Source: Betaproteobacteria bacterium (lineage in GTDB: Bacteria; Pseudomonadota; Gammaproteobacteria; Burkholderiales; Ga0077523). From it: DNA of 64,000 nucleotides. Of this stretch, positions 1 through 64,000 are shown one piece after another (position 1 is the stretch's first letter; the number at the start of each line of letters is the position of its first letter). A program made the position numbers and the translations under genes. The stretch covers positions 296,192 to 360,191 of the forward strand of contig JADJPK010000008.1 in NCBI GenBank assembly GCA_016713305.1. The letters are read 5' to 3'. Under the pieces are notes generated by a model that saw only the letters and a list, made by a program, of their open reading frames with translations, did not search any database and was not told the origin of the DNA.

Positions 1-116
1 AAGAAGGAGTAGTAGTTGACGTTGTTCACGTGCCCGTACACGTCGTTGTCCAGCCAGCGGGTCGGGATCGCCTGGAAGTGGCGGTAGGCGGAGCGGAGAG
101 AGGGTTCTGGTTTCAT
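1..116 (-). CDS. Acyl-CoA thioesterase (4HBT/YbgC-like hot-dog fold), 5' fragment running off the window edge
   Basis: The reverse strand from ATG (116-114) reads [39 protein letters not shown]. The D-x-D-x-x-GHVNN-x-x-Y motif is the N-terminal signature of 4HBT thioesterases. It is absent from the ORF track because no stop lies inside the window. Confidence 0.5.
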
Positions 117-132
117 GGTTCGGGGAAGCACG

Positions 133-470
133 GACGATGGGCGATAGGGTGGTTCCTGGCCCCGACTTGCTGGACTGGATGCGGCAACCCACCCCCATCC
201 TGTCCTTCCCCCTGAAGGGGAAGGGACCTTCTGCAGCCGGACGGGAGCGCGACAGGTACCGGATCCGAGAGGCGCGCAGCGCAGGAAACTCCCCTCTCCT
301 TCAAGCCGGGGCCCCCGGAAAGTCGCAGACTTTTTGGGGTGGGACAGAGGGGCTGGGGTGAGGATGGGCAGTCCGAGAGGCGCGAAGCGCAGGTAACTCC
401 CCTCGCCCTCAGGGAGAGGGGCGGGGGTGAGGGTGGGTTCTTCGCGCGATGTGTCGCACAGATGGCTTCT
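133..470. repeat. REP-like intergenic repeat/hairpin cluster
   Basis: 187-229 (acccacccccatcctgtccttccccctgaaggggaagggacct) is identical over 43 nt to 63667-63709. gacgatgggcgat at 133 recurs at 63481. Two copies of tccgagaggcgcg[c/a]agcgcagg[a/t]aactcccctc lie at 264-300 and 372-410. 313-340 resembles the 42-bp unit tandemly repeated at 63797-64000. Several segments are GC-rich imperfect palindromes. Confidence 0.6.
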
Positions 471-477
471 CTCGCCC

Positions 478-1380
478 TCACCCCTGCCTCCGACCGGCAG
501 CATCGCTTGCGCGTCGCATCTGTTTCCAGTTCACCGCCAGCATGCCGGCCAGCACGATCACAGCCATTCCCATCAGCGTGCCCCCGTCGGGAAAATCGCC
601 GAAGGCGATCCAGGCGAGCCCGGTGGACCAGACGAGCTGCACGTAGACGAAAGGCGCCAGCATCATGGGCGAGGCATGCTCCACCGCTCGGATCAGCAGG
701 AAATGGCCGAAGCCCCCGAGCAAGCCGATGGCAACGATGAATGCCGCCTGGACCGGTGTGGGGGACTGCCAGGTGAAAGGCAGCGGAATCGTGGTCGCGA
801 TGGCGCCCACCAGCGCGCTGAAGAAGAGCGTGGTCATGGGGTCTTCCCGCCCTGCCACCTTGCGCGTGAGGATCTGATACAGGCTGAAGAAGACGGCCGA
901 GATCAGCGGGAACACCACCGTCGCGCTGAACACCGCGCCGCCGGGGCGGATGATGATGAGCACGCCCGCGAAGCCCATGCCCACGGCGATCCACTGCCGC
1001 GGCCTCACCTTCTCGCGCAGCAGCGGACCCGACAGTGCGGTGACGAGGACCGGTCCCACGAAGGTGATCGCAGCGGCTTCGGCGAGCGGCAGATAGCGCA
1101 GCGACAGATAGAAGAACACCGACGAACATACCAGCAGCAGCCCGCGCGCCGTCTGGATGAAGGGATGCTTCGTCCGCACGAGTCCCAGACCCATACGCGG
1201 TCCGAAGATCGCGATCATGAACGCGAACTGCACGAAGTAGCGTGCCCAGAGCAGCGGCGGAATCGGGTAGCTGCGCAGCATGTGCTTGGCGAGCGTGTCC
1301 ATGGACGAGAACATGAACACGGCGACCATGATGAGGCCGACACCTCGCATGAAGTGCCGGTGGGAATGACGCGGCGACAT
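478..1380 (-). CDS. DMT-superfamily (EamA-type) membrane transporter
   Basis: This is the 300-codon 3' part of tracked ORF 478..1854, starting at ATG 1380-1378 ([33 protein letters not shown]...). It is hydrophobic throughout with two EamA-like halves. The upstream part of the tracked ORF is Arg/Gly-rich noise that overlaps the enolase gene. Its start shares one base with the enolase stop (TGATG). Confidence 0.85.
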
Positions 1381-2681
1381 CAGGCGAGCGGCTTGCCCGC
1401 ATCGGGTGGCAGCACCTCGCGGCCGGCGAACCTTGCACGATCGCCCAGGGCTTCCTCCAGCCGCAGTGCCTCGTTCCATTTGCACATGCGCTCGGACCGC
1501 GTGAACGAACCGACCTTCAACTGGCCGGCGTTCCAGCCGGTCGACAGATGCACGATCGTCACGTCTTCCGTTTCGCCGGAGCGGGCCGACACGATCGTGC
1601 CAAAACCCGCGGCCATGCCGGCGTCGAAGGCCGCGTGAGTCTCGGTGACCGTGCCGGCCTGATTGGGCTTGATGAGAACCGCATTGCAGGAACGGTGGGA
1701 CGCGGCGGCGCGAACGCGGTCCGCGTGCGTGACGAGGAAGTCGTCTCCGATCACCTGGATACGATGGCCCACCACGGCGGTGAAGGCCTTCATTCCCTCC
1801 GGATCGTCCTCCGCCAGCGGATCCTCGACCGAGGCGATGGGATAGCGACGGCACCAGTCCAGCAGCATCGCGATCATCGAATCGCGGTCCAGTTCGCGGC
1901 GCTCCAGGCCCAGGGTGTAGCGGCCGTTCCTGCCGAACTCCGATGCGGCGATGTCCAGCGAGATGGCAACGTCTTCACCGGGAACGTAGCCGGCGCGCTC
2001 GATCGCGCGCACGAGCATGCCCAGCGCCTCTTCGTTGGAATCGAACGCGGGCCAGAAACCTCCTTCGTCGGCCACGCCCTGCAGCTTGCCGGCCTCCTGC
2101 ATCAACAGACCCGCGGCCCGATAGACCTCCGCGGTCATGTCCAGTGCCTGGGCGAAGGTCCGGGCCCCGAGCGGCATCACCATGAAGTCCTGGATATCGA
2201 CACGCCTGCCGGCATGCGCTCCCCCGCCGAAGATCTGGATTTCCGGCAAGGGCAGGCGCACCGGACGGCCCTGGGCAAGGTGGGCATACAGCGGCTGGCC
2301 CGCCGCGGCCGCGGCGGCGTGGAGCACCGCCATGGACACGGCGATCGTCGCGTTGCCCCCCAGACGAGCCTTGTTCGGCGTGCCGTCCAGGGCGATGAGC
2401 GCCGCATCCACTGCCGCCTGATCGGCGGCGTCCATTCCGCACACCCTCTGCGCGATCTCGCCGTTGACGTGGGAAACCGCCCGGACGACATCCATGCCGC
2501 CGAGGCCGGTGCCGCCGTCACGCAGATCGATGGCTTCGTTCTCTCCCCGGGAGGCACCAGCCGGGGCGATGGCACGTCCGAAGGCGCCGCCATGCAACTG
2601 CACATCCGCTTCGACCGTGGGACGGCCGCGGGAGTCCCACACGCGGCGGGCAAGGATCTTCGAGATGACCGTGTTTTTCAT
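1380..2681 (-). CDS. Enolase-family protein (phosphopyruvate hydratase paralogue)
   Basis: 433 aa. WDSRGRPTVEADV, APAGASRGENEAIDLRDG, VLIKPNQAGTVTET and SARSGETEDVTIVHLS match the canonical enolase motifs (DSRGNPTVEV, PSGASTG-EA-ELRD, KVNQIGT-TE, SHRSGETED). It appears divergent from housekeeping Eno. Confidence 0.85.
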   Translation of the reverse strand: MKNTVISKILARRVWDSRGRPTVEADVQLHGGAFGRAIAPAGASRGENEAIDLRDGGTGLGGMDVVRAVSHVNGEIAQRVCGMDAADQAAVDAALIALDGTPNKARLGGNATIAVSMAVLHAAAAAAGQPLYAHLAQGRPVRLPLPEIQIFGGGAHAGRRVDIQDFMVMPLGARTFAQALDMTAEVYRAAGLLMQEAGKLQGVADEGGFWPAFDSNEEALGMLVRAIERAGYVPGEDVAISLDIAASEFGRNGRYTLGLERRELDRDSMIAMLLDWCRRYPIASVEDPLAEDDPEGMKAFTAVVGHRIQVIGDDFLVTHADRVRAAASHRSCNAVLIKPNQAGTVTETHAAFDAGMAAGFGTIVSARSGETEDVTIVHLSTGWNAGQLKVGSFTRSERMCKWNEALRLEEALGDRARFAGREVLPPDAGKPLA

Positions 2682-2748
2682 GAATGGGATCGAGGGTTCG
2701 GGGAAGGGGCACGCGCCGCGTGCCGGAAAGGATGAGGGGGAGGGTGTC

Positions 2749-3774
2749 CTAATGCAGCGACCGCGGGTCCAGTCCGACCTCGGTCCGCCAGGCCTCGCTC
2801 ACGTGAGACAGGCGGTCCACCGGGCGCAGCAGGAGCTGGCAGGCCACCCGGCGCACGCGATCGCGGTCCGCTTCTTCGGTGATGTATTCCGCCGGCGACT
2901 TGCCGTCGACCCGCGCGAGAAACAAACCCGGCAGAAGCCTGGCGATGCGGGCTTCCAGTCCGTCGCGCGATTCCCACGTGACGCGGCCCAGATAGGTGCC
3001 GTAAAGGGCAGAGAAGCAGTCCAGATACCGGGCCCACCATTGCGGCCGCCACAGGCACTTCAGCAGCAGGTGATTCAGGCAGAACGCCACATCGAAGGCC
3101 GGGTCGCCGAACCACGCGCACTCGGCATCGAGAAACACGGGGCCGTCCGGGCCCACCAGGATGTTCTTGGGGCTCACGTCGCCATGGACGAGCGCCCGCT
3201 TCGTGCTCGCGGTGACTTCCACGAGTTGCAGGAGTTGCGGCGAGACCTCGGGATGCTCGTGCGCCGTCGCCACGAGATAGGGTTCCAGTCGGATGGGATG
3301 GAAGATGTGGTCGGTGGCGAAACGCTCGGGAATGGAGGGGTCCGCGGCCGTCGCCGCATGAATGTGCGCGAGCCGCCGTCCCACGGCGCGCGCCACCCGC
3401 GGATCGACGATGCCGTCGCGCAGCTGCAGCTTCCACACGGGGTGCAGATCGGGGTCCAGATAGGCCATGGCAAACATGCCGGCCTCGGAGTCCTCGCCCA
3501 GGATCGCGGGCACTGCGGAGGGTTCGACGGCTCCCGCAACGCGCATCCACTCGACTTCCCATCGGTTGCGCTCGACCGGCGCCTGCCAGTCGGCCTTGAC
3601 CTTGAGCTTGGGAAGCGCGCGCTTGACGCACGCGGACCCCTGCGGCCACACGGCACGGAAGATGTCGGAGGACACGCCGCCCGCGAGCGATTCGAGGGTG
3701 AGCGATTCACCGGGCCGCACGAGACCCATGCGTTCGAGGGCCAGCCTGAACAGGCGTTGCTGATCGTCCACCAT
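2749..3774 (-). CDS. Phosphotransferase-family kinase (APH / methylthioribose-kinase-like fold)
   Basis: HGDVSPKNILVGPDGPVFLDAECAWFGDPAFDVAF is the APH-type catalytic loop plus DxE/D metal motif. ATG 3774 is preferred over the tracked GTG 3819 because the codons between them have clearly lower GC3. It lies 67 nt upstream of the enolase gene on the same strand. Confidence 0.75.
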   Translation of the reverse strand: MVDDQQRLFRLALERMGLVRPGESLTLESLAGGVSSDIFRAVWPQGSACVKRALPKLKVKADWQAPVERNRWEVEWMRVAGAVEPSAVPAILGEDSEAGMFAMAYLDPDLHPVWKLQLRDGIVDPRVARAVGRRLAHIHAATAADPSIPERFATDHIFHPIRLEPYLVATAHEHPEVSPQLLQLVEVTASTKRALVHGDVSPKNILVGPDGPVFLDAECAWFGDPAFDVAFCLNHLLLKCLWRPQWWARYLDCFSALYGTYLGRVTWESRDGLEARIARLLPGLFLARVDGKSPAEYITEEADRDRVRRVACQLLLRPVDRLSHVSEAWRTEVGLDPRSLH

Positions 3775-3844
3775 GATTGCGGAATAGAATCCGGAAAGCG
3801 CCCTTTCACCCCGCGTCACTCCGGATTGCCGACTCTAACACACC

Positions 3845-5323
3845 ATGTCGATCATTCTCGCCCTGGATCAGGGAACCACCAGCTCCCGCGCGCTCGCCTT
3901 CGATGCGGAGGGACGCGTGCGCGGCATGGCGCAACGCGAACTGCCGCAGATCTATCCTCAGCCCGACTGGGAGGAGCATGACCCCGAGGTGATCTGGGCC
4001 ACCCAGCTCGCCACGGCACGCGAAGCGCTCGCGAAGGCAGATGCGGTGCCCGGCGACGTGGCGGCGATCGGCATCACCAATCAGCGCGAAACGACGGTCG
4101 TGTGGGACCGCAGCACCGGACGACCCGTGGCGAACGCCATCGTCTGGCAGGACCGCCGGACCGCGGAAGTCTGCGAGGCGCTCAAGCAGGCAGGACACGA
4201 ACCGCTCTTCCGTGCACGCACGGGACTGATGCTGGACCCCTACTTCTCCGGCACCAAGGTGAGCTGGATCCTCGATCACGTCCCGGGCGCACGGGCGCGC
4301 GCGGAAGCGGGCGAACTGCTCTTCGGCACCGTCGATTCCTGGCTTGTGTGGAAACTGACAGGGGGGCGCATCCACATTACCGACGCCAGCAATGCTTCGC
4401 GCACGCTCTTGTTCGACATCGCCAGCGGCGACTGGAACGATGCACTGCTGGACGTGCTGCGGGTGCCGCGTGCCATGCTGCCGCGGGTCGTCGCTTCGGG
4501 CGATCGGGTTGCGATGACGGACGTGGACGTGATGGGTGCCGCGATTCCCGTGGCCGGCATCGCAGGAGATCAGCAGGCCGCCTTGTTCGGCCAGCGATGC
4601 ACGGCGCCCGGGCGCGTCAAGAACACCTACGGCACCGGGTGCTTCATGCTCATGCACACGGGCACGCGCATACCGGAATCGAAGCATTCGTTGCTGTCCA
4701 CGGTGGCGTGGCAGCGGGAGGGCCGGACGGAGTACGCGCTGGAGGGCAGCGTCTTCGTCGCCGGCGCGGCGGTGCAGTGGCTGCGCGATGGTCTGGGCAT
4801 CATCTCCACCGCCGCCGAAGTGGAGGGCCTGGCCAGAACAGTGCCCGACAATGGCGGGGTGAGTTTCGTGCCGGCGTTCACGGGCCTGGGTGCCCCGCAC
4901 TGGGATCCCTTCGCACGGGGCACGCTTTGCGGTCTCACGCGGGGCACCACGCGCGGCCACATCGCGAGAGCGGCCCTGGAAGGCATTGCGCTCCAGACGG
5001 CCGACATCCTCGATTGCATGCAGGCGGACGCCGGCGTGCCGCTGCGCGAGTTGCGCGTGGACGGTGGAGCCACCCGGAACGACCTGCTGATGCAGTTCCA
5101 GGCCGACGTGCTGGGCGTGCCGGTCGTGCGCTCCACCGGCACGGAGTCCACGGCACTGGGTGCCGCGTTCCTTGCGGGCCGCGCCGTGGGATTCTGGCCG
5201 GACGACGCATCGCTCGACGCGCTGTGGCAGGTCGAACGCGTATTCGAGCCTTCCATGAGCGCCGACCGCGTGCAGTCGCTCAAGGCGCAGTGGCGCAAGG
5301 CGATCGGACAGGCGCGGGCCTGA
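3845..5323 (+). CDS. glpK: Glycerol kinase
   Basis: 492 aa. [53 protein letters not shown] and [15 protein letters not shown] are textbook GlpK/FGGY motifs. Confidence 0.95.
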
Positions 5324-5330
5324 CGCGTCG

Positions 5331-5473
5331 TTCAACGTCCTCGGTGTACGCGATGCTTCGGCAATCGTCCTCGGTGTACGCGATGCTCCGCATCGCACGT
5401 GCACCTCGGCCGGGGAGTGCTTCAACGTCCTCGGTGTACGCGATGCTCCGCATCGCACGTGCACCTCGGCCGG
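5331..5473. repeat. Intergenic direct repeats with internal hairpin (REP-like)
   Basis: cgtcctcggtgtacgcgatgct occurs three times. The longer unit ttcaacgtcctcggtgtacgcgatgctccgcatcgcacgtgcacctcggccgg lies at 5421-5473, with a near-complete copy at 5366-5413 (60-bp register) and a partial copy at 5331-5358. Each contains gcgatgc-tcc-gcatcgc stems. Confidence 0.65.
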
Positions 5474-5476
5474 ACA

Positions 5477-5502
5477 TTGATTCGCGCGTTCGCGCGAATC
5501 AA
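5477..5502. terminator. Perfect 26-nt palindrome between convergent genes (possible bidirectional terminator or binding site)
   Basis: ttgattcgcgcg/cgcgcgaatcaa are perfectly complementary arms. The palindrome sits between the glpK stop (5323) and the stop of the minus-strand gene at 5653. There is no T-tract. Confidence 0.35.
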
Positions 5503-5652
5503 CTTCAACCCCTGATGACCCCGCCAACCTCGCAGTCAGAGAAAAAGCTTGGGACGGCCCGGCGCTTGTTCTTTCGGCGTTCGTGTGCGACCCGGTCGGT
5601 CCGCCGGGACGCGCCGGGTCGGCCCGTCCGTCTGTCCGGGTACTCCGGTGCC

Positions 5653-6117
5653 CTAGTCGCTTGTGGCTTCGTACGTCCGGGCGAAGATCTCCGCGTCGAC
5701 GACGCCGTGCTCCCCCGGCGAATACTGAACGAGCCAGTCGCCGGCCTTTCCCGAGAGCGGATCGGACGCGCCAGGGGTTCGTATCCGGAACGGTCCTGAC
5801 ATTCGTAGAGCGAGAACCTTCCGGGGGTGCTTCACGAAGCGCTGGGCAGCGTTGGCCTGGAAGACCTCCGCCGGCCGGTATGTTCGCGCGAATCTTCCTG
5901 CCTGGATCGGCCAGCGTTCGCCGGAGGGGCCGGTGACGAGTGCGTCTCCTGCCTTGTAGCGGACGAACCCTTCCAGCGTCTGGAGGACGCCATCCCGAGG
6001 CGCGAACTCGACTTCGATTGGCTCCGGGTGCTTGATCACGCGGATGGCCTCCGGATGACGTTCCAGGTCGATTCCCGTGACGTCGGTCACGGCGACCACG
6101 GCCCGCAGGTCATTCAT
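5653..6117 (-). CDS. Hypothetical protein (possibly PGDYG-domain family)
   Basis: 154 aa with normal amino-acid composition and high GC3. AGGAG lies 8 nt upstream of ATG 6117. The C-terminal ...GDWLVQYSPGEHGVV... resembles the PGDYG motif. No functional call. Confidence 0.6.
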   Translation of the reverse strand: MNDLRAVVAVTDVTGIDLERHPEAIRVIKHPEPIEVEFAPRDGVLQTLEGFVRYKAGDALVTGPSGERWPIQAGRFARTYRPAEVFQANAAQRFVKHPRKVLALRMSGPFRIRTPGASDPLSGKAGDWLVQYSPGEHGVVDAEIFARTYEATSD

Positions 6118-6357
6118 GCCTGTGTGCTCCTGTCGTGATCGGCGTTCTCCGTTGCACGCTCATTCGGGCGGTGATCGCAGATTCTGCCAGTTCGATTCTC
6201 CTCCCGGTGCGGGAGTACACTGGCCCGGACAGCCGGCTCCGGCGCCGCTTCCGGTGACATGCGTTGTCCGGCATGCTCGTGTCTTGTCGAAGGTCAATGC
6301 GAGCCCGCCGGAATCGCGCTCAACTGGTCCTGAAATCCACATCGGGAAGGGAAGACC

Positions 6358-6642
6358 ATGCTGACCATCGAAGACTGCATCGCCTTGTCCGAACTTACCG
6401 AGGAAGAGATCCTCGCCATTGCGGAACACGAGCACATTCCCGAAATCGCAGCCGCGGAGCTGGGCAGCTATCTGGTGCTTTCGCCAGGGGGTGAAAACCG
6501 CATCGCCGCCATGATCCGGGACGACATCGAAGATGCGCGGCGCTGCGGCGACCACCAGCGCTCGGCCGTGCTGCGGCATTGCCTGCTTCACTACTTGCGG
6601 ATGCACCCGGCCGGCGATCTGCGCCGTCCTGCGGACGATTGA
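6358..6642 (+). CDS. Small conserved-looking hypothetical protein
   Basis: 94 aa, acidic (MLTIEDCIALSELTEEEILAIAEHEHIPEIAAAELG...). GAAGGGA lies upstream of the ATG and composition is protein-like. No family recognised. Confidence 0.5.
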   Translation: MLTIEDCIALSELTEEEILAIAEHEHIPEIAAAELGSYLVLSPGGENRIAAMIRDDIEDARRCGDHQRSAVLRHCLLHYLRMHPAGDLRRPADD

Positions 6643-6795
6643 TGTGGGTTGAAGCCGGTCGCTGACACGCGATGGCGGGCGAACGCCGGCTGGTGGCCGA
6701 TGGGAAGTCCGGGCCGCCGCGTGCCGGATCACGAGACGGTTGGCTTCGAACCCGGTTGCCCGCCGTTCTGCGGCCGCCCGGCACGGGAACTCCGG

Positions 6796-7257
6796 TCACT
6801 TGCAGTTTCCCTCACAGCGGACGATGCGTTCGGCACAGGTGACCTGGTCGAAGAAATCCACCATGTGCTCGTCCGTGTCGACAGCCGCGTGCTGCATGAG
6901 CGCGTTGTTGCACTGGTTGATGCTGGTCAGCCAGTGCACGGGAGCGAGCCACCGGACATTCGTGCAACCGTGGTCGCCCTCGCCGAACCGGATACCCACT
7001 TCGTAGCGGGCGCAGCGCAGGCCGCGGTGCTGAACCCACGTGTCGATCTTCACCTCGCCCTTCGAGGCCAGCCACGCCTTGCCGACATTGCGGCCGAAGT
7101 CGAAGTCCTTGCGATCCGGCTTCCCATCGGCGCTCAGCGAGAAGGACGCGACGGCGGGTGCGATGAGCCCGCGGAAACGGGGGTCCGGATCCTCCTGGGC
7201 CGCCGCGGACCGGATCAGCAGCATTCCCGTCACGAGCAGCAACGCCATCGTTCGCAT
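6796..7257 (-). CDS. Secreted Cys-containing hypothetical protein
   Basis: Internal ATG 7257 gives MRTMALLLVTGMLLIRSAAAQ-EDPDP..., a classic Sec signal peptide. The mature part has 7 Cys. The upstream part of tracked ORF 6796..7407 looks non-coding. Confidence 0.6.
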   Translation of the reverse strand: MRTMALLLVTGMLLIRSAAAQEDPDPRFRGLIAPAVASFSLSADGKPDRKDFDFGRNVGKAWLASKGEVKIDTWVQHRGLRCARYEVGIRFGEGDHGCTNVRWLAPVHWLTSINQCNNALMQHAAVDTDEHMVDFFDQVTCAERIVRCEGNCK

Positions 7258-7421
7258 GTCTCCCCCCACCTGTTCGAGTCGTCCCACAATGCTACTCGCT
7301 CCGTGGCCCGGGTTCGTGACGCCGGTCAATGCGGCTCGGCGCACTTGGCGCGAGGCACGGGCGTGGCCGGCCACCGCAGCCCTGCCATTACACTGCAGCA
7401 CCTGCACCGGAGCACCACCTC

Positions 7422-8606
7422 ATGACCACTATCCACGATCGCGAGTCCGTTCGCGCGTTCACTCTTCACACTCATGCCGAATGTCCGGCACGGCGTGCCG
7501 GTCCGCTCTCCGGGCTCAAGTGCGGCATCAAGGACATCTACGACATCGAAGGTCATCGGACGGGATTCGGCAACCCCGACTGGCTGGCGAGTCACGGACC
7601 CGCGGAGCGTTCAGCGACGGCGGTCCTGCGATTGCTCGACGCGGGCGCAGAGGTGACGGGAAAGACCCATACGGACGAGATGGCGTGGAGCCTCTTCGGC
7701 GAGAACGCGCACTACGGAACTCCAGTCAACGTCAATGCGCCCGGCCGGATACCCGGCGGGTCCTCCAGCGGCTCTGCCGCAGCGGTTGCGGCGGGACTGG
7801 TGGATTTCGCCCTGGGTTCGGACACCGGCGGCTCCGTGCGCTTTCCCGCGAGCCTGTGCGGAGTCTTCGGCATGCGGCCTTCTCACGGCCGCATCCCTCT
7901 CGATGGCGTTCGTCCGCTCGCGCCGAGCTACGACACGGCGGGCTGGTTCGTGCGCGATGCCGCCGTCCTGGAACGAGTCGGGCGTGTATTACTGGGAGAT
8001 GGGGGTCCCGCGCCCGGTGTCGGAGACGTGCTGATCGCAACGGATGCCTTCGAGTGGGCAGGAGCCGAGATCGCAAACGCGCTGGCGCCGGCGGTGGCTC
8101 GAATCGAGGCGGCACTGGGACCAGCGCGCAGGGTATCACTGGGAGGCGAGGGCTTCGCCGAGTGGAGCGAGGCCTTTCGAAACCTGCAGGCCGCGGAGGC
8201 ATGGGAACAGCACGGCGCGTGGGTGGAGGCCCGGCATCCCGCCTTCGGTCCCGGGGTGCGCGAGCGGTTCGAGTACGCGCGCACCGTGGAGCCGGGCAAG
8301 GTGCTGGCGGCAAGGCAGTTGCGCGAACGGCTATCCGAGCGGATGGCGTCGCTCCTCCAGGGGAATGCGGTGCTGATCATGCCGACGGCGCCCGGCATCG
8401 CTCCGCCGGTGAATTCTCCCGCCGAGCCGATGAACGTGTATCGCGCCAAGTGCATCGGCCTCCTCTCCGTCGCCGGGCATGCGCGCCTGCCGCAAATCAA
8501 TCTCCCGCTCGCGACGATGGAGGGGTGCCCCCTGGGCGTCTCGCTGCTGGGTGCGCGGGGCCACGATCTGTTGCTGCTCGAAGCCGCACGTGCAGTGAGC
8601 GCGTGA
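7422..8606 (+). CDS. Amidase-signature family hydrolase
   Basis: GIKDIYDIEG ... GRIPGGSSSGSAAAVAAGLVDFALGSDTGGSVRFPASLCGVFGMRPSHG is the amidase signature (GGSSGG/S-cisS-K triad region). Start taken at ATG 7422 (MTTIHDRES...). Confidence 0.9.
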   Translation: MTTIHDRESVRAFTLHTHAECPARRAGPLSGLKCGIKDIYDIEGHRTGFGNPDWLASHGPAERSATAVLRLLDAGAEVTGKTHTDEMAWSLFGENAHYGTPVNVNAPGRIPGGSSSGSAAAVAAGLVDFALGSDTGGSVRFPASLCGVFGMRPSHGRIPLDGVRPLAPSYDTAGWFVRDAAVLERVGRVLLGDGGPAPGVGDVLIATDAFEWAGAEIANALAPAVARIEAALGPARRVSLGGEGFAEWSEAFRNLQAAEAWEQHGAWVEARHPAFGPGVRERFEYARTVEPGKVLAARQLRERLSERMASLLQGNAVLIMPTAPGIAPPVNSPAEPMNVYRAKCIGLLSVAGHARLPQINLPLATMEGCPLGVSLLGARGHDLLLLEAARAVSA

Positions 8607-8872
8607 TGCTGTGCCGCGAACGCTGCGGCGCCTGTTGCATCGCTCCGTCCATCGCTTCTCCCATCCCGGGCATGTCCGGCGGCAAGCCGGCCGGCGTTCG
8701 CTGCGTGCAGCTCACGGACGATCTCCGCTGCGCCATCTTCGGCCGTCCGGAAAGGCCCGCATGCTGCTCCGGTCTTCGGCCGCAGATCGAGATGTGCGGG
8801 GATTCGCGCGAGCACGCCCTGAGCTGGCTGGATGCGCTCGAGACTGCGACGCGGCCCACCGCCGAGGAGTGA
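8606..8872 (+). CDS. YkgJ-family Cys-cluster (zinc/iron-chelating) protein
   Basis: 88 aa: MLCRERCGACCIAPSI...CVQLTDDLRCAIFGRPERPACCSGL. The CxxCC ... C ... CC pattern is typical of UPF0153/YkgJ. Its ATG shares one base with the amidase stop (TGATG), which suggests translational coupling. Confidence 0.7.
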   Translation: MLCRERCGACCIAPSIASPIPGMSGGKPAGVRCVQLTDDLRCAIFGRPERPACCSGLRPQIEMCGDSREHALSWLDALETATRPTAEE

Positions 8873-9028
8873 ATCTCGATCGAATTGCCTGATGTCGAGG
8901 TGTTTGACAGTGCACTGCGGGACAGGGCACGGACGCGCCATTTGATACTGCCACCATTGAAGTTGATCCGTGCTGGTCCGGCCCTTGCACAGTCCGCCGG
9001 AGCGTTTGAACCTGCGTGAGATCCCAAG

Positions 9029-11203
9029 ATGTCCGACAACAATTTGCTGGAACGAGCCCGCGCCCTGGCCGGGTCCACCGCCTTCGTCGCCCTGCCGCTT
9101 GCCGCCGTCGCCCCTGCCGCCAACGCCGTCACCTTGTTGACCGACTACTCGGTCGTGGGGGAATACTCCAACTCCGGCTGGTTCATGTCCTGGCTGGACG
9201 ATGCCGCGGCCGACGCCACGCCGCTGGGCAACGGATTCAAGCTGACCGGCAGCAAGACCATCACGGACAGCCTCTTCTGGCGCTGGGACGACAACGTACA
9301 GGCCACCGTGCGCCGGTACGACGTCACCGGGATGGCCTTCGCGTGGGGAGGCGCCATCGACGGTGCACTGCGCCCGGGTGACACGCTCTCGGCTCCCTTC
9401 GACCTGATCCTCGACTACACCCACACGCTGCCGCAGTTCGCTGCCTACGATTACTTCGGCGTGAACTGGCATCTCACGGTGGGACTGCGCGCCGACGGCG
9501 ACAGCCCGTACACCCCTGACTTCTACCGCACGTTGCCTACCAGCAATTCCGTCTCGTATGTCGACACATACGGATCGGTCGATCAGCCCGGGCAGTTCGG
9601 CTTCTCGGGCAACCTCAACATCTCGATCGACGATTGGGCGTCCCAGGCCACGCACTGGTATGCGGTGCTCACCGTGGACTGGAACGATGCGCTCGCCCAG
9701 CGCGGGTACGAAGACACGCATGGCAGCCACAACGGCGATACGCTCACCTTCACGGTGCCAGGCGACTCCATCGATCTGACGATCGCGCAAGGAAAGACGA
9801 CCTTTGCGGGCGAGACGATCGAGAACAACGGCGGATACACCGTGCCGTCGTGGTCGATCCTCCGGACGGCAGGAACCTTCCGCAATCTGTCGAGCGCGAC
9901 TCTGCGCATCGAAGGCACAGCCGAGACGACCGAAGGCGGTGTCGTCCAGAACCTCCTGGGCGGCCTCGTCCAGAACGCAGGCACGTTCCGCAACCTGTTC
10001 GGCGGCCTGTTCGGAAACGCCGGAACCTTCGACAACGAAGCGGGCGGCACCGTCGAGAATTCCGGCACGATCAAGAACATGCTCGGAGGCCTGTTCGGAG
10101 GCGCAGGCCAGGTCACCAACAACAGCGACGGCGTGATCGAGAACGCCGGAATGATGCGCGGGCTGCTCGGCGGTTCCTTCGACAACTACGGCAAGGTCGA
10201 CAACCTGGCCGGCGCGACCATCGAGAACGAAGGATCCATGCAGAACATGTTCGGCGGCCTCTTCGGCAACGCCGGGACGATCCTCAACAAGAGCGGTGCA
10301 GACTTCTCCAATGCGGGCACGTTCACCAATGCGCTGGGTGGCCTGTTCGGCAATGCAGGAACGCTCACCAACCAGTACTCCGGTCTCTTCGGCAACATCG
10401 GGACGCTCAACAATGCGCTGGGCGGACAGCTGTTCAACTACGGCCAGTTCACCAACTCCAGCAACCATACGGTCAACAACGACGGCTACTTCTTCACTGA
10501 CGGCATGCTGGAGAACACGTCGACCGGCGTGTTCAACAACAACGGAACGGTCGAGATCGGTTACAGCGGTTCGCTGATCAACGATGGCGAGTTCAACAAC
10601 GAGGGCGCGATCGCGAATTCCGGCTACGTCTACGTCGGAGCAGTGGGAACGATCGGCGGGTCCGGAACCTATGAGCAGTGGTACGGGTACACGATGGTCG
10701 ACGGCACGCTCTCGGCCTCGCAGATCGCTCTGCACGGGGGCTACCTGGCGGGGTCCGGCGTCCTGACGGCAACGGCCTCGCTCACGATCGACGAAGGGGT
10801 GTCGATCATGCCGGGTGGCGAGGACGCCGCCGGCCAGCTCACGATCGAGGGCGATTTCGCGCCGGACGCCACCAGCGGGCTGCTGATCGACATCAAGGGT
10901 GCGCAGCAGGGCACCGAATACGATCTCCTGGCCATCGCGGGGGAAGCCTCGCTCGCGGGAAATCTCTATCTGTACATGGGATACGAACCTGTCCCGGGGA
11001 CGGTCTTCACCATTCTCACGGCCACGGGCGGCGTGCACGGCCAGTTCGCCAACATCTTCGCCGGCGGCCTGCAGGTGGCGCCGATCTACGGCACGGACAG
11101 CGTGTCGATCCAGTTCGGCGCCCCGGTGCCGGAACCCGGTACCTACGCGATGTTCCTCGCCGGACTGGGCCTGCTCGGCCTGTGGAGCAAACGCCGCCGG
11201 TAA
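9029..11203 (+). CDS. PEP-CTERM sorting-domain surface protein with internal GGLFGNAGT-type repeats
   Basis: 724 aa. There is an N-terminal signal-like segment (AFVALPLAAVAPAANA). About 15 degenerate 14-17-aa repeats (NLFGGLFGNAGTFDN / NMLGGLFGGAGQVTN ...) span about 9950-10500. The C-terminus VPEPGTYAMFLAGLGLLGLWSKRRR is a canonical PEP-CTERM motif followed by a TM helix and basic tail. Confidence 0.9.
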   Translation: MSDNNLLERARALAGSTAFVALPLAAVAPAANAVTLLTDYSVVGEYSNSGWFMSWLDDAAADATPLGNGFKLTGSKTITDSLFWRWDDNVQATVRRYDVTGMAFAWGGAIDGALRPGDTLSAPFDLILDYTHTLPQFAAYDYFGVNWHLTVGLRADGDSPYTPDFYRTLPTSNSVSYVDTYGSVDQPGQFGFSGNLNISIDDWASQATHWYAVLTVDWNDALAQRGYEDTHGSHNGDTLTFTVPGDSIDLTIAQGKTTFAGETIENNGGYTVPSWSILRTAGTFRNLSSATLRIEGTAETTEGGVVQNLLGGLVQNAGTFRNLFGGLFGNAGTFDNEAGGTVENSGTIKNMLGGLFGGAGQVTNNSDGVIENAGMMRGLLGGSFDNYGKVDNLAGATIENEGSMQNMFGGLFGNAGTILNKSGADFSNAGTFTNALGGLFGNAGTLTNQYSGLFGNIGTLNNALGGQLFNYGQFTNSSNHTVNNDGYFFTDGMLENTSTGVFNNNGTVEIGYSGSLINDGEFNNEGAIANSGYVYVGAVGTIGGSGTYEQWYGYTMVDGTLSASQIALHGGYLAGSGVLTATASLTIDEGVSIMPGGEDAAGQLTIEGDFAPDATSGLLIDIKGAQQGTEYDLLAIAGEASLAGNLYLYMGYEPVPGTVFTILTATGGVHGQFANIFAGGLQVAPIYGTDSVSIQFGAPVPEPGTYAMFLAGLGLLGLWSKRRR

Positions 11204-11232
11204 CTCGCCGCATCATCGCCATCGGCACATGA

Positions 11233-11254
11233 GGCCAGACGTTCGCGTCTGGCC
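11233..11254 (+). terminator. Hairpin downstream of the PEP-CTERM gene
   Basis: ggccagacg-ttc-gcgtctggcc has a 9-10-bp stem and begins 30 nt after the stop at 11203. It is followed by ttatgcttt. Confidence 0.45.
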
Positions 11255-11267
11255 TTATGCTTTGGAG

Positions 11268-12470
11268 ATGACACCACAAAGGCTCCTGCTTCTGCTCGGT
11301 CAGAACGCCTTCGATCCCACGAGCGGTGCTGCGCAATCCATGCGGCAGGCCGCAGAAGTGCTCGCCGGCGCGGGCTGGAATGTCCGCGCCCTTTGCACCA
11401 GCGGTTGCGAGGGGGACGTGGAGGGAGACCCTGCCGCCATGCTCCGCGAGCGAGGGGTCGTCGCGGTGGAGCAGGCTTCGCTGACGCCGTCCGGCGCGCG
11501 GGTACTGGCGGCCTCCCGCGCAGGCGTCCTGCACGAGATCGTCTGCGTCGATCCTGCTCGAAAGCGGTATTGGGAACGCGACGCCGGTCCGGAGTACCAC
11601 GCCCGGCTGGACCGGATCGTCCGCGAATTTGCTCCGCAGGTCGTGCTCGCCTTCGGCGGCGATCCGGGCGACGAACGCCGCCGCACCGTGCTCCGCGCAG
11701 CGGGGGCTCGCGTGGTGTTCGCCCTGCACAACCTCGCCTACCTGAAAAGCAGACCGGCGCAGGTGGATGCGTTTCTCGCGCCCACGGAATTCGTCGCCGG
11801 GCGCTATCGCGAGGCGTGGCATGCGGACGTGCAGGTCCTGCCCACGCCGATCGTGCCCCAGGGAATCGTGGCCGATCGCCGGGACGCCGTGTTCACGACG
11901 TTCGTCAATCCGGAACCCGCCAAGGGATTGTGGATCGTGGCGCGGCTCGCACAGATGCTGGGCGAGCAGCGGCCCGACATTCCCCTCCTGGTCGTGGAAG
12001 GGCGCATGTCCGCCTCGAACCTGATTGCGGCAGGGCACGCGATGGACGCGGATCTCTCGCGTTTTCCGAACCTGATGTTCAGCCCCGCCGTGGCGGACGT
12101 TGCGGCGCTGTGGGCGACCTGCCGGATGGTGCTTGCGCCCTCGATCGTGGAGGAGGCGGCAGGCCGCGCAGTGCTGGAGGCCATGGCCAATGGCGCCGTG
12201 CCGCTGGTGTCGGACCGTGGCGCTCTGCCGGAAACCGTGGGCGACGCGGGCGTGGTGCTGCCGCTACCAGGCAGTCTCTCGCTTGCTTCTGCGGGACCGG
12301 TGAGTCAGGAGGTCGCGCGGCCTTGGTTCGACGCGATCACGTCGTTCGTGGATGACGAGGAACGCTATGCACGCGCATCGGAGCGTGCAAGGCGCCATGC
12401 CACGCGCTACCTCCAGGATCAGGTGGCACCGGCCTACGGCGCCTGGTTCGAATCCGTGATGGTTCGCTGA
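11268..12470 (+). CDS. Glycosyltransferase, GT4-like (GT-B fold)
   Basis: 400 aa from ATG 11268. The C-terminal SIVEEAAGRAVLEAMANGAVPLVSDRGALPETVGDAG is the E-x7-E retaining-GT motif region. The earlier ATG at 11229 lies upstream of the terminator hairpin in low-GC3 sequence and was rejected. Confidence 0.8.
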   Translation: MTPQRLLLLLGQNAFDPTSGAAQSMRQAAEVLAGAGWNVRALCTSGCEGDVEGDPAAMLRERGVVAVEQASLTPSGARVLAASRAGVLHEIVCVDPARKRYWERDAGPEYHARLDRIVREFAPQVVLAFGGDPGDERRRTVLRAAGARVVFALHNLAYLKSRPAQVDAFLAPTEFVAGRYREAWHADVQVLPTPIVPQGIVADRRDAVFTTFVNPEPAKGLWIVARLAQMLGEQRPDIPLLVVEGRMSASNLIAAGHAMDADLSRFPNLMFSPAVADVAALWATCRMVLAPSIVEEAAGRAVLEAMANGAVPLVSDRGALPETVGDAGVVLPLPGSLSLASAGPVSQEVARPWFDAITSFVDDEERYARASERARRHATRYLQDQVAPAYGAWFESVMVR

Positions 12471-12517
12471 ACGGCAGTCGATACCAGGACTCATGCCGGG
12501 ACGGGCGCCAACGAAAA

Positions 12518-12536
12518 GGCCCGCGCGCGGCGGGCC
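12518..12536. terminator. GC hairpin between convergent genes
   Basis: ggcccgc-gcgcg-gcgggcc lies between the GT stop (12470) and the pncA-like stop (12562). Confidence 0.35.
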
Positions 12537-12561
12537 CCGAAACACGGCAGCGACCGGAATG

Positions 12562-13293
12562 TCAGGCGATGTCGGACGACTGGATGCGCTTCACGCCCTT
12601 GGAAATCATCTCCTTCCAGGCGGCCTCGAGCCCCGTTCCCCCGAGATTGATGCCGCGGGAGGCATCCTCGATCACGCACGCCTTGAAGCCTGCGGCGCGC
12701 GCGTCGATGGCGCTCCAGCCCACGCAGAAGTCGGTGGCCAATCCGGCGAGGTAGCAGTTCTTGATGCCCTTCTGCCTGAGATAGCCGGTGAGGCCGGTCG
12801 GTGTCTTCTTGTCGGCCTCGAGGAAGGTCGAATAGCTGTCGACGTCGCGGTGGAAGCCCTTGCGGATGACCAGCATGGCGTGCGGAATCGACAGGCCCGG
12901 TGCGAAATCGGCACCGTCCGTGCCCTGCACGCAGTGATCCGGCCACAGCACCTGCGTGCCATAGGAAAGCTGGATGGTCTCGAACGGCTTCTTGCCTTCG
13001 TGCTGCGACGCGAACGACACGTGATCGGCGGTGTGCCAGTCCTGCGTGAGCACCACGTTCTCAAACTTCTTCGCGATCTCGTTGATGAGCGCCACGATCT
13101 CGTCGCCCTGGTTCACGGCGAGCGATCCGCCGGGGATGAAGCACTTCTGCACATCGACCACGATGAACACGTCGTTGGGCCCGGGCTTCAGCTTGCCGTC
13201 CGCGAGGGCCTGGGCGAGCCATCCGGTGCCGCCGGCAGCCACCGCCGATCCTGCGGCGAGCTTCAGAAAACTGCGACGATCGAAACCGCTCAT
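12562..13293 (-). CDS. pncA: Nicotinamidase/pyrazinamidase (isochorismatase family) with Tat signal peptide
   Basis: 243 aa from ATG 13293: MSGFDRRSFLKLAAGSAVAAGGTGWLAQALA-DGK (twin-arginine motif). VVDVQKCFIPGGSLAVNQGDEIVALINE and TQDWHTADHVSFAS match PncA motifs. A GGAGA-type SD lies upstream. The longer tracked ORF (to 13728) runs antisense through hyuB. Confidence 0.8.
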   Translation of the reverse strand: MSGFDRRSFLKLAAGSAVAAGGTGWLAQALADGKLKPGPNDVFIVVDVQKCFIPGGSLAVNQGDEIVALINEIAKKFENVVLTQDWHTADHVSFASQHEGKKPFETIQLSYGTQVLWPDHCVQGTDGADFAPGLSIPHAMLVIRKGFHRDVDSYSTFLEADKKTPTGLTGYLRQKGIKNCYLAGLATDFCVGWSAIDARAAGFKACVIEDASRGINLGGTGLEAAWKEMISKGVKRIQSSDIA

Positions 13294-13336
13294 CTCTCCA
13301 TTCTCCTTGGTCGGTTGATGGGCCGGCGCATTCCGG

Positions 13337-15127
13337 TCACGGGCCGGTGCGCTCGCTCGCTGATTCTGTGCCTGGATGACCGCCTTCGCAACCCGGGGCG
13401 CCGCGCTGCGCGCGAAGTTGCGTGGTGGCGGATTCGTCCGGCAAGCCGTCCGGGCCGATGACGACGCCGAACCGGGTTCGTGCCTGTGCGGTGGTGAAGT
13501 AGCCACGTTGCACGTCGCAGGCCACCTGTCCCGCATCGCGCCGCCACGCGTCCCCGTACCCGCCTCCGCCCGGCGTGGCGACGTGCACGACATCGCCGGG
13601 ACGCAGATGGATGTCCTGGTCCTTGGACAGATGCGGAGGCACATGGGCCGTGCCCCCGGCTTCGATTCGCACCGTGTTGGTGCCGCCATCTTCGCCACCC
13701 AGCGCACCCCTGGGCCCGGTCCGTCCATGGTCCATGACCATGGAGGCCCGGGCTTCGCCGCGACGCAGCCTCACGGCATAGGAGACGCCGAATCCGCCGC
13801 GATGCTCGCCCGCGCCGCCCGAGCCTTCGTGCAGGGCATAGCGGTCGAACAGCACGGGGTAGCGCTGCTCCATGATCTCGATGGGGGTGGTCTTGGAGAT
13901 GCCGATGGTGGAACAGCCGTTGGAGATGCCGTCGCCCGCCGGCGAGCCCCCGTAACCGCCGCCCGAGATGACGTACATCACATAGGGCCGTTTGCGCAGC
14001 GGGTCGTAGCCGCCCAGGGCGAAATTGCCCGACGTGCCGGCAGGCGATGCGAACATCCGGTCGGGCATCGCCTTCACCAGCGCGTCGAAGACCGCCTCGG
14101 CGATGCGCTGGCTCACCTCGGCCGCGCAGCCTGAGACCGGACGCGGATACTTCGCGTACAAGAAGGTGCCTTCCGGGTCGATCACGCGCAGGGGTTCGAA
14201 CGTGCCGGCGTTGATCGGCACTTCGGGGAACACGTGCTTCATCGCGAGATAGATCGACGACCTGGTCGTGGCGATGACGCTGTTCATGGGCCCCTTGCAG
14301 GGCGGCGAGGAACCCGCCATGTCGAACGTGAGGGTCTCGCCGTTCTTGGACACCGTCATGGCGATCCTGAGCGGCTCGTTCACGACGCCGTCGGAATCGA
14401 TCCACGCCTCCCCGCGGTAGACCCCATCCGGGAGGGTGGCGATCCGTGCCCGCATCTGCCGCGATGCGCGGCGTTCCAGTTCGCCGATGGCCTTCTCGAT
14501 GGTGTCCGCCCCGTAGCGGTCGAGCAGTGCGGTCAGGCGTTTCTCGCCGACGGCCAGGGCGGCGGCCTGGGCCTTGATGTCGCCGATGCGCTGATCGGCG
14601 AGACGGATGTTCGAGAGGATGATGGAGAGGATCTCCTGGTCGAGCTCGCCCTGCTTGAAGAGCTTGACCGGCGGCAGCCGCAGTCCTTCCTGCTCCACCT
14701 CCGTCGCATTGGCGGAGAACCCGCCGGGCACCATGCCGCCCGTGTCCGGCCAGTGGCCCGTGTTGGCGAGCCAGCACCACAGGCGCTCCTGGTAGAAGAA
14801 CGGCTTCACGAACTTGACGTCCATGAGGTGCGTGCCGCCCAGGTAGGGATCGTTGACGATGTAGATGTCGCCCGGGGTGAGATCCTTCGCGCGTTCGATG
14901 ACGGCCTGGGTGGAGAACTGCATGGTGCCCACGAAGACGGGCAGGCCCAGATCGCCCTGCGCGATGAGCGCCCCGGTGTCGCGGTGGTAGATGCCGTCCG
15001 AGCGGTCGAGCGCTTCCGAGATGACGGGGCTGAATGCGGAGCGGACGAAGGCGAGGTCCATCTCGTTGCAGACCTGCTGCAACCCGCTCTGGATGACGGA
15101 AAGCGTGATGGCGTCGAGGGCGCTCAT
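13337..15127 (-). CDS. hyuB: Hydantoinase B / oxoprolinase family subunit
   Basis: 596 aa. MSALDAITLSVIQSGLQQVCNEMDLAFVRSAFSPVISEALD..., ...GGTHLMDV... and ...GGGYGDAW.RD...V..DV..GY are typical of Hydantoinase_B. Confidence 0.9.
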   Translation of the reverse strand: MSALDAITLSVIQSGLQQVCNEMDLAFVRSAFSPVISEALDRSDGIYHRDTGALIAQGDLGLPVFVGTMQFSTQAVIERAKDLTPGDIYIVNDPYLGGTHLMDVKFVKPFFYQERLWCWLANTGHWPDTGGMVPGGFSANATEVEQEGLRLPPVKLFKQGELDQEILSIILSNIRLADQRIGDIKAQAAALAVGEKRLTALLDRYGADTIEKAIGELERRASRQMRARIATLPDGVYRGEAWIDSDGVVNEPLRIAMTVSKNGETLTFDMAGSSPPCKGPMNSVIATTRSSIYLAMKHVFPEVPINAGTFEPLRVIDPEGTFLYAKYPRPVSGCAAEVSQRIAEAVFDALVKAMPDRMFASPAGTSGNFALGGYDPLRKRPYVMYVISGGGYGGSPAGDGISNGCSTIGISKTTPIEIMEQRYPVLFDRYALHEGSGGAGEHRGGFGVSYAVRLRRGEARASMVMDHGRTGPRGALGGEDGGTNTVRIEAGGTAHVPPHLSKDQDIHLRPGDVVHVATPGGGGYGDAWRRDAGQVACDVQRGYFTTAQARTRFGVVIGPDGLPDESATTQLRAQRGAPGCEGGHPGTESASERTGP

Positions 15128-15301
15128 GGCTCGGTGGCAAGGATGAACCTGCGGGAGCTTAGCACCGGGACGGCAGACGCCGATTCACCCCGGCCGCCGG
15201 ATCGCCCGCTGCGGTGCCCGGCGGAACATGCCTTCTCGTCGTGGTTCGTCGCACCTCCGTGCGGACGGCCCACGGCAATCGATCCTCTCCCTGACCCTTG
15301 A

Positions 15302-15341
15302 CCGTCACCGTCCGGAAACGCATGCGTCACCGGTATGTCAT
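15302..15341 (+). promoter_or_regulatory. Candidate Pho-box-like phased direct repeats upstream of the BtaA-like gene
   Basis: ccGTCAC (15302), gcGTCAC (15324) and atGTCAT (15335) are spaced by 22 and 11 bp. GCGTCAC-cggt-ATGTCAT fits the 7+4+7 layout of the CTGTCAT-N4-CTGTCAT Pho box (4/7 and 6/7 matches). Confidence 0.3.
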
Positions 15342-15397
15342 GCCGGCCACCTAGTCTCGCCGGATTCGGCACGGTGCCGGGGATCGGTGGAGTTTCC

Positions 15398-16609
15398 TTG
15401 AAGAGAGACGAACTGTCCCTGCTGGGCAGGGTGGACGAGAAGGTGTTTTCCGCCATCTACCGCAGGGCTCTGGTCTACAACACGTGCTGGGAAGACCCGG
15501 CGGTCGACCATCAGGCGCTGGACATCGGCGGAACCGACACGATGCTGGCGATCACCAGCGCGGGCTGCAACGTGCTCGACTACCTGCTCGCCGAGCCTCG
15601 CCGCATTCACGCGGTGGACGCGAATCCGCGGCAGACGGCGCTTCTGGAACTCAAGGTCGCCGGCATCCGCAAGCTCGCCTACGAGGATTTCTTCCGCATC
15701 TTCGGCGACGGGGGGCACGATCGCTTTCGCGAGATCCATCACGACGTGCTGCGGGGCGAACTATCCCCCTTCGCGCGGCAGTTCTGGGACCGGCGCCTGC
15801 ACTGGTTCACTCATCCGCCGGGCAGGAGCAGCTTCTACTTCCACGGACTGTCGGGCATCGTGGCGCGGGTCTTCCGCACGTACCTCAAGCTCCGGCCGGA
15901 GCTGGCGCAGGCGGTGGACGACATGATTCACGCGCCTTCGCTGGAGGTCCAGGCAGGCATCTACGACGAGCGCGTCGCCCCCAGGTTGTGGAACGGTCCG
16001 ACCCGCTGGGCGCTGTCGCGCCAGATCACCATGTCAATGCTGGGCGTGCCGCATCCTCAACGGCGGGAGGTGCAGTCCCAGCACGAGGAAGGCGTCGCAG
16101 GCTACGTGCGGCATTCGCTCGACTACGTCTTCAGGACCTTTCCCCTGCGCAGCAACTACTTCTGGTACGTCTACCTGCGCGGCTGCTACTCCGCGCAGGC
16201 CTGCCCGCGCTACCTGCAGCGCGACGGCTTCGAACGGCTGAAGGCCGGCCTCGTCTACCGGCTCGTTCCGCACACCTGCACGCTGACCGAGTTCCTGCGC
16301 CGCAATCCCGATCCGATCTCGAAGTTCGTGCTGCTGGATCACATGGACTGGATGAGCTGCTACCACCCCGAGGCCCTGGCGGAAGAGTGGGCCCTGATCC
16401 TGGACCGTGCACGGCACGGCGCCCGCGCGATCTTCCGCAGCGCGCATGCCCGGCCGAGATATCTCGAGGCGATCCCCGTGACGTACGGCACGGCATCCCG
16501 ACCCCTGTCGGAATGGTTGCGATTCGACCCGGATCTCGCACAGCGGCTGGACTTGCAGGACAGGGTGCACACCTACGCCGGCTTCCACATCGCCCACCTG
16601 CCTGCCTGA
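15398..16609 (+). CDS. DUF3419 / BtaA-like protein (S-adenosylmethionine:diacylglycerol 3-amino-3-carboxypropyl-transferase family)
   Basis: ALVYNTCWEDPAVDHQALDIGGTDTMLAITSAGCNVLDYLL...IHAVDANPRQTALLELK is the conserved DUF3419 N-terminal core. The tracked ORF starts at ATG 15335. However, codons 15335-15397 have low GC3 and no SD, whereas TTG 15398 is preceded by GGTGGAG at 5-nt spacing. Confidence 0.8.
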   Translation: MKRDELSLLGRVDEKVFSAIYRRALVYNTCWEDPAVDHQALDIGGTDTMLAITSAGCNVLDYLLAEPRRIHAVDANPRQTALLELKVAGIRKLAYEDFFRIFGDGGHDRFREIHHDVLRGELSPFARQFWDRRLHWFTHPPGRSSFYFHGLSGIVARVFRTYLKLRPELAQAVDDMIHAPSLEVQAGIYDERVAPRLWNGPTRWALSRQITMSMLGVPHPQRREVQSQHEEGVAGYVRHSLDYVFRTFPLRSNYFWYVYLRGCYSAQACPRYLQRDGFERLKAGLVYRLVPHTCTLTEFLRRNPDPISKFVLLDHMDWMSCYHPEALAEEWALILDRARHGARAIFRSAHARPRYLEAIPVTYGTASRPLSEWLRFDPDLAQRLDLQDRVHTYAGFHIAHLPA

Positions 16610-16619
16610 GGGATTCCCC

Positions 16620-17360
16620 CTGTCCTCCCTGCTTGCCCGCCCCCGTGTCCTCTGGCGGATCCTGCGCGGCCAACCGCGTGCGGGAACCCTGGCGCAGCGC
16701 CTGCAGACGTTCTATGCGCCGCAGGCACTGCACTACGACGAGACCCGTGCCGCGCTCCTGCACGGAAGGCGTCTGCTGAAGGAACTGGTGCGGGCCGATC
16801 GCGGCGCCGTCGTCGTCGAACTTGGCGCAGGCACCGGTGCCAGCCTGGACCTGCTGGGTCCCGCCGCGAGCGCGTGTGGCGAGATCCACCTGGTCGATCT
16901 TTGCGCGCCCCTGCTGGAGGTGGCCCGGCGCAAGGCCGCAGGGCTCGACAACGTCCGCATCGCGGAAGCCGACGCCACGCGCTACCAGCCCGGGCGCCCC
17001 GCGGATCTCGTGGTGTTCTCCTACTCGCTCACGATGATCCCGGACTGGTTCCTGGCGATCGACAACGCGTTCTCCATGCTGCGCCCCGGCGGACGCATCG
17101 CCGTCACCGATTTCCACGTCGGCCGCCGGGATCCGCCACCGGGGCTCGTCCGTCACGGGGTCTTCTCCCGCCACTTCTGGCCCCTCTGGTTCGGCCACGA
17201 CGGCGTGCGGCCCAACCCCGACCACGTTCCCTATCTGCTCTCGCGATTCGACGTGGACACGCTCGTCGAGGACGCGGGACCGGTGCCGGGTCTGCCCTTC
17301 GTGCGGGTGCCCTACTACGCGTTCGTCGGCCGCAAGCCGCTCCGATCCGACGCGGTCTGA
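16620..17360 (+). CDS. Class I SAM-dependent methyltransferase, BtaB-like
   Basis: VVELGAGTGASLDLL (motif I), DLVVFSYSL and LRPGGRIAVTDFHV are present. The first canonical start is GTG 16788 (190 aa). The frame is open back to 16620, and LAQRLQTFYAPQALHYDETRAALLHGRRLL resembles the conserved N-terminus of BtaB-type enzymes. A CTG at 16620 follows GAGGGA at 6-nt spacing. Confidence 0.7.
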   Translation: MSSLLARPRVLWRILRGQPRAGTLAQRLQTFYAPQALHYDETRAALLHGRRLLKELVRADRGAVVVELGAGTGASLDLLGPAASACGEIHLVDLCAPLLEVARRKAAGLDNVRIAEADATRYQPGRPADLVVFSYSLTMIPDWFLAIDNAFSMLRPGGRIAVTDFHVGRRDPPPGLVRHGVFSRHFWPLWFGHDGVRPNPDHVPYLLSRFDVDTLVEDAGPVPGLPFVRVPYYAFVGRKPLRSDAV

Positions 17361-17980
17361 AGTCCACGGCAGCACAGGTACAGCACCAGCGCGTTCAGCG
17401 AGTGCCACAGGAAATGCGTGCCCAGCGGCCAGGCATCGCAGACCGCCAGATCGATCGTGCGGAAGAGGATCGCCACGAGGAACGTGGCCAGTGCCGCGAC
17501 GAAGACACCCGCCCCGGGCCTGCGCAGGCGAAGCGTCCAGGCCGCGATGCCGGTCAGTCCGGCGACCGCCGGCAGGTACAGCACGGACCCGTTCAGCGTC
17601 TCCGGCGGGACCAGCCGGCCCACCGCGGCGGACGCCACGATGAACAGGACGACACCGGCGGCGGCCTGCCTTCCGCCAAGCCCCGCGACCCGCACGAGGT
17701 AGCGGTGGAAGAACGTCCAGATGAAGAGCGCGATGAAGAGCTTGTCCAGCACCGCCGTCTGCTTTGTGGCCGCCGCGTGGAAGATCAGGCTGCCGGTGCC
17801 GACCAGGGCGACGAGCAGCGCCAGTCCCCAATCGTCGCGCGTCGCGGCGGGTGCGCGGCGCAACCGCGCCGCGAGCACGGCGGCGGCCACGAGGAACAGC
17901 AGGTTCGTCAGGGTGTTGACGGGCTCGCCGAAGAGTCCGTGTACCGTGCGTTCGCAGTAGAGATCGATCGGATCGCCCAT
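17315..17980 (-). CDS. Ceramidase-family integral membrane protein
   Basis: 221 aa with about 7 TM segments. MGDPIDLYCERTVHGLFGEPVNTLTNLLFL...FHAAATK...THFLWHSLNA resembles the alkaline-ceramidase/YPR-like family (the conserved His residues are present). Its 3' end overlaps the convergent methyltransferase gene by 46 nt. Confidence 0.65.
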   Translation of the reverse strand: MGDPIDLYCERTVHGLFGEPVNTLTNLLFLVAAAVLAARLRRAPAATRDDWGLALLVALVGTGSLIFHAAATKQTAVLDKLFIALFIWTFFHRYLVRVAGLGGRQAAAGVVLFIVASAAVGRLVPPETLNGSVLYLPAVAGLTGIAAWTLRLRRPGAGVFVAALATFLVAILFRTIDLAVCDAWPLGTHFLWHSLNALVLYLCCRGLQTASDRSGLRPTNA

Positions 17981-18063
17981 GGCGGCGCTCGTGCGGGTGC
18001 CGCGTCAGCGCGCCGCGCTGCACCGCTTGCGCGGGCAGACAGGGGCCGTGGGAGCACGCGGCG

Positions 18064-20123
18064 TCATGGCCGTTCTTCGCCCGTGTGCCGCCGCCCGAGG
18101 GATTCGAGCAGCAGATTGCCCATCGCGTCGCGCCGCGCCAGGAAGCCGGGTTCCACGACGACGGTGGTGTCCAACTGCTCCACGATGGCGGGCCCCTCGA
18201 ACTCCGCAGTTTCGGGCAGCGCCTCGCGGCGATAGACCGGCGTGTCGCGCCACCCGCCTTCGAACCACACCGGCCGCCGTTCGCGCAGGGCCTCCCGCAG
18301 CGTCGGCGCGGGGGCGCCGCGGCCCAGATCCGCCAGCGGCAAGGCCTTGCGGCGTCCCAGCACGGCCGTGTGCAGGTTGACGAGCACGGGCCGGATCTCC
18401 GGCAGCGTCACCTGGAACCGGTGCCAATAGGCCTGCTCGAAGGCCCGGCGGATGTCGTCCCGGGAGACGTCCCGCCCGGCCAGGGGATCGTGAGCAGGTG
18501 GCTCTGGCCCTGGAACTGCAGATCGGCCTCGTACAGGGATTCCACCGATTCGATGGCAGCTTCCTGCCGGGCCAGCATCGTCCGGCCCTCGGCGGTCTGC
18601 TCGTCGAGCACCGCACGAACCAGTCCGTCGGGCAGGTCGGACAGGGGCACGTTCACCGTGCGCACGAAGTCGTGCCGCAGGTCCGCGACGGCGCAGCCGA
18701 GGGCGTTGGTCAGTCCCGGCCGGGCCGGAACGAGCACCTGGGGTATGCCCAGTTGGCGCGCGAGCGCACACGCATGCAGCGGGCCCGCGCCGCCGAACGC
18801 GAAGAGCGCGAAATCGCGCGGATCGTAGCCGCGCGCCAGGCTCACCATCCGGATGGCGCCCGCCATGCGGTCGTTGGCGACCCTGAGGATGGCCGCGGCC
18901 GCCGCGTCGGCCTCGACGCCGATGGGCTGGCCGATCCTCTGTTCCAGGCGCTCCCGCACGCGGGCCAGCGTGACGGGGGCGTCGACGGCCAGGAGCCGGG
19001 CGGGATCCAGGCGGCCCAGCACGAGATTGGCGTCGGTGATCGTCGGTTCCTCGCCGCCGCGCCCGTAACAGATGGGGCCGGGCCGCGCACCTGCGCTCCG
19101 CGGGCCCACCTGCAGCAGCCCGGCCTCGTCGATCCGCGCGATCGAGCCGCCCCCGGCGCCGATGGTGTGCACGTCGACCATCGGCACGTGGATGGGCATG
19201 GCGTATTCCAGCTCCAGCTCCGTGCTCAAGCGCGGCATGCCGTCCTCGATCAGGGCCACGTCGGTGGAGGTGCCCCCCATGTCGTAGGTGATCAGCCGGG
19301 GCAGCCCTGCGGCACGGCCGGTCGCCGCCGCGGCGATCACGCCCGAAGCGGGGCCGGACATGACGGAGCTCACGGCGAACTCGTGAGCCACACCTGCTGC
19401 GGTCGTTCCCCCGTTGCCCTGCATGACCAGCAGTTCGCTGCGGAACCCCCCGGCCGCAAGTCCGTCGCGCAGCCGGGCGAGATAGCGGTGGAGCACCGGC
19501 TGCACGGACGCGTTGACGGCGGCCGCCACACCTCGTTCGTACTCGCGGTATTCGGACAGCACCTGGTGACCGAGGGTCACGTAGCCGTTGGGCCACAGCG
19601 AACGCGCGATCTCGCCGGCCCGCAACTCGTGTGCCGGGTTGCGATAACTGTGCAGGAAGTGGATCGCGAGCGACTCGCAGCCCGCCGCAAGCAACTGGTT
19701 CACGGCCTGCCGGACGGCCTCCTCGTCGAGCGGTTTCAGGATTTCGCCGTCGGCGTCCATGCGTTCCCGAACCTCGAGGCGCCGTTCCCGCGGCACCAGC
19801 GGTACGAACGTGCCCGTCAGTCCATACGGCGTGGGTCGGGTTCGGCGCCCGACCTCCAGGACATCCCGAAAGCCTTCGGTCGTGATGAGCCCCACGAGCG
19901 GAAGACGGCGTTCGAGGAGCGCATTGGTCGTGGCGGTCGTGCCGTGAACGATGGCGTCGAGACTGTCGAGCGGCAGGCGGGCCTGTTCCAGCGCGGCGAG
20001 CACGCCCAGGGCCTGGTTGTCGGGTGTGGTGGGAACTTTTGCGACCCGAACTTCACCGGTAGCGCTGTCGAATACGATCAGATCGGTGAACGTGCCACCG
20101 ACATCAATCCCTGCGGTTCTCAT
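18064..20123 (-). pseudogene. hyuA: Hydantoinase A / oxoprolinase family subunit, frameshifted as sequenced
   Basis: The N-terminal 545 aa or so (MRTAGIDVGGTFTDLIVFD...) are in ORF 18408..20123. The C-terminal 140 aa or so (...RDVSRDDIRRAFEQAYWHRFQVTLPEI...) are in the -1 frame (ORF 18064..19596). The switch maps to the G4 run at 18483-18486 (coding strand ATCCCCTGG). One extra C would give ...HLLTIPLAGRDVSRDD... and a normal 686-aa protein. Confidence 0.85.
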
Positions 20124-20282
20124 GGGCGCAGTTTAGCGGGGCCGACCGCAAAAATATCGCGCTATCCCGCCCGAAATGCCGTTCCCGGGGTTGACGAAAC
20201 CCGCCGATGGCGTAGATTCCGGGGCATCGGCCGAAGCCTCCCCGAGGGCCCCGGCACTACCAGAACAATCGGAGACCTCGTC

Positions 20283-20921
20283 ATGAAAATCGCGCGTTCC
20301 ATCGCGGCCGCCCTAGCCACGTTGCTGGTTGCAGGTGCGGCGAATGCCTTTACCCTGTCCCTTTCGAATCCCGGCAGCGTTTCCCTCGGCCAGACCTTTG
20401 CGGTGTCCGTCGGATTCCAGCCCGAGCCCACCGATACGCTCGACCAGCTGGCGAGCGCGCAGATCGCCCTGAACTTCGACAACACCGCCCTCGAGCTGGT
20501 GATCCCGGCGAGCAATTCGGACTTCCTCGGCAGCTTCATCTCCACCGATTTCGCGGTGACCGATGCCGTGCTTCCCGGCGACCCCCTCGGTCAGCCCGAT
20601 CAGGTCTCGCTGCTGGCTGAACTGGGTTTGCTGGCAACAGGTCCCAGCGGGGGTGGAGAACTGTTCAAGTTCAATTTCCGCATGCGCAACGACCCGGCCC
20701 TCGAAGGTACCGGACCGTTCTTCTTCAGTGCCAATGCAATTCTCGGTTTCAACATGCCCGATCCGGGTTCTTCGAGCGACCGGCTCGCGGCCCGTGGCGC
20801 CGTGGATGTGCAGCGCAACACGGTACCGGAACCTGAAGGGTTGGTGTTGCTGGGCATCGCGCTCGTCGCGGCCGGTGCCGCGACACTGCGCCGGGGACAC
20901 CGCCCGACCCGTCGCACGTGA
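20283..20921 (+). CDS. Small PEP-CTERM protein with a cohesin-like domain
   Basis: 212 aa from ATG 20283 (GGAGA 7 nt upstream). Signal peptide MKIARSIAAALATLLVAGAANA. The core ...VSLGQTFAVSVGFQP...ASAQIALNFDNTALELV... has the cohesin-type pattern. The C-terminus VPEPEGLVLLGIALVAAGAATLRRGHR is a PEP-CTERM motif. Confidence 0.8.
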   Translation: MKIARSIAAALATLLVAGAANAFTLSLSNPGSVSLGQTFAVSVGFQPEPTDTLDQLASAQIALNFDNTALELVIPASNSDFLGSFISTDFAVTDAVLPGDPLGQPDQVSLLAELGLLATGPSGGGELFKFNFRMRNDPALEGTGPFFFSANAILGFNMPDPGSSSDRLAARGAVDVQRNTVPEPEGLVLLGIALVAAGAATLRRGHRPTRRT

Positions 20922-21000
20922 GTTGACTCTGCGCGGGAGCGCTTCCCGGCCGGCATGAAATGCCGGTAAGGGGCGTGCCAGGCGTGACAGCGAAGTTCCG

Positions 21001-21032
21001 GAAGGCCCGCGATTGCGGGCCTTCGTTTTTTT
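21001..21032 (+). terminator. Rho-independent terminator after the small PEP-CTERM gene
   Basis: gaaggcccgc-gatt-gcgggccttc has a 10-bp stem and is followed by gttttttt. Confidence 0.75.
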
Positions 21033-21219
21033 GCGTACGTGCGGTCGCTTCTTGCGGCAGAAACGAGAACCCGGGCATGGTGGTCCTTCCCCTGCTCCGT
21101 GCCGCAGTGCAGGTCTGGCCGATCTGCCGCGATCGAGCCCATGCGGTCACGGGGAACGGCGCATCTCCCGCGCCCGTCATCGGGCCGGTCGCATTCGCCG
21201 ATGCCGGAGCCCGTCCTGA

Positions 21220-21267
21220 TTGTGTTCGCTCAACAGCGATGTGAATTTTGCATTGACGTGCCACAAC
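21220..21267 (+). promoter_or_regulatory. Two FNR/FixK-box-like sites upstream of the giant gene
   Basis: TTGTgttcgcTCAA (21220-21233) and TTGAcgtgccACAA (21254-21267) each match TTGA-N6-TCAA at 7/8 positions. Their centres are 34 bp apart, 150-190 nt upstream of ATG 21415. Confidence 0.3.
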
Positions 21268-21414
21268 TGACGTTGCACCCTCCCGCACGAGGCAGCATTG
21301 CCGCACCGGTCCGCGGCCTTCAGGGATCTACGCCGGTCCGTCTCGGGCGCACGAAGACGCCGGGCCCCTGAGGTCACGACACAAGAAGCAGAACAACGCA
21401 GTCGAGGGGATCCC

Positions 21415-24400
21415 ATGAAGCGTCCACGCCCGCAGTCCGTCCATTTTTCGTCCGCCGCCCGTCCTCCTTTCGCCCGCAAGGCCCTGTTCGAACGGCTCGA
21501 GCCGCGCATCCTGCTGTCCGCGGACGCCCCCGGACTCGTGGATTCGGCAGGATTGCTCGCGATCCAGCTGGGGGATGCCGGCCACGAAGTCGTGGTCACG
21601 CGGACCGGCGATGCGCAGAACGGCGGCGCCCTCCTGCGCGTCGACATCGACGGATCGTTCTGGGACTTCGGCGACGCCGCCGATGGCGTGACGTCGCTGC
21701 GCATCGACGGTGGCGCCGGCGACGACCGGATCGACGCTTCCGGCGCGGCTGTCACCACGACCGTGGATGGTGGCGCGGGCCAGGATTCCCTGGTCGGACC
21801 GCGGCAGGACGTGCGCTGGTCCCTCACGGGGGACGGTGCGGGTGCGGTGGGAGGCGTGACCTTCAGCCGCATCGAGAACCTGCTGGGCGCTGCGGACAAC
21901 CGGGATACGTTCGTGCTCTTCGCCGGCGGCGGGTTGAGCGGCACGGCGGATGGCGGATCCGGCGGATTCGACTCCCTCGAGATCGATGCGGGTCCCATCT
22001 CGCTGGCGCGGTTCCTCGCCGACGGTCCGGATTCGGGGGTGGTGGAACTCGACGGCGACACCTTCCGTTATGCCGGCCTGGAACCGATCACGCTCACCAG
22101 CACCGCAGGTGAGATCGTCGTCGATGCCACGAGCGACGACAACACGCTCGTGCTCGAGGCCGACCCCACCAACAGCGCGAACCTGCGCGTGCGCAGCACC
22201 GACGGCACCATCGAGAGCGTGTCGTTCGCCCGCGCGTCGACGTCGATCACCATCAATCTGCTGGGCGGCGACGATTCGCTGGATATCGGCGATCTGGGCG
22301 CGGGCATCACGGCATCGCTCACGGTGGATGGCGGCGACGGCGACACCGATCTGATCACGGTGTCGGGGGACGTCGTACTTCCGGGGAAGGACGTGTCCCT
22401 GTCCGCGGAGACGGTCACCGTCGCCTACACGGGCAGCCTCTCCGTGCGCACGACGGCGGCGGGTGCAGACCAGGAAACGGCGGCGTCCACCGGCGGCTCG
22501 GGCAACATCGCGTTGCTGGGTCAGAACGTCGTCGTTGCCGCGGATGCCAGGCTGCTCTCGCAGGACACCCGGGCGGGACAGGCCTCCGCCGCGATCTCGC
22601 TCGGAACGGTCGCGGGCGACTGGACGGCAAACAAGCTCGGCACGCAAACCGTTTCGGGCACGTGGACCCGTGGACTCACCCACCGCCTCGTCGGCGCGAC
22701 GTCCACTTCCGGATCGGGCGACGGCATGGTCGTGGACATCTCGGTGGATGCCTCCGGGAACGTGTCGGCCACGCTGGTGGACATCGGCGAGGACTACGTG
22801 GTGGGTGACACGGTCACCTTCGACGAGCCGGATCGGAATCCCGACGGAGGCGACGACCTCTCCACGAACGGGTCGGTCACCTTCACGCTGGTCGCCTCGC
22901 ACAAGGGTGTGCGTCCGGCGGAAACCTCGGGCGACGGCGAAGGCATGACCGTCGACATCGATGTCGACGCGAGCGGCACGCTGACCGTCTCGATGGACAG
23001 CCCGGGCGCCCGCTATGCGGTGAACGACACCGTCACCTTCAACGATCCGCTGGAGACGTTCGACCCCTTCGGCCAGGACAACACGGCGGAGGTGACCGTC
23101 ACGGCCTGGGCGGGCAACATCCTCGTGGAAGGACGGCATCAGTTCACCTCCGCCTCTGCCTTCCAGTTCTACGACGCGATCGACACCGAGCCGCTCGTCA
23201 CGGTGGATGGGGCAACGCTCCGCGGCGAGAACATCACGATCCGCGCGGTGGCCAACTCCATCAACGAGCCGGGCGAGGACGAGGTCGTCGGCCAGACCGT
23301 GGACGATCTCGGCCTGGGCGGGCTGGACGACCTGAACGCATTCTTCGGCATGGTGAAGGCCACCTCCACGGCGCAGGCGGGCGTCGCGGCCGCGGTCGTC
23401 ACGAGCGGACTGACGCAGGCCGGCACCTGGACAGGCGATCTTTCGCACGCGCGCGTCGCCGCGACGTCCACTTCGGGCAGCGGCACCGGCATGCTCGCCG
23501 ACATCGAGGTCGACGGTGACGGGCTCGTCACGATCACCGTGGTCAATCCTGGAACGGGCTATCAGGCCGGAGACACGGTCACCTTCTCGGAACCCGGCGA
23601 AGACGCCGACGGCGAGGCGCTCAGCACCAACGGAACCATCTCGGTCCGGATCGACCTCTGGCAGCCGACGATCATTCGCGCGGAAGGCGACGTGAACGTC
23701 GAGGCGTGGGCCGGCGCCAAGGCGGACCTCCTCACGGGCGGTGTGCTGTTCGGTCTGGGCCTCACGTTTGCAACCGTCGATGCCACGGCGTACGTGGCGG
23801 GAGGCGCGGACATCACGTCCGGCGGCGCGCTGCGCGTGCAGTCGCTGGCCGAAAACATCTCCGACATGGCCGTCAACGTGACGTCCGCCCGCAGCATCCC
23901 GACGCTGAGCGGCGGCTATGCCGCCGCACGCAGCATCGTGGACGCCCATGTCGACTCGGGCGCGCTGCTGTCGGTGCACTCGCTCGACGTGCTCGCCGAT
24001 ACGCAGAACGACGTGAACGCGACCGTCGTGCCGTTGGAACTGGTCGATGCGCAGTCGAGCGGCATGGCCGTGACGATCGCGGTGATCGACTCCGACACCA
24101 CGGCGTTCGTCGACGCCGCGGTCACCGTGCCGGGCGACGTGTCGGTGGTCGCCTCCACGGAAGTCGAGAACGAGAACACCGCCGCAGCCGAGCCGAGCAG
24201 CGCCACCGGCGGCATCCTCGGCGCCGGGTTCGGCGCGATCAAGAACAAGATCAGTTCGAAATCCGCGCCCGCGCAGAGCGGCGCGGAGAAGTTCGAATTC
24301 TCGGCGGGCATCGCCGTCACCTTGTCGGACAACGACTCCACCGCGTACATCGGGTCGAATGCGGACGTGAAGGCGGGAGGTGACGTGACCGTCGACGCTT

Positions 24401-25953
24401 CCGTGTACGACGACCTCCGGATCTCCGCCACGAGCACGGCGGAGGATGCGCAGACCGGCATCAGCGTGTCGGTCGCTGTCGCCGAGACCGACGACCACGC
24501 TACCGCGTATATCGCCGATGACGCGCGCGTGAATTCCCGCGGCGCGCTGACGGTCCACTCGAGCACGGTGATCCCCAATCCGCTGCCGGACAACGCCTGG
24601 GGCGTCTTCGCGCCCGACGCGGACACCGGTGCAGGCGCCATCTTCAGCGTCCTCAAGTCGACCATCAACTTTGAATCGCTGATGTTCTCGCTGTTCACGT
24701 CGTATGTCCGCTCCGGGGCCGTATTCACGGAATCCGGCACGGCGACGTCCGGCGGCAGCGGCACCACGGCGCCCGAGAGCAAGCTGTCTCTGGCGGGCAG
24801 CTTCAACTGGCTCGAATACGACAATGCCAGCCATGCGTACATCGGCGCCGGGGCCCAGATCAATCAGGACGCCGCATACCGGGCCGACGGGCAGACCGTC
24901 AGCGTGACGGCAGATTCGAAGATCAAGACGCTGAACGTCGTCGGCATCTTCTCCTTCCCCAACCCCGCCAACGCCATCGGTTCCGACGGCAAGACCTCAC
25001 AGGCGTTGATCGATTCGATCAACCCGCTCGGCAACTCCGGCAAGGCCGCGCTCGGCGGATCGCTCACCTATCTCAACTACGGCACCAGCACGATCGCGGA
25101 GATCAAGGAAGGCGCCGTGGTGTATGCGCGGCAGGGCACGACCGTCCGCTCGAAGTCCGATCACTGGACGTTCATGCTGAGCGTGGCCGGCGGCAAGGCC
25201 GAGAAGACCGGCGTGGAAGGCGCCTTCGGCATGGTGGACCAGACGAGCGTCACGCGCGCTCAGGTGCACGATGGTGCGACCGTCACCGGCGGCGGACTCG
25301 CGATCCTGTCCACCGACGACACCAGCCACCTCAACGTGACCGGCGGGGCGGTCTGGAGCAAGAACGTCGGCGTGGGATTCTCCATCGGCGTCGAGGACGT
25401 GGACCGCACGGTCGAGGCCGTGCTGGGCGAGAGCGATGCGACGGCGACGGCGCTGGCGACCACGGTGGACGTGACGGGCGATGTGCAGATCGAAGCCGAG
25501 GCGACGGGCCAGGTGGAGAGCTATTCGGTGGCGGCCTCGCTCAAGACGGCGACCGACGCCAACACGAACCAGGGATCTCCCACCGGGTCGACCAACCAGA
25601 GTCTCGGGCCGTCAGGCTCGGGCGGACAGCAGCCGGTCAACGTTTCCGGCGGGAGCGGAAGCGGCGGGAGCGGTGGCTCCGGTGGGACGGGCGGCACGGG
25701 GAGCACCGGTGGGACGGGCGGCACGGGGAGCACCGGTGGAACAGGCGGTACGGGGAGCACCGGCAGCAGTACTCAGAGCCAGACGGGGTACGCCATTGCC
25801 GGCGACGTGTCGGTCAACATCATCGACGACACCGCGCGTGCCGTAGTCAACGCACCCGGAACGGTGAAGACCGGCAGCGCGCGCGACCTCGACGTCGTCG
25901 CCGCGAACACGACGGACTTCGTGGCGCTGGCCGGCGCCGCCACGTTCTCCTCG
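21415..25953 (+). CDS. Giant gene segment A (LEPR-XLL N-terminus, Ca-binding-like GxGxD repeats, beta-solenoid repeats)
   Basis: Part of tracked ORF 21298..26013. Sensible sequence ends at ...DFVALAGAATFSS, and the last 20 codons before the stop at 26013 are out-of-frame noise. Confidence 0.8.
21496..21516 (+). other. LEPR-x-LL signature (LEPRILL) in the N-terminal region of the giant protein
   Basis: Codons 28-34 encode L-E-P-R-I-L-L within ARKALFERLEPRILLSAD. Confidence 0.7.
25681..25761 (+). repeat. 27-bp in-frame tandem repeat x3 (GGTGGTGST)
   Basis: ggtgggacgggcggcacggggagcacc occurs at 25681-25707 and identically at 25708-25734. A third copy with 3 mismatches lies at 25735-25761. Confidence 0.9.
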
Positions 25954-28900
25954 GATCGTCGACCGTGCAGTCGAAGTCCGTCGGCATCGCCGGTTCGCTG
26001 GGCGTCAATGTGATCACCGGCACGACCGAGGCCTCCATCACGGACGCGACCGTTTCGCAGGTCGGCGATGTGAGCGTGGACGCGGCGCGGACCGGCACGT
26101 ACCTCACCGTCACGGCAGGAGGTTCCGGCTCCGCCCGCTCGACGGGCGTGAACGTGGCCGGTTCGGTGTCGTGGAACGAGTTGGAGGACACCACCGACGC
26201 CTTCATCGACAGTGCATCCATTACGGCAAGCGGGGCGCTGCGCGTCCAGTCGACCAACAGCACGACCGTCACCGCCATCGCCGGCGCGGCGGCCTTCACG
26301 CTCCCTCTCGGGTCCCAGTCTCCCGGGTCCAGCGGCGCCATCGGACTGTCCGTGGGCGTGAACCGGGTGACATCCACGGTCAATGCCTACTCGAAGGGAT
26401 CCACGCTCACTGCGGGCGGCGATGTCAGCATCGATGCCCTGTCGACCATCGACATCGAAGGCTATTCCTACGGTGGCGCGCTGTCGGTCTCCACGGGACG
26501 CAGCAGTTCCGGCTCGGGGCTCGTCTGGGACGGCGCGGGCGCTGGTGCGGGCAACGAAGTGACGAACACCGTCGCGGCCTACGTCGAAGGCGGCAGCGTG
26601 ACCACGACCACCGGCAGTGGCGGTGACGTCTCGGTTTCCGCGACCGACCGCTCGGTGGTCGATTCCGACGCCGGCGGGTTCGCCCTCTCGCTTTCCTCGG
26701 CAAGCCAGGGCTCCAGCCAGACGCTGTCGGTGGGCATTTCGGTGGGCGTGAACATCGTCACCAACACGACGGAGGCCACCATCGACGGGTCGACGGTGAA
26801 TGCCGACGGCGCAGTTTCGGTCGATATGAAGTCCCTCGCTTCCATCGAGGCGCTGACCATCGCCGGAACCCTGGTGGGCGTGCAGACCAGCGGCACCGGT
26901 TTCGGCGGATCGGGGGCGGGCGCCGGATCGGGCAACACGGTGAAGAACACCGGGCGGTCCCGGGTGCGCAACGGCGCGTCCGTCACCGCGGGCGGCGGTG
27001 TCAGCGTGTCGGCCACCGATGCGATCTCGGAAGACGACAAGAGCCTGATCAAGGCCGACGCAGGCGGGGTGGCCATCGCGTTGACCCTGCAGAGCCAGGG
27101 CTCCACCAACGTCAACGTGACCTTCGGCATCTCGGTCGCGGTGAACGACGTCGAGAACACGGTCGAATCCCTGGTGGACGACAGCACGATCGTGGCAGGC
27201 GCCGCCGTGAGTCTGGAGGCGCAGTCGGACATCGAGATCGATGCGCTGACCATCGCCGGTTCGCTGAGCGGCAGCTATTCGTCGCAGCAGGGTGGCCTGC
27301 CGATCAACATCTCTGGTGCCGGCGCAGGGTCGGGCAACACCATCACCAACACCGTCTCGGCGACGATCGAGAACGGTTCACAGGTGACCACGAACAACGG
27401 CGGCGGCGTCACGCTGCTCGCGCACGACGATTCCGAGATCACGGCCGATGCCGGTGCCATCGCCCTGGCGTTGAGCTATTCGCAGGGCAGCGCGGTCAAC
27501 GTCTCCGTTGGGGCGACAGCCGCGGTGAACGAGATCACCAACACGGTCGAGGCCGGCGTGGACGCATCGACGGTCGATGCGGACGGCGCGTTCCAGGCCA
27601 CGGCCGAGACCACGGCCACGATCGACGCCCTCACGCTGGCCGGCGCGGGAACCGGCACGTTGTCGGGCGGCCAGTCCGGCGTGGGTGTTGCCATCGCCGG
27701 CGCAGGGACGGGGTCCGGCAACGACCTCGCCAACTCCACGCTCGCGTACATCCGCAACGGCAGTTCCGTATCCACGGACAACGCCGGTTCCGTCAGTCTC
27801 ACGGCGACGAACGCGTCCACCATCACGGCCGACGCCGTGGCGGGCAGCCTGTCCGTGCAGTACGGTGGATCGGCCGGTGCCTCCGTCTCCATTGGTGCCG
27901 CCATCAGCGTGAACGACATCGGCGACACCACACGCGCATACGTCGAGGATTCCGACGTCGCTTCCGACGGTGCGGTGACCCTCGACGCCCGCTCCACGGC
28001 CATCATCGATTCGCTGTCCGTCGGTGCCGCGGTCAGCGTGTCCGCCAGCGGCCAGAGCGGCGCGGTGGCCATTGCAGGCGCTGCGGCGGGCGCGAGTTCC
28101 TACAACACCATCGACAACACGACCGAGGCGTACCTGAGCGGCGCGAGCACGGACATGGTGACGACCGGAACGGGCGCGCTCCTGGGCATCACGGTGGTGG
28201 ACGAGAACCGCATCACCGCCGACGCCGGGGCAGGCAGCCTCGCCGTGTCGTTCTCCCTGGAGGGCGGCTCGTTCGCCGCGGCCATCGGCATCGGTCTCGC
28301 CTACAACGACATCACCAACACCGTGCGGGGCTATATCTCCGGCACCACGATCGATGCCGGGTCGGTGGACATCGACGTTGCCACGGAACCCGAGGACAGC
28401 AGCGAACCGATGATCGATGCGCTGGCCGTGGGCGTGGCGGTGGCGGCGGCGATCACCAATCCCCAGCAAGGCTTCAGCGTCGCGCTTTCCGGCGCCGGCG
28501 CCGAGTCGGACAACACGATCGACAACACGGTCACGGCCTTCATCGACGGGTTCGCCGACATCACCACCACCGGTGGAGTTCGGGTGGCGGCGTCCGAGAC
28601 CGCCACCATGTCGGCGGATGTGCCCGCCATCGCTGCGTCTCTTGGCGTGCTGTCCGCCGCCATCGGCGTGTCGATGAGCGAGAACACCATCGAGTCCGAC
28701 GTCGATGCGTACATCGACGATGCGACGATCGATGCCGGCGCGGGCGTCGACGTCGTGACGAAGTCCGACGACAGCATCGAGGCAACGACGACTCCCATCG
28801 CCATCTCCATCGGCATCGGCATCGCAGGCGCGGGTGCGGAGGCGCTGTCGACGATAGCCGGTTCGGTCGAAGCCTGGCTCGGCGACAACGCGGACATCAC

Positions 28901-30394
28901 ATCGGCAGGCAGCGTGCGCGTCTCGTCCGTCTCCACGGCGGACGCCACGGCCGAAGGCGAAGGCGGAGGGGCGGGCGCGCTGTCCTTCGACGCACTGGTG
29001 GCCGAAGCCACGGTGTCGCAGGACACCCGTGCCTACGTCCAGGGCGGTGCCCGGATCGACGCGACCGGCCTCTCGGTGGTCACGTACGGCCTCGACGCGA
29101 GCGACCCGACGGAGAGCTCGCGCACGGCGACGTCGGACGTCGTCGTCGGCAACGTCACCGTCGTGGGCGCCAACGGCGCGGACACGAGTTCCACCATCTC
29201 GGGTGACGTCGAGGCCTACATCGACGGTGACGCCGAGATCACGCTTTCCGGTGGCGCGCTCGTCGAGGCCCGCTCTTCCGCCAATGCCGACTCGGTGGGC
29301 GAGGGCGGATCCGGGGGCGGCATTGCCGTCTCCGTGATGTATGTGGCGGCCGAGATCAGCGGCGGCACGAAGGCCTGGGTGGGGGACGGCACGACGCTCG
29401 ATTCGTCGTCGTTGTCGGTGCTCGCGACTTCGGACAACACCGCCACGGCCGACGAGCTGAGCGTGGCGATCGCTTTCGGTGGCGGCGCAGGGGGCGACGC
29501 CGCCGCGACGATCACGCACAACACCGAAGCGTGGATCGGCGCGCAGACGGATATTCCTGTCCAGGCGGAGACGACGATCACGTCGGGGGCGATCGACGTC
29601 TCGGCAACGTCTTCGCACACGATCGACGTCACCCCGGAAGGCGGAGCGGGAGGCGGCGTGGCGATCGGCGCCTTCACTGCCGAGGGTTACCTCGGAGACG
29701 ACCTGGGCAACGGTTCGACCCGCGCCTATGTCGGCCAGGGCGCGCGCATCGAGGCTTCTTCCCTCGACGTCACCGCTTCATCGACCACCGACGTCACGGT
29801 GGACGTGCTGGTCGTGGGCATCGGTGTCCTGTCCGGAGCGGGCGCGGACGTCGAACTGCTGGTGCAGGGCGAAGTGGAGGCCTTCCTGGACCCGGGTGCG
29901 ACCCCCGACCTCAGCGCCGCCATCGACGTGAGCGGAGCGGTCAACGTGACTGCCACGTCGGACGACACGGCGTATGCCAACACCGAGGGCGGGGCCGGCG
30001 GCGCCGTGTCGGTGAGCGTCATGTACGCTGCAGCGACGAACGAGGTGGAGACTCGAGCCTACGTCGGTGACGACGCCGGGCTGTCCGTGGGCAGCCTGTC
30101 GATGACGGCGACGGCAGCGGACCGGGATACCGAGGCGGAGATGGTGGTCGGCTCGGGAGGCGTGCTGGCCGGAGCGGGCGGAACGACCGACGCGCTTTCG
30201 AGCGGGACGATCGAGGCCTATGTCGGGTCGGATGCCGTCATCGAGGCGAGCGGGGCCGTGAGCGTCCTGGCCCAGTCGCAGGACACGACGGCGCAGAGCA
30301 ATTCGGAAGGCGGGTCCGGTGGCGGCATTGCCATCTCCATCTTCGAGTCGACGGCCATCGTCGACACGGCGACGGAGGCCCGCGTCGACGAGGG
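25954..30394 (+). CDS. Giant gene segment B (about 95-100-aa degenerate beta-solenoid-type repeats)
   Basis: Tracked ORF 25965..30584. A periodic pattern recurs throughout: ...AGAGSGN-x-I-x-NTV-x-A-x-I...ADAG..A...VGA.AAVN.I.NT.EA.VD.S.V.A.G... Confidence 0.8.
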
Positions 30395-33300
30395 GTGCGA
30401 ATCTCGGCGGGCAGCTTCTCGCTGCGCACGGACGTGGACGAATCCGCGTTCACCGACCTGTACACCCTGGGCATCGGCCTGGGGGCGGGCGCCACGGGCG
30501 AGTCCACGTCCACCGTGGAGGGCACGTCTTCCGTCGACATCGCCGACAACGTGCACATCGAAACGTCGGGCGACGTGCTCGTGAGCGCGGCCGCGGACCG
30601 TCTTGCCGATGCCGACGCGGACAGCGTCTCCGGCGGCGCCATCGCCTATGGCGGCATCCAGATCACGGCGGAATTGGACAGCACGAATGCCGTCACGGTG
30701 GGTAGCGGCATCACCATTGCCTCTCATGGAAACGTGACGATCGAAGCCGATTCCACCGTGAGCACGAGCGGCACGGCGGACGGGGGCAGCGGATCGTTGA
30801 TCGACATCGCGGCGGCCGACGGCGACTCGACGCTGGAGGACACGAGCAGCGTGTCGATCGGCGACACGACGTCGGTCTCGGCAGTGGGCGATGTGGTGGT
30901 GCGGGCGCTGCACGACGTGGACGTTGACATCGACGCGTCCGTGGATTCGGGTGGTGTGGGGTCCAACGCCGACACGCACACCACGGTGACGGTCACGACC
31001 GCCACCACGGTGGACGTCGGCGCGGCCGCATTCGAAGGCGCGAGGATCACCTTGAAGTCGGTCGTCGAGGATATCGACATCGACATCGTCGCCGAGGCGG
31101 AATCGGGGGCCATTGGCGCGGATACCGACGCGACCGCCACTCTCTCGACCACGAGCGAGGCAGAGGTCACCGTCGGCAGCGGCGCGGCACTCACCGCCGA
31201 GCGCCAGGTGACGATCGGCACCTACCACGACCGGATCGATGCGGACTCCAACTCGATCGCGACGGCCAAGGCGTTGGGCGGCGACAGCGACTCGACGGCG
31301 TCCAACACCCTCGACATTACCGAGTCCATCCTCACGGAGCGCGGATCGATCATCACCACCCGCAGTCTCCTGGTCGAGGCGGACGCCGACACCACGCCCA
31401 TCTACAGTGCCGATGCCACGTTGAACGGCGCTGCCTTCGACACCGGCACGGAGACGGAAACTCCCGACGTCACCTACGACCGCAGCATCGACTTCAATTC
31501 CACGGTCGTCATGCTGGGCGCGGACAGCCCTCTGCTGGAGATCGACGAGAACGGCAACGAGGTCCGCCGCGTCGACGTGGAGTACCAGGTGGTCGGCAAC
31601 AGGATCCAGGTGGCGGACATCCTCAACGACGGCTCGCTGAACGGAACCATCGTGATCCGCGTGACGACTTCCACGCTGGACAGCGACAGCTCCGCGACCA
31701 CCGTGTCGCAGATCAAGGGCAATCCCGTCTGGGATTTCCTCATGGCCTTCGAGTCCGTGACGCTCATCAACGCGTCAGGCATGGACTTGCGCATCGGCGA
31801 CATCGACGTCATCAACCACACGGGACAGTTCGATGCCGCGATCACCATCTCGGCCGAGGACGTCTCGCTGTTCGCCCCGACGCAGCAGACCTCCAACGGG
31901 GCGACGCTCGTCGAGATCCTGAACACCTCTGCCCCCGACGTGCTGCTGTCCGGGACGATCAACAATCCCTACGGAACGACCCGCATCTTCACCGCGGGCG
32001 GCAGCATCCTCGCGGTCGACACGGCGGCACGCATCGACACGGATCTGCTCGAGCTCCTGGCGCCCGCGGGCGCGGTCGGATCGTCCTCGGCGGCGATCAG
32101 GATTTCCGCATCGCGACTCACCGCGCGGGGCAGCAGCGCCGTGTACGTCGAGCAGACCGCGGGCGACATGTACGTGGTCGAGGCCTCCGCGGACCTCGCG
32201 ACCGGAGTCGTCAGCCTGCGCTCGGCCCGGTCGATCCTGGATGCGAACGACACGGCGTTCCCCGATATCCAGGCGCACGACATCGCCCTGGTGGCGGCCA
32301 CCGGCAGCCTCGGAACGTCGGCGAACGCCCTGGAGATCGACGCGGCGGGCAACAGTCTCGATGCCGCTGCAGCGGGCAGCATCACCATCGCCGATGTCGC
32401 GGGAGCGCTCGGTGTGGGTCTGGTGGAATCCACCAGCGGCAACATCGACCTGCGAACCGTCGATACGGACGCCGGAGGCGAAGACATCGTGCTCGGCGTC
32501 TCGTCCATCGTGCGGTCGCTCGCGGGGGCGGTCACGCTGCTCTCCGCTGACGACATCCTGGCCGCCGTGGGCAGCGGCATCGTCGCGCGCAACGTCGTCA
32601 CGCTGCGGGCGGACGACGAGGACGCCTACGATGGCGTGGCAGGCAACGGAATCGACCGCGACTCCGGCCGCGGCGCGGCCGTGGAACTGCGCGGCAGCGT
32701 TGCGGGAAGCGCCGTGGTGATCACCACGGGGACGGACCCGGATGTGGTGAGTCTGACGGGCACCTACTCGGCGACGAGCATCGACACCCGTGCGAACAAC
32801 GACCGCATCCGGATCGGCAGCCTGGCGCAGACCGCGTCGAATACAGGCGGCGTGCTCGACTACGTGGCCGGCGCGATCACCGTCGAGGGTGGCAGCGGGA
32901 TCGACACGCTAGATCTCGACGACACCGGCGACACGCGCGACAACACCGGAACGGTGTCGGCGACCGCCGTGACCGGATTCGGCATGACGGCTTCAGTCGG
33001 TTACGCCGGCATCGATGATCTCCGGCTATCGCTGGGAAGCGGCGCGGACATCGTGACGGTGACGGGAACCGCCTCGGGCTCCGCGACGACGATCCTGCTC
33101 GGTTCGGGCGCGGATACCGTCAACGTGGGCGATGCGACGGCCGGACTGAACGCGATCTTTGGCGTGCTCACCGTCGATGGCCAGGGAGACAGCGACACCC
33201 TGTCGATCTCCGATGCCGGCACCTTGCCAGCGACGGCCAATGCCGGGCGGCTGGAGACCGGCCGGCTCCTGGGCTTCGGCATGGGCTCCGCCAGCCAGAC

Positions 33301-34165
33301 GACGATCGATCCCGACCTCGGTCTGCGGTGGGGAGCGGTGGAACAGATCGGCGTGACGCTCGGTTCGGGCATCGACACGCTGACCGTGCTGGGCATCGAC
33401 ACGTCCACGACCCTGAACGCGGGCGCCGGAGTCGACGTGATTTCGCTGGGCAGTCTCGCTGCCGGCGGCGGGCTTGCTTCCATCGCCGCCGCATTGACCG
33501 TGCACGGCGGTTCGGACGGCGCCACCCTCAACGTGGCCAGTGCCGCGAAGGCCGACGTCACGCTGACACGCACGTCGTCGACGCTCGGACGGATCACCGA
33601 GGCAGGCGCTGCCGGACGGGTCGATTTCGACGGCGTCACTCTTGTCTCGGTGCGCCTGGGGGATGCGGACAACGCGCTCTCGATCGTCGATACGGTCGCG
33701 CCGGTGGACGTCACGGCGGGGTCGGGCAGCGACAGCGTGTCCGTGGACAACCTGTCGCATGCGACCTCGCTGCACCTGGGCGATGGCGCCGACTCGGTCG
33801 TGGTGCGGGCCGCGGCAGCCGCACTGTCCGTCTCCGGCGAAGGCGGAAGCTCGGACCGGGATTCTCTCGAACTGGATCTGACCGGCCTCACGGCAGCCGT
33901 CGACGGAACGGTGTCCGGTTCCGGCACGGCCGGAAGCCTCAACGGGTTCACCACTGCTGCGATCGCCTTCGACACGATCGAGGATCTCCGCGTGCGCCTC
34001 GGAAGCGGCAACGACACCGTGGCGATCGCACACGCGCTGTCGGCGACCGACGTGATGGTCGAAGGCGCATCCGGCGACGACACGATGACCGTGACGTCGA
34101 TCGGTGGGGGTCTCACGACACTCACGGGAGGGGACGCGTTCGACACGGTGAAGGTCGTGATTCCC
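30395..34165 (+). CDS. Giant gene segment C (solenoid repeats, then GSGxDT(L/V) calcium-binding-like repeats)
   Basis: Tracked ORF 30395..35479. It is meaningful up to ...GGDAFDTVKVV(I). Beyond about 34166 this frame turns into Arg-rich noise. Confidence 0.8.
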
Positions 34166-35665
34166 CGGCGTACCGGTCGCGAATGCGTTCACGAATCTGC
34201 GGCTGGACGCGGACCGTCTGGTGGTCGACAACAGCGGCAACGCGGTACAGGCGGTGACCTGGACCGTCGAAGACGGGGTGCAGATCGACGCCGATGTGGG
34301 CGCGGGCCGCGTTCCTGTGATCTTCGCCGAAGGCGCCAAGGAAATCCGCGTGCTGGGCGGCACGCAGTCGGACACGTTGAACGTGGTGAGCACGCTGCCC
34401 GCGGACATCGAGGGCCGGGTGACCGACCACCGGGTCGAATTGTCCGCGGGTGCCGTGGTGCTGGAGTACGCCGACAACGCGCAGTTCCGCGACTACGACA
34501 GGGCGCTGAGCTTCGATGCGCTCGCCACGGGCAGCGCGAGCTACTCCGAGGATGGGTTCACCCTCGCGCCGCTGCCTTCCGGTTCGCTCGCACGCAGCGA
34601 TGCGGTGAGCGCGGCCGCCCGGTTCACGGCGGGCCAGTCCGGCCGTCTGACGGTCGCGGGAGCGCTCTTCTCGCTCTCGTCGATGCGCCTGGGGTCGACC
34701 GCGGCAGCGGGCACGTCGGTGAGGTTCACCGGAACGACCTTCAATGGCGCCACCGTTCAGGTCGACGTTCCGGTCGTCGGTGCCGAGGCCGCGTCGGGCC
34801 TGCCGGTGTTCCGGCGCGCCGATTTCACCAATCCGCTGTTCGGTGCACTGGCGAAGCTGGAGTGGACAGTGACCGGGAGCGGAGACCTGCTGATCGACGA
34901 CGTCGTGGCCACACCCTTCGACGGATCGGCGTCCGCGGTCGTCACACCCGGCGCCGTGCCGGCAACGACGTCCATGGCCGGTCCGATCGCGCTGCTGTTC
35001 GACACGGACAACCTGCGGATCGTCGTCGACGCCAACCGCAATGGCGCCTTCAATGCAGGCGAGACCACCTATGCCTCCGGTTCGTCCTTCTTCGGCGTTC
35101 CGCTGACGATCTCCACCGTGGGCACGGACGGCACGGTCCGCGCCGACGGCACGTCCCAGGCGGCCGATCGCATCACCCAGTTCCGGCTCGCCGGCGACCT
35201 GGTGCTGCCGTCGGGCACGACCGCCACAGCGACGACCGTCAAAGGCATCGGCAGCCGCGGCGTCAGCCTCGTCGTCGGCAACGATCTGGTGATCGGCGCG
35301 AACGTCGATTTCGACTTCTCCGCCGTGGCTACCACCGCCGGCCCGGGGGGCGGCACCGCGGGCGGAGGCGCCACTGTTTCCGGTTCGCAGAGCAGCGCGG
35401 GCGGCGGCGGAGCGGGAGGGGGCGGCGGCAGCACGTCGGGCACGCTCTCGAACGGCGGAAGCGGCGGCGCCGGGACTGACTCGTACACGCTGCGCGATGG
35501 CGTGGCGGGCGAGGACGGGGGTGACGGTACGAGCGGTTCCCCGGGTGTCGCCGGGGGGGCGGGCGGGGCGGGAACAGGCGGCGGACTCGGTGTCAACAAC
35601 GCCTCGGGTGCAGGCAGTGGCGGGTCAGGTGGAGCCGGCGGCGGCAGCGTCACGGGGGTACGAGG
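34166..35665 (+). CDS. Giant gene segment D (beta-sandwich-like region, start of the Gly-rich tract)
   Basis: Tracked ORF 34221..36107. The frame is open upstream to 34166 (FPGVPVANAFTNLRLDADRLVVDNSG...). It is meaningful to about ...GGAGGGSVTG. The end coordinate is approximate. Confidence 0.75.
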
Positions 35666-38600
35666 GGCCTGGGGGGAGACGGTGGCAGCAAGGGCGACGA
35701 TTCCTCGGCCGGCCCTGGCGATTTCAGGAGCGGCGACGACGGCGGCAATGGCGACGACGGGGATCCGGGCAGCAACGGCACGGCCGGCACCTACGGCACT
35801 GCCGGAACGGCCGGATACTCGGGCGCGAACACCGGGTCGGGCACCACGATCTCCGGCGGTTCGGGCGGTGGTGGTGGCGGTTCGGGCGGCGGCGGTTCGG
35901 GCGGTGGCGGTGGGGGCGGCGCAGGAGCCGGCGGCGGGGGAGGCGGAGGAGGCAACGCCGTGTTCTCTGTCTTGGGCTACCCGGTGGGTCTTGAAGGCGG
36001 CGATGGCGGAAACGGCGGAGCCGGAGGCCGCGGCGGTGACGGGGGCGACGGCGGGGTCGGTGGCGCAGGGGGCGCAGGTGGCGCGGGAGGCGGCGCGTTC
36101 GAGGTGATTGCCTTGGGCCGCATCCGTACGACCGCCGCCACCAGTGCCGAGCAGCCATCGTTCGAGGCCAGGGGCGGCAACGGCACGATCGGCGGCGCCG
36201 CGGGAGCGACCGATCCGACGACCGACCGCAACGACAATCGCAATTCCGGCCAGGGCAGCGGCGGCGGAGGCGACAATGGCGAAGACGGCGGGCTCATCGA
36301 CGGCGGGGACGGCGGGGACGGCGGGGACGGCGGTTCGGGTGGCGAAGGCGGCTTCGGTGGTGCTGGTGCGCCCGGCGGTCTGGGGGCTGGTGGCGCAGGG
36401 GGCACGATCAAGATCGTGGGTTCGGTCGTGGAACTGGGCAGCGCGACGGTGAACGTCGACGGCGGACTCGCGGGTGGAAATCCCGATGTCCGCATCGCCG
36501 GAAGCGGCCTCACCACGAAGATCTTCAACTTCGGGTCGACGCTCTCGACGTTCCCCAGCTACGGCGGAACGCCCAATGCCACCCGTACCGACCGCGTCAT
36601 CAGCCAGGGCTGGGGGCCGCTCAACTTCCAGGGCGGCACGGCCAACGCCGACAACTTCGCGGTGCAGTGGACCGGCAACATCGAGGTGCGCCCCGAATCC
36701 GGCGGGACGACCCAGAAGGTCACGTTCTACCTGTCGAGCGACGACGGAGGCCGCCTGTACATCGACGACCAGCTCGTGATCAACGATCCCAGTCCTCTGC
36801 ACGGCTATGCCACGCGGACAGGCGATCGTGAACTCACGGCGGGCACGCACTCCATCCGTGTCGAGTACTTCGGCTCCACCGGCAATGCCGGCATCGCGCT
36901 CGAATACAGCACGGGCACTGACTCGCGCCGTCTGCTGTCCGTCGCGCAGGACGGCGGCGACGGGCGGGAGATCATCGGCGGCAACACCGGTCGCACCTCC
37001 ACGACGGTCGGCGGCCAGCCCGGCACGGTGGTGGGCGCGCAGCTGCCCGTCACTCAGACCGACGGGCCGCGCGCGGACAACCGCTACGTGGCGGACCTCG
37101 CATCGAACACGGCGCTCGACGACACCCCCTACATCGCGGGCATGTCCGGCGGTGCGGAACTGTTCGGCCTGTTGAACGGCGTCGGGCGCGCGCGGGTCGA
37201 TTTCGTCCCCACGACGGCCGGCATCGACGCGCTGGCCGCCACGCAGGGCGACGCCGCCTTCGCGATCGTGCGTCTGGATGTGGGCCCCACGGGCTATGCC
37301 GACAACTACGCCACCTTCGACACGGCGGCGGGCGTGACCCGCGGCTACGACATGCTGCTGTTCGTCAACCTTCTGGACACGGAATCCCTCGGCACCCCCA
37401 CCCTGGGGGTGTCGCTCCCCGGCACTTCGACGTTCACGACCGGCCTGGCGATCGACGGCCTGGGCGCCTTCCAGACGCTGAGCGCGCTCGGCGCGGGGAA
37501 GGTCTGGGCCACGCTGATTCCCGATACCACGGGCATCACCGTCAACGCATCGGCCCAGATGGGCGAGGCGGCCGTCACGTTGTCGAATGCAGCGCTAGCC
37601 AAGAATTCCGTCGTGTACGGAAAGTTCGTCTCGCCGGCCGCGGCCAACGCGTCGCTGGATGGATTCGCCGCACTGGCCACCAGCCCCGATGGCGCGCAGA
37701 TCTACGCGGTCGATGCCACGGACGATGCGCCGGTCGTCATCGACGCGGCCACGCTGGAGCAGCGGCAGCTTCTGAAGGAAGGGTTCGACGGCGTTCGCGG
37801 GCTCGACGGGGCGCGCGACGTTGCGGTGAGCCCGGACGGCGGGAACGTCTACGTCGCCAGCCCGGTGGACAGCCAGATCGCGGTCTTCTCGCGCAGCGCG
37901 TCCACGGGCGCGCTCACGTTCGTGACGACGCTGGATGCCACGCAGAGCGGGGGCGGTGTCACGGCCCTCACGTTCGATCCCACCGGACAGCGTCTCTACG
38001 CGGCGGGGCCGGAGGGGATCACCGTCTTCTCGCGCGGGGTCGGCGTGCCGGCCAGCGCCCAGGAGTCGGAGCCCAACCAGAATGGCGCGGGCGACAGCAA
38101 TGCCGCGAACAGCGCGGACTTCGCACGGGCCAACGACCTGATGGGCAGCTTCGTGGCCAACCCCGGGAGCAACGTCTTCGTTGCCAACGTGGGCGGCACG
38201 ATCTCCACGGCAACGGACCGGGACGTCTACCGGTTCGAGGCGGCATCCGGCGATGCGCTCACGGTCGATCTGCGGGGCGCCGGCGGCGGCGGGGGCAGTC
38301 TTCAGGACGGCGTGCTTCGTCTGTTCGACCGCAACGGCACTCTCCTCGTCCTGGACAACGACAGCGGTCCGGCCAGCGATGCCTCGCTCTCCTACTCGAA
38401 CTTCGCCTACTCGGGCAGCTATTACCTCGTTGCGGACGGGATCGCACCGAGCCCGTTCTTCCAGCCGACCGGCACGTACACCCTCCGCGCCAGCCTGGTG
38501 CGGACAGACGGGGCGCGGTCGAGAACGGCCGAGATCGAGACCGTTCCAGCGGCCTCGGGCGACGTCGAAACCCTGTCGGCCGTCGACCGGGCCCTTGCGA

Positions 38601-41600
38601 CCGACTGGCGCTACAGTTTCGCCCCTGTCGGCGCCGGCAACACGGCGACCGCCTCTGCGACTGGCGTCGTGGTGGCGGCGACCGACCGTGACGTCTTCAT
38701 GATCACGGCGGCGCCCGGCGACTCGCTTACCCTCGCGCTGAGCGGCACGGGGGGCGGCGGCGGGGTTCTGGCCGACGGATATCTGCGGTTGTTCGACGAC
38801 CAGGGCACGTTCCTGGCGGCCGACGACGATTCGGGTCCGGGCAACGATTCCGCCCTCGTCTTCAGCGGCTTCACGCGGGCCGGCGCGGTCTACATCGTGG
38901 CCGACGGGTTCCAGGCGAACAGCGGCACCTACACGCTCACCGCGACGCACACGCGTGCGCCCGCCGAACTGCCCGGACTCACGGTGCCCGGAGGTGCCTC
39001 GGCACTCGCCACGAGCCCTGATGGTTCACTGCTCTACGTGGCCACGGAAGGCACCGACACCCTGCGCGTCGTCAGCGCGTCTTCTCTGGTCACGCTGCAG
39101 ACGTTCACGGGAGCCGGCGTCGGGCTCGACGGCGTCAGCGCCATCGCGACGAGCGCGGACGACCGCTTCGTCTACGTGACCGGCCGGGCAGGCAATTCGG
39201 TGTCGGTGTTCTCGCGCCTGGGATCCACACTCACCTGGTTGCAGACGCTCGTGAACGGCGAGGACGGCGTGCGCGGCACCGTCGGCGCATCCGACGTGAT
39301 GATCACCCCCGACGCCCGCTACGTTCTCGTGACGGGCCGTGAAAGCAACGCGATCGCCGTGTTCGAGCGCGATGCGTCCATCGGACTGATGAGCTTCGTG
39401 CAGGTCGTCCGCAACGGTGTCGGCGGCACGGCCGGTCTCGTCGCCCCGACGGGTCTGGCCACCAGCCCGACCGGCGCGAAGATCTACACGTCCACGCTCG
39501 GAGCCACCGGCTTGCCAGGAGGAATCGCCTCCTTCGACGACGTCGTGCTGGGGCTGCCGGTGCCGGAACCGGTGATCAACGTGACGACGTTCGACGGGAT
39601 CGAGACCCTCGGCGTGCAGACGGCCGACGGCGACGACACGATCGTGCTCGAGCAGGCGCCTGGCGCCGGGACGATGAACATCCTGACGACCGGCGGGAAC
39701 GATCTCGTGGTCGTGCAGGATCTCGCGCCGGTCACCGGCGTGCTGCTGGGCGCGGGAACCGACGAGGCGCAACTGCGCTCCACACGCGCAAGTACGCAAC
39801 TTGTCGTCCAGGGTGAAGCAGGTTCGGATCTCATCGAACTGGATCGCAGCGGCGCGGGTGCCCGCATCGAGGTCTTCGGGGGAGCGGATCGGGACACGGT
39901 CCGGGTCGCTGGGGCCGGCCTGCCGCTGGATGCCACCACGATCCTTCACGGTACCGACACGGATCCGCTGCCTTACGATCAGCTCGTCTTCGATCCGGGC
40001 AGTGCCGATCCGGCGGCGAACAACTTCGATCCGCTGAATCCGAGTCCGGTGGCGGGCACGATCCGGTCCGGCATCCGGTCAGGCACCACGTTCACCCCGA
40101 CCGGCGGGCTGGTGCAGTACGACACCTTCGAAGGCGTCCAGATCATCACCGCGCCCGTGATCACGATCACTCCGCCGGCGGCGTTCGCGGAAGGCGGTTC
40201 CCTGCGGCTGCAGGCTTCCGTCAATCCGCTCGGGACGACCAATTCGCTGGCCGAACCGTTGTCGTGGGATGTGAACGGCGACGGCGCCTTCGGCGATGCA
40301 TACGGCACCGACGTGACGCTTTCGTGGTCCCAGCTCGCGGACCTCGGCATCGACGACAACGGCGTCTATCAGATCGCCGCACGCGCCACCAATGGTGATG
40401 GCTACTCCGCGGAAGCCTTCGGCAGCTTCACGATGACCAACACGCTGCCGGTCGTGACAGTGGGTGGTGCGAGCATCGTGCCGGCCGGCACGCCGCTCTC
40501 CATTTCGTACAGTGCGACCGATCCGGGCGACGACCGCATCCAGGAGTGGCGCGTCAACTGGGGGGACGGGACGCCGGTGCAGAGCTACGGTGCGGATGTC
40601 GTGACCGCGCAACACGTGTATGTCACGCCGGGCACCTACAACATCGTGGTCGGGGGCGTCGACGAAGACACGGTTCCGAACGCGGTGAACTCCGCACCCA
40701 AGCCGGTGACCGTCACGGGCGAACCGGCCCTGATCTCCACGGGCTTGCCCTACGTCATTCGTGAAGGCGAGACGCTCGTGCTCACTGCCAGCGCGCCGGG
40801 GGCCGTCAATGCGTTCGGATGGGACTTGAACGGCGATGGCGCGGCCGACTTGCAGGCAGGCGGCGGGTCCGGCAGCGCCACTGTCGCCGTGCCATGGTCG
40901 ACGCTGTCCGGCTACAACATCCGCGACAACGGGGTCTTCCCGGTCACCACCCTGGTGCTCTACAGCAGCGGCGCCGTCGTCGTTGCGCCTGCCACGACGT
41001 TGACGGTGCTCAACTCCGCGCCGACAGCCACCTTCGCTGCAGGTGGCCCCATCTCGGAAGGCGGAACAGCCAGTGTCCAGTTCTCGGGCGCCGCCGATCC
41101 CTCGTCGGCAGACGTGGCAGCGGGCTTCCGCTACAGCGTCGACTTCAACAATGACGGCGACTACGATGACGCCACCGATGTGCGCGATCAGACGGAGGCA
41201 TCGTTCGTCATTCACGCTGCGCTTCGCGCCGACAACGTCACGTATATCTTCCGTGGGCGGATCGCGGACAAGGACGGCGGAGCGACCGAATACCTGACGT
41301 CGTTCGTCGTGAACGAAGTGGGGCCCGTGCTGAACATCTCGGGTGCGGATTCCGTGAACGAGGGCGCGCAGTACCAGCTCGATCTTTCTGCCAGCGATCC
41401 GGGCACCGACACGATCGTCCGGTGGATCGTCGACTGGACCGACGGGGTGGTCGAGACGTTCGACGGTCCGGTACAGTCGGTGTCGCACGCGTTCGCGGAC
41501 GACGGTCTGCGCAACATTCTCGTGACCGCCGTGGACGAGGACGGTGAGTATCACGGCGCGAAGTCGGTGCTCGTCCACAACGTGGCACCGCAGCTTCAGG

Positions 41601-43426
41601 CCGTGATGCAGAGCCGGGTGGACGAAGGCGATGTTGCACGGTTGTCCGGCACCATCGCCGATCCGGGCCGGCTCGACAGCTTCACGCTGACCGTGGATTG
41701 GGGCGAGGGAGCCCCGGAAGTGATCGCGTTGAGCGCGGGGGCCACGGTGTTCGAAGTGGTGCATCGCTATCAGGACGACCGGCCCGGCGGGACTGCATTC
41801 GACGCCTATCCGATCGCCATCTCCCTGCTCGATGACGATGGCGGCTCCGCCGCGACCACGGCGGCCGTGGTCGTCGACAACGTGGCCCCCGCGATCACTG
41901 GTCTGGCGACGTCCGCCGGCTCGGTCGCGGAAGGCGATTCGGTGACGATCTCCGGCCGCATCGACGACCCGGGCGTCCTGGACGAGCACACGGTACAGAT
42001 CGACTGGGGCGACGGGTCGGTCGTGTCCGCGTCGGTGGATGCCGTGACTCGTACCTTCGCGGCCGAGCACCGCTATGTCGACGACGATCCCACGGCGACA
42101 CCGTCGGACCTCTATGCGATCACGGCCACGATCGCCGACGACGATCTCGGCAGCGGCACAGCATCCACTCAGGTGACCGTCGAGAACCGTGCTCCCGGTC
42201 TCACCGGGTTGCAGGTGGACGAGATCCGTACGGCCCTGACATCGTCGGCGACGCTCAGCGGGCGCCTTTCCGATGTGGGCATCTCGGATACGCACGTGGT
42301 GACCGTGGAGTGGGGCGATGGAACCTCCAGCCAGGCCACCGTGGACGCCATCGCGCGCACCTTCACCGCCCAGCACGAATACCGCATCGACGTGGTGCCG
42401 GGGTACCGCATCCTCGTCAGCGCCACCGACGACGACACCGGAGGTACATCGAGCTACATCGACACCATCGGATACCAGGCCAACCGGGCGCCGATCGCGC
42501 GCGACGACGCCGCCTCCGTCGTGAGGGGTTCGTTCATCGACATCGACCTCCTCACGAACGACAGCGATCCCGACGCAGATCCGTTGTCGACCCTGTTGAC
42601 GACCGTGTCCACCCACGGGGTGCTTCGCCATCTTGGCTCGGGCGTGTATCGATACACGTCCGCGTCGGGATTCACGGGAACGGACTCCTTCACCTACCGC
42701 GTGAGCGACGGCAAGGCAGGTTCCAACGTCGCGACCGTGACCGTCTCCGTTCTGGACACGAATGTTGCCCCCGTGGCGGTCGGTGACGTCGTGACGACTG
42801 CGGAAGACACGCCCCTGACGTTCGATCCAAGGGCGAACGATACGGACACGGATCTGGATCCGCTGACCATCGCCGGGATGACGCCCGCGTCGCACGGCAT
42901 CGTGAGCCTGAATGCCGACGGCTCCGTGACCTACACGCCCGATCAGGACTTCAACGGCACGGACTCGTTCACGTACATCGTGAGTGATGGCCGCGACACC
43001 TCGGACGTGGCCACGGTCACTGTCATCGTGACGCCGCAACCTGACGTTCCCACGGTGCCGAACCAGCAGATCACGGTGCCGGAAGACCATTTCACCAGGA
43101 TCGATCTGGTGACCGGAGCGACGGATCCGGACGGCGATCCGCTCACTCCGATAATTGGCACGCCACCGGTCAACGGGACGCTGACGCAGAATCCGGACGG
43201 GACGTTCACGTACACACCGAAGCCGAACTTCAACGGCACCGACACCTTCACCTTCACGGTGACGGACGGAACGAACACTTCGACGCCGGCGACGGTGACG
43301 ATCCTCGTGACGCCGCAGCCGGATCTGCCGACCGTGCCGAACCAGCAGATCACGGTGCCGGAAGACCATTTCACCAGGATCGATCTGGTGACCGGAGCGA
43401 CGGATCCGGACGGCGATCCGCTCACG
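35666..43426 (+). CDS. Giant gene segment E (Gly-rich tract, PA14, split propeller with 2 PPC-like inserts, PKD-like modules, cadherin-like repeats)
   Basis: Tracked ORF 35960..43981. The frame is open upstream to about 35660 (GLGGDGGSKGDDSSAGPGDF...). It is meaningful to ...GATDPDGDPLT at 43426. The start coordinate is approximate. Confidence 0.8.
36515..36910 (+). other. PA14-like domain of the giant protein
   Basis: TKIFNFGSTL...RVISQGWGPLNFQGG...DNFAVQWTGNIEV...VTFYLSSDDGGRLYIDDQLVIND...GTHSIRVEYFGSTGNAGIALEYS matches the PA14 pattern (F.v...G.i......Y.F...sDDg..l.idg..vid). Confidence 0.75.
38192..38944 (+). other. Two pre-peptidase-C-terminal (PPC)-like modules inserted in a 7-bladed propeller
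   Basis: The modules are GGTISTATDRDVYRFEAASGDALTVDLRG...GVLRLFDRNGTLLVLDND...YYLVADG...GTYTLRASL (38192-38497) and a second copy ...ATDRDVFMITAAPGDSLTLALSG...GYLRLFDDQGTFLAADDD...VYIVADG...GTYTLTATH (38654-38944). They are flanked by SPDG-x-x-(V/L)YV...(I/V)-x-VF-type blades at about 37652-38029 (3 blades) and about 38972-39535 (4 blades). Confidence 0.6.
40150..42481 (+). other. Array of about eight PKD/Ig-like modules
   Basis: W/V-D-x-(G/N)-DG signatures recur about every 270-290 nt: WDVNGDGAFGD, VNWGDGTPVQSY...HVYVTPGTYNIVV, WDLNGDGAAD, VDFNNDGDYDD, VDWTDGVVETF, VDWGEGAPEV, IDWGDGSVVS, VEWGDGTSSQ. Confidence 0.65.
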
Positions 43427-43900
43427 CGGGCACCCGATGATTGGCACGCCACCGGTCAACGGGACGCTGACGCAGAATCCGGACGGGACGTTCACGTACA
43501 CACCGAAGCCGGACTTCAACGGCACCGACACCTTCACCTTCGTGGTGACGGACGGAACGAACACTTCGACGCCGGCGACGGTGACGATCCTTGTGACGCC
43601 GCAGCCGGATCTGCCGACCGTGCCGAACCAGCAGATCACGGTGCCGGAAGACCATTTCACCAGGATCGATCTGGTGACCGGAGCGACGGATCCGGACGGC
43701 GATCCGCTCACGCCGGTGATCGGCACGCCGCCGGTCAACGGCACGCTGACGCAGAACCCGGACGGGACGTTCACGTACACGCCGAAGCCGGACTTCAACG
43801 GCACCGACACCTTCACCTTCACGGTGACGGATGGGACGAACACCTCGACGCCCGCGACGGTGACCATCGTCGTGACACCCCAGCCAGATCGCCCCATCGT
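42482..43900 (+). repeat. Cadherin-like 93-95-aa repeats, including three near-identical 279-bp tandem units
   Basis: The units follow the pattern NxAPxAxDD...D(L/P)LxND(S/T)D.D.DPL......P.HG......DG..TYTP...F.GTDSFTY.VSDG......ATVTV. Units at 43034-43312, 43313-43598 (carrying 7 extra nt) and 43599-43877 are nearly identical at the DNA level. Confidence 0.85.
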
Positions 43901-45827
43901 CACGACGGAAACGGCCTCGTTGCGTGCAGTGGCGGACGAGGGCGAACTGGTCATCATGCAGTTCGACATGTTCGATCCTGACGGCGAGCTGCTCCAGTTG
44001 AGCCTTTCCGGCGCGCCGTCCGGCGCGACGGTGCTGGCGTTGAGCGCGACACGCGGCGAAGTCCGCTGGACGGCTTCGGACGGAGAGGCGACCTACCCGT
44101 TCGAGATCGTGGTGAGCGACGGCACTTCGGAAGTGAGGACGGAAGCGGCGGTGCTGGTGCACAACGTGGCGCCGGTGCTGACGGCCACCGGCGCGGCGAC
44201 GGCGCTGTCGAATCAGCCGTACGTGCTGAGTCTGGGATCGTTCGACCCCGGTGAGGACACCCTGCAGACCTGGGTGGTCGACTGGGGCGACGGCAGTGCG
44301 CTGGAGACGGTGGCGGGCAATACCCCGAGCTTGACTCACGTGTTCCGCGAGCCTGGCAAGACCCACCGCATCCAGGCCGGTGCGATCGACGAGGATGGCG
44401 CGTGGAGTGCGGCGCCGCTGGACGTGCAGGTGATCAACCCGAGGCTGTACGTCACCCAGTGGAACGCCACCGAAAGCGGGGTGAACGTGCGCTTCAGCCG
44501 CAGCGTCGACGCCAGCGTGCTGAACCTGTACGAAAGCGCGCTGGACCCGCAAGGCGGAACGGATCTGGTCCTGGTCGGACCGGACGGAAAGCCGGTGCGG
44601 GGCAACCTCATTCTGGATGCCGACCGGCAAGGCTTCAGCTTTGTCGCCACCGGCGGGGGGCTGGCGGCGGGCCGCTACGAATTGACCCTGTCGGCGCGGA
44701 CCAATGCCTTCGTCGACAGCGACGGGATCGGCCTGGACGGCAACAAGGACACCATCGGTGGCGACGACTTCCGGGCCAGTTTCACGATCGCCCCCATCGC
44801 CAAGCCCACCCTGAGCATCGCCGACTTCGTCATCGGGCCCAAACAGGTCGCCGACGTACCCGCGACCAGTCGCGGCATCCCGCTGACGCTGACCAGCGAA
44901 GTGGCGGTGAGCGAGCTCAGCTTCGGTCTCAAGCTCGACCCGGCGCTGCTGGAGATCATCGGCATCGAAGGCGGAGCGGACTTGCCTGCGGGAAGCCAGA
45001 TCCGCATCACCGGAGCGGGCGGCAGCTATGGCATCACCGTCACACTGTCCGGACCGCTGGCAGCCGGAACGCATGAAGTGCTGCGGCTGCTGGGTTCCGT
45101 ACCTGCCACGGCGCCCTATCGTGCCGCCCAGGTGCTGGACCTGCACAGCGTCCGCGTCAATGGACAGAGTGCCAGGGCCGACGACGGCGTGCACATCGCC
45201 GCCTATCTGGGCGACACCACGGGAGATGCCCGCTATACCAGCCTGGACGGCCAGCGGATCAACCGCTACGTCGGCGGACTGGACGGAGGCTTCGGTGCAT
45301 ACAAGACGCTCGATCCGGTGCTCGTCGGCGACGTGGACCGGAACGGTGTGCTCGATGCCGCCGATACCCTCATCGTCAGCCGTGAATCGCAGTACCTGCT
45401 GAGCGGCAACGTCAATCTCGATCAGAAGCAGATCGCCCCGATTCCGGCGACGCAGCAGAGCGCGACGCTGGGAACGGACAGCGTGGGGGTGAGCGCTCCG
45501 GTGGCTGCCACGGCGAGCCGGACTGCCATCAAGACGGTGGTGCCAGCGGCCCCGGCGAGCCCGGCCACGAACTGGCTCGATCAGGCGATGCGGACATTGA
45601 ATGCCATGAGGGCGCCGAGCCTGCCAGTGGAGGATGTGGAGATGAGATTCCTGAGCGGCGAGCGGACGTGGGAGAACCTCAACGTTCCGGTGCCGGACAC
45701 GAGCTGGAAGGTGACGCTGCCCAGGCTCACGAGCGGGGTGGTGCTGAGCGAGGCGGCGCTGCCTGCCGGATTGACGCAGGACACACTGGCCGCACTGAAG
45801 TACCTGGCGAAGCGGAAGGGGCGGTAA
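43434..45827 (+). CDS. Giant gene segment F (last cadherin-like repeats, PKD-like module, cohesin-like and dockerin-like C-terminus)
   Basis: Tracked ORF 43437..45827. It resumes the interrupted repeat exactly at P-M-IGTPPVNGTLTQNPDGTFTYTPKP. The stop TAA is at 45825-45827. Confidence 0.85.
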   Translation, partial: PMIGTPPVNGTLTQNPDGTFTYTPKPDFNGTDTFTFVVTDGTNTSTPATVTILVTPQPDLPTVPNQQITVPEDHFTRIDLVTGATDPDGDPLTPVIGTPPVNGTLTQNPDGTFTYTPKPDFNGTDTFTFTVTDGTNTSTPATVTIVVTPQPDRPIVTTETASLRAVADEGELVIMQFDMFDPDGELLQLSLSGAPSGATVLALSATRGEVRWTASDGEATYPFEIVVSDGTSEVRTEAAVLVHNVAPVLTATGAATALSNQPYVLSLGSFDPGEDTLQTWVVDWGDGSALETVAGNTPSLTHVFREPGKTHRIQAGAIDEDGAWSAAPLDVQVINPRLYVTQWNATESGVNVRFSRSVDASVLNLYESALDPQGGTDLVLVGPDGKPVRGNLILDADRQGFSFVATGGGLAAGRYELTLSARTNAFVDSDGIGLDGNKDTIGGDDFRASFTIAPIAKPTLSIADFVIGPKQVADVPATSRGIPLTLTSEVAVSELSFGLKLDPALLEIIGIEGGADLPAGSQIRITGAGGSYGITVTLSGPLAAGTHEVLRLLGSVPATAPYRAAQVLDLHSVRVNGQSARADDGVHIAAYLGDTTGDARYTSLDGQRINRYVGGLDGGFGAYKTLDPVLVGDVDRNGVLDAADTLIVSRESQYLLSGNVNLDQKQIAPIPATQQSATLGTDSVGVSAPVAATASRTAIKTVVPAAPASPATNWLDQAMRTLNAMRAPSLPVEDVEMRFLSGERTWENLNVPVPDTSWKVTLPRLTSGVVLSEAALPAGLTQDTLAALKYLAKRKGR
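44808..45165 (+). other. Cohesin-like module near the C-terminus of the giant protein
   Basis: TLSIADFVIGPKQVADVPATSRGIPLTLTSEVAVSELSFGLKLDPALLEIIGIEGG...GITVTLSG...HEVLRLLGSVPATAP...LDLHSVRVNG shows the cohesin-type pattern (ipv.l.s...v.....f.l.yDp.lL.i). Confidence 0.5.
45210..45389 (+). other. Dockerin-like duplicated EF-hand module
   Basis: GDTTGDARYTSLDGQRINRYV ... GDVDRNGVLDAADTLIVSRE forms two D-x-(D/T)-x-(D/N)-G-x-(hydrophobic)-x3-D loops, each followed by a helix. The spacing is typical of type-I dockerins. Confidence 0.55.
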
Positions 45828-45843
45828 GCATGGGCCCCTACTT

Positions 45844-45934
45844 CGGTCCCTGGGCCCTAGACCCTAGACCCCAGACCCTGGACCCTAGACCCTGGACCCT
45901 AGACCCTGGACCCTGGTCCCTGGTCCCTGGTCCC
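45844..45934. repeat. Heptanucleotide microsatellite (CCCTRGW) x13
   Basis: cggtccc tgggccc tagaccc tagaccc cagaccc tggaccc tagaccc tggaccc tagaccc tggaccc tggtccc tggtccc tggtccc. It begins 17 nt after the giant-gene stop. The complementary strand carries 13 GGG tracts with 4-nt loops. Confidence 0.9.
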
Positions 45935-45946
45935 GAGGTGAAATCA

Positions 45947-45994
45947 GGCCGCCTCTGGCGGCCGTAGACACCTTGCCGCGGCCACAAGGCCGCG
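45947..45994. terminator. Two GC hairpins at the centre of the convergent intergenic region
   Basis: ggccgcc-tct-ggcggcc (45947-45963) and cgcggcc-acaa-ggccgcg (45977-45994) lie between the giant gene (+) and the fixJ-like gene (-). They have no T-tracts. Confidence 0.4.
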
Positions 45995-46002
45995 CCGGCA
46001 CC

Positions 46003-46047
46003 CCTAGGGTCCAGGGTCTGGGGACCAGGGTCTGGGGTTGGGGGCCC
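46003..46047. repeat. Inverted copy of the heptamer array (AGGGTCY-type, about 6 units)
   Basis: cctagggtccagggtctggggaccagggtctggggttgggggccc is the reverse complement in type of the 45844-45934 array. It carries six G3-5 tracts on the plus strand and ends 1 nt before the fixJ-like stop codon (46049-46051). Confidence 0.8.
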
Positions 46048-46048
46048 G

Positions 46049-46651
46049 TCAGCTTGCCGCGGTGGTGAGGTGAGCGAGCTGCAAGAGATTCGTGGCGCCC
46101 GTCTTGGCAAGAATGCGCGAACGGTGAAATTCCACCGTGCGGTGGCTGATACCCAGAGTCCGTGCGATCTCCTTGTTGGCCTGGCCCGCCAACGCAAGTC
46201 TGAGAACCTCCAGTTCGCGCGCCGACAGCCCCGACAGGCGGGTGCGTTCCTCGTCCTCGGCGTGCCGCCTCGCCAACGCGTCCCGGTTGTCTTCGAAGGC
46301 ATTCTCGATCCGCTCGATGAGGCGGTCGGCCTGCACGGGTTTGGTGAGGAAGTCCAGGGCGCCAGCCTGGATGGCCCGCACGGTCGTCGGAATATCGCCG
46401 TGACCGGTCAGAAAGATCACGGGCAACTTCGAGCCTTCCGCACCCAGTGCGGCCTGCACGTCCAGGCCGCTCATCCCGTCCATGCGCAGATCCAGAATCA
46501 CGCAGCCGGGGTCGTCCAGGCGGCCCGAGCCGAGGAAAGCCTCGCCGCTCTCGAAGGTTTCGACGCGATACCCCGCCGTGTCGAGAAGCATCGAAACACT
46601 GTCCCGCACGGCCGCATCGTCGTCCACCAGGAACACCGTGGGCGCGGTCAT
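46049..46651 (-). CDS. fixJ: FixJ/NarL-type response regulator (receiver + LuxR HTH)
   Basis: 200 aa from ATG 46651: MTAPTVFLVDDDAAVRDSVSMLL...CVILDLRMDGMSGLD...VIFLTGHGDIPTTVRAIQAGALDFLTKP...LSARELEVLRLALAGQANKEIARTLGISHRTVEFHRSRIL. The start overlaps the kinase stop (ATGA). Confidence 0.85.
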   Translation of the reverse strand: MTAPTVFLVDDDAAVRDSVSMLLDTAGYRVETFESGEAFLGSGRLDDPGCVILDLRMDGMSGLDVQAALGAEGSKLPVIFLTGHGDIPTTVRAIQAGALDFLTKPVQADRLIERIENAFEDNRDALARRHAEDEERTRLSGLSARELEVLRLALAGQANKEIARTLGISHRTVEFHRSRILAKTGATNLLQLAHLTTAAS

Positions 46652-48132
46652 GGCGCGAAGGGCAACGTGAAATGGAACGTCGCGCCGGGCGTGTCCCGCG
46701 CGGTGTCCAGCCACAGCTGGCCGCCCTGAGCCTCGATGAGCGCACGGCTGATGGCGAGCCCCAGCCCCAGGCCGTTGGGTTTGGTGGTGAAGAACGGGTG
46801 GAAGGCGCGCTGGACGAGTTGGGGGTCCAATCCCGGACCCGTATCCGAAACCGATACCTTGGCCATGTTGGTTTCCGCCATGGTCCGGATGGTGACGCGG
46901 ATCGTCTGCTGCTCGAGGCCCAGGTCGCGCATGGCTTCCACGCCGTTGGCAATCAGGTTGACCAGCACCTTCTCGACCTGCAGCCGGTTCGCCTGTACCG
47001 GCCGCAGATCCGGCCCCAGATCCAGCAACGTGCGGAAGCCGTTCCATCCGTTGGATTCCACCAGCGCCAGCGCGTTCTTCACGACCGTGTTGAGGTCCAC
47101 CGGTTCGGTGGCGGCCTCGCCCTTCTGCAGAAACTCGAGCAGTTCCCGCACGACTTTCGACGCGCGCTGAGCCTGCTCTGCGCTGCCTTCCAGCGCGCGT
47201 TTCAGCTTGGCCGGATCGGGCACGTCCATCCTCAGCATGCGTACGGCCGCTTCCGCGTACGAGGTGACGGCGATGAGAGGCTGATTGAGTTCATGGGCGA
47301 TGGCCATGGCAGTGTGCTTCGCCACGCTCAACTTGACCATCTCGGCCATTTCGGCTCGCAGCTGCCCCAGTGCCGCTTCGGCTTCCTTCCGCCCGTGGAT
47401 GTCCTCGACGACGATCTGGAAGCCAGTCGAAGTGCCGTCGCGCTCGCGTTGGAGGGACAGCGTGACGCCCACCCACACATGGGTCCCATCCGGACGCGCG
47501 ACGCGCAGTTCGCGGTGCGCGTTGTCGATCGCGCCGCTTGCGACGAACTCCATCAGTTGCCGCGTCTCGGCACGATCGTCCGGGTGGGCCAGGTCTGGCA
47601 GGCTGCTCTGTACCAGCTCATGGGCAGGGCGGCCCAGGATCCGGCGCAGCGTCTCGTTCACCCGGAGCCACGTTCCGTCCCGCCCGATGCGAGCGATTCC
47701 GATCGGCGCCTGCTCGAACGTGCTCCGGAACTGCTCCTCGCTGTCGCGCAATGCCTGTTCTGCAACGTAGCGCCGCGTCACGTCGTGCACGCCGACGAGG
47801 ATACGGCCGCCCGGCACGGGGGTGAGGCTCACGTCGGCCCAGAACAGGCTGCCATCCCGGCGATGTCCACGCAGGTTCGGCAAGGTCCCCATGGGACGAG
47901 GCACCGGCGCACGTCCGTACAGCTCGCGCCGCTGGCGGTGGGATTCCCGCGCCGCCTCGGGAACGAGGGCTTCCACGTCCAGCCGGGAGAATTCTTCTTC
48001 CGAGTACCCGAAATGCTCCGCCGCCGCTGCGTTGAAGCTGACGATCTTCCCCCGATCGTCCACCAGAAGAAGCGGATCGACCGCGAGCCGGAACAGCAGC
48101 CGGTAATCGATGTCGTGAGTGTCCTGGTTCAC
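46648..48132 (-). CDS. fixL: FixL-like PAS-PAS sensor histidine kinase
   Basis: The first PAS, KIVSFNAAAAEHFGYSEEEF...LVPEAARESHRQRRELY...GHRRDGSLFW, parallels the FixL haem-PAS as recalled (IVSFNAAA..FGY.EEE...PEPYRHEHDGYL...GQRKDGSTFP), and the proximal His position is conserved. A second PAS follows, then the HisKA motif AIAHELNQPL and HATPase N/G boxes ([27 protein letters not shown]). The start is proposed at GTG 48132 (AGGGA 5 nt upstream). Sequence upstream in the tracked ORF (to 48504) is Arg/Pro/Gly noise. Confidence 0.75.
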   Translation of the reverse strand: MNQDTHDIDYRLLFRLAVDPLLLVDDRGKIVSFNAAAAEHFGYSEEEFSRLDVEALVPEAARESHRQRRELYGRAPVPRPMGTLPNLRGHRRDGSLFWADVSLTPVPGGRILVGVHDVTRRYVAEQALRDSEEQFRSTFEQAPIGIARIGRDGTWLRVNETLRRILGRPAHELVQSSLPDLAHPDDRAETRQLMEFVASGAIDNAHRELRVARPDGTHVWVGVTLSLQRERDGTSTGFQIVVEDIHGRKEAEAALGQLRAEMAEMVKLSVAKHTAMAIAHELNQPLIAVTSYAEAAVRMLRMDVPDPAKLKRALEGSAEQAQRASKVVRELLEFLQKGEAATEPVDLNTVVKNALALVESNGWNGFRTLLDLGPDLRPVQANRLQVEKVLVNLIANGVEAMRDLGLEQQTIRVTIRTMAETNMAKVSVSDTGPGLDPQLVQRAFHPFFTTKPNGLGLGLAISRALIEAQGGQLWLDTARDTPGATFHFTLPFAP

Positions 48133-48541
48133 AAGGGTCCCTGTGCCCGGCGGGGAACCGTTTGCAGGCGTCCTTCCGCCAGCGGGGCAGCGCCACCCCG
48201 GACGGGACGTCGAGTCCCCTCCCGGCAATGGATGCGCCGAATCTTCAACGCCGGGGAGCATTGCAGGCGCCGGCGTCCGGCGCAAGCGGCTGCACGAGTT
48301 CATCGCCTCCCGCCACGTTCTGCACCTTTGCATCGTGCCGGGTTGTCGGTTCCCGACCCGGAACCCGCGACTTCCCAACCCGGAACCCGTGACCATCCTA
48401 GGCCCACCGGCCTGCAGACGCCATCCGTGGAAACACCAGCGCCACCGGGGCACAACCCGTGGACGCACGAGTTGAGAGCGCTCCTGTCCGCCTATACAAC
48501 TCAATCATGCACCGCACATGAGTGCGCGACGAGGAGCCGCA

Positions 48542-49402
48542 ATGAAATCCGAAGCACGATCCGGCGGTCCGGACCACGAACCTGCCGCCCTCGGGCAGCC
48601 TGTCCATGGGACCGTGGACATGGAAACCCTGGGCTCCCTTCTGGAACTGCCCCTGCCGTTCGAAGGCGATCTGGCGGCCATCACGTTTTCCACCCGGGCC
48701 CTGCAGGAGGGTGAAGTTCTCATCCGGTCGGGGGACGAGTGCCGCAATCTCTACGTGGTGCGGTTCGGTTCCTTCAAGACGTGCGTCGCCGATGCGACCG
48801 GGACCACCCAGGGGACTGCCTTTCCCATGCGCGGCGACACCATCGGTGTGGACGGGCTGGCGAACGGCCGGCACAACTGCGTGACCACGGCGCTGGAGAG
48901 AAGCGACGTGGTCGTGCTGCCGGCGCGCAAGCTGACTTCGCTCGCGCTGGCGCATCCTGCGTTCGCCAATCTTCTGCACCGCCTCATGGGCCGGGAAATC
49001 GTGCGGGATCAGGCACTGATGTTCATGCTGGGCTCGCTCGCGGCGGAAGCGCGGGTGGCGGCCTTTCTCGTGGATCTGTCCGAGCGGTTCACCAAGCTGG
49101 GCTATTCGGGGCGCGTGTTCAATCTGAGGATGACCCGGCAGGACCTGGGACACTATCTTGGACTCAACATCGAGACCGTGAGCCGGGTGATGTCGCACCT
49201 CTCCCAGATGGGCCTCATCGCGGTGCGGCATCGGGAAGTGGAGATCGTCGACGAGACGACCCTGCGCCGCATGGTCGCCGACCCGTCCGTTCTGCATTCG
49301 CTTCGCGAGCGTTGTGGCAGGACCGGCCGCAATTGGGAGTCCCGTGTGCCGGCGCTCCAGCCGGAAAGCGATGTCCGGCCGAGAAATCTCGCGGTCCGCT
49401 GA
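48542..49402 (+). CDS. Crp/Fnr-family transcriptional regulator (FixK-like; no N-terminal Cys cluster)
   Basis: It has a cNMP-binding-like beta-roll (LQEGEVLIRSGDECRNLYVVRFGSFK) and a C-terminal HTH (MTRQDLGHYLGLNIETVSRVMSHLSQMGLI). ATG 48542 has AGGAG at 6-nt spacing; the tracked ORF starts at 48518. The C-terminal 35 aa or so are Arg-rich and may be a non-conserved extension. Confidence 0.8.
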   Translation: MKSEARSGGPDHEPAALGQPVHGTVDMETLGSLLELPLPFEGDLAAITFSTRALQEGEVLIRSGDECRNLYVVRFGSFKTCVADATGTTQGTAFPMRGDTIGVDGLANGRHNCVTTALERSDVVVLPARKLTSLALAHPAFANLLHRLMGREIVRDQALMFMLGSLAAEARVAAFLVDLSERFTKLGYSGRVFNLRMTRQDLGHYLGLNIETVSRVMSHLSQMGLIAVRHREVEIVDETTLRRMVADPSVLHSLRERCGRTGRNWESRVPALQPESDVRPRNLAVR

Positions 49403-49440
49403 TGCGCAGCCGTTCCGGTGGCCCTCGCGCAGGAGAGTGA

Positions 49441-50100
49441 ATGCCTTACGCTTCATGTGGTCAGATGCTGGAAGAGATTGCCGCGGATGCGCGGGCATGC
49501 GGACGTTCCACGGGACGTCCGTGGTTGCGGGAAAAGGTGATGGAGGCCATGGCCACCGTGCCGAGGGAGTCGTTCGTGCTGGAGAACGACCGGGACGTCG
49601 CCCATGTCAACGCACCCCTTCCCATCGGCCACGGGCAGACGATCTCCCAGCCGTTCATCGTGGCGCTCATGACCGACCTGTGCGAGTGCGAACCTGGTGA
49701 TACGGTCCTCGAGATCGGCACGGGTTCGGGATACCAGGCAGCGGTCCTTTCCCGGCTCGTCCGGCACGTGTACTCGGTCGAAGTGGTACCTGAACTGGCG
49801 AGCAAGGCCCGGACGGCGCTGATGCGCCAGGGGTTCGGCAATGTCTCCGTGCGTGAAGGCGATGGGCGCGAAGGCTGGCCGGAACACGGGCCGTACGATG
49901 CGATCCTGGTGACGGCCGCGGCGGAGGAACTGCCGCCGGCGCTGCTGGATCAGCTCCGCCCCGGCGGGAGACTCGTCTTTCCCCGGGGCGAGCCCGACGG
50001 TGCCCAGGAACTGGTCGTCGTCATCAAGCGCGCCGACGGAACCGCGACGTTCCAGACGGTCTTGCCGGTGCGGTTCGTGCCGCTGGTGGAACGCGAGTGA
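49441..50100 (+). CDS. pcm: Protein-L-isoaspartate O-methyltransferase
   Basis: 219 aa with AGGAGA upstream. VPRESFV, IGHGQTISQPFIVALMTDL, VLEIGTGSGYQAAVLS, VYSVEVVPELA and YDAILVTAAA are canonical Pcm motifs. Confidence 0.9.
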   Translation: MPYASCGQMLEEIAADARACGRSTGRPWLREKVMEAMATVPRESFVLENDRDVAHVNAPLPIGHGQTISQPFIVALMTDLCECEPGDTVLEIGTGSGYQAAVLSRLVRHVYSVEVVPELASKARTALMRQGFGNVSVREGDGREGWPEHGPYDAILVTAAAEELPPALLDQLRPGGRLVFPRGEPDGAQELVVVIKRADGTATFQTVLPVRFVPLVERE

Positions 50101-50266
50101 CTTCGCGGCTGCACTGATCCCCGAATCGTTCGGCGAGCCCGGGGACCGATCCGTCCACGCTCTCCTGTGGCGTTGCCGTCCCGTTGTACAGCCGCCTGCG
50201 GCCCTTGGCGGCCGGCAGCCGATCGCGTAGCATCCGGCAGTTTTCTCACGCTGCTGAAAGTGCCTC

Positions 50267-50518
50267 ATGTCCCGCCGCGACGCCGTCCGATCCCATTTCG
50301 CCGCCGATATCGGAGACTGGAAGAAAGATCAGGACATCGTCGGTGTGCGCATCCTCACTTCGGGCGGTGCCTGCGGCAACTGCGCGTCGTTGCTGGGAGC
50401 CTATCGTCTGGACGATGCCCCTGAGTTTCCGCCGCTGGCCTGCGAGGACGACTATGGCTGCTCGAGCTGGTGGGAACCGGTGAACTCCGGCGAGATGCCC
50501 GAAGACGGTTGGCGGTGA
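50267..50518 (+). CDS. Small Cys-containing hypothetical protein
   Basis: 83 aa with protein-like composition and high GC3. It contains CGNC plus two further Cys (LACEDDYGC). No family recognised. Confidence 0.4.
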   Translation: MSRRDAVRSHFAADIGDWKKDQDIVGVRILTSGGACGNCASLLGAYRLDDAPEFPPLACEDDYGCSSWWEPVNSGEMPEDGWR

Positions 50519-50569
50519 CGTCGGACCGCTGAACCCGGATACCGCGTTACGGAAAGGGGCTGTCGCGAT

Positions 50570-53500
50570 TCAGGCGAGGCGCCGCGCCGGAAGCATTTCC
50601 TGTGGCGCATGAATGTCGCACGGTTCCAGGGGCAGCGTCACGGTGAACATCGCTCCCCGCTGGGGCGCGTGGTTCGCCTCGATGTGTCCACCATGCGCCT
50701 GCACGATCTCCCGCGAGATGGCGAGTCCCAGGCCGGTGCCCCCGGCGCCGCTGCGTGTCTTGCTGCTCTGGACGAACTTGTCGAAGATCAGTTCGAGCTC
50801 GCTGTCCGGTATTCCCACGCCGCGATCCACCACCTGAAGCTGCAGGCCGTCCGTGGCACTGCCGTCGGGGCAGCAGCTTCGATGCGGCATGCGGATGCGG
50901 CTCAGCCGCACGGCAATCGGCTCGTTGTCCGGCGAGAACTTGAGTGCATTGGACAGCAGATTGCGGATTACCTGTTCGATGCGTAACCGGTCCATGCAGA
51001 CGGCGGCAGTCTCCGGCGGCACCTGCACATCGAACCGGATACCGCGTTGCACCGCCATGGCGTCCAGCTCGCTCACCCCCGCCCGCACGGCCGACGCAAG
51101 GTCGAACCGGCTCATCTCGTAGTGCATGCGCCCGGCTTCCATCTTCGAGAGATCGAGCAGGTCATTGACGAGATGCAGCAGGCGTCTTCCGCTCTGTTCG
51201 ATCTTGGAGAAGTAGGTGGCGAGCTTGTCCACGGGCGTCCGCGGGTCCTTCGCGCGCGAAAGACCCAGGTTGGAGAAGGACAGCATCGCGTGCATCGGCG
51301 TGCGAAGCTCGTGCGACATGTTGGCAAGGAATTCCGACTTTGCCTGGTTGGCCCGTTCGGCAGCCTCCTTGGAACGCAGCAGTTCCTGGGTCCGTTCGGC
51401 AACGAGTTCCTGGAGCTGCTCGTGATGGCGCCGCAGTTCGCCCTCCACGGCCTTCTGCGCCGAGATGTCCTGTACGGCACCGTAGATTCTCACAGGCCGA
51501 CCGTTTCGCACGTCCGCCTGACCGACCACACGCACCCAGACGCGTTTTCCGTGGGCAGTGATGAGCTGCGCGACGAAGTCATAGGGCGCCCCGGATTCGA
51601 TGCCCCGTTCCACGTTCTGGCGGACAAGCTCGCGGTACTCTGGCGCGAAGAAATCGATGGCTGCGACCAGGTCAGGTGCGCAGGTCGAGGGGTCGACCTC
51701 GTGAATGCGGTAGACCTCTGCGGTCCAATACACTCGTTTGCTGGGAAGTTCCACCTCCCAGCCGCCCACATGTGCCATGGATTCGGTCTGGCGGGAGATG
51801 TCGCGCTGACGCACGGTTTCCGTCTGATCGTGGAGGATGGCCGCGTACATGGTGCTCTGGCCGAGGGAGAAGCGGCTGACGGAGATCTCGATGGAGAGCG
51901 GTCCGCCGTCGCGCCGCACGCCTTCGACATTCCGGCTCACGCCCAGGACGCGGTCGATCTCCGCCGGCGTGCCGTGGAGAATGTGCTTCTCGTGGGTTTC
52001 CCGAAGCGCGGCGGGCAGGAGAACGCTCAGGTTCTGGCCGACGAGCGTGCCGGGATCGTGGCCGAACATGTTGTGCAGGGCGGCATTGGCGGATTGAATG
52101 CGTCCCGCCTCGTTCACGACCACGATGCCTTCGCTCGCCGACGACACGACGGCGGACCACCGGGCCTCGCTCTCCTTCAGCCGTGCGTCCGCGGCCTTCA
52201 CCTCGGTGATGTCGCGCACCACGCCCACGACGTAGCGCGAACCGTCCGGCGCCACGAGGAGGCTCTTGGTCTTCTCGAACCAGCCCGACCGTCCGTCGCG
52301 CAGGGTGATGAACTGCTCTGCGACCACCGGATCCCCCGTGGCGAGAATGGAGTCGTCCTCCTTCCATGCCGTGCGGGCCTCGGCCGTGCCCATGAAGTCG
52401 GGGTCGGACCGGCCGACCAGTTCGCCGGGCGATGAGCCCATCTGCCGGCTGAAGGCGCCGTTCACCAGGATCCAGCGGTGATGCTCGTCCTTGACGAACA
52501 CGCCGTGGTAGACGGCCTCGACGATCGAGGACAGGAATGTCTTGGCACGGGTGGCCTCCATCTCCGCTGCCCGGCGATCCGTGATGTCGTGAGTGCACAC
52601 GAGAATGCCGCGACGTCCGTCCGGCAGCGGCACCGAAACCTTGCGCTTGATGACCCATCGCTGGCGTCCCGCGGCCGTGACGAAGGGTTCTTCGTACGAC
52701 GTGACGCCGGACGCTGCCGCCGAGTCCTCGTCCTGCTGCTGCCACAGCGCGACCTGCTCCCCGGAGAAGATCTCGGCGTCGGTCTTGCCCAGGAAGTACG
52801 AGGGCGGCTTGCCGTGCAGGTGCTCGACTTCCGCATTGACCAGGACGATGCGGCCGTCGGAGTCCTTCAGCGTCACGAGAACCGGCACGGCCTGGATCAC
52901 CGTGTCGAGGAGTTTACGGCTCGCTTCCAGTTCCGCACTCCGCTTTTCCAGCTCGGCAGTCATTTCCTGCGCCAGCGCTTCTGCGTGCTGACGCGTGCGG
53001 GTGGCCATCAGCACCAGCCCCGCAAGCAGGAGGCTCGCTCCTGTCCCGAGGGCCGGCACCAGCCAGGGCGCGCTGGTCAGGCTCGAGGCGTCGGGGCGGG
53101 CGATGAAGTCGAACAGGAGCTGGCGGCCGCCTACCACCACCCTCCGCGTGATCGTGCGAGCGTCCGGCTTCGATCCATGTGCGCCGGCTCCGTTCGCGGC
53201 GGTCGAAAACAGGAAGTTCGCGGACAACCGGTCCTTGCCGTCGAAGACCGCCACATCGAACCGGTCGAGGTTCGGGTCCGCCAGTTGCGAGAAGAGCTCG
53301 GACGCGAAGTAGGCCGTGTAGACGTAACCGAAGATCCGGGAGCGCCGTTCCTCCACCGTGGCCGGGGCGCCTCGCCCCGATAGATCGGCGCCGTGAGGAT
53401 GAATCCGGGCTGCTCGCCGGCTTCGTCCTGAAGAAGCGTCACGCGGCCCGTGAGCGTCGTGACGCCCGTGTCCCGGGCCCGGTACAGCGCTTCCTTGCGC

Positions 53501-54018
53501 GCGGCTTCGGAGGCCATGTCGAACCCCAGTACCCGGACATTGAGCCCTTGGTAGGGCTCGACGAAGACGATGGGGGTCGCCTCGGGATGCGCCGTCTGCC
53601 GGGTGAAGCTGCGAACATGGTAGTGCGGAAAGCCCTCGCGGCGGATCTGTGCCTCGTGCTGCGGCAATTCGCTCAGGGGAACGCTCAGCGCGAACCCGAG
53701 CGCCAGAAGGCCGGGATGCTGGTGGGGAAGGTCGAGCTTCTCCACGTACCGGTGCCACTGCTGCCGGTCGACCTTGCCGCTCACCGTGAACAGGCCGATG
53801 CCGCCCCGCAGCAGATGCTCGTGTGCCCGGAGGCGCTCCGACACTTTCAGCACGAAGGCATCCGCCCGGTGTTCGAGGGCTGCGAGCGCGGTGGCGTCGT
53901 GGTCCGACTGGAGCTTCAGCCAGAAGGCCATGCCGACGGATACGGTCGTCGCAAGCACGAACGCGGGCAGCCACGCCATGCGCAGGACACTGCGTATTCC
54001 CTGGTACCGCGAGCTCAT
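50570..54018 (-). pseudogene. CHASE-domain / multi-PAS sensor histidine kinase, frameshifted as sequenced
   Basis: ATG 54018 gives [34 protein letters not shown] (TM helix), then a CHASE-like periplasmic domain (...[11 protein letters not shown]...[23 protein letters not shown]...[14 protein letters not shown]) in the frame of ORF 53131..54174. It continues ([24 protein letters not shown]..., second TM, about four PAS domains, His[13 protein letters not shown], HATPase [19 protein letters not shown]) in ORF 50570..54214. The switch is at the G4 run 53364-53367; one extra base would give ...GEAPPATVEE... and 1,149 aa. No receiver domain is present. Confidence 0.85.
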
Positions 54019-54355
54019 GGGCCCTCGTGTCAGTTGTCGCGGCCGCCGTTGCCGGTGTGGCAGGCGTCCTGCCGGATCTCGTGGATATCGGCATCCGGAA
54101 TGTCCGCTTGAGTGCGCGGACATCCTTGTGGACCTTGCGGAAAGCACCGTTACAGAGCGGATTCTGCACTTCATGCCACCGTCCTGTGCAGGGGTTCAGC
54201 GCGATTTGTCGCACCTGCGCGCGGAAATCGAGGAAATGAAAGCCAAAAGAGATTCACGCCGCTCTCGGGGATTCTGGCACCGCCATTGCGGTCTGCCGGC
54301 GCTAGTGCCCATCCGGGCGCGATCCCGCAAGAAAACGACGAAAGGAGAGCAGACG

Positions 54356-55846
54356 ATGAACGAGAACGAAGCCCAAGGTGCTTCGCACCCGCACGGCCCG
54401 GGTTGCGGTTGCCATCCGCAGGATGCGGCGCTCCCGCCGGAAGCCGCGAAGACGCTGGCGGCGGAGATGCCGCGCCCGGAACCGGCAAGGCGCGGGTTCC
54501 TGCGCGGAGGACTGCTGGCTGGCGCGACTGCGGCGCTGGGCGGTCTGGGCGCGCCGTCACTCGCCCGTGCCGATACCGGCATGAAGCGCAGCACCATCAA
54601 TCATTACCACGTGCCCGCGTCGGCCGAGACGGTGCACTGGGGCTATTTCAGCAAGCACCTGAAGCCCCTGGTGGAAGTGGAATCGGGGGACTTCGTGACC
54701 ATCGAGACCCTGACCCACCACGCCAACGACGATTTCGAGCGGATGATCAAGGGAGATTCCGGCGCAGAAAGCGTCTACTACTGGGACAAGCAGCGCAAAG
54801 GGGTGAATCGCCGTGGGGCCGGGCCGGAGGACGCTTCCCTGTTCGGCCGGGGGGCGGGCGAAGGTCTGGGCGTGCACATCTGCACCGGTCCCGTGGCCGT
54901 GAAGGGGGCGGAACCGGGCGACATCCTCGAGGTCAGGATCCTCGACGTGTCGCCGCGGCCCAGCGCGAATCCGCTCTACCGGGGCAAGACGTTCGGCAGC
55001 AACGCCGCTGCCTGGTGGGGCTTTCACTACAAGGACCAGATCGAGGAACCCAAGGGCAGGGAGGTCATCACCATCTACGAGGTGGATGCCACGGGCGAGC
55101 GCAACTGGGCCAAGGCGCTCTACAACTTCCAGTGGACGCCGCAGACGGATCCCTTCGGTGTCGTCCACAAGATCATCGACTACCCCGGGGTTCCGGTGGA
55201 TCACGCGACCGTCAAGGAGAACTGGGGGATCCTCAAGAACGTGCGGGTGCCGGTACGTCCGCACTTCGGCGTGATGGGACTCGCCCCGGCCGAAGCCGAC
55301 ATCGTCGATTCCATTCCGCCCAGCTACACCGGCGGCAACATGGACGACTGGCGGGTGGGCAAGGGCGCCACGCTGTACTACCCCGTGGCCGTGGCCGGTG
55401 CACTGCTCTCGGTGGGCGATCCGCACGCGTCGCAGGGCGATTCCGAACTGTGCGGCACCGCGATCGAGTGCTCGCTGACGGGCACGTTCCAGGTGATTCT
55501 GCACAAGAAGGATTCCCTGGCAGGCACGCCCCTGGAGAATCTGAACTACCCGCTGCTGGAGACGCAGGAAGAGTTCGTCGTGCACGGCTTCAGCTATCCC
55601 AACTATCTGGCCGATCTGGGAGAGAAGGCGCAGTCGGAGATCTACTCGAAATCGTCCACGGACCTCGCGCTGCGCGACGCGTTCCGCAAGATGCGTCACT
55701 TCCTGATGACGACGCAGGGGTTGTCCGAGGACGAGGCCGTGTCGCTGATGTCGATCGCGGTGGACTTCGGCGTGACCCAGGTCGTGGATGGGAACTGGGG
55801 CATGCATGCCATCGTGAAGAAGAGCCTGTTCAGCGCGGGCGAGTGA
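54356..55846 (+). CDS. Acetamidase/formamidase-family amidohydrolase with long Tat signal region
   Basis: ATG 54356 has AAAGGAGAG upstream. The N-terminus is MNENEAQGASHPHGPGCGCHPQD...ARRGFLRGGLLAGATAALGGLGAPSLARA-DTG. The core motifs HWGYFS, DFVTIETLTHH, TGPVAVKGAEPGDILEV, GGNMDDWRVGKGATLYYPV and VGDPHASQGDSELCGTAIE are typical of the FmdA/AmdA family. Confidence 0.85.
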   Translation: MNENEAQGASHPHGPGCGCHPQDAALPPEAAKTLAAEMPRPEPARRGFLRGGLLAGATAALGGLGAPSLARADTGMKRSTINHYHVPASAETVHWGYFSKHLKPLVEVESGDFVTIETLTHHANDDFERMIKGDSGAESVYYWDKQRKGVNRRGAGPEDASLFGRGAGEGLGVHICTGPVAVKGAEPGDILEVRILDVSPRPSANPLYRGKTFGSNAAAWWGFHYKDQIEEPKGREVITIYEVDATGERNWAKALYNFQWTPQTDPFGVVHKIIDYPGVPVDHATVKENWGILKNVRVPVRPHFGVMGLAPAEADIVDSIPPSYTGGNMDDWRVGKGATLYYPVAVAGALLSVGDPHASQGDSELCGTAIECSLTGTFQVILHKKDSLAGTPLENLNYPLLETQEEFVVHGFSYPNYLADLGEKAQSEIYSKSSTDLALRDAFRKMRHFLMTTQGLSEDEAVSLMSIAVDFGVTQVVDGNWGMHAIVKKSLFSAGE

Positions 55847-55851
55847 CCGGA

Positions 55852-55880
55852 GGAACGGCCGCCCGCGGGGCGGCCGTTCC
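55852..55880 (+). terminator. 13-bp GC hairpin after the formamidase-family gene
   Basis: ggaacggccgccc-gcg-gggcggccgttcc starts 6 nt after the stop at 55846. There is no T-tract. Confidence 0.5.
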
Positions 55881-56136
55881 GGCAAGGCACCGCTGCCGTG
55901 TCCCAAGTCGCACTGCGCCGCTGGCGCGCCCGGGCGCTTGCCGGATTTGCCAGTGCGGATGGTGTCGGGCAGCGATCGAGTCACCCCAAGCCGGGAGCCG
56001 GCGGGATGAGAAAGCGCGTCGCTTGCATCCGAATCCTGCGGCCCGGCGTGCGCACGCTCGCCGGATCTTCCCTAGAATGCCCCGCAGAACGCACGCGAGG
56101 GGTCGTGCGCATTCGACATCTACGGAGGAGTGAAAG

Positions 56137-57114
56137 ATGGATTACAGGCTGCTGGGCCGCACGGGCGTGCGCGTGTCGCAATTGTGCTTCGGCACCATGT
56201 CGTTCGGGGGCGATGCCGACGAGGCGGCGTCGGCGGAAATGTACCGTGCGTGCCGGGACGCAGGCATCAACTTCTACGACACGGCCGACCAGTACAGCAA
56301 GGGACGCTCCGAGGAAATTCTCGGCGCGCTGATGAAGGGGCATCGCGACGATCTCGTTGTCGCGACCAAGTGCTTCAACCCGACCGGCGAGGACCGGAAC
56401 GCGCGCGGAGGATCCCGCCGCCACATCAGCAGGGCCGTGGAGGCAAGCTTGAAGCGCCTGGGCACGGACCGCGTCGAGATCCTGTTCCTTCACCTGACGG
56501 ATCCGGACACGCCCATCGAGGAGTCCCTGCGTGCGATGGAGGATCTGGTGCGCGCGGGCAAGGTGCTCTATCCCGCGCTCAGCAACCATTCGGCGTGGAT
56601 GACGCAGCGCGCGCTGGACGTGCAGGAGCGGTGGGGCTGGTCCCGCCTGCAGGTGATCGAGCCGATGTACAACCTGGTCAAGCGCCAGGCGGAGGTCGAG
56701 ATCCTGCCCATGGCGCAGGCGAACGGGCTGGCCGTCATCCCCTACAGCCCCGTAGGAGGCGGACTGCTGTCGGGCAAGTACGCGGCGGGGAACGCGCAGG
56801 GCCGCATTGCGACGAACAAGATGTACACGCAACGGTACGCGGAACCCTGGATGCACGATGTGGCGGCGCAATTCGCCGCGTTCTGCAAGGAGCGCGGATA
56901 CGATCCGGTGAGTCTAGCGGTGGCCTGGGTCGGCGCGCATCCCGCCGTGACCGCGCCGATCATCGGCGCGCGCAATGTGGGCCAGCTTCAGGCGTCCCTG
57001 GATTCGGTGAAGATCGCCATGACGCCGGAGCTTCACGCAGAGATCGCCGCGCTCTCACGCACCCCGCCTCCGGCCACCGACAGGTCGGAGGAGATCAAGC
57101 CGGCGGGCAAGTGA
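56137..57114 (+). CDS. Aldo/keto reductase
   Basis: 325 aa. MDYRLLGRTGVRVSQLCFGTMSFG, INFYDTADQYSKGRSEEILG, VVATKC, SLKRLGTDRVEILFLH and VIPYSPVGGGLLSGKY are standard AKR motifs. Confidence 0.9.
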   Translation: MDYRLLGRTGVRVSQLCFGTMSFGGDADEAASAEMYRACRDAGINFYDTADQYSKGRSEEILGALMKGHRDDLVVATKCFNPTGEDRNARGGSRRHISRAVEASLKRLGTDRVEILFLHLTDPDTPIEESLRAMEDLVRAGKVLYPALSNHSAWMTQRALDVQERWGWSRLQVIEPMYNLVKRQAEVEILPMAQANGLAVIPYSPVGGGLLSGKYAAGNAQGRIATNKMYTQRYAEPWMHDVAAQFAAFCKERGYDPVSLAVAWVGAHPAVTAPIIGARNVGQLQASLDSVKIAMTPELHAEIAALSRTPPPATDRSEEIKPAGK

Positions 57115-57118
57115 GTCG

Positions 57119-57161
57119 GCGTCTGGCGCGCCGGTGTGGGGTAGCCCGGCGCGCCAGACGC
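57119..57161. terminator. 16-bp perfect hairpin between convergent genes
   Basis: gcgtctggcgcgccgg-(11 nt)-ccggcgcgccagacgc lies between the AKR stop (57114) and the dioxygenase stop (57282). Confidence 0.55.
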
Positions 57162-57281
57162 GGATCAAAGGGGTCGAGTGGCGGCGCACCTGTCGGTCCG
57201 GTCCGCCGCCCGACGAACTGCGGGTGAGGGAATCGACGACACGTCCGGACGCGCCGAGTGGTCGGGCACTCCCCGTCGACT

Positions 57282-57951
57282 TCAACCCTGGATGAGCACG
57301 ATGTTCCAGACCACCAGCTGCGAATCGGGCTCATCTTCCTTCGTCGGCGGAAGCACTCTGGCGATGAGGCTCTCCTTGGCCCACGACTGCTGCAGGAGCG
57401 GATCGCGTTCGTTCAGCGGTTCTCCGGGGAAATACATCTGGGTGACGAGACGGTTGTAACGGCCGGTCACGTCGAAGTGGATGTGCGGGGGGCGGGAATA
57501 TCCGGGGACCACCGGGTACGCGCCGGGTTTCACGGTCTTGAATCGGAAGCGACCCTCGTTGTCTGTTACTACGGTCGCATAGCCGTCGAAGTTCGGATCG
57601 ATCGGCGCGGTGTTCCGGTCGTGGGGATGGGTGTACTTGCCGGCAGCGTTGGCTTGCCAGATCTCCAGACGCACGCCGGGTGCAGGCTCTCCGCGCACGC
57701 TGAGCACGCGACCCATCACGTGAATCACCGGCCCCAGCGCCATGCCCGGACGTCCGGCAAGGCGGGTGAGATCCGCGTGTCCATCGGTGGGTTTGCGGAC
57801 GGGATAGAACGGCCCGAGGATCTGGTCCGGCGTGGGCATGGGCCCTGCGGGGTCGAAGCCAGGCGCTTCCTCCGCTGCCAGTGCCGCCATGGGACTTGCG
57901 ATCGCCGCGGCCCAGCGCGAGCGTCGCGCCCAGGAGGCGACGCCGGTCCAT
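57282..57951 (-). CDS. Intradiol ring-cleavage dioxygenase-family protein; probable Tat signal peptide separated by a 1-nt frame error
   Basis: The core ILGPFYP...GRVLSVRGEPAPGVRLEIWQANAAGKYTHPHD...GRFRFKTVKPGAYPV...RPPHIHFDV matches the intradiol dioxygenase (PcaH-like) fold. The uninterrupted frame starts at ATG 57890 at the earliest (202 aa). In the +1 frame, ATG 57951 encodes MDRRRLLGATLALG. Removing one base of the C3 run at 57911-57913 joins them as MDRRRLLGATLALAAAIASPMAALA-AEEAP, a textbook Tat signal. Confidence 0.8.
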
Positions 57952-58133
57952 GAAGTGCTCGGGAGCCGTGGGCAGGGCACCTGCGGCAGAGGTGGGAACG
58001 AGAATGCGTGAACCAGTACGATCCATGGCGTGTTTCCTCCCTTGTGTAGTAGTGTGACCGTGCCCCGGCGACCGGCGGCAGGATCCATCCGGAGAATACG
58101 CGATGAGCGGCAGGGAATGATTCCGTAGACGAA

Positions 58134-58182
58134 AGGCAAGAGACAAGAGGCAAAAGGCAAAAGGCAAAAGGCAAAAGGCAAG
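58134..58182. repeat. Heptanucleotide microsatellite (AGGCAAR) x7
   Basis: aggcaag agacaag aggcaaa aggcaaa aggcaaa aggcaaa aggcaag. It abuts and overlaps the terminator hairpin at 58177-58213. Confidence 0.9.
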
Positions 58183-58213
58183 ACCTGACCCCAAATCGGG
58201 GTCAGGTCTTGCC
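58177..58213 (-). terminator. Strong intrinsic terminator of the Liv-type operon
   Basis: There is a 16-bp perfect stem ggcaagacctgacccc / ggggtcaggtcttgcc with a 5-nt loop, 10 nt downstream of the livF-like stop (58223). On the minus strand it is followed by (TTTGCCT)n, which supplies the U-rich tail. On the plus strand it is followed by ttttgcc, so it may act in both directions. Confidence 0.8.
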
Positions 58214-58222
58214 TTTTGCCTG

Positions 58223-58969
58223 CTATACGGCGAGATACTTCGAGCGGACGGCGTCGTCGTGCATGAGCGCATGCATGCTGCCCTGGAATCGGACCGTGCC
58301 CTTCTCCAGCACGTACGCGCGGTCGGTGATGGCGGCAGCAAAGCGCAGGTTCTGTTCGGAGATGAGCAGCGTGAGACCTTCGCGCTTGAGTTCGCGGATC
58401 ACGGCGGCCATCTGCTCGACGATGACCGGCGCCAGACCTTCCGAAGGCTCGTCCAGGAGCACCGCCAGCGGATTGCCCATGAGAGTGCGGGCGATGGTGA
58501 GCATCTGCTGCTCGCCACCAGACATTTCCCCTCCGCGCCGCTCGCGCATGCGGCCCAGGTTGGGGAACACCTCGAAGAGCTTGCCGGGCGTCCAGTACGG
58601 CGCGCCGTCCCTGCGCGGCCGGCGGCCCACTTCCAGGTTCTCTTCCACGGTGAGCTCGGTGAAGATGCGGCGTTCCTCGGGCACGTAGCCCAGGCCTGAC
58701 CGGCACACCTGATACGGGGCCTGGCCGTCGATGCGCCGGCCGGTGAACTGCACCGCGCCGGTCCGCGGCCTGACGAGTCCCATGAGCGTCTTGAGTGTCG
58801 TGGACTTTCCTGCGCCGTTGCGTCCAAGCAGTGCGACGACCTCGCCGCGCCGCAGGTCCAGATCCACCCCGAAGAGGATCTGCGCACGGCCGTAGAACGT
58901 ATCGACGCCGCGTGCTTCCAGAATGAGCGCGGCGCCAGCCGTCTCCGGCACTGGGCCCGCGCCACTCAA
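58223..58969 (-). CDS. livF: Branched-chain amino-acid-type ABC transporter ATP-binding protein (LivF-like)
   Basis: 248 aa with Walker A GRNGAGKSTTLK, signature MSGGEQQML and Walker B LLDEPSEGLAP. The C-terminal ...AVRSKYLAV is typical of LivF. Confidence 0.85.
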   Translation of the reverse strand: MSGAGPVPETAGAALILEARGVDTFYGRAQILFGVDLDLRRGEVVALLGRNGAGKSTTLKTLMGLVRPRTGAVQFTGRRIDGQAPYQVCRSGLGYVPEERRIFTELTVEENLEVGRRPRRDGAPYWTPGKLFEVFPNLGRMRERRGGEMSGGEQQMLTIARTLMGNPLAVLLDEPSEGLAPVIVEQMAAVIRELKREGLTLLISEQNLRFAAAITDRAYVLEKGTVRFQGSMHALMHDDAVRSKYLAV

Positions 58970-59712
58970 TGCGGATCCTCCCCGAGATAGATCCGCCGCA
59001 CCTCCGGATCGTTGCGCACCGCCTCGGGCTCGCCCTGCGCCACGAGGCGTCCGCGGTCCAGCACGAGAAGACGGTCAGCGTGACCAAAGACGATGTCCAT
59101 GTCGTGCTCCGTGAACAGCACCGCGACGTTGCGTTCGCGCGCAAGCGCCGTCACCAACGCCATCAGATCGTGGCGTTCGCCAGGGGCCATTCCCGCCGTG
59201 GGTTCGTCCATGAGCAGCAGCCGCGGCTCGTTCGCCAGCGCCAGTGCGAGTTCCAGGCGCTTGAGATCGCCGTAGGCCAGCTGGGCACAGGGCTCATGGG
59301 CCATCGCGCCCAGGCCCGTACGTTCCAGCATCTCGCCCGCAGCCTTCACGCATTCGTTTCGTGCGAGACCCAGCAGCCGTCGAGTCCGTCTGGCGTGCGA
59401 CGCGAAGGCCGTCTGCACATTCTCGATCACCGACATGGATCCGAACACGGTGGTGATCTGGAATGTCCTTCCCACGCTCGCGCGGAAGAGCCGGCGTGGT
59501 CCCGCGCCGGTGACGTCGGCTCCGTCCAGCAGCACCTGGCCGCGATCCGGGCGGACCTGCCCGCCTATCATGTTGAAGCACGTGCTCTTGCCCGCGCCGT
59601 TGGGACCGATGAGTGCCACGCGTTCGCCGGCATCGACGGAGAAGGACACGCCGTCGACGGCGCAGACGCCGCCATAGCGCTTCTCCAGACCGGTCACCGC
59701 CAGTACGCTCAT
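58966..59712 (-). CDS. livG: Branched-chain amino-acid-type ABC transporter ATP-binding protein (LivG-like)
   Basis: 248 aa from ATG 59712 (MSVLAVTGLEKRYGGVCAVDGVSF...), with Walker A GPNGAGKSTCFN, signature-region LAYGDLKRLELA and Walker B LLLMDEPTAGMAP. ATGA overlaps occur at both ends. Confidence 0.85.
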   Translation of the reverse strand: MSVLAVTGLEKRYGGVCAVDGVSFSVDAGERVALIGPNGAGKSTCFNMIGGQVRPDRGQVLLDGADVTGAGPRRLFRASVGRTFQITTVFGSMSVIENVQTAFASHARRTRRLLGLARNECVKAAGEMLERTGLGAMAHEPCAQLAYGDLKRLELALALANEPRLLLMDEPTAGMAPGERHDLMALVTALARERNVAVLFTEHDMDIVFGHADRLLVLDRGRLVAQGEPEAVRNDPEVRRIYLGEDPH

Positions 59713-61574
59713 GCCCGCTGGCGCCACAGATGTCCGACGCTGCCCACGATCCCGCGCGGAAACGCGAGGACCACCAGCAGCACGGCGCCGCCCAGCACGA
59801 GGCGCCAGTACTCGGTGTGGCGAAGAATCTCGTCCTGCATCCAGGTGAACACGGCTGCACCGACGACGGGGCCGGCGAGCGTTTGCACGCCACCCATCAG
59901 GACCATGACGAGACCGTCGACCGAGCGCGAGATCGCCATCGTCTCCGGTGACAGGCTGCCCTTGGAGAACACGAACAGCGCACCCGCGAGCCCTGCCACC
60001 GCACCCGCGACCGGAAAGGCCAGCCACTGCACACGATGCACGTCGATGCCGATGGCTTCCGCGCGCGCCGGCGCATCTCTCGCGGCGCGCAGCGCGAACC
60101 CGAAGGGTGCATGGATCACGAGCCAGATCACCCCGATGCCGCCCGCGGCGCAGGCGAGCGTGAACCAGTAGTAGCGGCTCTTCGTGGCGGCCCACTCGGC
60201 TGGCCAGACCCCCACCAGCCCGTTGCTGCCGCCGGTGACGTCGTCCCACTGGAAGGCGATGGACCACGCGATCTGTGCGACCGCGAGCGTGAGCATGGCG
60301 AGATACACGCCGGACAGCCGCACGCAGAACCAGCCGACGAAGACGCCTGCTGCACCTGCCAGCAATGGCGCCGCGGCAATGGACGGCAGCATCGGCCATC
60401 CCGCGGACTTCACCAGCAGTGCCGCCGCGTAGGCGCCCACGCCGAAGTAGGCGGCGTGACCGAAGGACGCCATGCCTCCCGGCCCCATGAGGAAGTGCAG
60501 GCTCACGGCGAAGAGCGCGAAGATCAGCACGTCCGTCGCGAGGACCAGCATGTATTCGTCCACGACCAGCGGCGCGGCCGCCGCCGCGAGAAGCAATGCG
60601 CCGGTGCTGGTCCAGAACCGGCGGCCCGGCGTGACGACGAGGTGCTGGGAGCGTGCCGCGTGCGATTCGCGTTGCGGACGCCCGAGCAGTCCCCATGGCC
60701 GCAACGCCAGGGTGATCGCCATGAGCGCGAACTCGACCACGATCGTGAGCTTGCTGAAGTTGAACGGGATGCCCGCCAGTTCCACCGTGCCGGCGGCCAC
60801 GCACAGTGCCTTCACGATGCCGATCAGGAGGGCCGCCAGAAACGCGCCGCGCAAACTTCCCAGGCCGCCGATGACGACCACCACGAACGCGTCGGTGATG
60901 GCCACGAGATCCAGATTGAGACTCGCGGGTTCCCGCGGAATCTGCAGCGCCCCGGCCAGTCCCGCGAGCGCGCTGCCCAGCGCGAAGACGCCGGTGAAGA
61001 GCCACGCCTGATTCACGCCCAGCGCGCCCACCATCTCGCGGTCCTGCGTGGCGGCGCGCACGAGCACCCCCCACCGCGTGCGCTTGAAGAGTTGTTCCAG
61101 AAGGACGAGGACGACCGGCCCCAATGCGATCAGCAGCAGGTCGTACTCGGGGACGAAGCCGCCGCCGATCTCCACCGCCCCCTTGAGACCGGGCGCCCGG
61201 GGACCGAGGATGTCCTCGGCGCCCCACTGCATGAGCGCGAGATCCTTGATCACCAATACCACGGCAAAGGTCGCGAGCAGCTGGAAGAGCTCCGGCGCTG
61301 CGTAGATGCGCTTGAGAACGGAGGTCTCGACGATCACCCCGAGAATCGCCACGGCCGCCGCCGCCGCCGGCAGCGCGATCCAGAAACCGCCGGGGCCGCC
61401 GATGCGCTCCGCCACCGCGATGCCCGCGTACGTGCCCACCATGTAGAACGAGCCGTGGGCGAAATTCACCACCCGCGTCACGCCGAAGATGAGCGAGAGC
61501 CCGGAAGCCAGCAGGAACAGCGTCGAGGCGCTAGCCAGTCCGTTGACGAGTTGAACGAGCAGATCGGCCAGCAT
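59709..61574 (-). CDS. Fused LivH/LivM-type ABC permease
   Basis: 621 aa. The N-terminal half (MLADLLVQLVNGLASASTLFLLASGLSLIFGVTRVVNFAHGSFYMVG) is LivH-like and the C-terminal half is LivM-like. It is hydrophobic throughout. Confidence 0.85.
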   Translation of the reverse strand: MLADLLVQLVNGLASASTLFLLASGLSLIFGVTRVVNFAHGSFYMVGTYAGIAVAERIGGPGGFWIALPAAAAAVAILGVIVETSVLKRIYAAPELFQLLATFAVVLVIKDLALMQWGAEDILGPRAPGLKGAVEIGGGFVPEYDLLLIALGPVVLVLLEQLFKRTRWGVLVRAATQDREMVGALGVNQAWLFTGVFALGSALAGLAGALQIPREPASLNLDLVAITDAFVVVVIGGLGSLRGAFLAALLIGIVKALCVAAGTVELAGIPFNFSKLTIVVEFALMAITLALRPWGLLGRPQRESHAARSQHLVVTPGRRFWTSTGALLLAAAAAPLVVDEYMLVLATDVLIFALFAVSLHFLMGPGGMASFGHAAYFGVGAYAAALLVKSAGWPMLPSIAAAPLLAGAAGVFVGWFCVRLSGVYLAMLTLAVAQIAWSIAFQWDDVTGGSNGLVGVWPAEWAATKSRYYWFTLACAAGGIGVIWLVIHAPFGFALRAARDAPARAEAIGIDVHRVQWLAFPVAGAVAGLAGALFVFSKGSLSPETMAISRSVDGLVMVLMGGVQTLAGPVVGAAVFTWMQDEILRHTEYWRLVLGGAVLLVVLAFPRGIVGSVGHLWRQRA

Positions 61575-61649
61575 CGTCAGCGGCGCGTGTCCGATCGTTC
61601 AACACCGGCAGGCGGCCGGCATGCTTTCCCGCGTGCGATCACGCGCCCC

Positions 61650-62837
61650 TCATTCTGCGGGGCGCAGCTTCTTCACTTCCTCGTCCGGCGGCAGGTAGGA
61701 AAGCCCGTCGCGATAGACCCAGTCCACCATCACGCCCTTGCCCTCGCGCTGAGTCAGCCGGCCCACGTACGCGCCCATGGTGGACTGGTGATCGAGAGCG
61801 CGATAGGTGATCCTGCCGAACGGGGTCGGCACCGCCAGACCCTTGAAGGCGGTGACGATCTTCTCGGGGTCCGTCCCCCCGGCCTTGACGAGCGCCGCCG
61901 CCATGGAGTGCATGGCCACGTAACCGACCACAGAACCCAGCCGCGGATAGTCGTTCCACCGCTTGCGATAGGCCTCGAGGAACTTCCGGTGCTCCGGCGT
62001 GGCGATGTCGTTCCACGGATAGCCGGTCACGAACCAGCCTTCGGGGGTCTCATCCTTCAGCGGGTCCAGGTACTCGGGTTCACCGCCCAGCAGATCGAAC
62101 ACGTCGCGCCCGCGGAACAGCCCCCGCGTGTTGCCCTCGCGGACGAACTTCGCGAGATCCGCGCCGAACAGCGCGCTGAAGATCGCGTCGGGCTTGGCGC
62201 TCGCGAGCGCCTGCACCGTCGCGCCGGCGTCGATCTTGCCCAGCGGGGGCGCCTGCTCCGCGACGAACTCCACCTCCGGCTGGCGCGCCTTCAGCAGCTT
62301 CTTGAACGCATTGGCCGCCGCCTGCCCGTATTCGTAGTTGGGATACACGAGCGCCCAGCGCTTCTTCTTGAGACGTGCCGCTTCGGGGATCAGCATGGCC
62401 GTCTGCATGTACGTGGAGGCGCGCAGGCGGAACGTGTAGCGGTTGCCGTTCTCCCACACGAGCTTGTCGGACAGGGGTTCGGCCGCGAGGAAGGGCAGCT
62501 TCTTCTGCCGCGCGAGATCGCTCACCGCGAGGCCCACATGCGAAGCGAAGCCGCCCATGAGCGCCACCACCTGCTCGCGGCTCGCCAGCTCTTCGGCCAC
62601 GCGCACTGCATCGCCGGGATTGCCGTTGTCGTCCCGGGAGACAACCTCCACCGCCCGGCCGCCGACGCCGCCCGCCGCGTTGATCTCTTCGAGCGCGAGC
62701 TGCCAGCCTTTCCTGTACGGTTCGAGAAAAGCCGGGAATGCCTTGTACGAATTCAGTTCGCCGATGCGGATCGGCGGCTGGGCCGATGCCGATCCGAGCC
62801 AGACCAGTGCGATCCATCCCCACCACAAGCGCTTCAT
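61650..62837 (-). CDS. ABC transporter periplasmic substrate-binding protein (LivK / type-I PBP family)
   Basis: 395 aa with signal peptide MKRLWWGWIALVWLGSASA. IRIGELNSY...ALEEINAAGGVGGRAVEVVSRDDNGNPGDAV...VVALMGGF is typical of Leu/Ile/Val-binding-type proteins. Confidence 0.85.
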   Translation of the reverse strand: MKRLWWGWIALVWLGSASAQPPIRIGELNSYKAFPAFLEPYRKGWQLALEEINAAGGVGGRAVEVVSRDDNGNPGDAVRVAEELASREQVVALMGGFASHVGLAVSDLARQKKLPFLAAEPLSDKLVWENGNRYTFRLRASTYMQTAMLIPEAARLKKKRWALVYPNYEYGQAAANAFKKLLKARQPEVEFVAEQAPPLGKIDAGATVQALASAKPDAIFSALFGADLAKFVREGNTRGLFRGRDVFDLLGGEPEYLDPLKDETPEGWFVTGYPWNDIATPEHRKFLEAYRKRWNDYPRLGSVVGYVAMHSMAAALVKAGGTDPEKIVTAFKGLAVPTPFGRITYRALDHQSTMGAYVGRLTQREGKGVMVDWVYRDGLSYLPPDEEVKKLRPAE

Positions 62838-63463
62838 CGCTGACCGTCTCCCACGCTGATGTCCTTGACCTGCAATCCACCCATGCGGGCATGCACCCTC
62901 CCGCCGCTCGCCATCACCAGCACCAGGGCCAGTTCGTCGGCCCGGGGCCCGTCGGGCACGCCCACCTCCATCGCATCGAAGTGGGACCGGACGTAGGCCG
63001 CGTCCTTGTGGTGGATCGGGATGTCGAGGCGAGTGCCGAGTGTGCCAACTTTCGTGGTGGAAGGCACGATCGCCCTGGCGCCGCCCAGAACCTCACGCAT
63101 TGCGTATCCGCCGGGCACGTGCCAGAACGCGCCGTGCTCGATCTCGCCGCCGCTGCCGACGATGGTGCCCTTGCCGTAGGCATCGATGCGCCTGACGTCA
63201 CCGCCCAAGGTCGCCACCAGCTTCTTCGCCATTTCCAGGCCCAAGGGCTTCAACGCGTCCATGAAGGGTTCGATCACATCGAAGTAGCGGCCAGCGTAGG
63301 GATTGCGGATGAGCGCGATCACCGCGGCCTTGACGTGCGGCACCGCGGCAGGCGGTCCGCCGTCGTGATGCGTTTCTTCGATGATCGTGCATACCTTGCG
63401 CAGTTCGATGGGGGGAAGATGGGTCGGCATGTCGAGCGGGTCGAGGGAGTGGGTGGAGGTCAT
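62834..63463 (-). CDS. Amino-acid-synthesis family protein (DUF1185 / AA_synth)
   Basis: 209 aa. ...IRNPYAGRY...AYGKGTIVGSGGEIEHGAFWHVPGGYAMR...VPSTTKVGTLGTRLDIP... resembles the AA_synth family, which is commonly the first gene of Liv-like operons. ATGA overlap with the binding-protein gene. Confidence 0.65.
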   Translation of the reverse strand: MTSTHSLDPLDMPTHLPPIELRKVCTIIEETHHDGGPPAAVPHVKAAVIALIRNPYAGRYFDVIEPFMDALKPLGLEMAKKLVATLGGDVRRIDAYGKGTIVGSGGEIEHGAFWHVPGGYAMREVLGGARAIVPSTTKVGTLGTRLDIPIHHKDAAYVRSHFDAMEVGVPDGPRADELALVLVMASGGRVHARMGGLQVKDISVGDGQR

Positions 63464-63480
63464 GTCGAGTCAGGCAATCA

Positions 63481-63715
63481 GACGATGGGCGATGGTGCGG
63501 GCACAAGGGCCGGGGTGCGGGGCGATGGCCCCGTGCAACCCATCCTCACCCTGTCCCTCTCCTTGAAGGAGAGGGGACCTGCTGCGGATAGGGGCGGAGA
63601 CCTGTCTGCGCGGCGCCGGCTCATCGACCGCCGGGACGCGGATGTCTGATTCCGTATGCCGAAAAGACCCACCCCCATCCTGTCCTTCCCCCTGAAGGGG
63701 AAGGGACCTGCTGCG
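63481..63715. repeat. REP-like repeat cluster (same family as 133-470)
   Basis: 63481 gacgatgggcgat... parallels 133. 63538-63587 aacccatcctcaccctgtccctctccttgaaggagaggggacctgctgcgg is a variant of the 187-236 element. 63667-63709 is the 43-nt identical copy of 187-229. Confidence 0.65.
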
Positions 63716-63796
63716 TTTGTCGCTGCGCGGATCCGCGTGGCAGGACCCGAGGGATTCGAGGCGCTGCTCACGCCCGTTTTCGTCCGTCCGGGACCC

Positions 63797-64000
63797 CCGG
63801 AAAGTCGCAACACTTTCCGCGGTGGAGATCCGGGGCCTCCGGAACGTCGCAATGCTTTCCGGGGTGGAGATCCGGGGCTCCGGAAAGTCGCAATGCTATC
63901 CGGGGTGGAGATCCGGGGCCTCCGGAAAGTCGCAATGCTATCCGGGGTGGAGATCCGGGGCCCCCGGAACGTCGCAATGCTTTCCGGGGTGGAGATCCGG
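63797..64000. repeat. 42-bp tandem repeat, at least 5 units, running off the window
   Basis: Unit ccggaa[a/c]gtcgcaatgct[a/t]tccggggtggagatccggggc(c)t starts at 63797, 63839, 63880, 63922 and 63964 (periods 42/41/42/42). Each unit holds the hairpin ccggaaag-tcgcaatg-ctttccgg. There is no unique spacer between units. Confidence 0.9.

Follow-up and report, generated by a model that had tools for sequence, protein, structure and literature searches.

A small PEP-CTERM cohesin protein and a giant dockerin-bearing LEPR-XLL protein as a candidate surface tether in a betaproteobacterium

Gene content of the locus

The window, by which we mean the whole 64-kb stretch of betaproteobacterial DNA that was analyzed, contains a small gene that codes for a protein of 212 aa and, downstream on the same strand, a giant gene for a LEPR-XLL surface protein (Table 1). 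The two genes form separate transcription units; a terminator and about 490 nt lie between them. An earlier reading of the locus, made from the sequence only, had assigned the small gene its own ribosome-binding site and terminator, and we recovered both: a GGAG motif stands 9 to 12 nt 5' of the ATG, and the hairpin 3' of the gene (21001-21034) ends in T7. The promoter candidate in front of the gene (TTGACG-16-TAGATT, 9/12 matches) is a consensus match only, seen once where 0.2 would be expected. A viral-contig scan gave no matches, as expected.

Table 1. Coordinates of the features of the locus within the window.
Feature	Position	Strand	Description	Basis
Promoter candidate	20191..20218	+	sigma-70-like, 5' of small gene	consensus scan
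Small gene	20283..20921	+	212 aa: signal peptide, one cohesin module, PEP-CTERM tail	
Predicted Sec signal peptide	20283..20348	+	small protein residues 1-22, cleavage after ANA	sequence inspection only
Cohesin module	20376..20729	+	small protein residues 32-149	Pfam PF00963, family profile, Foldseek
LGFNMPDPGSS motif	20742..20774	+	between cohesin and sorting signal	family alignment
PEP-CTERM sorting signal	20820..20918	+	VPEP, hydrophobic helix, RR-rich tail	TIGR02595 and direct sequence view
Terminator-like hairpin and T-run	21001..21034	+	3' of small gene; 10-bp stem, 8 G-C pairs, then GTTTTTTTGC	
Giant LEPR-XLL surface-protein gene	21415..45827	+	~8,137 codons, six ORF pieces	ORF list, GC3 frame plot
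LEPR-XLL N-terminal motif	21484..21540	+	RKALFERLEPRILLSAD	NF012209
Frame break 1	25949..25949	+	one base missing in C-run	comparison with L097
Frame break 2	30395..30395	+	one base missing	comparison with L097
Frame break 5	43427..43434	+	~7 extra bases	comparison with neighboring tandem-95 repeat copies
Conserved domain before cassette	44442..44804	+	without family match; also in P0010 and L012	sequence comparison
CohA	44805..45206	+	giant's own cohesin-fold module; ends in VPATAPY, runs directly into dockerin	AF2 and Foldseek
Dockerin	45207..45389	+	two Ca-loop/helix repeats, DTTGDARYTSLD and DVDRNGVLDAAD	Pfam and PDB profile
C-terminal tail	45390..45824	+	145 residues, conserved in L012-L014, the closest genomes (RFLxGERTW...WKVTLPxLT...ALKY)	sequence comparison

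The small protein is present in NCBI as an identical entry (MBK8017277.1), and its family is tiny. With the single sequence as query, a word-indexed search gave 2 matches and a search of 1.84 billion proteins gave 4 representatives; the relatives used here were gathered by widening the search with profiles. By eye, its N terminus (MKIARSIAAALATLLVAGAANA, followed by F after the cleavage site) is Sec-signal-like. Scored alone against Pfam Cohesin (PF00963), the protein gave an E value of 7e-5 and 23.5 bits over residues 32-149; the gathering cut-off, 24.1, lies slightly above this. Five of its relatives exceed this cut-off with 28.2 to 36.7 bits, and the profile of the family searched against the PDB returned cohesins for all of its top 17 matches (best 3l8q, E=4.5e-7). 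The AF2 model of the protein has nine strands but is of low confidence (pLDDT 53.7, pTM 0.48), so the evidence on the fold that comes from it carries limited weight; with this poor model, the top 10 Foldseek matches were all cohesins (probability 1.0, TM 0.41-0.66, mostly >0.6), and some of the PDB matches were "cohesin-like" modules from Clostridium perfringens glycosidases. As the family profile, the relatives and Foldseek all lead to cohesins, we accept the borderline Pfam score, and the small protein carries a divergent but genuine cohesin module.

Between this module and the C terminus, the LGFN, the DP and one S of the LGFNMPDPGSS motif are invariant in all eight aligned family members (8/8). 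The C terminus itself reads VPEP-GLVLLGIALVAAGAATL-RRGHRPTRRT and scores 16.9 bits with the PEP-CTERM model TIGR02595 (cut-off 16) and 15.9 bits with Pfam PF07589, below its cut-off of 20.7; other members of the family reach up to 25.8 bits with PEP-CTERM models. The match to the PepA model NF033554 (18.3 bits, cut-off 80) ends in the PEP-CTERM tail. Of the combination that had been read from the sequence, the single cohesin and the PEP-CTERM tail are upheld by the family profile, Foldseek and TIGR02595, and the Sec signal by inspection. No exosortase gene was found among the scanned ORFs of the 64-kb window. A second strong PEP-CTERM protein is coded in it (9029-11203, 37.7 bits), and because of this protein, the organism probably uses an exosortase system.

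The N terminus of the giant protein scored 25.3 and 28 bits with NF012209, against a cut-off of 17, which bears out its assignment to the LEPR-XLL proteins. A TTG at 21298 is an alternative start of the gene. Along its length we identified LktA_tand_53 repeats, PA14, a beta-propeller, PKD and Big_9/cadherin "tandem-95" repeats, while no PEP-CTERM tail or autotransporter domain was found in the protein, in agreement with the sequence-only reading. That reading had also described a single protein of 8,000 residues; the size holds, with some 8,137 codons, while in the window the gene is broken into six ORF pieces by five frame changes (around 25949, 30395, 34160-34190, 35525-36107 and 43427). GC3 stays at 0.8 to 0.9 throughout the giant in the inferred frame. 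A short-read assembly of a sibling genome (L097, 98.4% identical), which covers only breaks 1 and 2 of the five, reads through both of them in one continuous ORF of at least 3,821 aa, so these two breaks are probably assembly errors. The conserved hydantoinase gene is likewise frameshifted in the window and intact in L097, which points to assembly indel errors. The giants that lie beside relatives of the small gene were rejected as a frameshift reference, being nonhomologous over the first 3,275 aa except for about 75 N-terminal residues.

The C-terminal cassette of the giant and its neighbors in other genomes

The giant had been read as ending in a dockerin. The module lies where it had been placed, at residues 591-651 when counted along the last ORF piece, and it is followed by a further 145 conserved residues before the stop codon (45825-45827). 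Both 12-residue Ca loops are visible in it and are kept in relatives. Scored alone against Pfam Dockerin_1 (PF00404), it gave 22.5 bits (E=1.3e-4, positions 2-54 of 57) with a cut-off of 22.9; a profile built with three relatives and searched against the PDB returned dockerins for 27/27 matches (best 2ccl_B, 3.8e-6). The proposed Pfam check is answered in two ways: the cohesin and the dockerin are supported via family and PDB profiles, and the window sequences alone stay just below the cut-offs in both cases. A type I secretion signal was considered for the conserved tail, but no gene for a type I or any other secretion system turned up among those ORFs of the window that were scanned.

What had been overlooked, with the giant taken only as a dockerin partner, is that it carries a cohesin-fold module of its own, CohA, at 44805-45206. 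Pfam searches gave no family match for CohA, for the domain before it or for the 145-residue tail. The AF2 model of CohA has a pLDDT of 67 to 90, and its top 38 Foldseek matches are all cohesins, mostly with TM values of 0.6 to 0.71 and an rmsd of about 3 to 4 A for the best; the best structural match is 2xdh (TM 0.64-0.71). Over the dockerin part the pLDDT falls below 50, too poor to judge how CohA and the dockerin would pack.

We then looked for this arrangement in other genomes by matching C-terminal cassette patterns. A CohA-dockerin cassette terminates giant proteins in 79 genome loci, among them loci of Accumulibacter, Rhodoferax, Aquincola and Burkholderiales MAGs and of Planctomycetota. 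In 74 of the 79, as in the window, no linker separates CohA from the dockerin, and this holds across several phyla; 37 of 80 cassettes have a Coh-Doc-Coh architecture, in which another cohesin (CohB) is fused after the dockerin. The profiles of CohA and CohB match each other with an hhalign probability of 98.8%. The small-cohesin family of the window matches CohB with a probability of 97.1% (E=6e-11) and CohA with 45%; by this profile comparison, the small cohesins are shown to be of the same subtype as the post-dockerin cohesin of many giants.

Neighboring genes were checked downstream of the stop codon of the giant, where we scored ORFs of 180 to 260 aa on the same strand with a signal peptide and a PEP-CTERM tail. 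The evaluable loci were the 67 of the 79 with at least 900 nt downstream, 50 of them proteobacterial and 14 planctomycete. Such a small gene follows the giant in 17/67 loci, where about 0.7 would be expected (binomial P of ~1e-18 for a background of about 1% of genes); all 17 are proteobacterial (17/50, about 0.5 expected), and the enrichment of small PEP-CTERM genes beside cassette giants amounts to about 25-fold or more. On this downstream side, the gene is absent in 33/50 proteobacterial and 14/14 planctomycete loci. Gene pairs resembling that of the window thus recur in many Proteobacteria of wastewater and freshwater. The 17 small proteins fall into roughly 8 to 9 sequence-distinct groups, in unrelated genomic contexts; the order of the genes is opposite to that in the window, with the small gene 3' of the giant, and the gap is usually within about 140 nt (1 to 140 nt). 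A Pfam Cohesin match by single sequence was obtained for only 4 of the 17. A profile of five of them searched against the PDB gave cohesins for 16/16 matches over the full length (best 2.6e-7) and matched the small-cohesin family of the window with an hhalign probability of 86%. The subgroups A7 and A8 gave no cohesin in the PDB sequence search and are weakly cohesin-like. An 18th case is a PEP-CTERM protein of 194 aa in L010, after the giant P0010, for which neither Pfam nor a sequence search of the PDB gave a cohesin match and the hhalign match covers the tail only.

Relatives of the small gene itself are syntenic with LEPR-XLL giants in five further lineages (L003, L004/5, L006-9, L095 and L097/98), as had been anticipated. 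The C termini of the giants beside them (in L003 and others) run off the contigs, so this synteny rests on their N-terminal parts; it is kept although, along their first 3,275 aa, the giants have only the N-terminal motif in common. All these relatives share a hydantoinase/ceramidase neighborhood and, because of these common neighbors, their synteny is a single ancestral locus or event and does not count as independent evidence. In the P0004 lineage (L094 and L096), the small cohesin gene is present with no giant beside it. The 17 downstream cases, which come from other lineages, are independent support for the association. None of the refuting outcomes named with the sequence-only reading came up in the profile, fold and synteny comparisons made here.

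A possible surface tether and its alternatives

The enrichment of small genes downstream of cassette giants, together with the fusion of the same cohesin type after the dockerin, supports a functional coupling of the small cohesin and the giant, as far as comparative data can speak to it. We see about an even chance that the two genes encode both halves of a Gram-negative cohesin-dockerin surface tether. In such a system, Sec export and exosortase processing of the small protein would fix its cohesin on the cell surface or within the exopolysaccharide layer. The dockerin of the giant is proposed to bind this anchored cohesin in a Ca2+-dependent manner, with CohA in the part that the X module plays in an X-dockerin dyad, and docking would retain the adhesin of 8,000 residues at the cell. 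The giant's own cohesin may also bind the dockerins of further giants, which would give rise to a matrix.

The tether model as first proposed is only partly supported by these data. It falls short in that CohA directly adjoins the dockerin, which makes self-binding or chain formation an equally direct reading of the cassette. Against it also stand the single ancestral locus of the syntenic relatives, the lone small genes of L094 and L096, the separate transcription units, the cassettes with no small gene downstream and the scan of window ORFs that gave no exosortase gene. The few single-sequence cohesin matches of the downstream proteins, the cohesin and dockerin scores of the window just below the Pfam cut-offs and the five frame breaks weigh against it as well. 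The dockerin could bind the giant's own CohA (or CohB in the giants that have it), with the small cohesin as a separate component, a competitor or a cap; in cis this may produce a closed, stabilized C-terminal knob, and in trans head-to-tail polymers or a matrix. The linker-free fusion in several phyla, the 37 Coh-Doc-Coh cassettes and the cassettes common in Planctomycetota, with an adjacent downstream PEP-CTERM gene in 0/14, all fit with it, as does the best structural match of CohA, 2xdh, a noncellulosomal cohesin from an Archaeoglobus fulgidus protein that also has a dockerin. We consider self-assembly in place of a tether the less likely of the two, though a serious rival; it leaves unexplained why small PEP-CTERM genes are so enriched beside these giants and why the small cohesins are of the CohB type. 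Both models could hold at once.

Another possibility is that there is no physical coupling at all, the adjacency reflecting inherited gene order and shared envelope or biofilm regulation, and that the small cohesin serves some other ligand, which might be a polysaccharide or a further protein. The single ancestral hydantoinase/ceramidase locus would agree with this, and so would the small genes without a giant in L094 and L096, the two transcription units in the window and the existence of cohesin-like modules without a known dockerin partner, as in the C. perfringens glycosidases. However, the association recurs in unrelated contexts, in opposite order and with gaps of 1 to 140 nt, and the same cohesin type is fused to the dockerin in 37 giants, so we regard mere adjacency as improbable. 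The last alternative concerns this organism only, in which the giant might be a decaying pseudogene and the system out of operation. Five frame changes in 24 kb would be in line with decay, and break 5 differs from a homopolymer slip in being an insertion of 7 nt; in addition, the protein collection has the small protein and none for the C-terminal piece of the giant. On the other side, L097 reads without interruption through breaks 1 and 2, where the window lacks single bases, its hydantoinase gene is intact as well, and GC3 keeps to the inferred frame, all of which make decay very improbable.

Beyond the window, we tentatively put forward, as a possibility that falls short of an even chance, that surface tethering of this type is a widespread Gram-negative display system. 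Exosortase-processed single-cohesin proteins would be the receptors, and giants with Coh-Doc or Coh-Doc-Coh cassettes would dock on them and on each other, scaffolding the flocs and biofilms of Accumulibacter, Rhodoferax, Burkholderiales and relatives. If the tether exists, it would provide widespread noncellulosomal cohesin-dockerin pairs with a function and one class of PEP-CTERM proteins with a protein ligand, and it would explain the retention of LEPR-XLL giants (about 8,000 to 11,000 residues or more) that have no recognizable anchor. The surface role of PEP-CTERM/exosortase substrates has so far consisted of a genetic link to flocculation, and a tether would go beyond it. As the taxa include key activated-sludge organisms (Accumulibacter, Rhodoferax and Aquincola), a tether for matrix giants would bear on the formation of flocs and granules, and a new orthogonal cohesin-dockerin pair on Gram-negative surfaces would serve surface display.

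Relation to known systems

The closest analogue is the sortase-anchored cohesin ScaE with the X-dockerin of ScaB and CttA, a case of type III cohesin-dockerin anchoring. ScaE of Ruminococcus flavefaciens, in which one cohesin is combined with an LPXTG/sortase signal, shares a gene cluster with its ligands and recognizes the X-dockerin at the C terminus of ScaB and of CttA, the latter being adhesin-like (PMC5301203). Like ScaE, the anchor candidate here is small, has a signal peptide and only one cohesin, and carries at its C terminus a sorting signal of the kind cut by a dedicated transpeptidase-type enzyme, and it shares a locus with the large dockerin-bearing protein. As in ScaB and CttA, the dockerin of the large protein is directly preceded by a beta-sandwich module, and the putative ligand is adhesin-like, as is CttA, and not an enzyme. 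The differences lie in the anchor, which is PEP-CTERM (exosortase, Gram-negative) here and LPXTG (sortase, Gram-positive wall) in ScaE, in the pre-dockerin module, which is a cohesin fold here and not an X module, and in the cargo, a LEPR-XLL repeat protein of about 8,000 residues in a system without glycoside hydrolases or CBMs.

The anchoring scaffoldins SdbA, OlpB and Orf2p of Clostridium thermocellum bind the type II X-dockerin of CipA. They share with the arrangement proposed here the use of a surface cohesin protein to hold a very large dockerin-bearing protein, although binding in our case is a proposal; in C. thermocellum, the anchor is SLH, the wall Gram-positive and the cargo an enzyme scaffold, in contrast to the adhesin-like repeat cargo of this betaproteobacterium. 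No glycoside hydrolase or significant CBM was found in the giant or in the neighboring genes scanned, and the latter contain no cellulosomal enzymes. The arrangement resembles the anchoring step of a cellulosome and is not a cellulosome.

Cohesin and dockerin modules of noncellulosomal proteins were reportedly surveyed by Peer et al. in 2009. Like those modules and 2xdh, the ones described here occur outside cellulolytic organisms, often with both in one polypeptide. A paper that cites Peer et al. states that the function of cohesins and dockerins outside the cellulosome is unknown (PMC5244752). The sequence-only reading had noted no described example that links PEP-CTERM sorting, cohesin-dockerin pairing and LEPR-XLL giants, and our literature search agrees: cohesin, dockerin and PEP-CTERM were not found together, nor were "cohesin domain" and PEP-CTERM, and dockerin and exosortase were co-mentioned only in separate contexts. 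Because the search found no link between cohesins and PEP-CTERM, the recurrent pairing of a giant gene with one for an exosortase-sorted single cohesin seems not to have been reported before.

Among the PEP-CTERM proteins, PepA of floc-forming betaproteobacteria is required for flocculation and raises the amount of bound polymers (PMC9850573). This requirement, seen in a betaproteobacterium related to the one studied here, speaks for the tether, as does the ScaE precedent. The small protein is similar to PepA of Aquincola and Zoogloea in being a small secreted PEP-CTERM protein from the same ecological group, but PepA is not reported as a cohesin or with a protein ligand. The term LEPR-XLL is rare in the literature searched, and the family (NF012209) is defined by its N-terminal motif only; the giant resembles its "LEPR-8K" proteins in having this motif above the cut-off and a length of about 8,000 residues.

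The small protein and the C-terminal modules of the giant

The 212-residue protein is identical (100%) to NCBI MBK8017277.1 ('MAG: PEP-CTERM sorting domain-containing protein [Betaproteobacteria bacterium]') and combines the three parts that a sequence-only reading had assigned to it, a Sec signal, a single cohesin-like domain and a PEP-CTERM tail. Its first residues (MKIARSIAAALATLLVAGAANA/F) read by eye as a typical Sec signal; residues 32-149 match Pfam Cohesin (PF00963, E=7e-5, 23.5 bits for a gathering score of 24.1), and the tail reaches 16.9 bits with NCBIfam TIGR02595 (cut-off 16). The family is very small, with 4 representatives among 1.84 billion proteins and 8 clusters in a profile search, and all members are about 210 aa long with one common three-part architecture. 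Five relatives pass the Pfam cohesin threshold (28-37 bits), and the top 17 matches of the family profile against all PDB sequences are cohesins only (best 3l8q, E=4.5e-7). The AF2 model, a nine-strand beta-sandwich of low confidence (pLDDT 54), retrieved only cohesins as its best ten Foldseek matches, with TM mostly 0.6-0.66. From these profiles and the modelled fold, we accept the protein as a divergent cohesin. The gene has its own ribosome-binding site and terminator-like hairpin, in line with the earlier description.

Between the cohesin and the sorting signal, an alignment of eight family members contains the motif LGFN(L/M)PDPxSS (20742-20774). All eight share its LGFN, DP and one S, a conservation exceeding that of most of the cohesin, and the protein may be processed or modified at this motif. 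When two small proteins from populations 98.4% identical in DNA are compared (P0001 and P0013), residues 1-142 and 177-212 are identical and all 13 differences fall within residues 143-176 (window 20709-20810), with a compensating indel cluster at 20788-20808. By this comparison, residues 143-176, directly ahead of the sorting signal, are locally hypervariable.

The dockerin proposed for the giant was recovered in its place by both Pfam score and PDB profile. Scored alone, it reaches 22.5 bits with Pfam Dockerin_1 (E=1.3e-4, cut-off 22.9), a profile with three relatives matched dockerins in 27/27 PDB hits (best 3.8e-6), and its two 12-residue Ca loops are both conserved. Two adjoining parts had been overlooked. 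CohA, the module directly before the dockerin, was modelled with pLDDT 67-90, and its best 38 Foldseek matches are all cohesins (TM up to 0.71), the first being 2xdh, a non-cellulosomal A. fulgidus cohesin. Its junction with the dockerin is linker-free (...HIAAYLGDTTGD...), in a geometry similar to that of X-module-dockerin dyads from type II and III systems. Nor does the giant end in the dockerin, as had been stated, since 145 residues follow that are conserved at ~50% identity in three Burkholderiales/Betaproteobacteria MAGs (L012-L014; RFLxGERTW...WKVTLPxLT...ALKY...KK). This tail has no family match in Pfam and may act as a signal for secretion or retention.

Features of the small gene, the giant gene and their surroundings in the window
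Feature	Position	Strand	Basis or description
Strong PEP-CTERM protein	9029-11203		upstream; 37.7 bits
Promoter-like site	20191-20218		upstream of small gene
Ribosome-binding GGAG	9-12 nt upstream of small-gene ATG	+	sequence
Small gene	20283-20921	+	ORF, 212 aa
Strong terminator-like hairpin	21001-21034		10 bp stem, 8 G-C, then T7
Giant gene	21415 (or TTG 21298) to 45827	+	~8,137 codons
CohA	44805-45206	+	134 residues immediately before dockerin; cohesin fold by AF2/Foldseek
Dockerin	45207-45389	+	Pfam Dockerin_1 and PDB profile search
C-terminal tail	45390-45824	+	145 residues after dockerin

The giant gene and its surroundings

The giant carries an N-terminal LEPR-XLL motif (25-28 bits, cut-off 17) and a body of LktA_tand_53 filament repeats, PA14, beta-propeller, PKD and 'tandem-95'/Big_9/cadherin repeats. 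Its description as a LEPR-XLL giant of ~8,000 residues holds, but not as an intact single ORF, as the ORF list and GC3 frame plot split it in the window into six pieces with five frame changes. At a 98.4% identical locus in a short-read assembly from activated sludge, L097 (L098 likewise), the giant reads through without a break for at least 3,821 aa; the comparison covers breaks 1 and 2, at which the window is short of one base at 25949 (a C-run) and at 30395, respectively. Because L097 is intact there, and its hydantoinase A gene is likewise intact while that of the window is frameshifted (net -1 base, 18475-18487), at least these two breaks are most probably assembly indels, and the window's assembly seems to contain indel errors. 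The MBK8... accession series comes from long-read activated-sludge MAGs. Break 5 is a 7-nt insertion relative to adjacent repeat copies. The amidase and formamidase ORFs (7329-8603, 53774-55843) match only parts of their Pfam models, two stretches each, and may have been frameshifted by assembly as well.

Other genes upstream of the small gene code for a glycosyltransferase, hydantoinases A and B, DUF3419, a methyltransferase and a ceramidase. Downstream of the giant are genes for a FixJ-like regulator, PAS histidine kinases, a Crp-family regulator and PCMT. Neither an exosortase nor a secretion-system gene was found among the window ORFs scanned. Both in the window (9029-11203, 10899-12470) and in related loci (L003 5508-6614; L094 6058-6906), PEP-CTERM proteins other than the small one and a group-1 glycosyltransferase are encoded a few kb before the small gene. 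Between the convergent giant and FixJ-like regulator genes no canonical terminator was found; this interval holds a tandem repeat just past the giant's stop (45848-45934, 7/14-nt unit CCCTGGA/CCCTAGA x 12) and, ~80 nt beyond, a short inverted copy (AGGGTCC x 4, 46006-46037).

Recurrence of the gene pair and the cassette

Relatives of the small gene (33-39% identity) lie ~175 nt upstream of giant genes in L003, L004/5 and L006-9, whose products extend over at least 11,000 aa up to the contig ends and pass the LEPR-XLL model at their N-termini; next to P0005, the most divergent family member, the following ORF begins with ...PFKRKAMFE, the start of the LEPR-XLL motif. Hydantoinase/ceramidase neighbours are common to these loci, which therefore represent a single ancestral locus and do not count as independent cases. 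Over their first 3,275 aa, the giants of L003, L004 and L008 are non-homologous to that of the window (compared with window 21415-31000) except for the N-terminal ~75 (LEPR-XLL), while the flanking hydantoinase is 78% identical; on this comparison, the giant gene body turns over very fast or has been replaced. The predicted synteny with LEPR-XLL giants held in these relatives, but not in the P0004 lineage (L094 9929-10600; L096 832-1461), in which the small PEP-CTERM cohesin gene occupies the same neighbourhood, an opposite-strand amidase follows it and the giant is absent.

A genome scan with conserved motifs of the CohA-dockerin cassette (VPATAPY..., ...YLGD) returned 79 loci, from Burkholderiales, Accumulibacter, Rhodoferax, other Proteobacteria, Planctomycetota, Rokubacteria, Desulfobacterales and Eisenbacteria, with at least 9 copies in one Gemmataceae MAG (CAVVFU01, Planctomycetota) and two in tandem in each of L042 and L078. 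Every locus but L026 (2,949 codons from match to stop) has the cassette within the final 210-990 codons of a long ORF. Domain mapping of all cassettes assigned 37 to Coh-Doc-Coh and 36, the window and L012-L014 among them, to Coh-Doc; 7 had other arrangements.

Among the 67 loci evaluable for neighbours (at least 900 nt downstream), 17 have a 180-260-aa ORF with signal peptide and PEP-CTERM tail on the same strand after the giant's stop (17 of 50 proteobacterial loci, 0/14 in Planctomycetota); L010 is an 18th example. Judged from PEP-CTERM ORFs in the remainder of these downstream flanks, the background is ~1% of genes, or ~0.7 cases expected (binomial P ~1e-18), a value that overstates independence because the 17 cases form only ~8-9 sequence-distinct groups. 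Pfam recognized PEP-CTERM in 14/17 and Cohesin in 4/17, and no curated NCBIfam family matched them outside the PEP-CTERM tail. A profile of five followers, A6, matched over its full length only cohesins in PDB (best 2.6e-7) and the window's small-protein family with 86% hhalign probability; two further sub-groups are only weakly cohesin-like. In L021 (Burkholderiales, 3079-5100), a gene for a 659-aa PEP-CTERM protein, by eye looking like a 5'-nucleotidase/metallophosphatase, lies 215 nt after a Coh-Doc-Coh giant, with no small cohesin.

CohB, the cohesin fused after the dockerin in other giants, strongly matches the small-protein profiles, at 98.5% probability for A6 and 97.1% (E=6e-11) for the window's family, versus 45% for that family with CohA (hhalign). 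The same cohesin type is thus free-standing and PEP-CTERM-tagged in some loci and dockerin-fused in others, a Rosetta-stone-style hint that it and the dockerin work together.

Proposed tethering of the giant and its alternatives

We put at about even the chance that the small cohesin is an exosortase-processed surface anchor tethering the giant through its CohA-Doc dyad. The small cohesin would be exported, processed by exosortase and kept on the surface or within the exopolysaccharide layer, the dyad would dock on it and tether the adhesin, and the giant's own cohesin(s) may accept the dockerin of another giant to give a longer assembly. The data themselves establish what the modules are, that the genes are repeatedly adjacent and how the modules are fused, whereas exosortase processing, location at the surface and binding are inferred. 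This tether, already suggested by the sequence-only reading, is plausible and better supported than it was, but incomplete, because one cohesin belongs to the giant itself and Coh-Doc-Coh cassettes occur in many relatives.

From those same cohesins comes the main rival, which we consider rather unlikely next to the CohB match of the small proteins: the partner of the dockerin would be the cohesin(s) within the giant itself, and its receptor would not be the small protein. Both pairings are compatible and can coexist. Synteny or shared regulation with no contact between the proteins, a lesser rival to which the single ancestral locus and the loci lacking a giant speak, seems to us improbable given the fusions and the followers behind cassettes. 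That the giant is a dead gene, as its five frame changes could suggest, is very improbable with the reading frame unbroken across breaks 1 and 2 in L097.

For the tether, the functionally closest known case would by analogy be ScaE of R. flavefaciens, a single cohesin with an LPXTG/sortase signal, whose gene shares one cluster with ScaB and the adhesin-like CttA and which binds their C-terminal X-dockerins (PMC5301203). Here, in contrast, the signal is PEP-CTERM, the host is Gram-negative, the pre-dockerin module has a cohesin fold instead of an X module, and the cargo is a LEPR-XLL giant instead of ScaB/CttA. A cellulosome was rejected because the giant has no carbohydrate-active enzymes or CBMs. 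The link between PEP-CTERM and cohesin-dockerin modules indeed seems undescribed, as a full-text literature search found neither cohesin, dockerin and PEP-CTERM together nor 'cohesin domain' with PEP-CTERM; dockerin and exosortase co-occur, in unrelated contexts, in one paper that describes non-cellulosomal cohesin-dockerin modules as being of unknown function (PMC5244752). In Aquincola, a genus that is among those bearing the cassette (L089), there is a genetic link between PEP-CTERM proteins and flocculation (PMC9850573).

Follow-up and report, generated by a model that had tools for sequence, protein, structure and literature searches.

Does the coding region at positions 21415-45827 of the 64,000-nucleotide stretch analysed here (the window) constitute one gene for one giant protein, or does it hold several genes, or the remains of one? 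The first-pass annotation had described a single mosaic LEPR-XLL gene of about 24.4 kb, coding for about 8,135 residues, whose frames needed repair. As the sequence stands, the interval is made up of six plus-strand ORFs in frames 1, 0, 2, 0, 2 and 0 (Table 1). The GC3 coding signal follows these frame switches without a gap, so the claim of continuous coding is true but that of one open reading frame is not. Both ends had been placed correctly: ATG 21415 is preceded by an AGGGG-type Shine-Dalgarno sequence and two orthologues, L003 and L007, share the MKR... start; the stop is TAA 45825-45827. Repair at five points (joining 21415-25953, 25953-30395, 30395-34165, 34167-35675, 35675-43432 and 43434-45827) gave a protein of 8,137 residues with zero internal stops, very near the original estimate. 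It has 0 Cys, a pI of 4.05 and a mass of ~808 kDa, and neither a transmembrane segment nor a Sec-type hydrophobic core was found in it.

Table 1. Coordinates of the giant gene, its ORFs, frame breaks (J1-J5) and predicted modules, and of a neighbouring gene
Feature	Position	Strand	Residues (aa)	Remarks
Neighbouring small gene	20283-20921	+	212 in total	Sec signal peptide, cohesin-like domain, weak PEP-CTERM tail
Whole giant gene	21415-45827	+		8,137 codons and a stop once the frames are repaired
ORF piece 1	21298-26013	+		
ORF piece 2	25965-30584	+		
ORF piece 3	30395-35479	+		
ORF piece 4	34221-36107	+		
ORF piece 5	35960-43981	+		
ORF piece 6	43437-45827	+		
J1	25951-25955	+		Frame 1 to 0; 1 nt missing (TTCTC-CTCGG) relative to intact orthologue
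J2	30392-30396	+		Frame 0 to 2; 1 nt missing at or next to GGGG run
J3	34163-34166	+		Frame 2 to 0; one surplus C (CCCC, CCC in orthologue)
J4	35654-35677	+		Frame 0 to 2; 1 nt missing in one of three G runs
J5	43426-43433	+		Frame 2 to 0; contiguous 7-nt insertion CGGGCAC
LEPR-XLL motif	21484-21537	+	24-41	LFERLEPRILLSADAPGL; NF012209 25.3 bits (cutoff 17)
N-terminal region	21682-22404	+	~90-330	Scattered GGxGxD-type motifs
LktA_tand_53-type beta repeats	23770-30317	+	786-2968	NF012206 414 bits
GSGxD(T/S)hxh repeat block	32810-34433	+	~3800-4340	Related to N-terminal GGxGxD region
Gly-rich tract	35334-36412	+	4641-5000	45% Gly
PA14 domain	36503-36895	+	~5031-5161	PF07691 46.9 bits (cutoff 24)
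7-bladed lactonase-type beta-propeller	37640-39592	+	~5410-6060	PF10282 77 bits
Two paralogous PPC-like inserts	38180-38953	+	5590-5696, 5746-5847	Between propeller blades 3 and 4
PKD/Ig-like array	40148-42439	+	6246-7009	6 clear and ~2 divergent modules; PF18911 80 bits
Cadherin-like/tandem-95 repeats	42497-44174	+	7029-7587	5 x 93 aa and 1 divergent
Seventh clear PKD-like module	44166-44399	+	7585-7662	
Cohesin-fold module	44871-45203	+	~7820-7930	AF2 pLDDT 75-93
Dockerin-like module	45204-45386	+	~7931-7991	Two Ca-loop segments
Conserved C-terminal tail	45387-45824	+		Basic end ...ALKYLAKRKGR; last 100 aa pI 9.7

Comparison with relatives bears on the unity of the gene. In a Burkholderiales metagenome-assembled genome (STL-PRO80, L003), tblastn gives one HSP, all in the same frame, that covers aa 14 to 4821 with 77% identity and spans J1-J4. 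At the DNA level, J1-J3 show up as 1-nt gaps when the gene is aligned with L003, and the cumulative gap balance of this alignment modulo 3 (0, 1, 2, 1, 2) is the pattern required by the frame switches. A second relative, L001, is colinear with the giant protein from aa 11 to 6165; it is broken elsewhere and reads through our break points. It is hardly credible, therefore, that the six ORFs represent distinct neighbouring genes or that programmed frameshifting links them, even if each piece as it stands is an ORF of 628-2,673 aa and the source annotation lists the first piece as a protein of 1,532 aa (P0006). The single frame of L003 over four junctions contradicts this, and conserved residues continue directly across each junction. 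Moreover, the junctions are devoid of start codons and ribosome-binding sites, repeat units are cut in their middle, no slippery motif is common to the breaks, and the relatives carry none of the shifts. In all likelihood the interval is thus one gene, encoding a secreted or surface LEPR-XLL fibre protein of a Burkholderiales-type diderm, and it appears fragmented mainly through small errors in the assembly.

Four of the five breaks are ±1 indels, three of them in or next to short runs of G/C (the exact site of J4, inside the Gly-rich tract, is ambiguous within ~7 codons). Since single-base indels of the same kind, at C/G runs, split two ordinary genes in the flanks, coding for hydantoinase A and a CHASE sensor kinase, we read these four breaks as errors. 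Related metagenome contigs are full of like frame breaks. That the gene is instead a decaying pseudogene, all five breaks being real mutations and no full-length protein being made, is improbable. Giant repetitive genes are costly and often lost, and the 24.4 kb of this one hold five breaks (1 per 4.9 kb), whereas ~40 kb of flanking sequence yielded two (about 1 per 20 kb); this excess, however, is not significant (p 0.04-0.15). Decay also fits poorly with 8,137 repaired codons free of stops and Cys, with an undiminished GC3 signal, and with relatives from similar data being broken at other sites. A further possibility, unlikely though by no means negligible, is that J1-J4 are errors and only J5 is real. 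J5 is contiguous and bears no mark of homopolymer slippage; it lies in copy B of three near-identical 279-nt repeats (43026-43890, within the cadherin-like region) and was recognised by comparison with the sister copies, A and C. The copy number of this repeat differs among orthologues, and an ATG exactly at the junction opens a 796-aa ORF (43437-45827). If genuine, the insertion would deprive the protein of its final ~800 aa: beyond aa 7340, translation would run out of frame for ~180 residues to the stop codon 43979-43981, and the cohesin/dockerin end would be lost or separately made from ATG 43437. Against this, the downstream 2.4 kb have a strong frame-0 coding signal and no Cys, and one base less in a CCC/GGG run leaves a plausible 2-aa loop insertion (DPLT-RA-PMIG). 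The site moreover lies inside tandem repeats of 95-99% identity, where consensus errors are to be expected. No orthologue, L007 and L008 included, extends over this repeat copy. Either J5 is a genuine frameshift, or a real 6-nt insertion coincides there with an error of 1 nt.

Taking the interval as one gene, we examined the architecture of its product. The LEPR-XLL signature named in the first-pass annotation scores above the curated cutoff of its profile and is conserved in L001, L003, L007 and other homologues; a weak Planc_extracel match was also found. A basic N-terminus precedes the LFERLEPRILLSAD motif, with neither a Sec or Tat signal nor a Sec-type hydrophobic core. The GxGxD-type, Ca-binding-like motifs reported to follow are present and belong to a 400-aa N-terminal module found in hundreds of protein clusters, but profile searches gave no family match for them. 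The long repeat region is likewise real, although its description required revision: instead of about 3,500 residues of unnamed 95-100-aa units, it comprises ~2,200-2,500 residues matching the NCBIfam family LktA_tand_53 (NF012206), with 31 clear units of ~50-68 aa detected by a self-built HMM. Two sub-types of unit alternate with a super-period of ~128 aa. The AF2 model of these repeats is all-beta (pLDDT 93.7), with ~25-residue strand segments, two per unit, according to DSSP, and the repeats are predicted to form a long all-beta rod.

No structural counterpart of the modelled repeat was found in PDB or BFVD. Its weak Foldseek matches are exclusively beta-helix or solenoid proteins, and one unit gave a weak profile match to the Afp fibre (E 0.0017). 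Beta-helical stalks (Ag43, EtpA/FHA, curli CsgA, the Afp tailocin fibre 8UUR) are, like our repeat, all-beta, repetitive and rich in Gly, Ala, Thr, Val and Asn. No known structure, however, superposes on the model (TM 0.13 or lower). Classical solenoids have short rungs in place of such long strand segments, and, unlike beta-helical adhesins, the giant protein has neither a TPS domain nor an autotransporter barrel.

The modules beyond the rod agree well with the first description. Another beta-rich region carries GSGxD(T/S) repeats at aa 3827-4240, and the Gly-rich tract and PA14 are both present. The propeller has blade starts at aa 5421, 5470, 5519, 5865, 5911, 5962 and 6015, as judged from motif and HMM. 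Its PPC-like inserts fall just below the family cutoff (PF04151, 24.3 bits; cutoff 25.9), and a self-built HMM finds exactly two of them. About eight PKD-like modules had been proposed; we count 7 clear and ~2 divergent ones. The 93-95-aa cadherin-like repeats match NF012211 (182 and 134 bits) as well as Big_9 and Cadherin_5.

Of the proposed cohesin-like and dockerin-like end, the cohesin part is well borne out. Nearly all of the best ~50 Foldseek matches of its model are cohesins, and the predicted fold superposes on known ones with TM 0.73-0.77 on target; Pfam Cohesin also matches homologues of the giant protein. The duplicated Ca-loop segment that follows aligns to type I dockerin at sub-threshold level (PF00404 16.7 bits, cutoff 22.9; dockerin 2CCL_B, E 0.19), and its structure model is of low confidence, while Pfam Dockerin_1 is found on homologues P0079 and P0080. 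Identity to known cohesin-dockerin modules is only 10-17%. Moreover, unlike in cellulosomal and non-cellulosomal systems (for example PDB 6KGC, 2XDH, 1OHZ and 2CCL), both modules stand in tandem on one polypeptide, a proteobacterial giant without carbohydrate-active enzymes.

The protein family is already catalogued (NF012209, 'LEPR-8K') and experimentally uncharacterised, no characterised LEPR-XLL giant having been found in the searched literature; the giant protein is a new addition to it. It shares with the Vibrio representative and with P0055 of Methylomicrobium a basic stretch and the motif LExLEPRxLLSAD at the same position; all three are enormous and consist of extracellular domains in a repetitive mosaic. 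The C-termini differ: the Vibrio giant of ~8,000 aa (PMC10868602) and the LEPR-type protein P0040, which carries Peptidase_M10 and HemolysinCabind, end in RTX/serralysin modules, ours in PKD, cadherin, cohesin and dockerin-like modules and a basic tail.

No type I secretion, two-partner secretion or autotransporter genes were detected in the window, nor any secretion genes in the annotated orthologue flanks (upstream of L003 and L001, downstream of L008). This bears out the first-pass annotation, which had found none adjacent and had left the export route open. RTX-type giant adhesins such as LapA, BapA/LapF, SiiE and MpIBP are exported by type I secretion. Like them, our protein is Cys-free and very acidic, with a long repetitive extender, Ca-binding motifs and a distal ligand-binding region with PA14 and Ig-like modules. 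In contrast to them, it has neither a C-terminal RTX nonapeptide block (only 4 scattered nonapeptides occur) nor a HemolysinCabind match, and no adjacent ABC/MFP/TolC genes. The BapA/LapF C-terminal model scores 47 bits, a long way under its cutoff of 180, the extender consists of a 53-65-aa beta repeat instead of BIg domains, and the basic tail is unlike typical T1SS signals. With no secretion genes nearby, we can only infer the export route: the absence of Cys, the pI and the relatives with RTX/serralysin C-termini suggest that type I-like export by an ABC/MFP/TolC machinery encoded elsewhere is most likely.

Upstream lies a small gene whose product scores slightly below threshold for Cohesin (23.4 bits, cutoff 24.1) and also below it for PEP-CTERM (15.9 bits, cutoff 20.7). 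It forms a separate transcription unit, with a terminator at 21001-21034 before the giant gene, is not conserved beside orthologues of the latter, and its product has a single homologue in the whole database. No sequence kinship was found between its cohesin and that of the giant protein, and a link between the two genes would be speculative. PEP-CTERM proteins occur within the window and, like the Burkholderiales orthologue L003, support the assignment to a Burkholderiales-type bacterium.

How might such a protein work? It would be exported unfolded by machinery encoded elsewhere, its LEPR-XLL end remaining cell-proximal. The rod of beta repeats, together with the Ig arrays, may form a stalk of over 100 nm that is stiffened by Ca. 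Beyond a 360-aa Gly-rich linker, a head composed of PA14, the 7-blade propeller with its two PPC inserts, ~9 PKD/Ig and 6 cadherin-like modules would follow, the PA14/propeller/PPC part binding glycans or surfaces. The terminal pair of cohesin and dockerin could dock proteins, by self-association or with cohesin/dockerin partners, the PEP-CTERM cohesin product of the neighbouring gene being one candidate. The net role would be cell-surface or cell-cell adhesion, in floc or biofilm formation, and the giant protein may, as originally supposed, be the dominant adhesin or biofilm determinant of this locus.

In the sequence as given, the interval 21415-45827 is not an uninterrupted reading frame. 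The ORF listing contains six long plus-strand ORFs within it (pieces 1 to 6, from 5' to 3') in frames 1, 0, 2, 0, 2 and 0, and a GC3 frame plot follows the same switches, the coding signal being undiminished between the pieces. The first-pass annotation had described a continuous coding signal over the interval and had asked for repair of its frames, and both points hold; its single coding unit stands as a gene, not as an open frame. The proposed start ATG 21415 and stop TAA 45825-45827 are right, and the MKR... start is kept in relatives. Breaks were placed by three-frame translation around each frame switch, which gave five junctions (J1-J5 in the table). The protein repaired at these positions comprises 8,137 aa and is devoid of stop codons and cysteine. 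Just a 1,532-aa fragment of it had been called in the source annotation.

Next, the repaired gene was compared with related loci. The orthologue in the Burkholderiales MAG STL-PRO80 (L003) aligns by tblastn as one HSP without any change of frame over aa 14-4821, where the fetched locus ends, with 77% identity. DNA alignment against it shows 1-nt gaps at J1-J3, and the cumulative gap balance modulo 3 (0, 1, 2, 1, 2) matches the required frame switches. On the evidence of this orthologue, programmed frameshifting and a series of separate genes were both rejected. Another related locus, L001 (a 557-kb JGI contig, 68% identical), is colinear with the repaired protein over aa 11-6165; it has breaks of its own at about aa 204, 230, 1488, 2783, 2931, 2955, 3407, 4586 and 5250, and it stays in frame across the window's J1-J4, where residues are conserved. 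Breakage of the same kind is found in flanking genes. In the hydantoinase A gene (18064-20132, - strand), the Hydant_A_N and Hydantoinase_A domains share a frame from which Hydant_A_C is displaced by a ±1 indel in a CCCC/GGG context near 18460-18490. In the CHASE/PAS sensor histidine kinase gene (50570-54195, - strand), the CHASE domain is cut at profile position 132 by a ±1 indel that falls on a CCCC run near 53370-53380. Given the broken flanking genes, the read-through in orthologues and the intact repaired protein, we read J1-J4 as assembly indels within one intact gene. Five of the seven detected frameshifts fall in the giant gene, an excess that is weak (binomial p by length 0.08, and 0.15 when J5 is left out; by homopolymer share 0.04 and 0.09, respectively).

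The insertion at J5 shows when this copy of a 279-nt tandem repeat is aligned with its two sisters (95-99% identity); dropping one base from a CCC or GGG run at J5 leaves an insertion of two residues in a loop. A genuine frameshift here, which would cut off the last ~800 aa of the protein, appears unlikely. In the related loci L007 and L008, the repeat copy that holds J5 is absent. The strain contig L002 (99.1% identical, 3.3 kb), sole match of a metagenome scan with the C-terminus of the giant protein, begins 3' of J5 and confirms the 3' end of the gene. Two 7-nt differences in L002 are heptamer microsatellite copy-number changes unrelated to J5. Altogether, it is highly probable that 21415-45827 is one gene.

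Short tandem DNA repeats occur in and beside the gene. Directly 3' of its stop codon lies a heptanucleotide microsatellite (45848-45934, GACCCTR/CCCTGGA, ~12.4 copies), which has two units fewer in L002 and is therefore polymorphic in copy number. Just 5' of J1, a 27-nt unit repeated 3.1 times (25679-25763) codes for a GTGGTGSTG-type Gly/Thr linker at aa ~1420-1450.

Frameshifts are abundant throughout the L001 and L008 contigs; AcrB, QueA, Tgt and SecD are each split by them in L008. Among the database fragments of related giants, many (e.g. P0001, P0002 and P0003) terminate in an Arg-rich stretch that is read out of frame. In public data, members of this gene family seem to be broken up systematically. 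The locus illustrates how indels in long-read-style metagenome assemblies cut giant repetitive genes to pieces, and how comparison with an intact orthologue can repair them.

Reading frames, breaks and protein modules of the giant gene (nucleotide positions in the window; aa, residues of the repaired protein)
Feature	Position	Strand	Basis or remark
ORF piece 1	21298-26013	+	ORF list
ORF piece 2	25965-30584	+	ORF list
ORF piece 3	30395-35479	+	ORF list
ORF piece 4	34221-36107	+	ORF list
ORF piece 5	35960-43981	+	ORF list
ORF piece 6	43437-45827	+	ORF list
J1	~25953	+	1 base short
J2	~30395	+	GGGG run; 1 base short
J3	~34166	+	CCCC; 1 base in excess
J4	35654-35677	+	G runs of Gly-rich tract; 1 base short
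J5	~43433	+	single contiguous 7-nt insertion CGGGCAC in repeat copy B
LEPR-XLL motif LFERLEPRILLSADAPGL	aa 24-41		NF012209, 25.3 bits vs cutoff 17
GGxGxD-type motifs	aa ~90-330		motifs; 0 family matches
LktA_tand_53 beta repeat	aa 786-2968		NF012206, 414 bits
Beta-rich sequence after LktA_tand_53 region	up to aa ~3800		0 family matches
GSGxD(T/S) block	aa 3827-4240		
Gly-rich tract	aa 4641-5000		45% Gly
PA14	aa ~5031-5161		46.9 bits
Lactonase-type propeller, 7 blades	aa ~5410-6060		77 bits
Two PPC-like inserts, blades 3/4 junction	aa 5590-5696, 5746-5847		Pfam PPC 24.3, cutoff 25.9
PKD-like modules, 7 clear + ~2 divergent	aa 6246-7009, 7585-7662		
Cadherin-like / tandem-95, 5 x 93 aa + 1 divergent	aa 7029-7587		
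Ig-like sandwich, then cohesin fold	aa ~7680-7930		AF2 pLDDT 75-93; Foldseek
Dockerin-like segment	aa ~7931-7991		PF00404 16.7 bits vs cutoff 22.9
Conserved ~130-aa tail	to aa 8137		ends ...ALKYLAKRKGR

The repaired protein has a mass of 808 kDa, a pI of 4.05 and no TM segments; its last 100 aa are basic (pI 9.7). The LEPR-XLL signature noticed earlier at the N-terminus was confirmed by a match to profile positions 2-19 of 24 in NF012209, above the curated cutoff, and occupies the same position in L001, L003, L007 and the homologous database proteins P0009, P0012, P0040 and P0055. The N-terminus is basic and lacks a Sec-type hydrophobic core. Searches with the N-terminal 400-aa module retrieved 1,918 cluster representatives at E <=1e-3 and 923 at <=1e-10, many of them aligning from their own N-terminus and with lengths up to 7,638 aa. 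Pfam recognized no family over the first 14.5 kb of the gene, and a PDB sequence search with the N-terminal 780 aa, the repeat region and aa 3330-4251 returned no matches. Further downstream, most modules named in the first-pass annotation were recovered: GSGxDT(L/V) repeats, a Gly-rich tract, PA14, a seven-bladed propeller with two PPC-like inserts (these below the Pfam cutoff) and cadherin-like repeats of 93-95 aa. The last score 182 and 134 bits with the tandem-95 model NF012211 (cutoff 90), and Pfam Big_9 reaches 198 bits on the tandem ~95-aa repeats. PKD-like modules, put at about eight, are present in the slightly different number listed in the table.

The long repeat, which had been described as some 3,500 residues of 95-100-aa units of no nameable family, exists, yet it is shorter (~2,200-2,500 aa), its unit is ~50-68 aa and it does have a name: the NCBIfam search identified it as LktA_tand_53 (NF012206, cutoff 50), with 414.5 bits and 18 stretches in piece 2 and 50.2 bits and 5 stretches in piece 1. 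Sequence tiling and iterative self-built HMMs resolved 31 units, which fall into two alternating sub-types and hence form a ~128-aa super-period; weaker copies reach about aa 3150-3330. Three super-repeats were modelled with AF2 on an MSA of 15 cropped homologous segments. The model (pLDDT 93.7, pTM 0.89) is all-beta, with strand segments of ~25 residues, two per unit. Foldseek searches of PDB and BFVD yielded no superposition (all probabilities <=0.14; TM <=0.13 in PDB and mostly <0.2 in BFVD), the weak PDB structure matches all being beta-helix or solenoid proteins, and a PDB profile search gave only a marginal match to the Afp tailocin fibre (E 0.0017). A beta-solenoid-like geometry of the predicted structure is plausible. 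This is a beta-repeat fold predicted with high confidence and without a solved counterpart in either database.

By profile score, the giant protein passes the curated cutoffs of three NCBIfam models (LEPR-XLL, LktA_tand_53 and tandem-95), and a standard pipeline would annotate it as a "LEPR-XLL domain-containing protein". It differs from the known classes of large surface proteins. RTX adhesins have a C-terminal nonapeptide block and adjacent ABC/MFP/TolC genes, both missing here; the C-terminal subfamily domain of BapA/Bap/LapF (NF045619) scores 47.2 bits against a cutoff of 180; TpsA proteins and autotransporters possess a TPS domain with TpsB, or a beta-barrel, of which it has none; and PEP-CTERM substrates carry a PEP motif, a TM helix and a basic cluster, whereas no PEP-CTERM match was obtained for it. 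Literature searches on LEPR-XLL and LktA yielded incidental mentions only, two of them for the family, and no experimental characterisation. The LEPR-XLL family is widespread yet effectively unstudied, and the giant protein joins an already catalogued family.

Two LEPR-XLL giants can stand in tandem: L007 (VYKP01001127.1) contains the 3' end of an orthologue (3438-5900) and, after 308 nt, the N-terminus of a second such gene (6208-8316), whose product is 64% identical to the window's over aa 17-688. The partial protein P0004, from an 8.1-kb contig of a MAG labelled Ilumatobacteraceae, is 56% identical to the giant protein and seems, on visual comparison, to be colinear with about aa 2400-4800. 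Its attribution to an actinobacterial MAG means that either the contig was mis-binned or the family has spread horizontally.

The cohesin-like end proposed earlier was found at the level of fold. Nearly all of the top ~50 Foldseek matches of this module are cohesins (E 1.7e-7, TM 0.73-0.77 on target), and the predicted structure superposes on their nine-stranded jelly-roll. Pfam Cohesin is precomputed on homologues and stays below significance on the giant protein's own sequence. In the dockerin-like segment that follows, PF00404 matches two stretches, 2CCL_B aligns across both Ca loops (E 0.19) and AF2 confidence is low; homologues P0079 and P0080 have PF00404 (Dockerin_1). Such a tandem end of a cohesin and a putative dockerin is a feature of note in a proteobacterial surface protein.

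A possible partner lies just upstream. The small gene 20283-20921 (+) specifies a protein with a Sec signal peptide and a cohesin-like domain (23.4 bits, Pfam cutoff 24.1), and with a PEP-CTERM tail that scores weakly (15.9 bits, below 20.7). A strong intrinsic terminator (21001-21034) separates it from the giant gene, no sequence similarity between the two cohesins was found, its product has a single homologue in a 5.8-billion-protein database, and no counterpart stands beside the orthologues. For these reasons its link to the giant gene is speculative, and docking of the giant protein to its product through cohesin and dockerin seems very improbable. In L003, two small PEP-CTERM proteins are encoded 2-4 kb 5' of the orthologue (5135-5857 (+) and 6092-7261 (-)); they were rejected as homologues of the small cohesin protein, only signal peptide and sorting tag being alike. 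The window also encodes a 727-aa PEP-CTERM protein (9020-11203 (+), 37.7 bits vs cutoff 20.7), whose gene adjoins a GT4 glycosyltransferase gene (10887-12470 (+)). This pair suggests that the source organism has a surface system of the exosortase/EPS type.

How such a protein leaves the cell was approached through its composition and neighbourhood. The very low pI, the lack of cysteine and the N-terminus without a hydrophobic core are traits of RTX and T1SS substrates, and such a composition speaks for a substrate exported unfolded and by a route other than Sec/Tat. The first-pass annotation had seen no ABC/MFP/TolC genes, two-partner secretion partner or autotransporter barrel nearby, and full annotation of the window's flanks agrees: they hold no T1SS, TPS, autotransporter or exosortase genes, and the ABC genes present, all at 58-63 kb, code for Liv-type amino-acid importers. 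Nor did ABC transporter, MFP or TolC genes turn up in those parts of the flanks of L001, L003 and L008 that were annotated. Within the protein, no match to HemolysinCabind PF00353 was obtained at E <=0.01, the GGxGxDxUx motif occurs only four times, scattered and never close to the C-terminus, no TPS domain or TpsB-like neighbour was detected and the last pieces contain no barrel family. T1SS genes can lie away from the gene of their substrate. A T1SS-like route encoded elsewhere in the genome is possible, if somewhat doubtful: zero cysteine, the very acidic pI and the RTX/serralysin end of the LEPR-type relative P0040 count for it, and the missing RTX block, the lack of transporter genes nearby and the basic C-terminal tail count against. 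An RTX/serralysin C-terminus is also known from a Vibrio LEPR-XLL giant (PMC10868602). The putative export signal, neither Sec nor classical RTX/T1SS, is noteworthy in itself.

The giant protein is probably an extracellular fibre or adhesin. In the arrangement that we propose, its N-terminal LEPR end would be cell-proximal, the beta repeats and Ig/cadherin arrays would form a long stalk, the PA14/propeller/PPC head would bind ligands and the cohesin-dockerin tip would serve protein-protein docking, with adhesion or floc formation as the net role. A broader reading, decidedly unlikely as a whole, is that LEPR-XLL giants combine an uncharacterised export and anchoring route, a novel rod and docking by PEP-CTERM-cohesin. 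The conserved N-terminal LFExLEPRxLLSAD segment and the basic C-terminal tail, likewise conserved, would then be elements of recognition and retention, the LktA_tand_53 repeat would build an all-beta rod of an architecture not seen before, and the cohesin-dockerin pair would dock fibres to PEP-CTERM-anchored cohesin proteins of the same or neighbouring cells.

Giant mosaic adhesins are already well known, and current understanding is not overturned by this gene. The LEPR-XLL family gains from it an architecture mapped over the full 8,137 aa and, should the broader reading be true, a cellulosome-style connector would have been put to a new use, floc formation in a proteobacterium.
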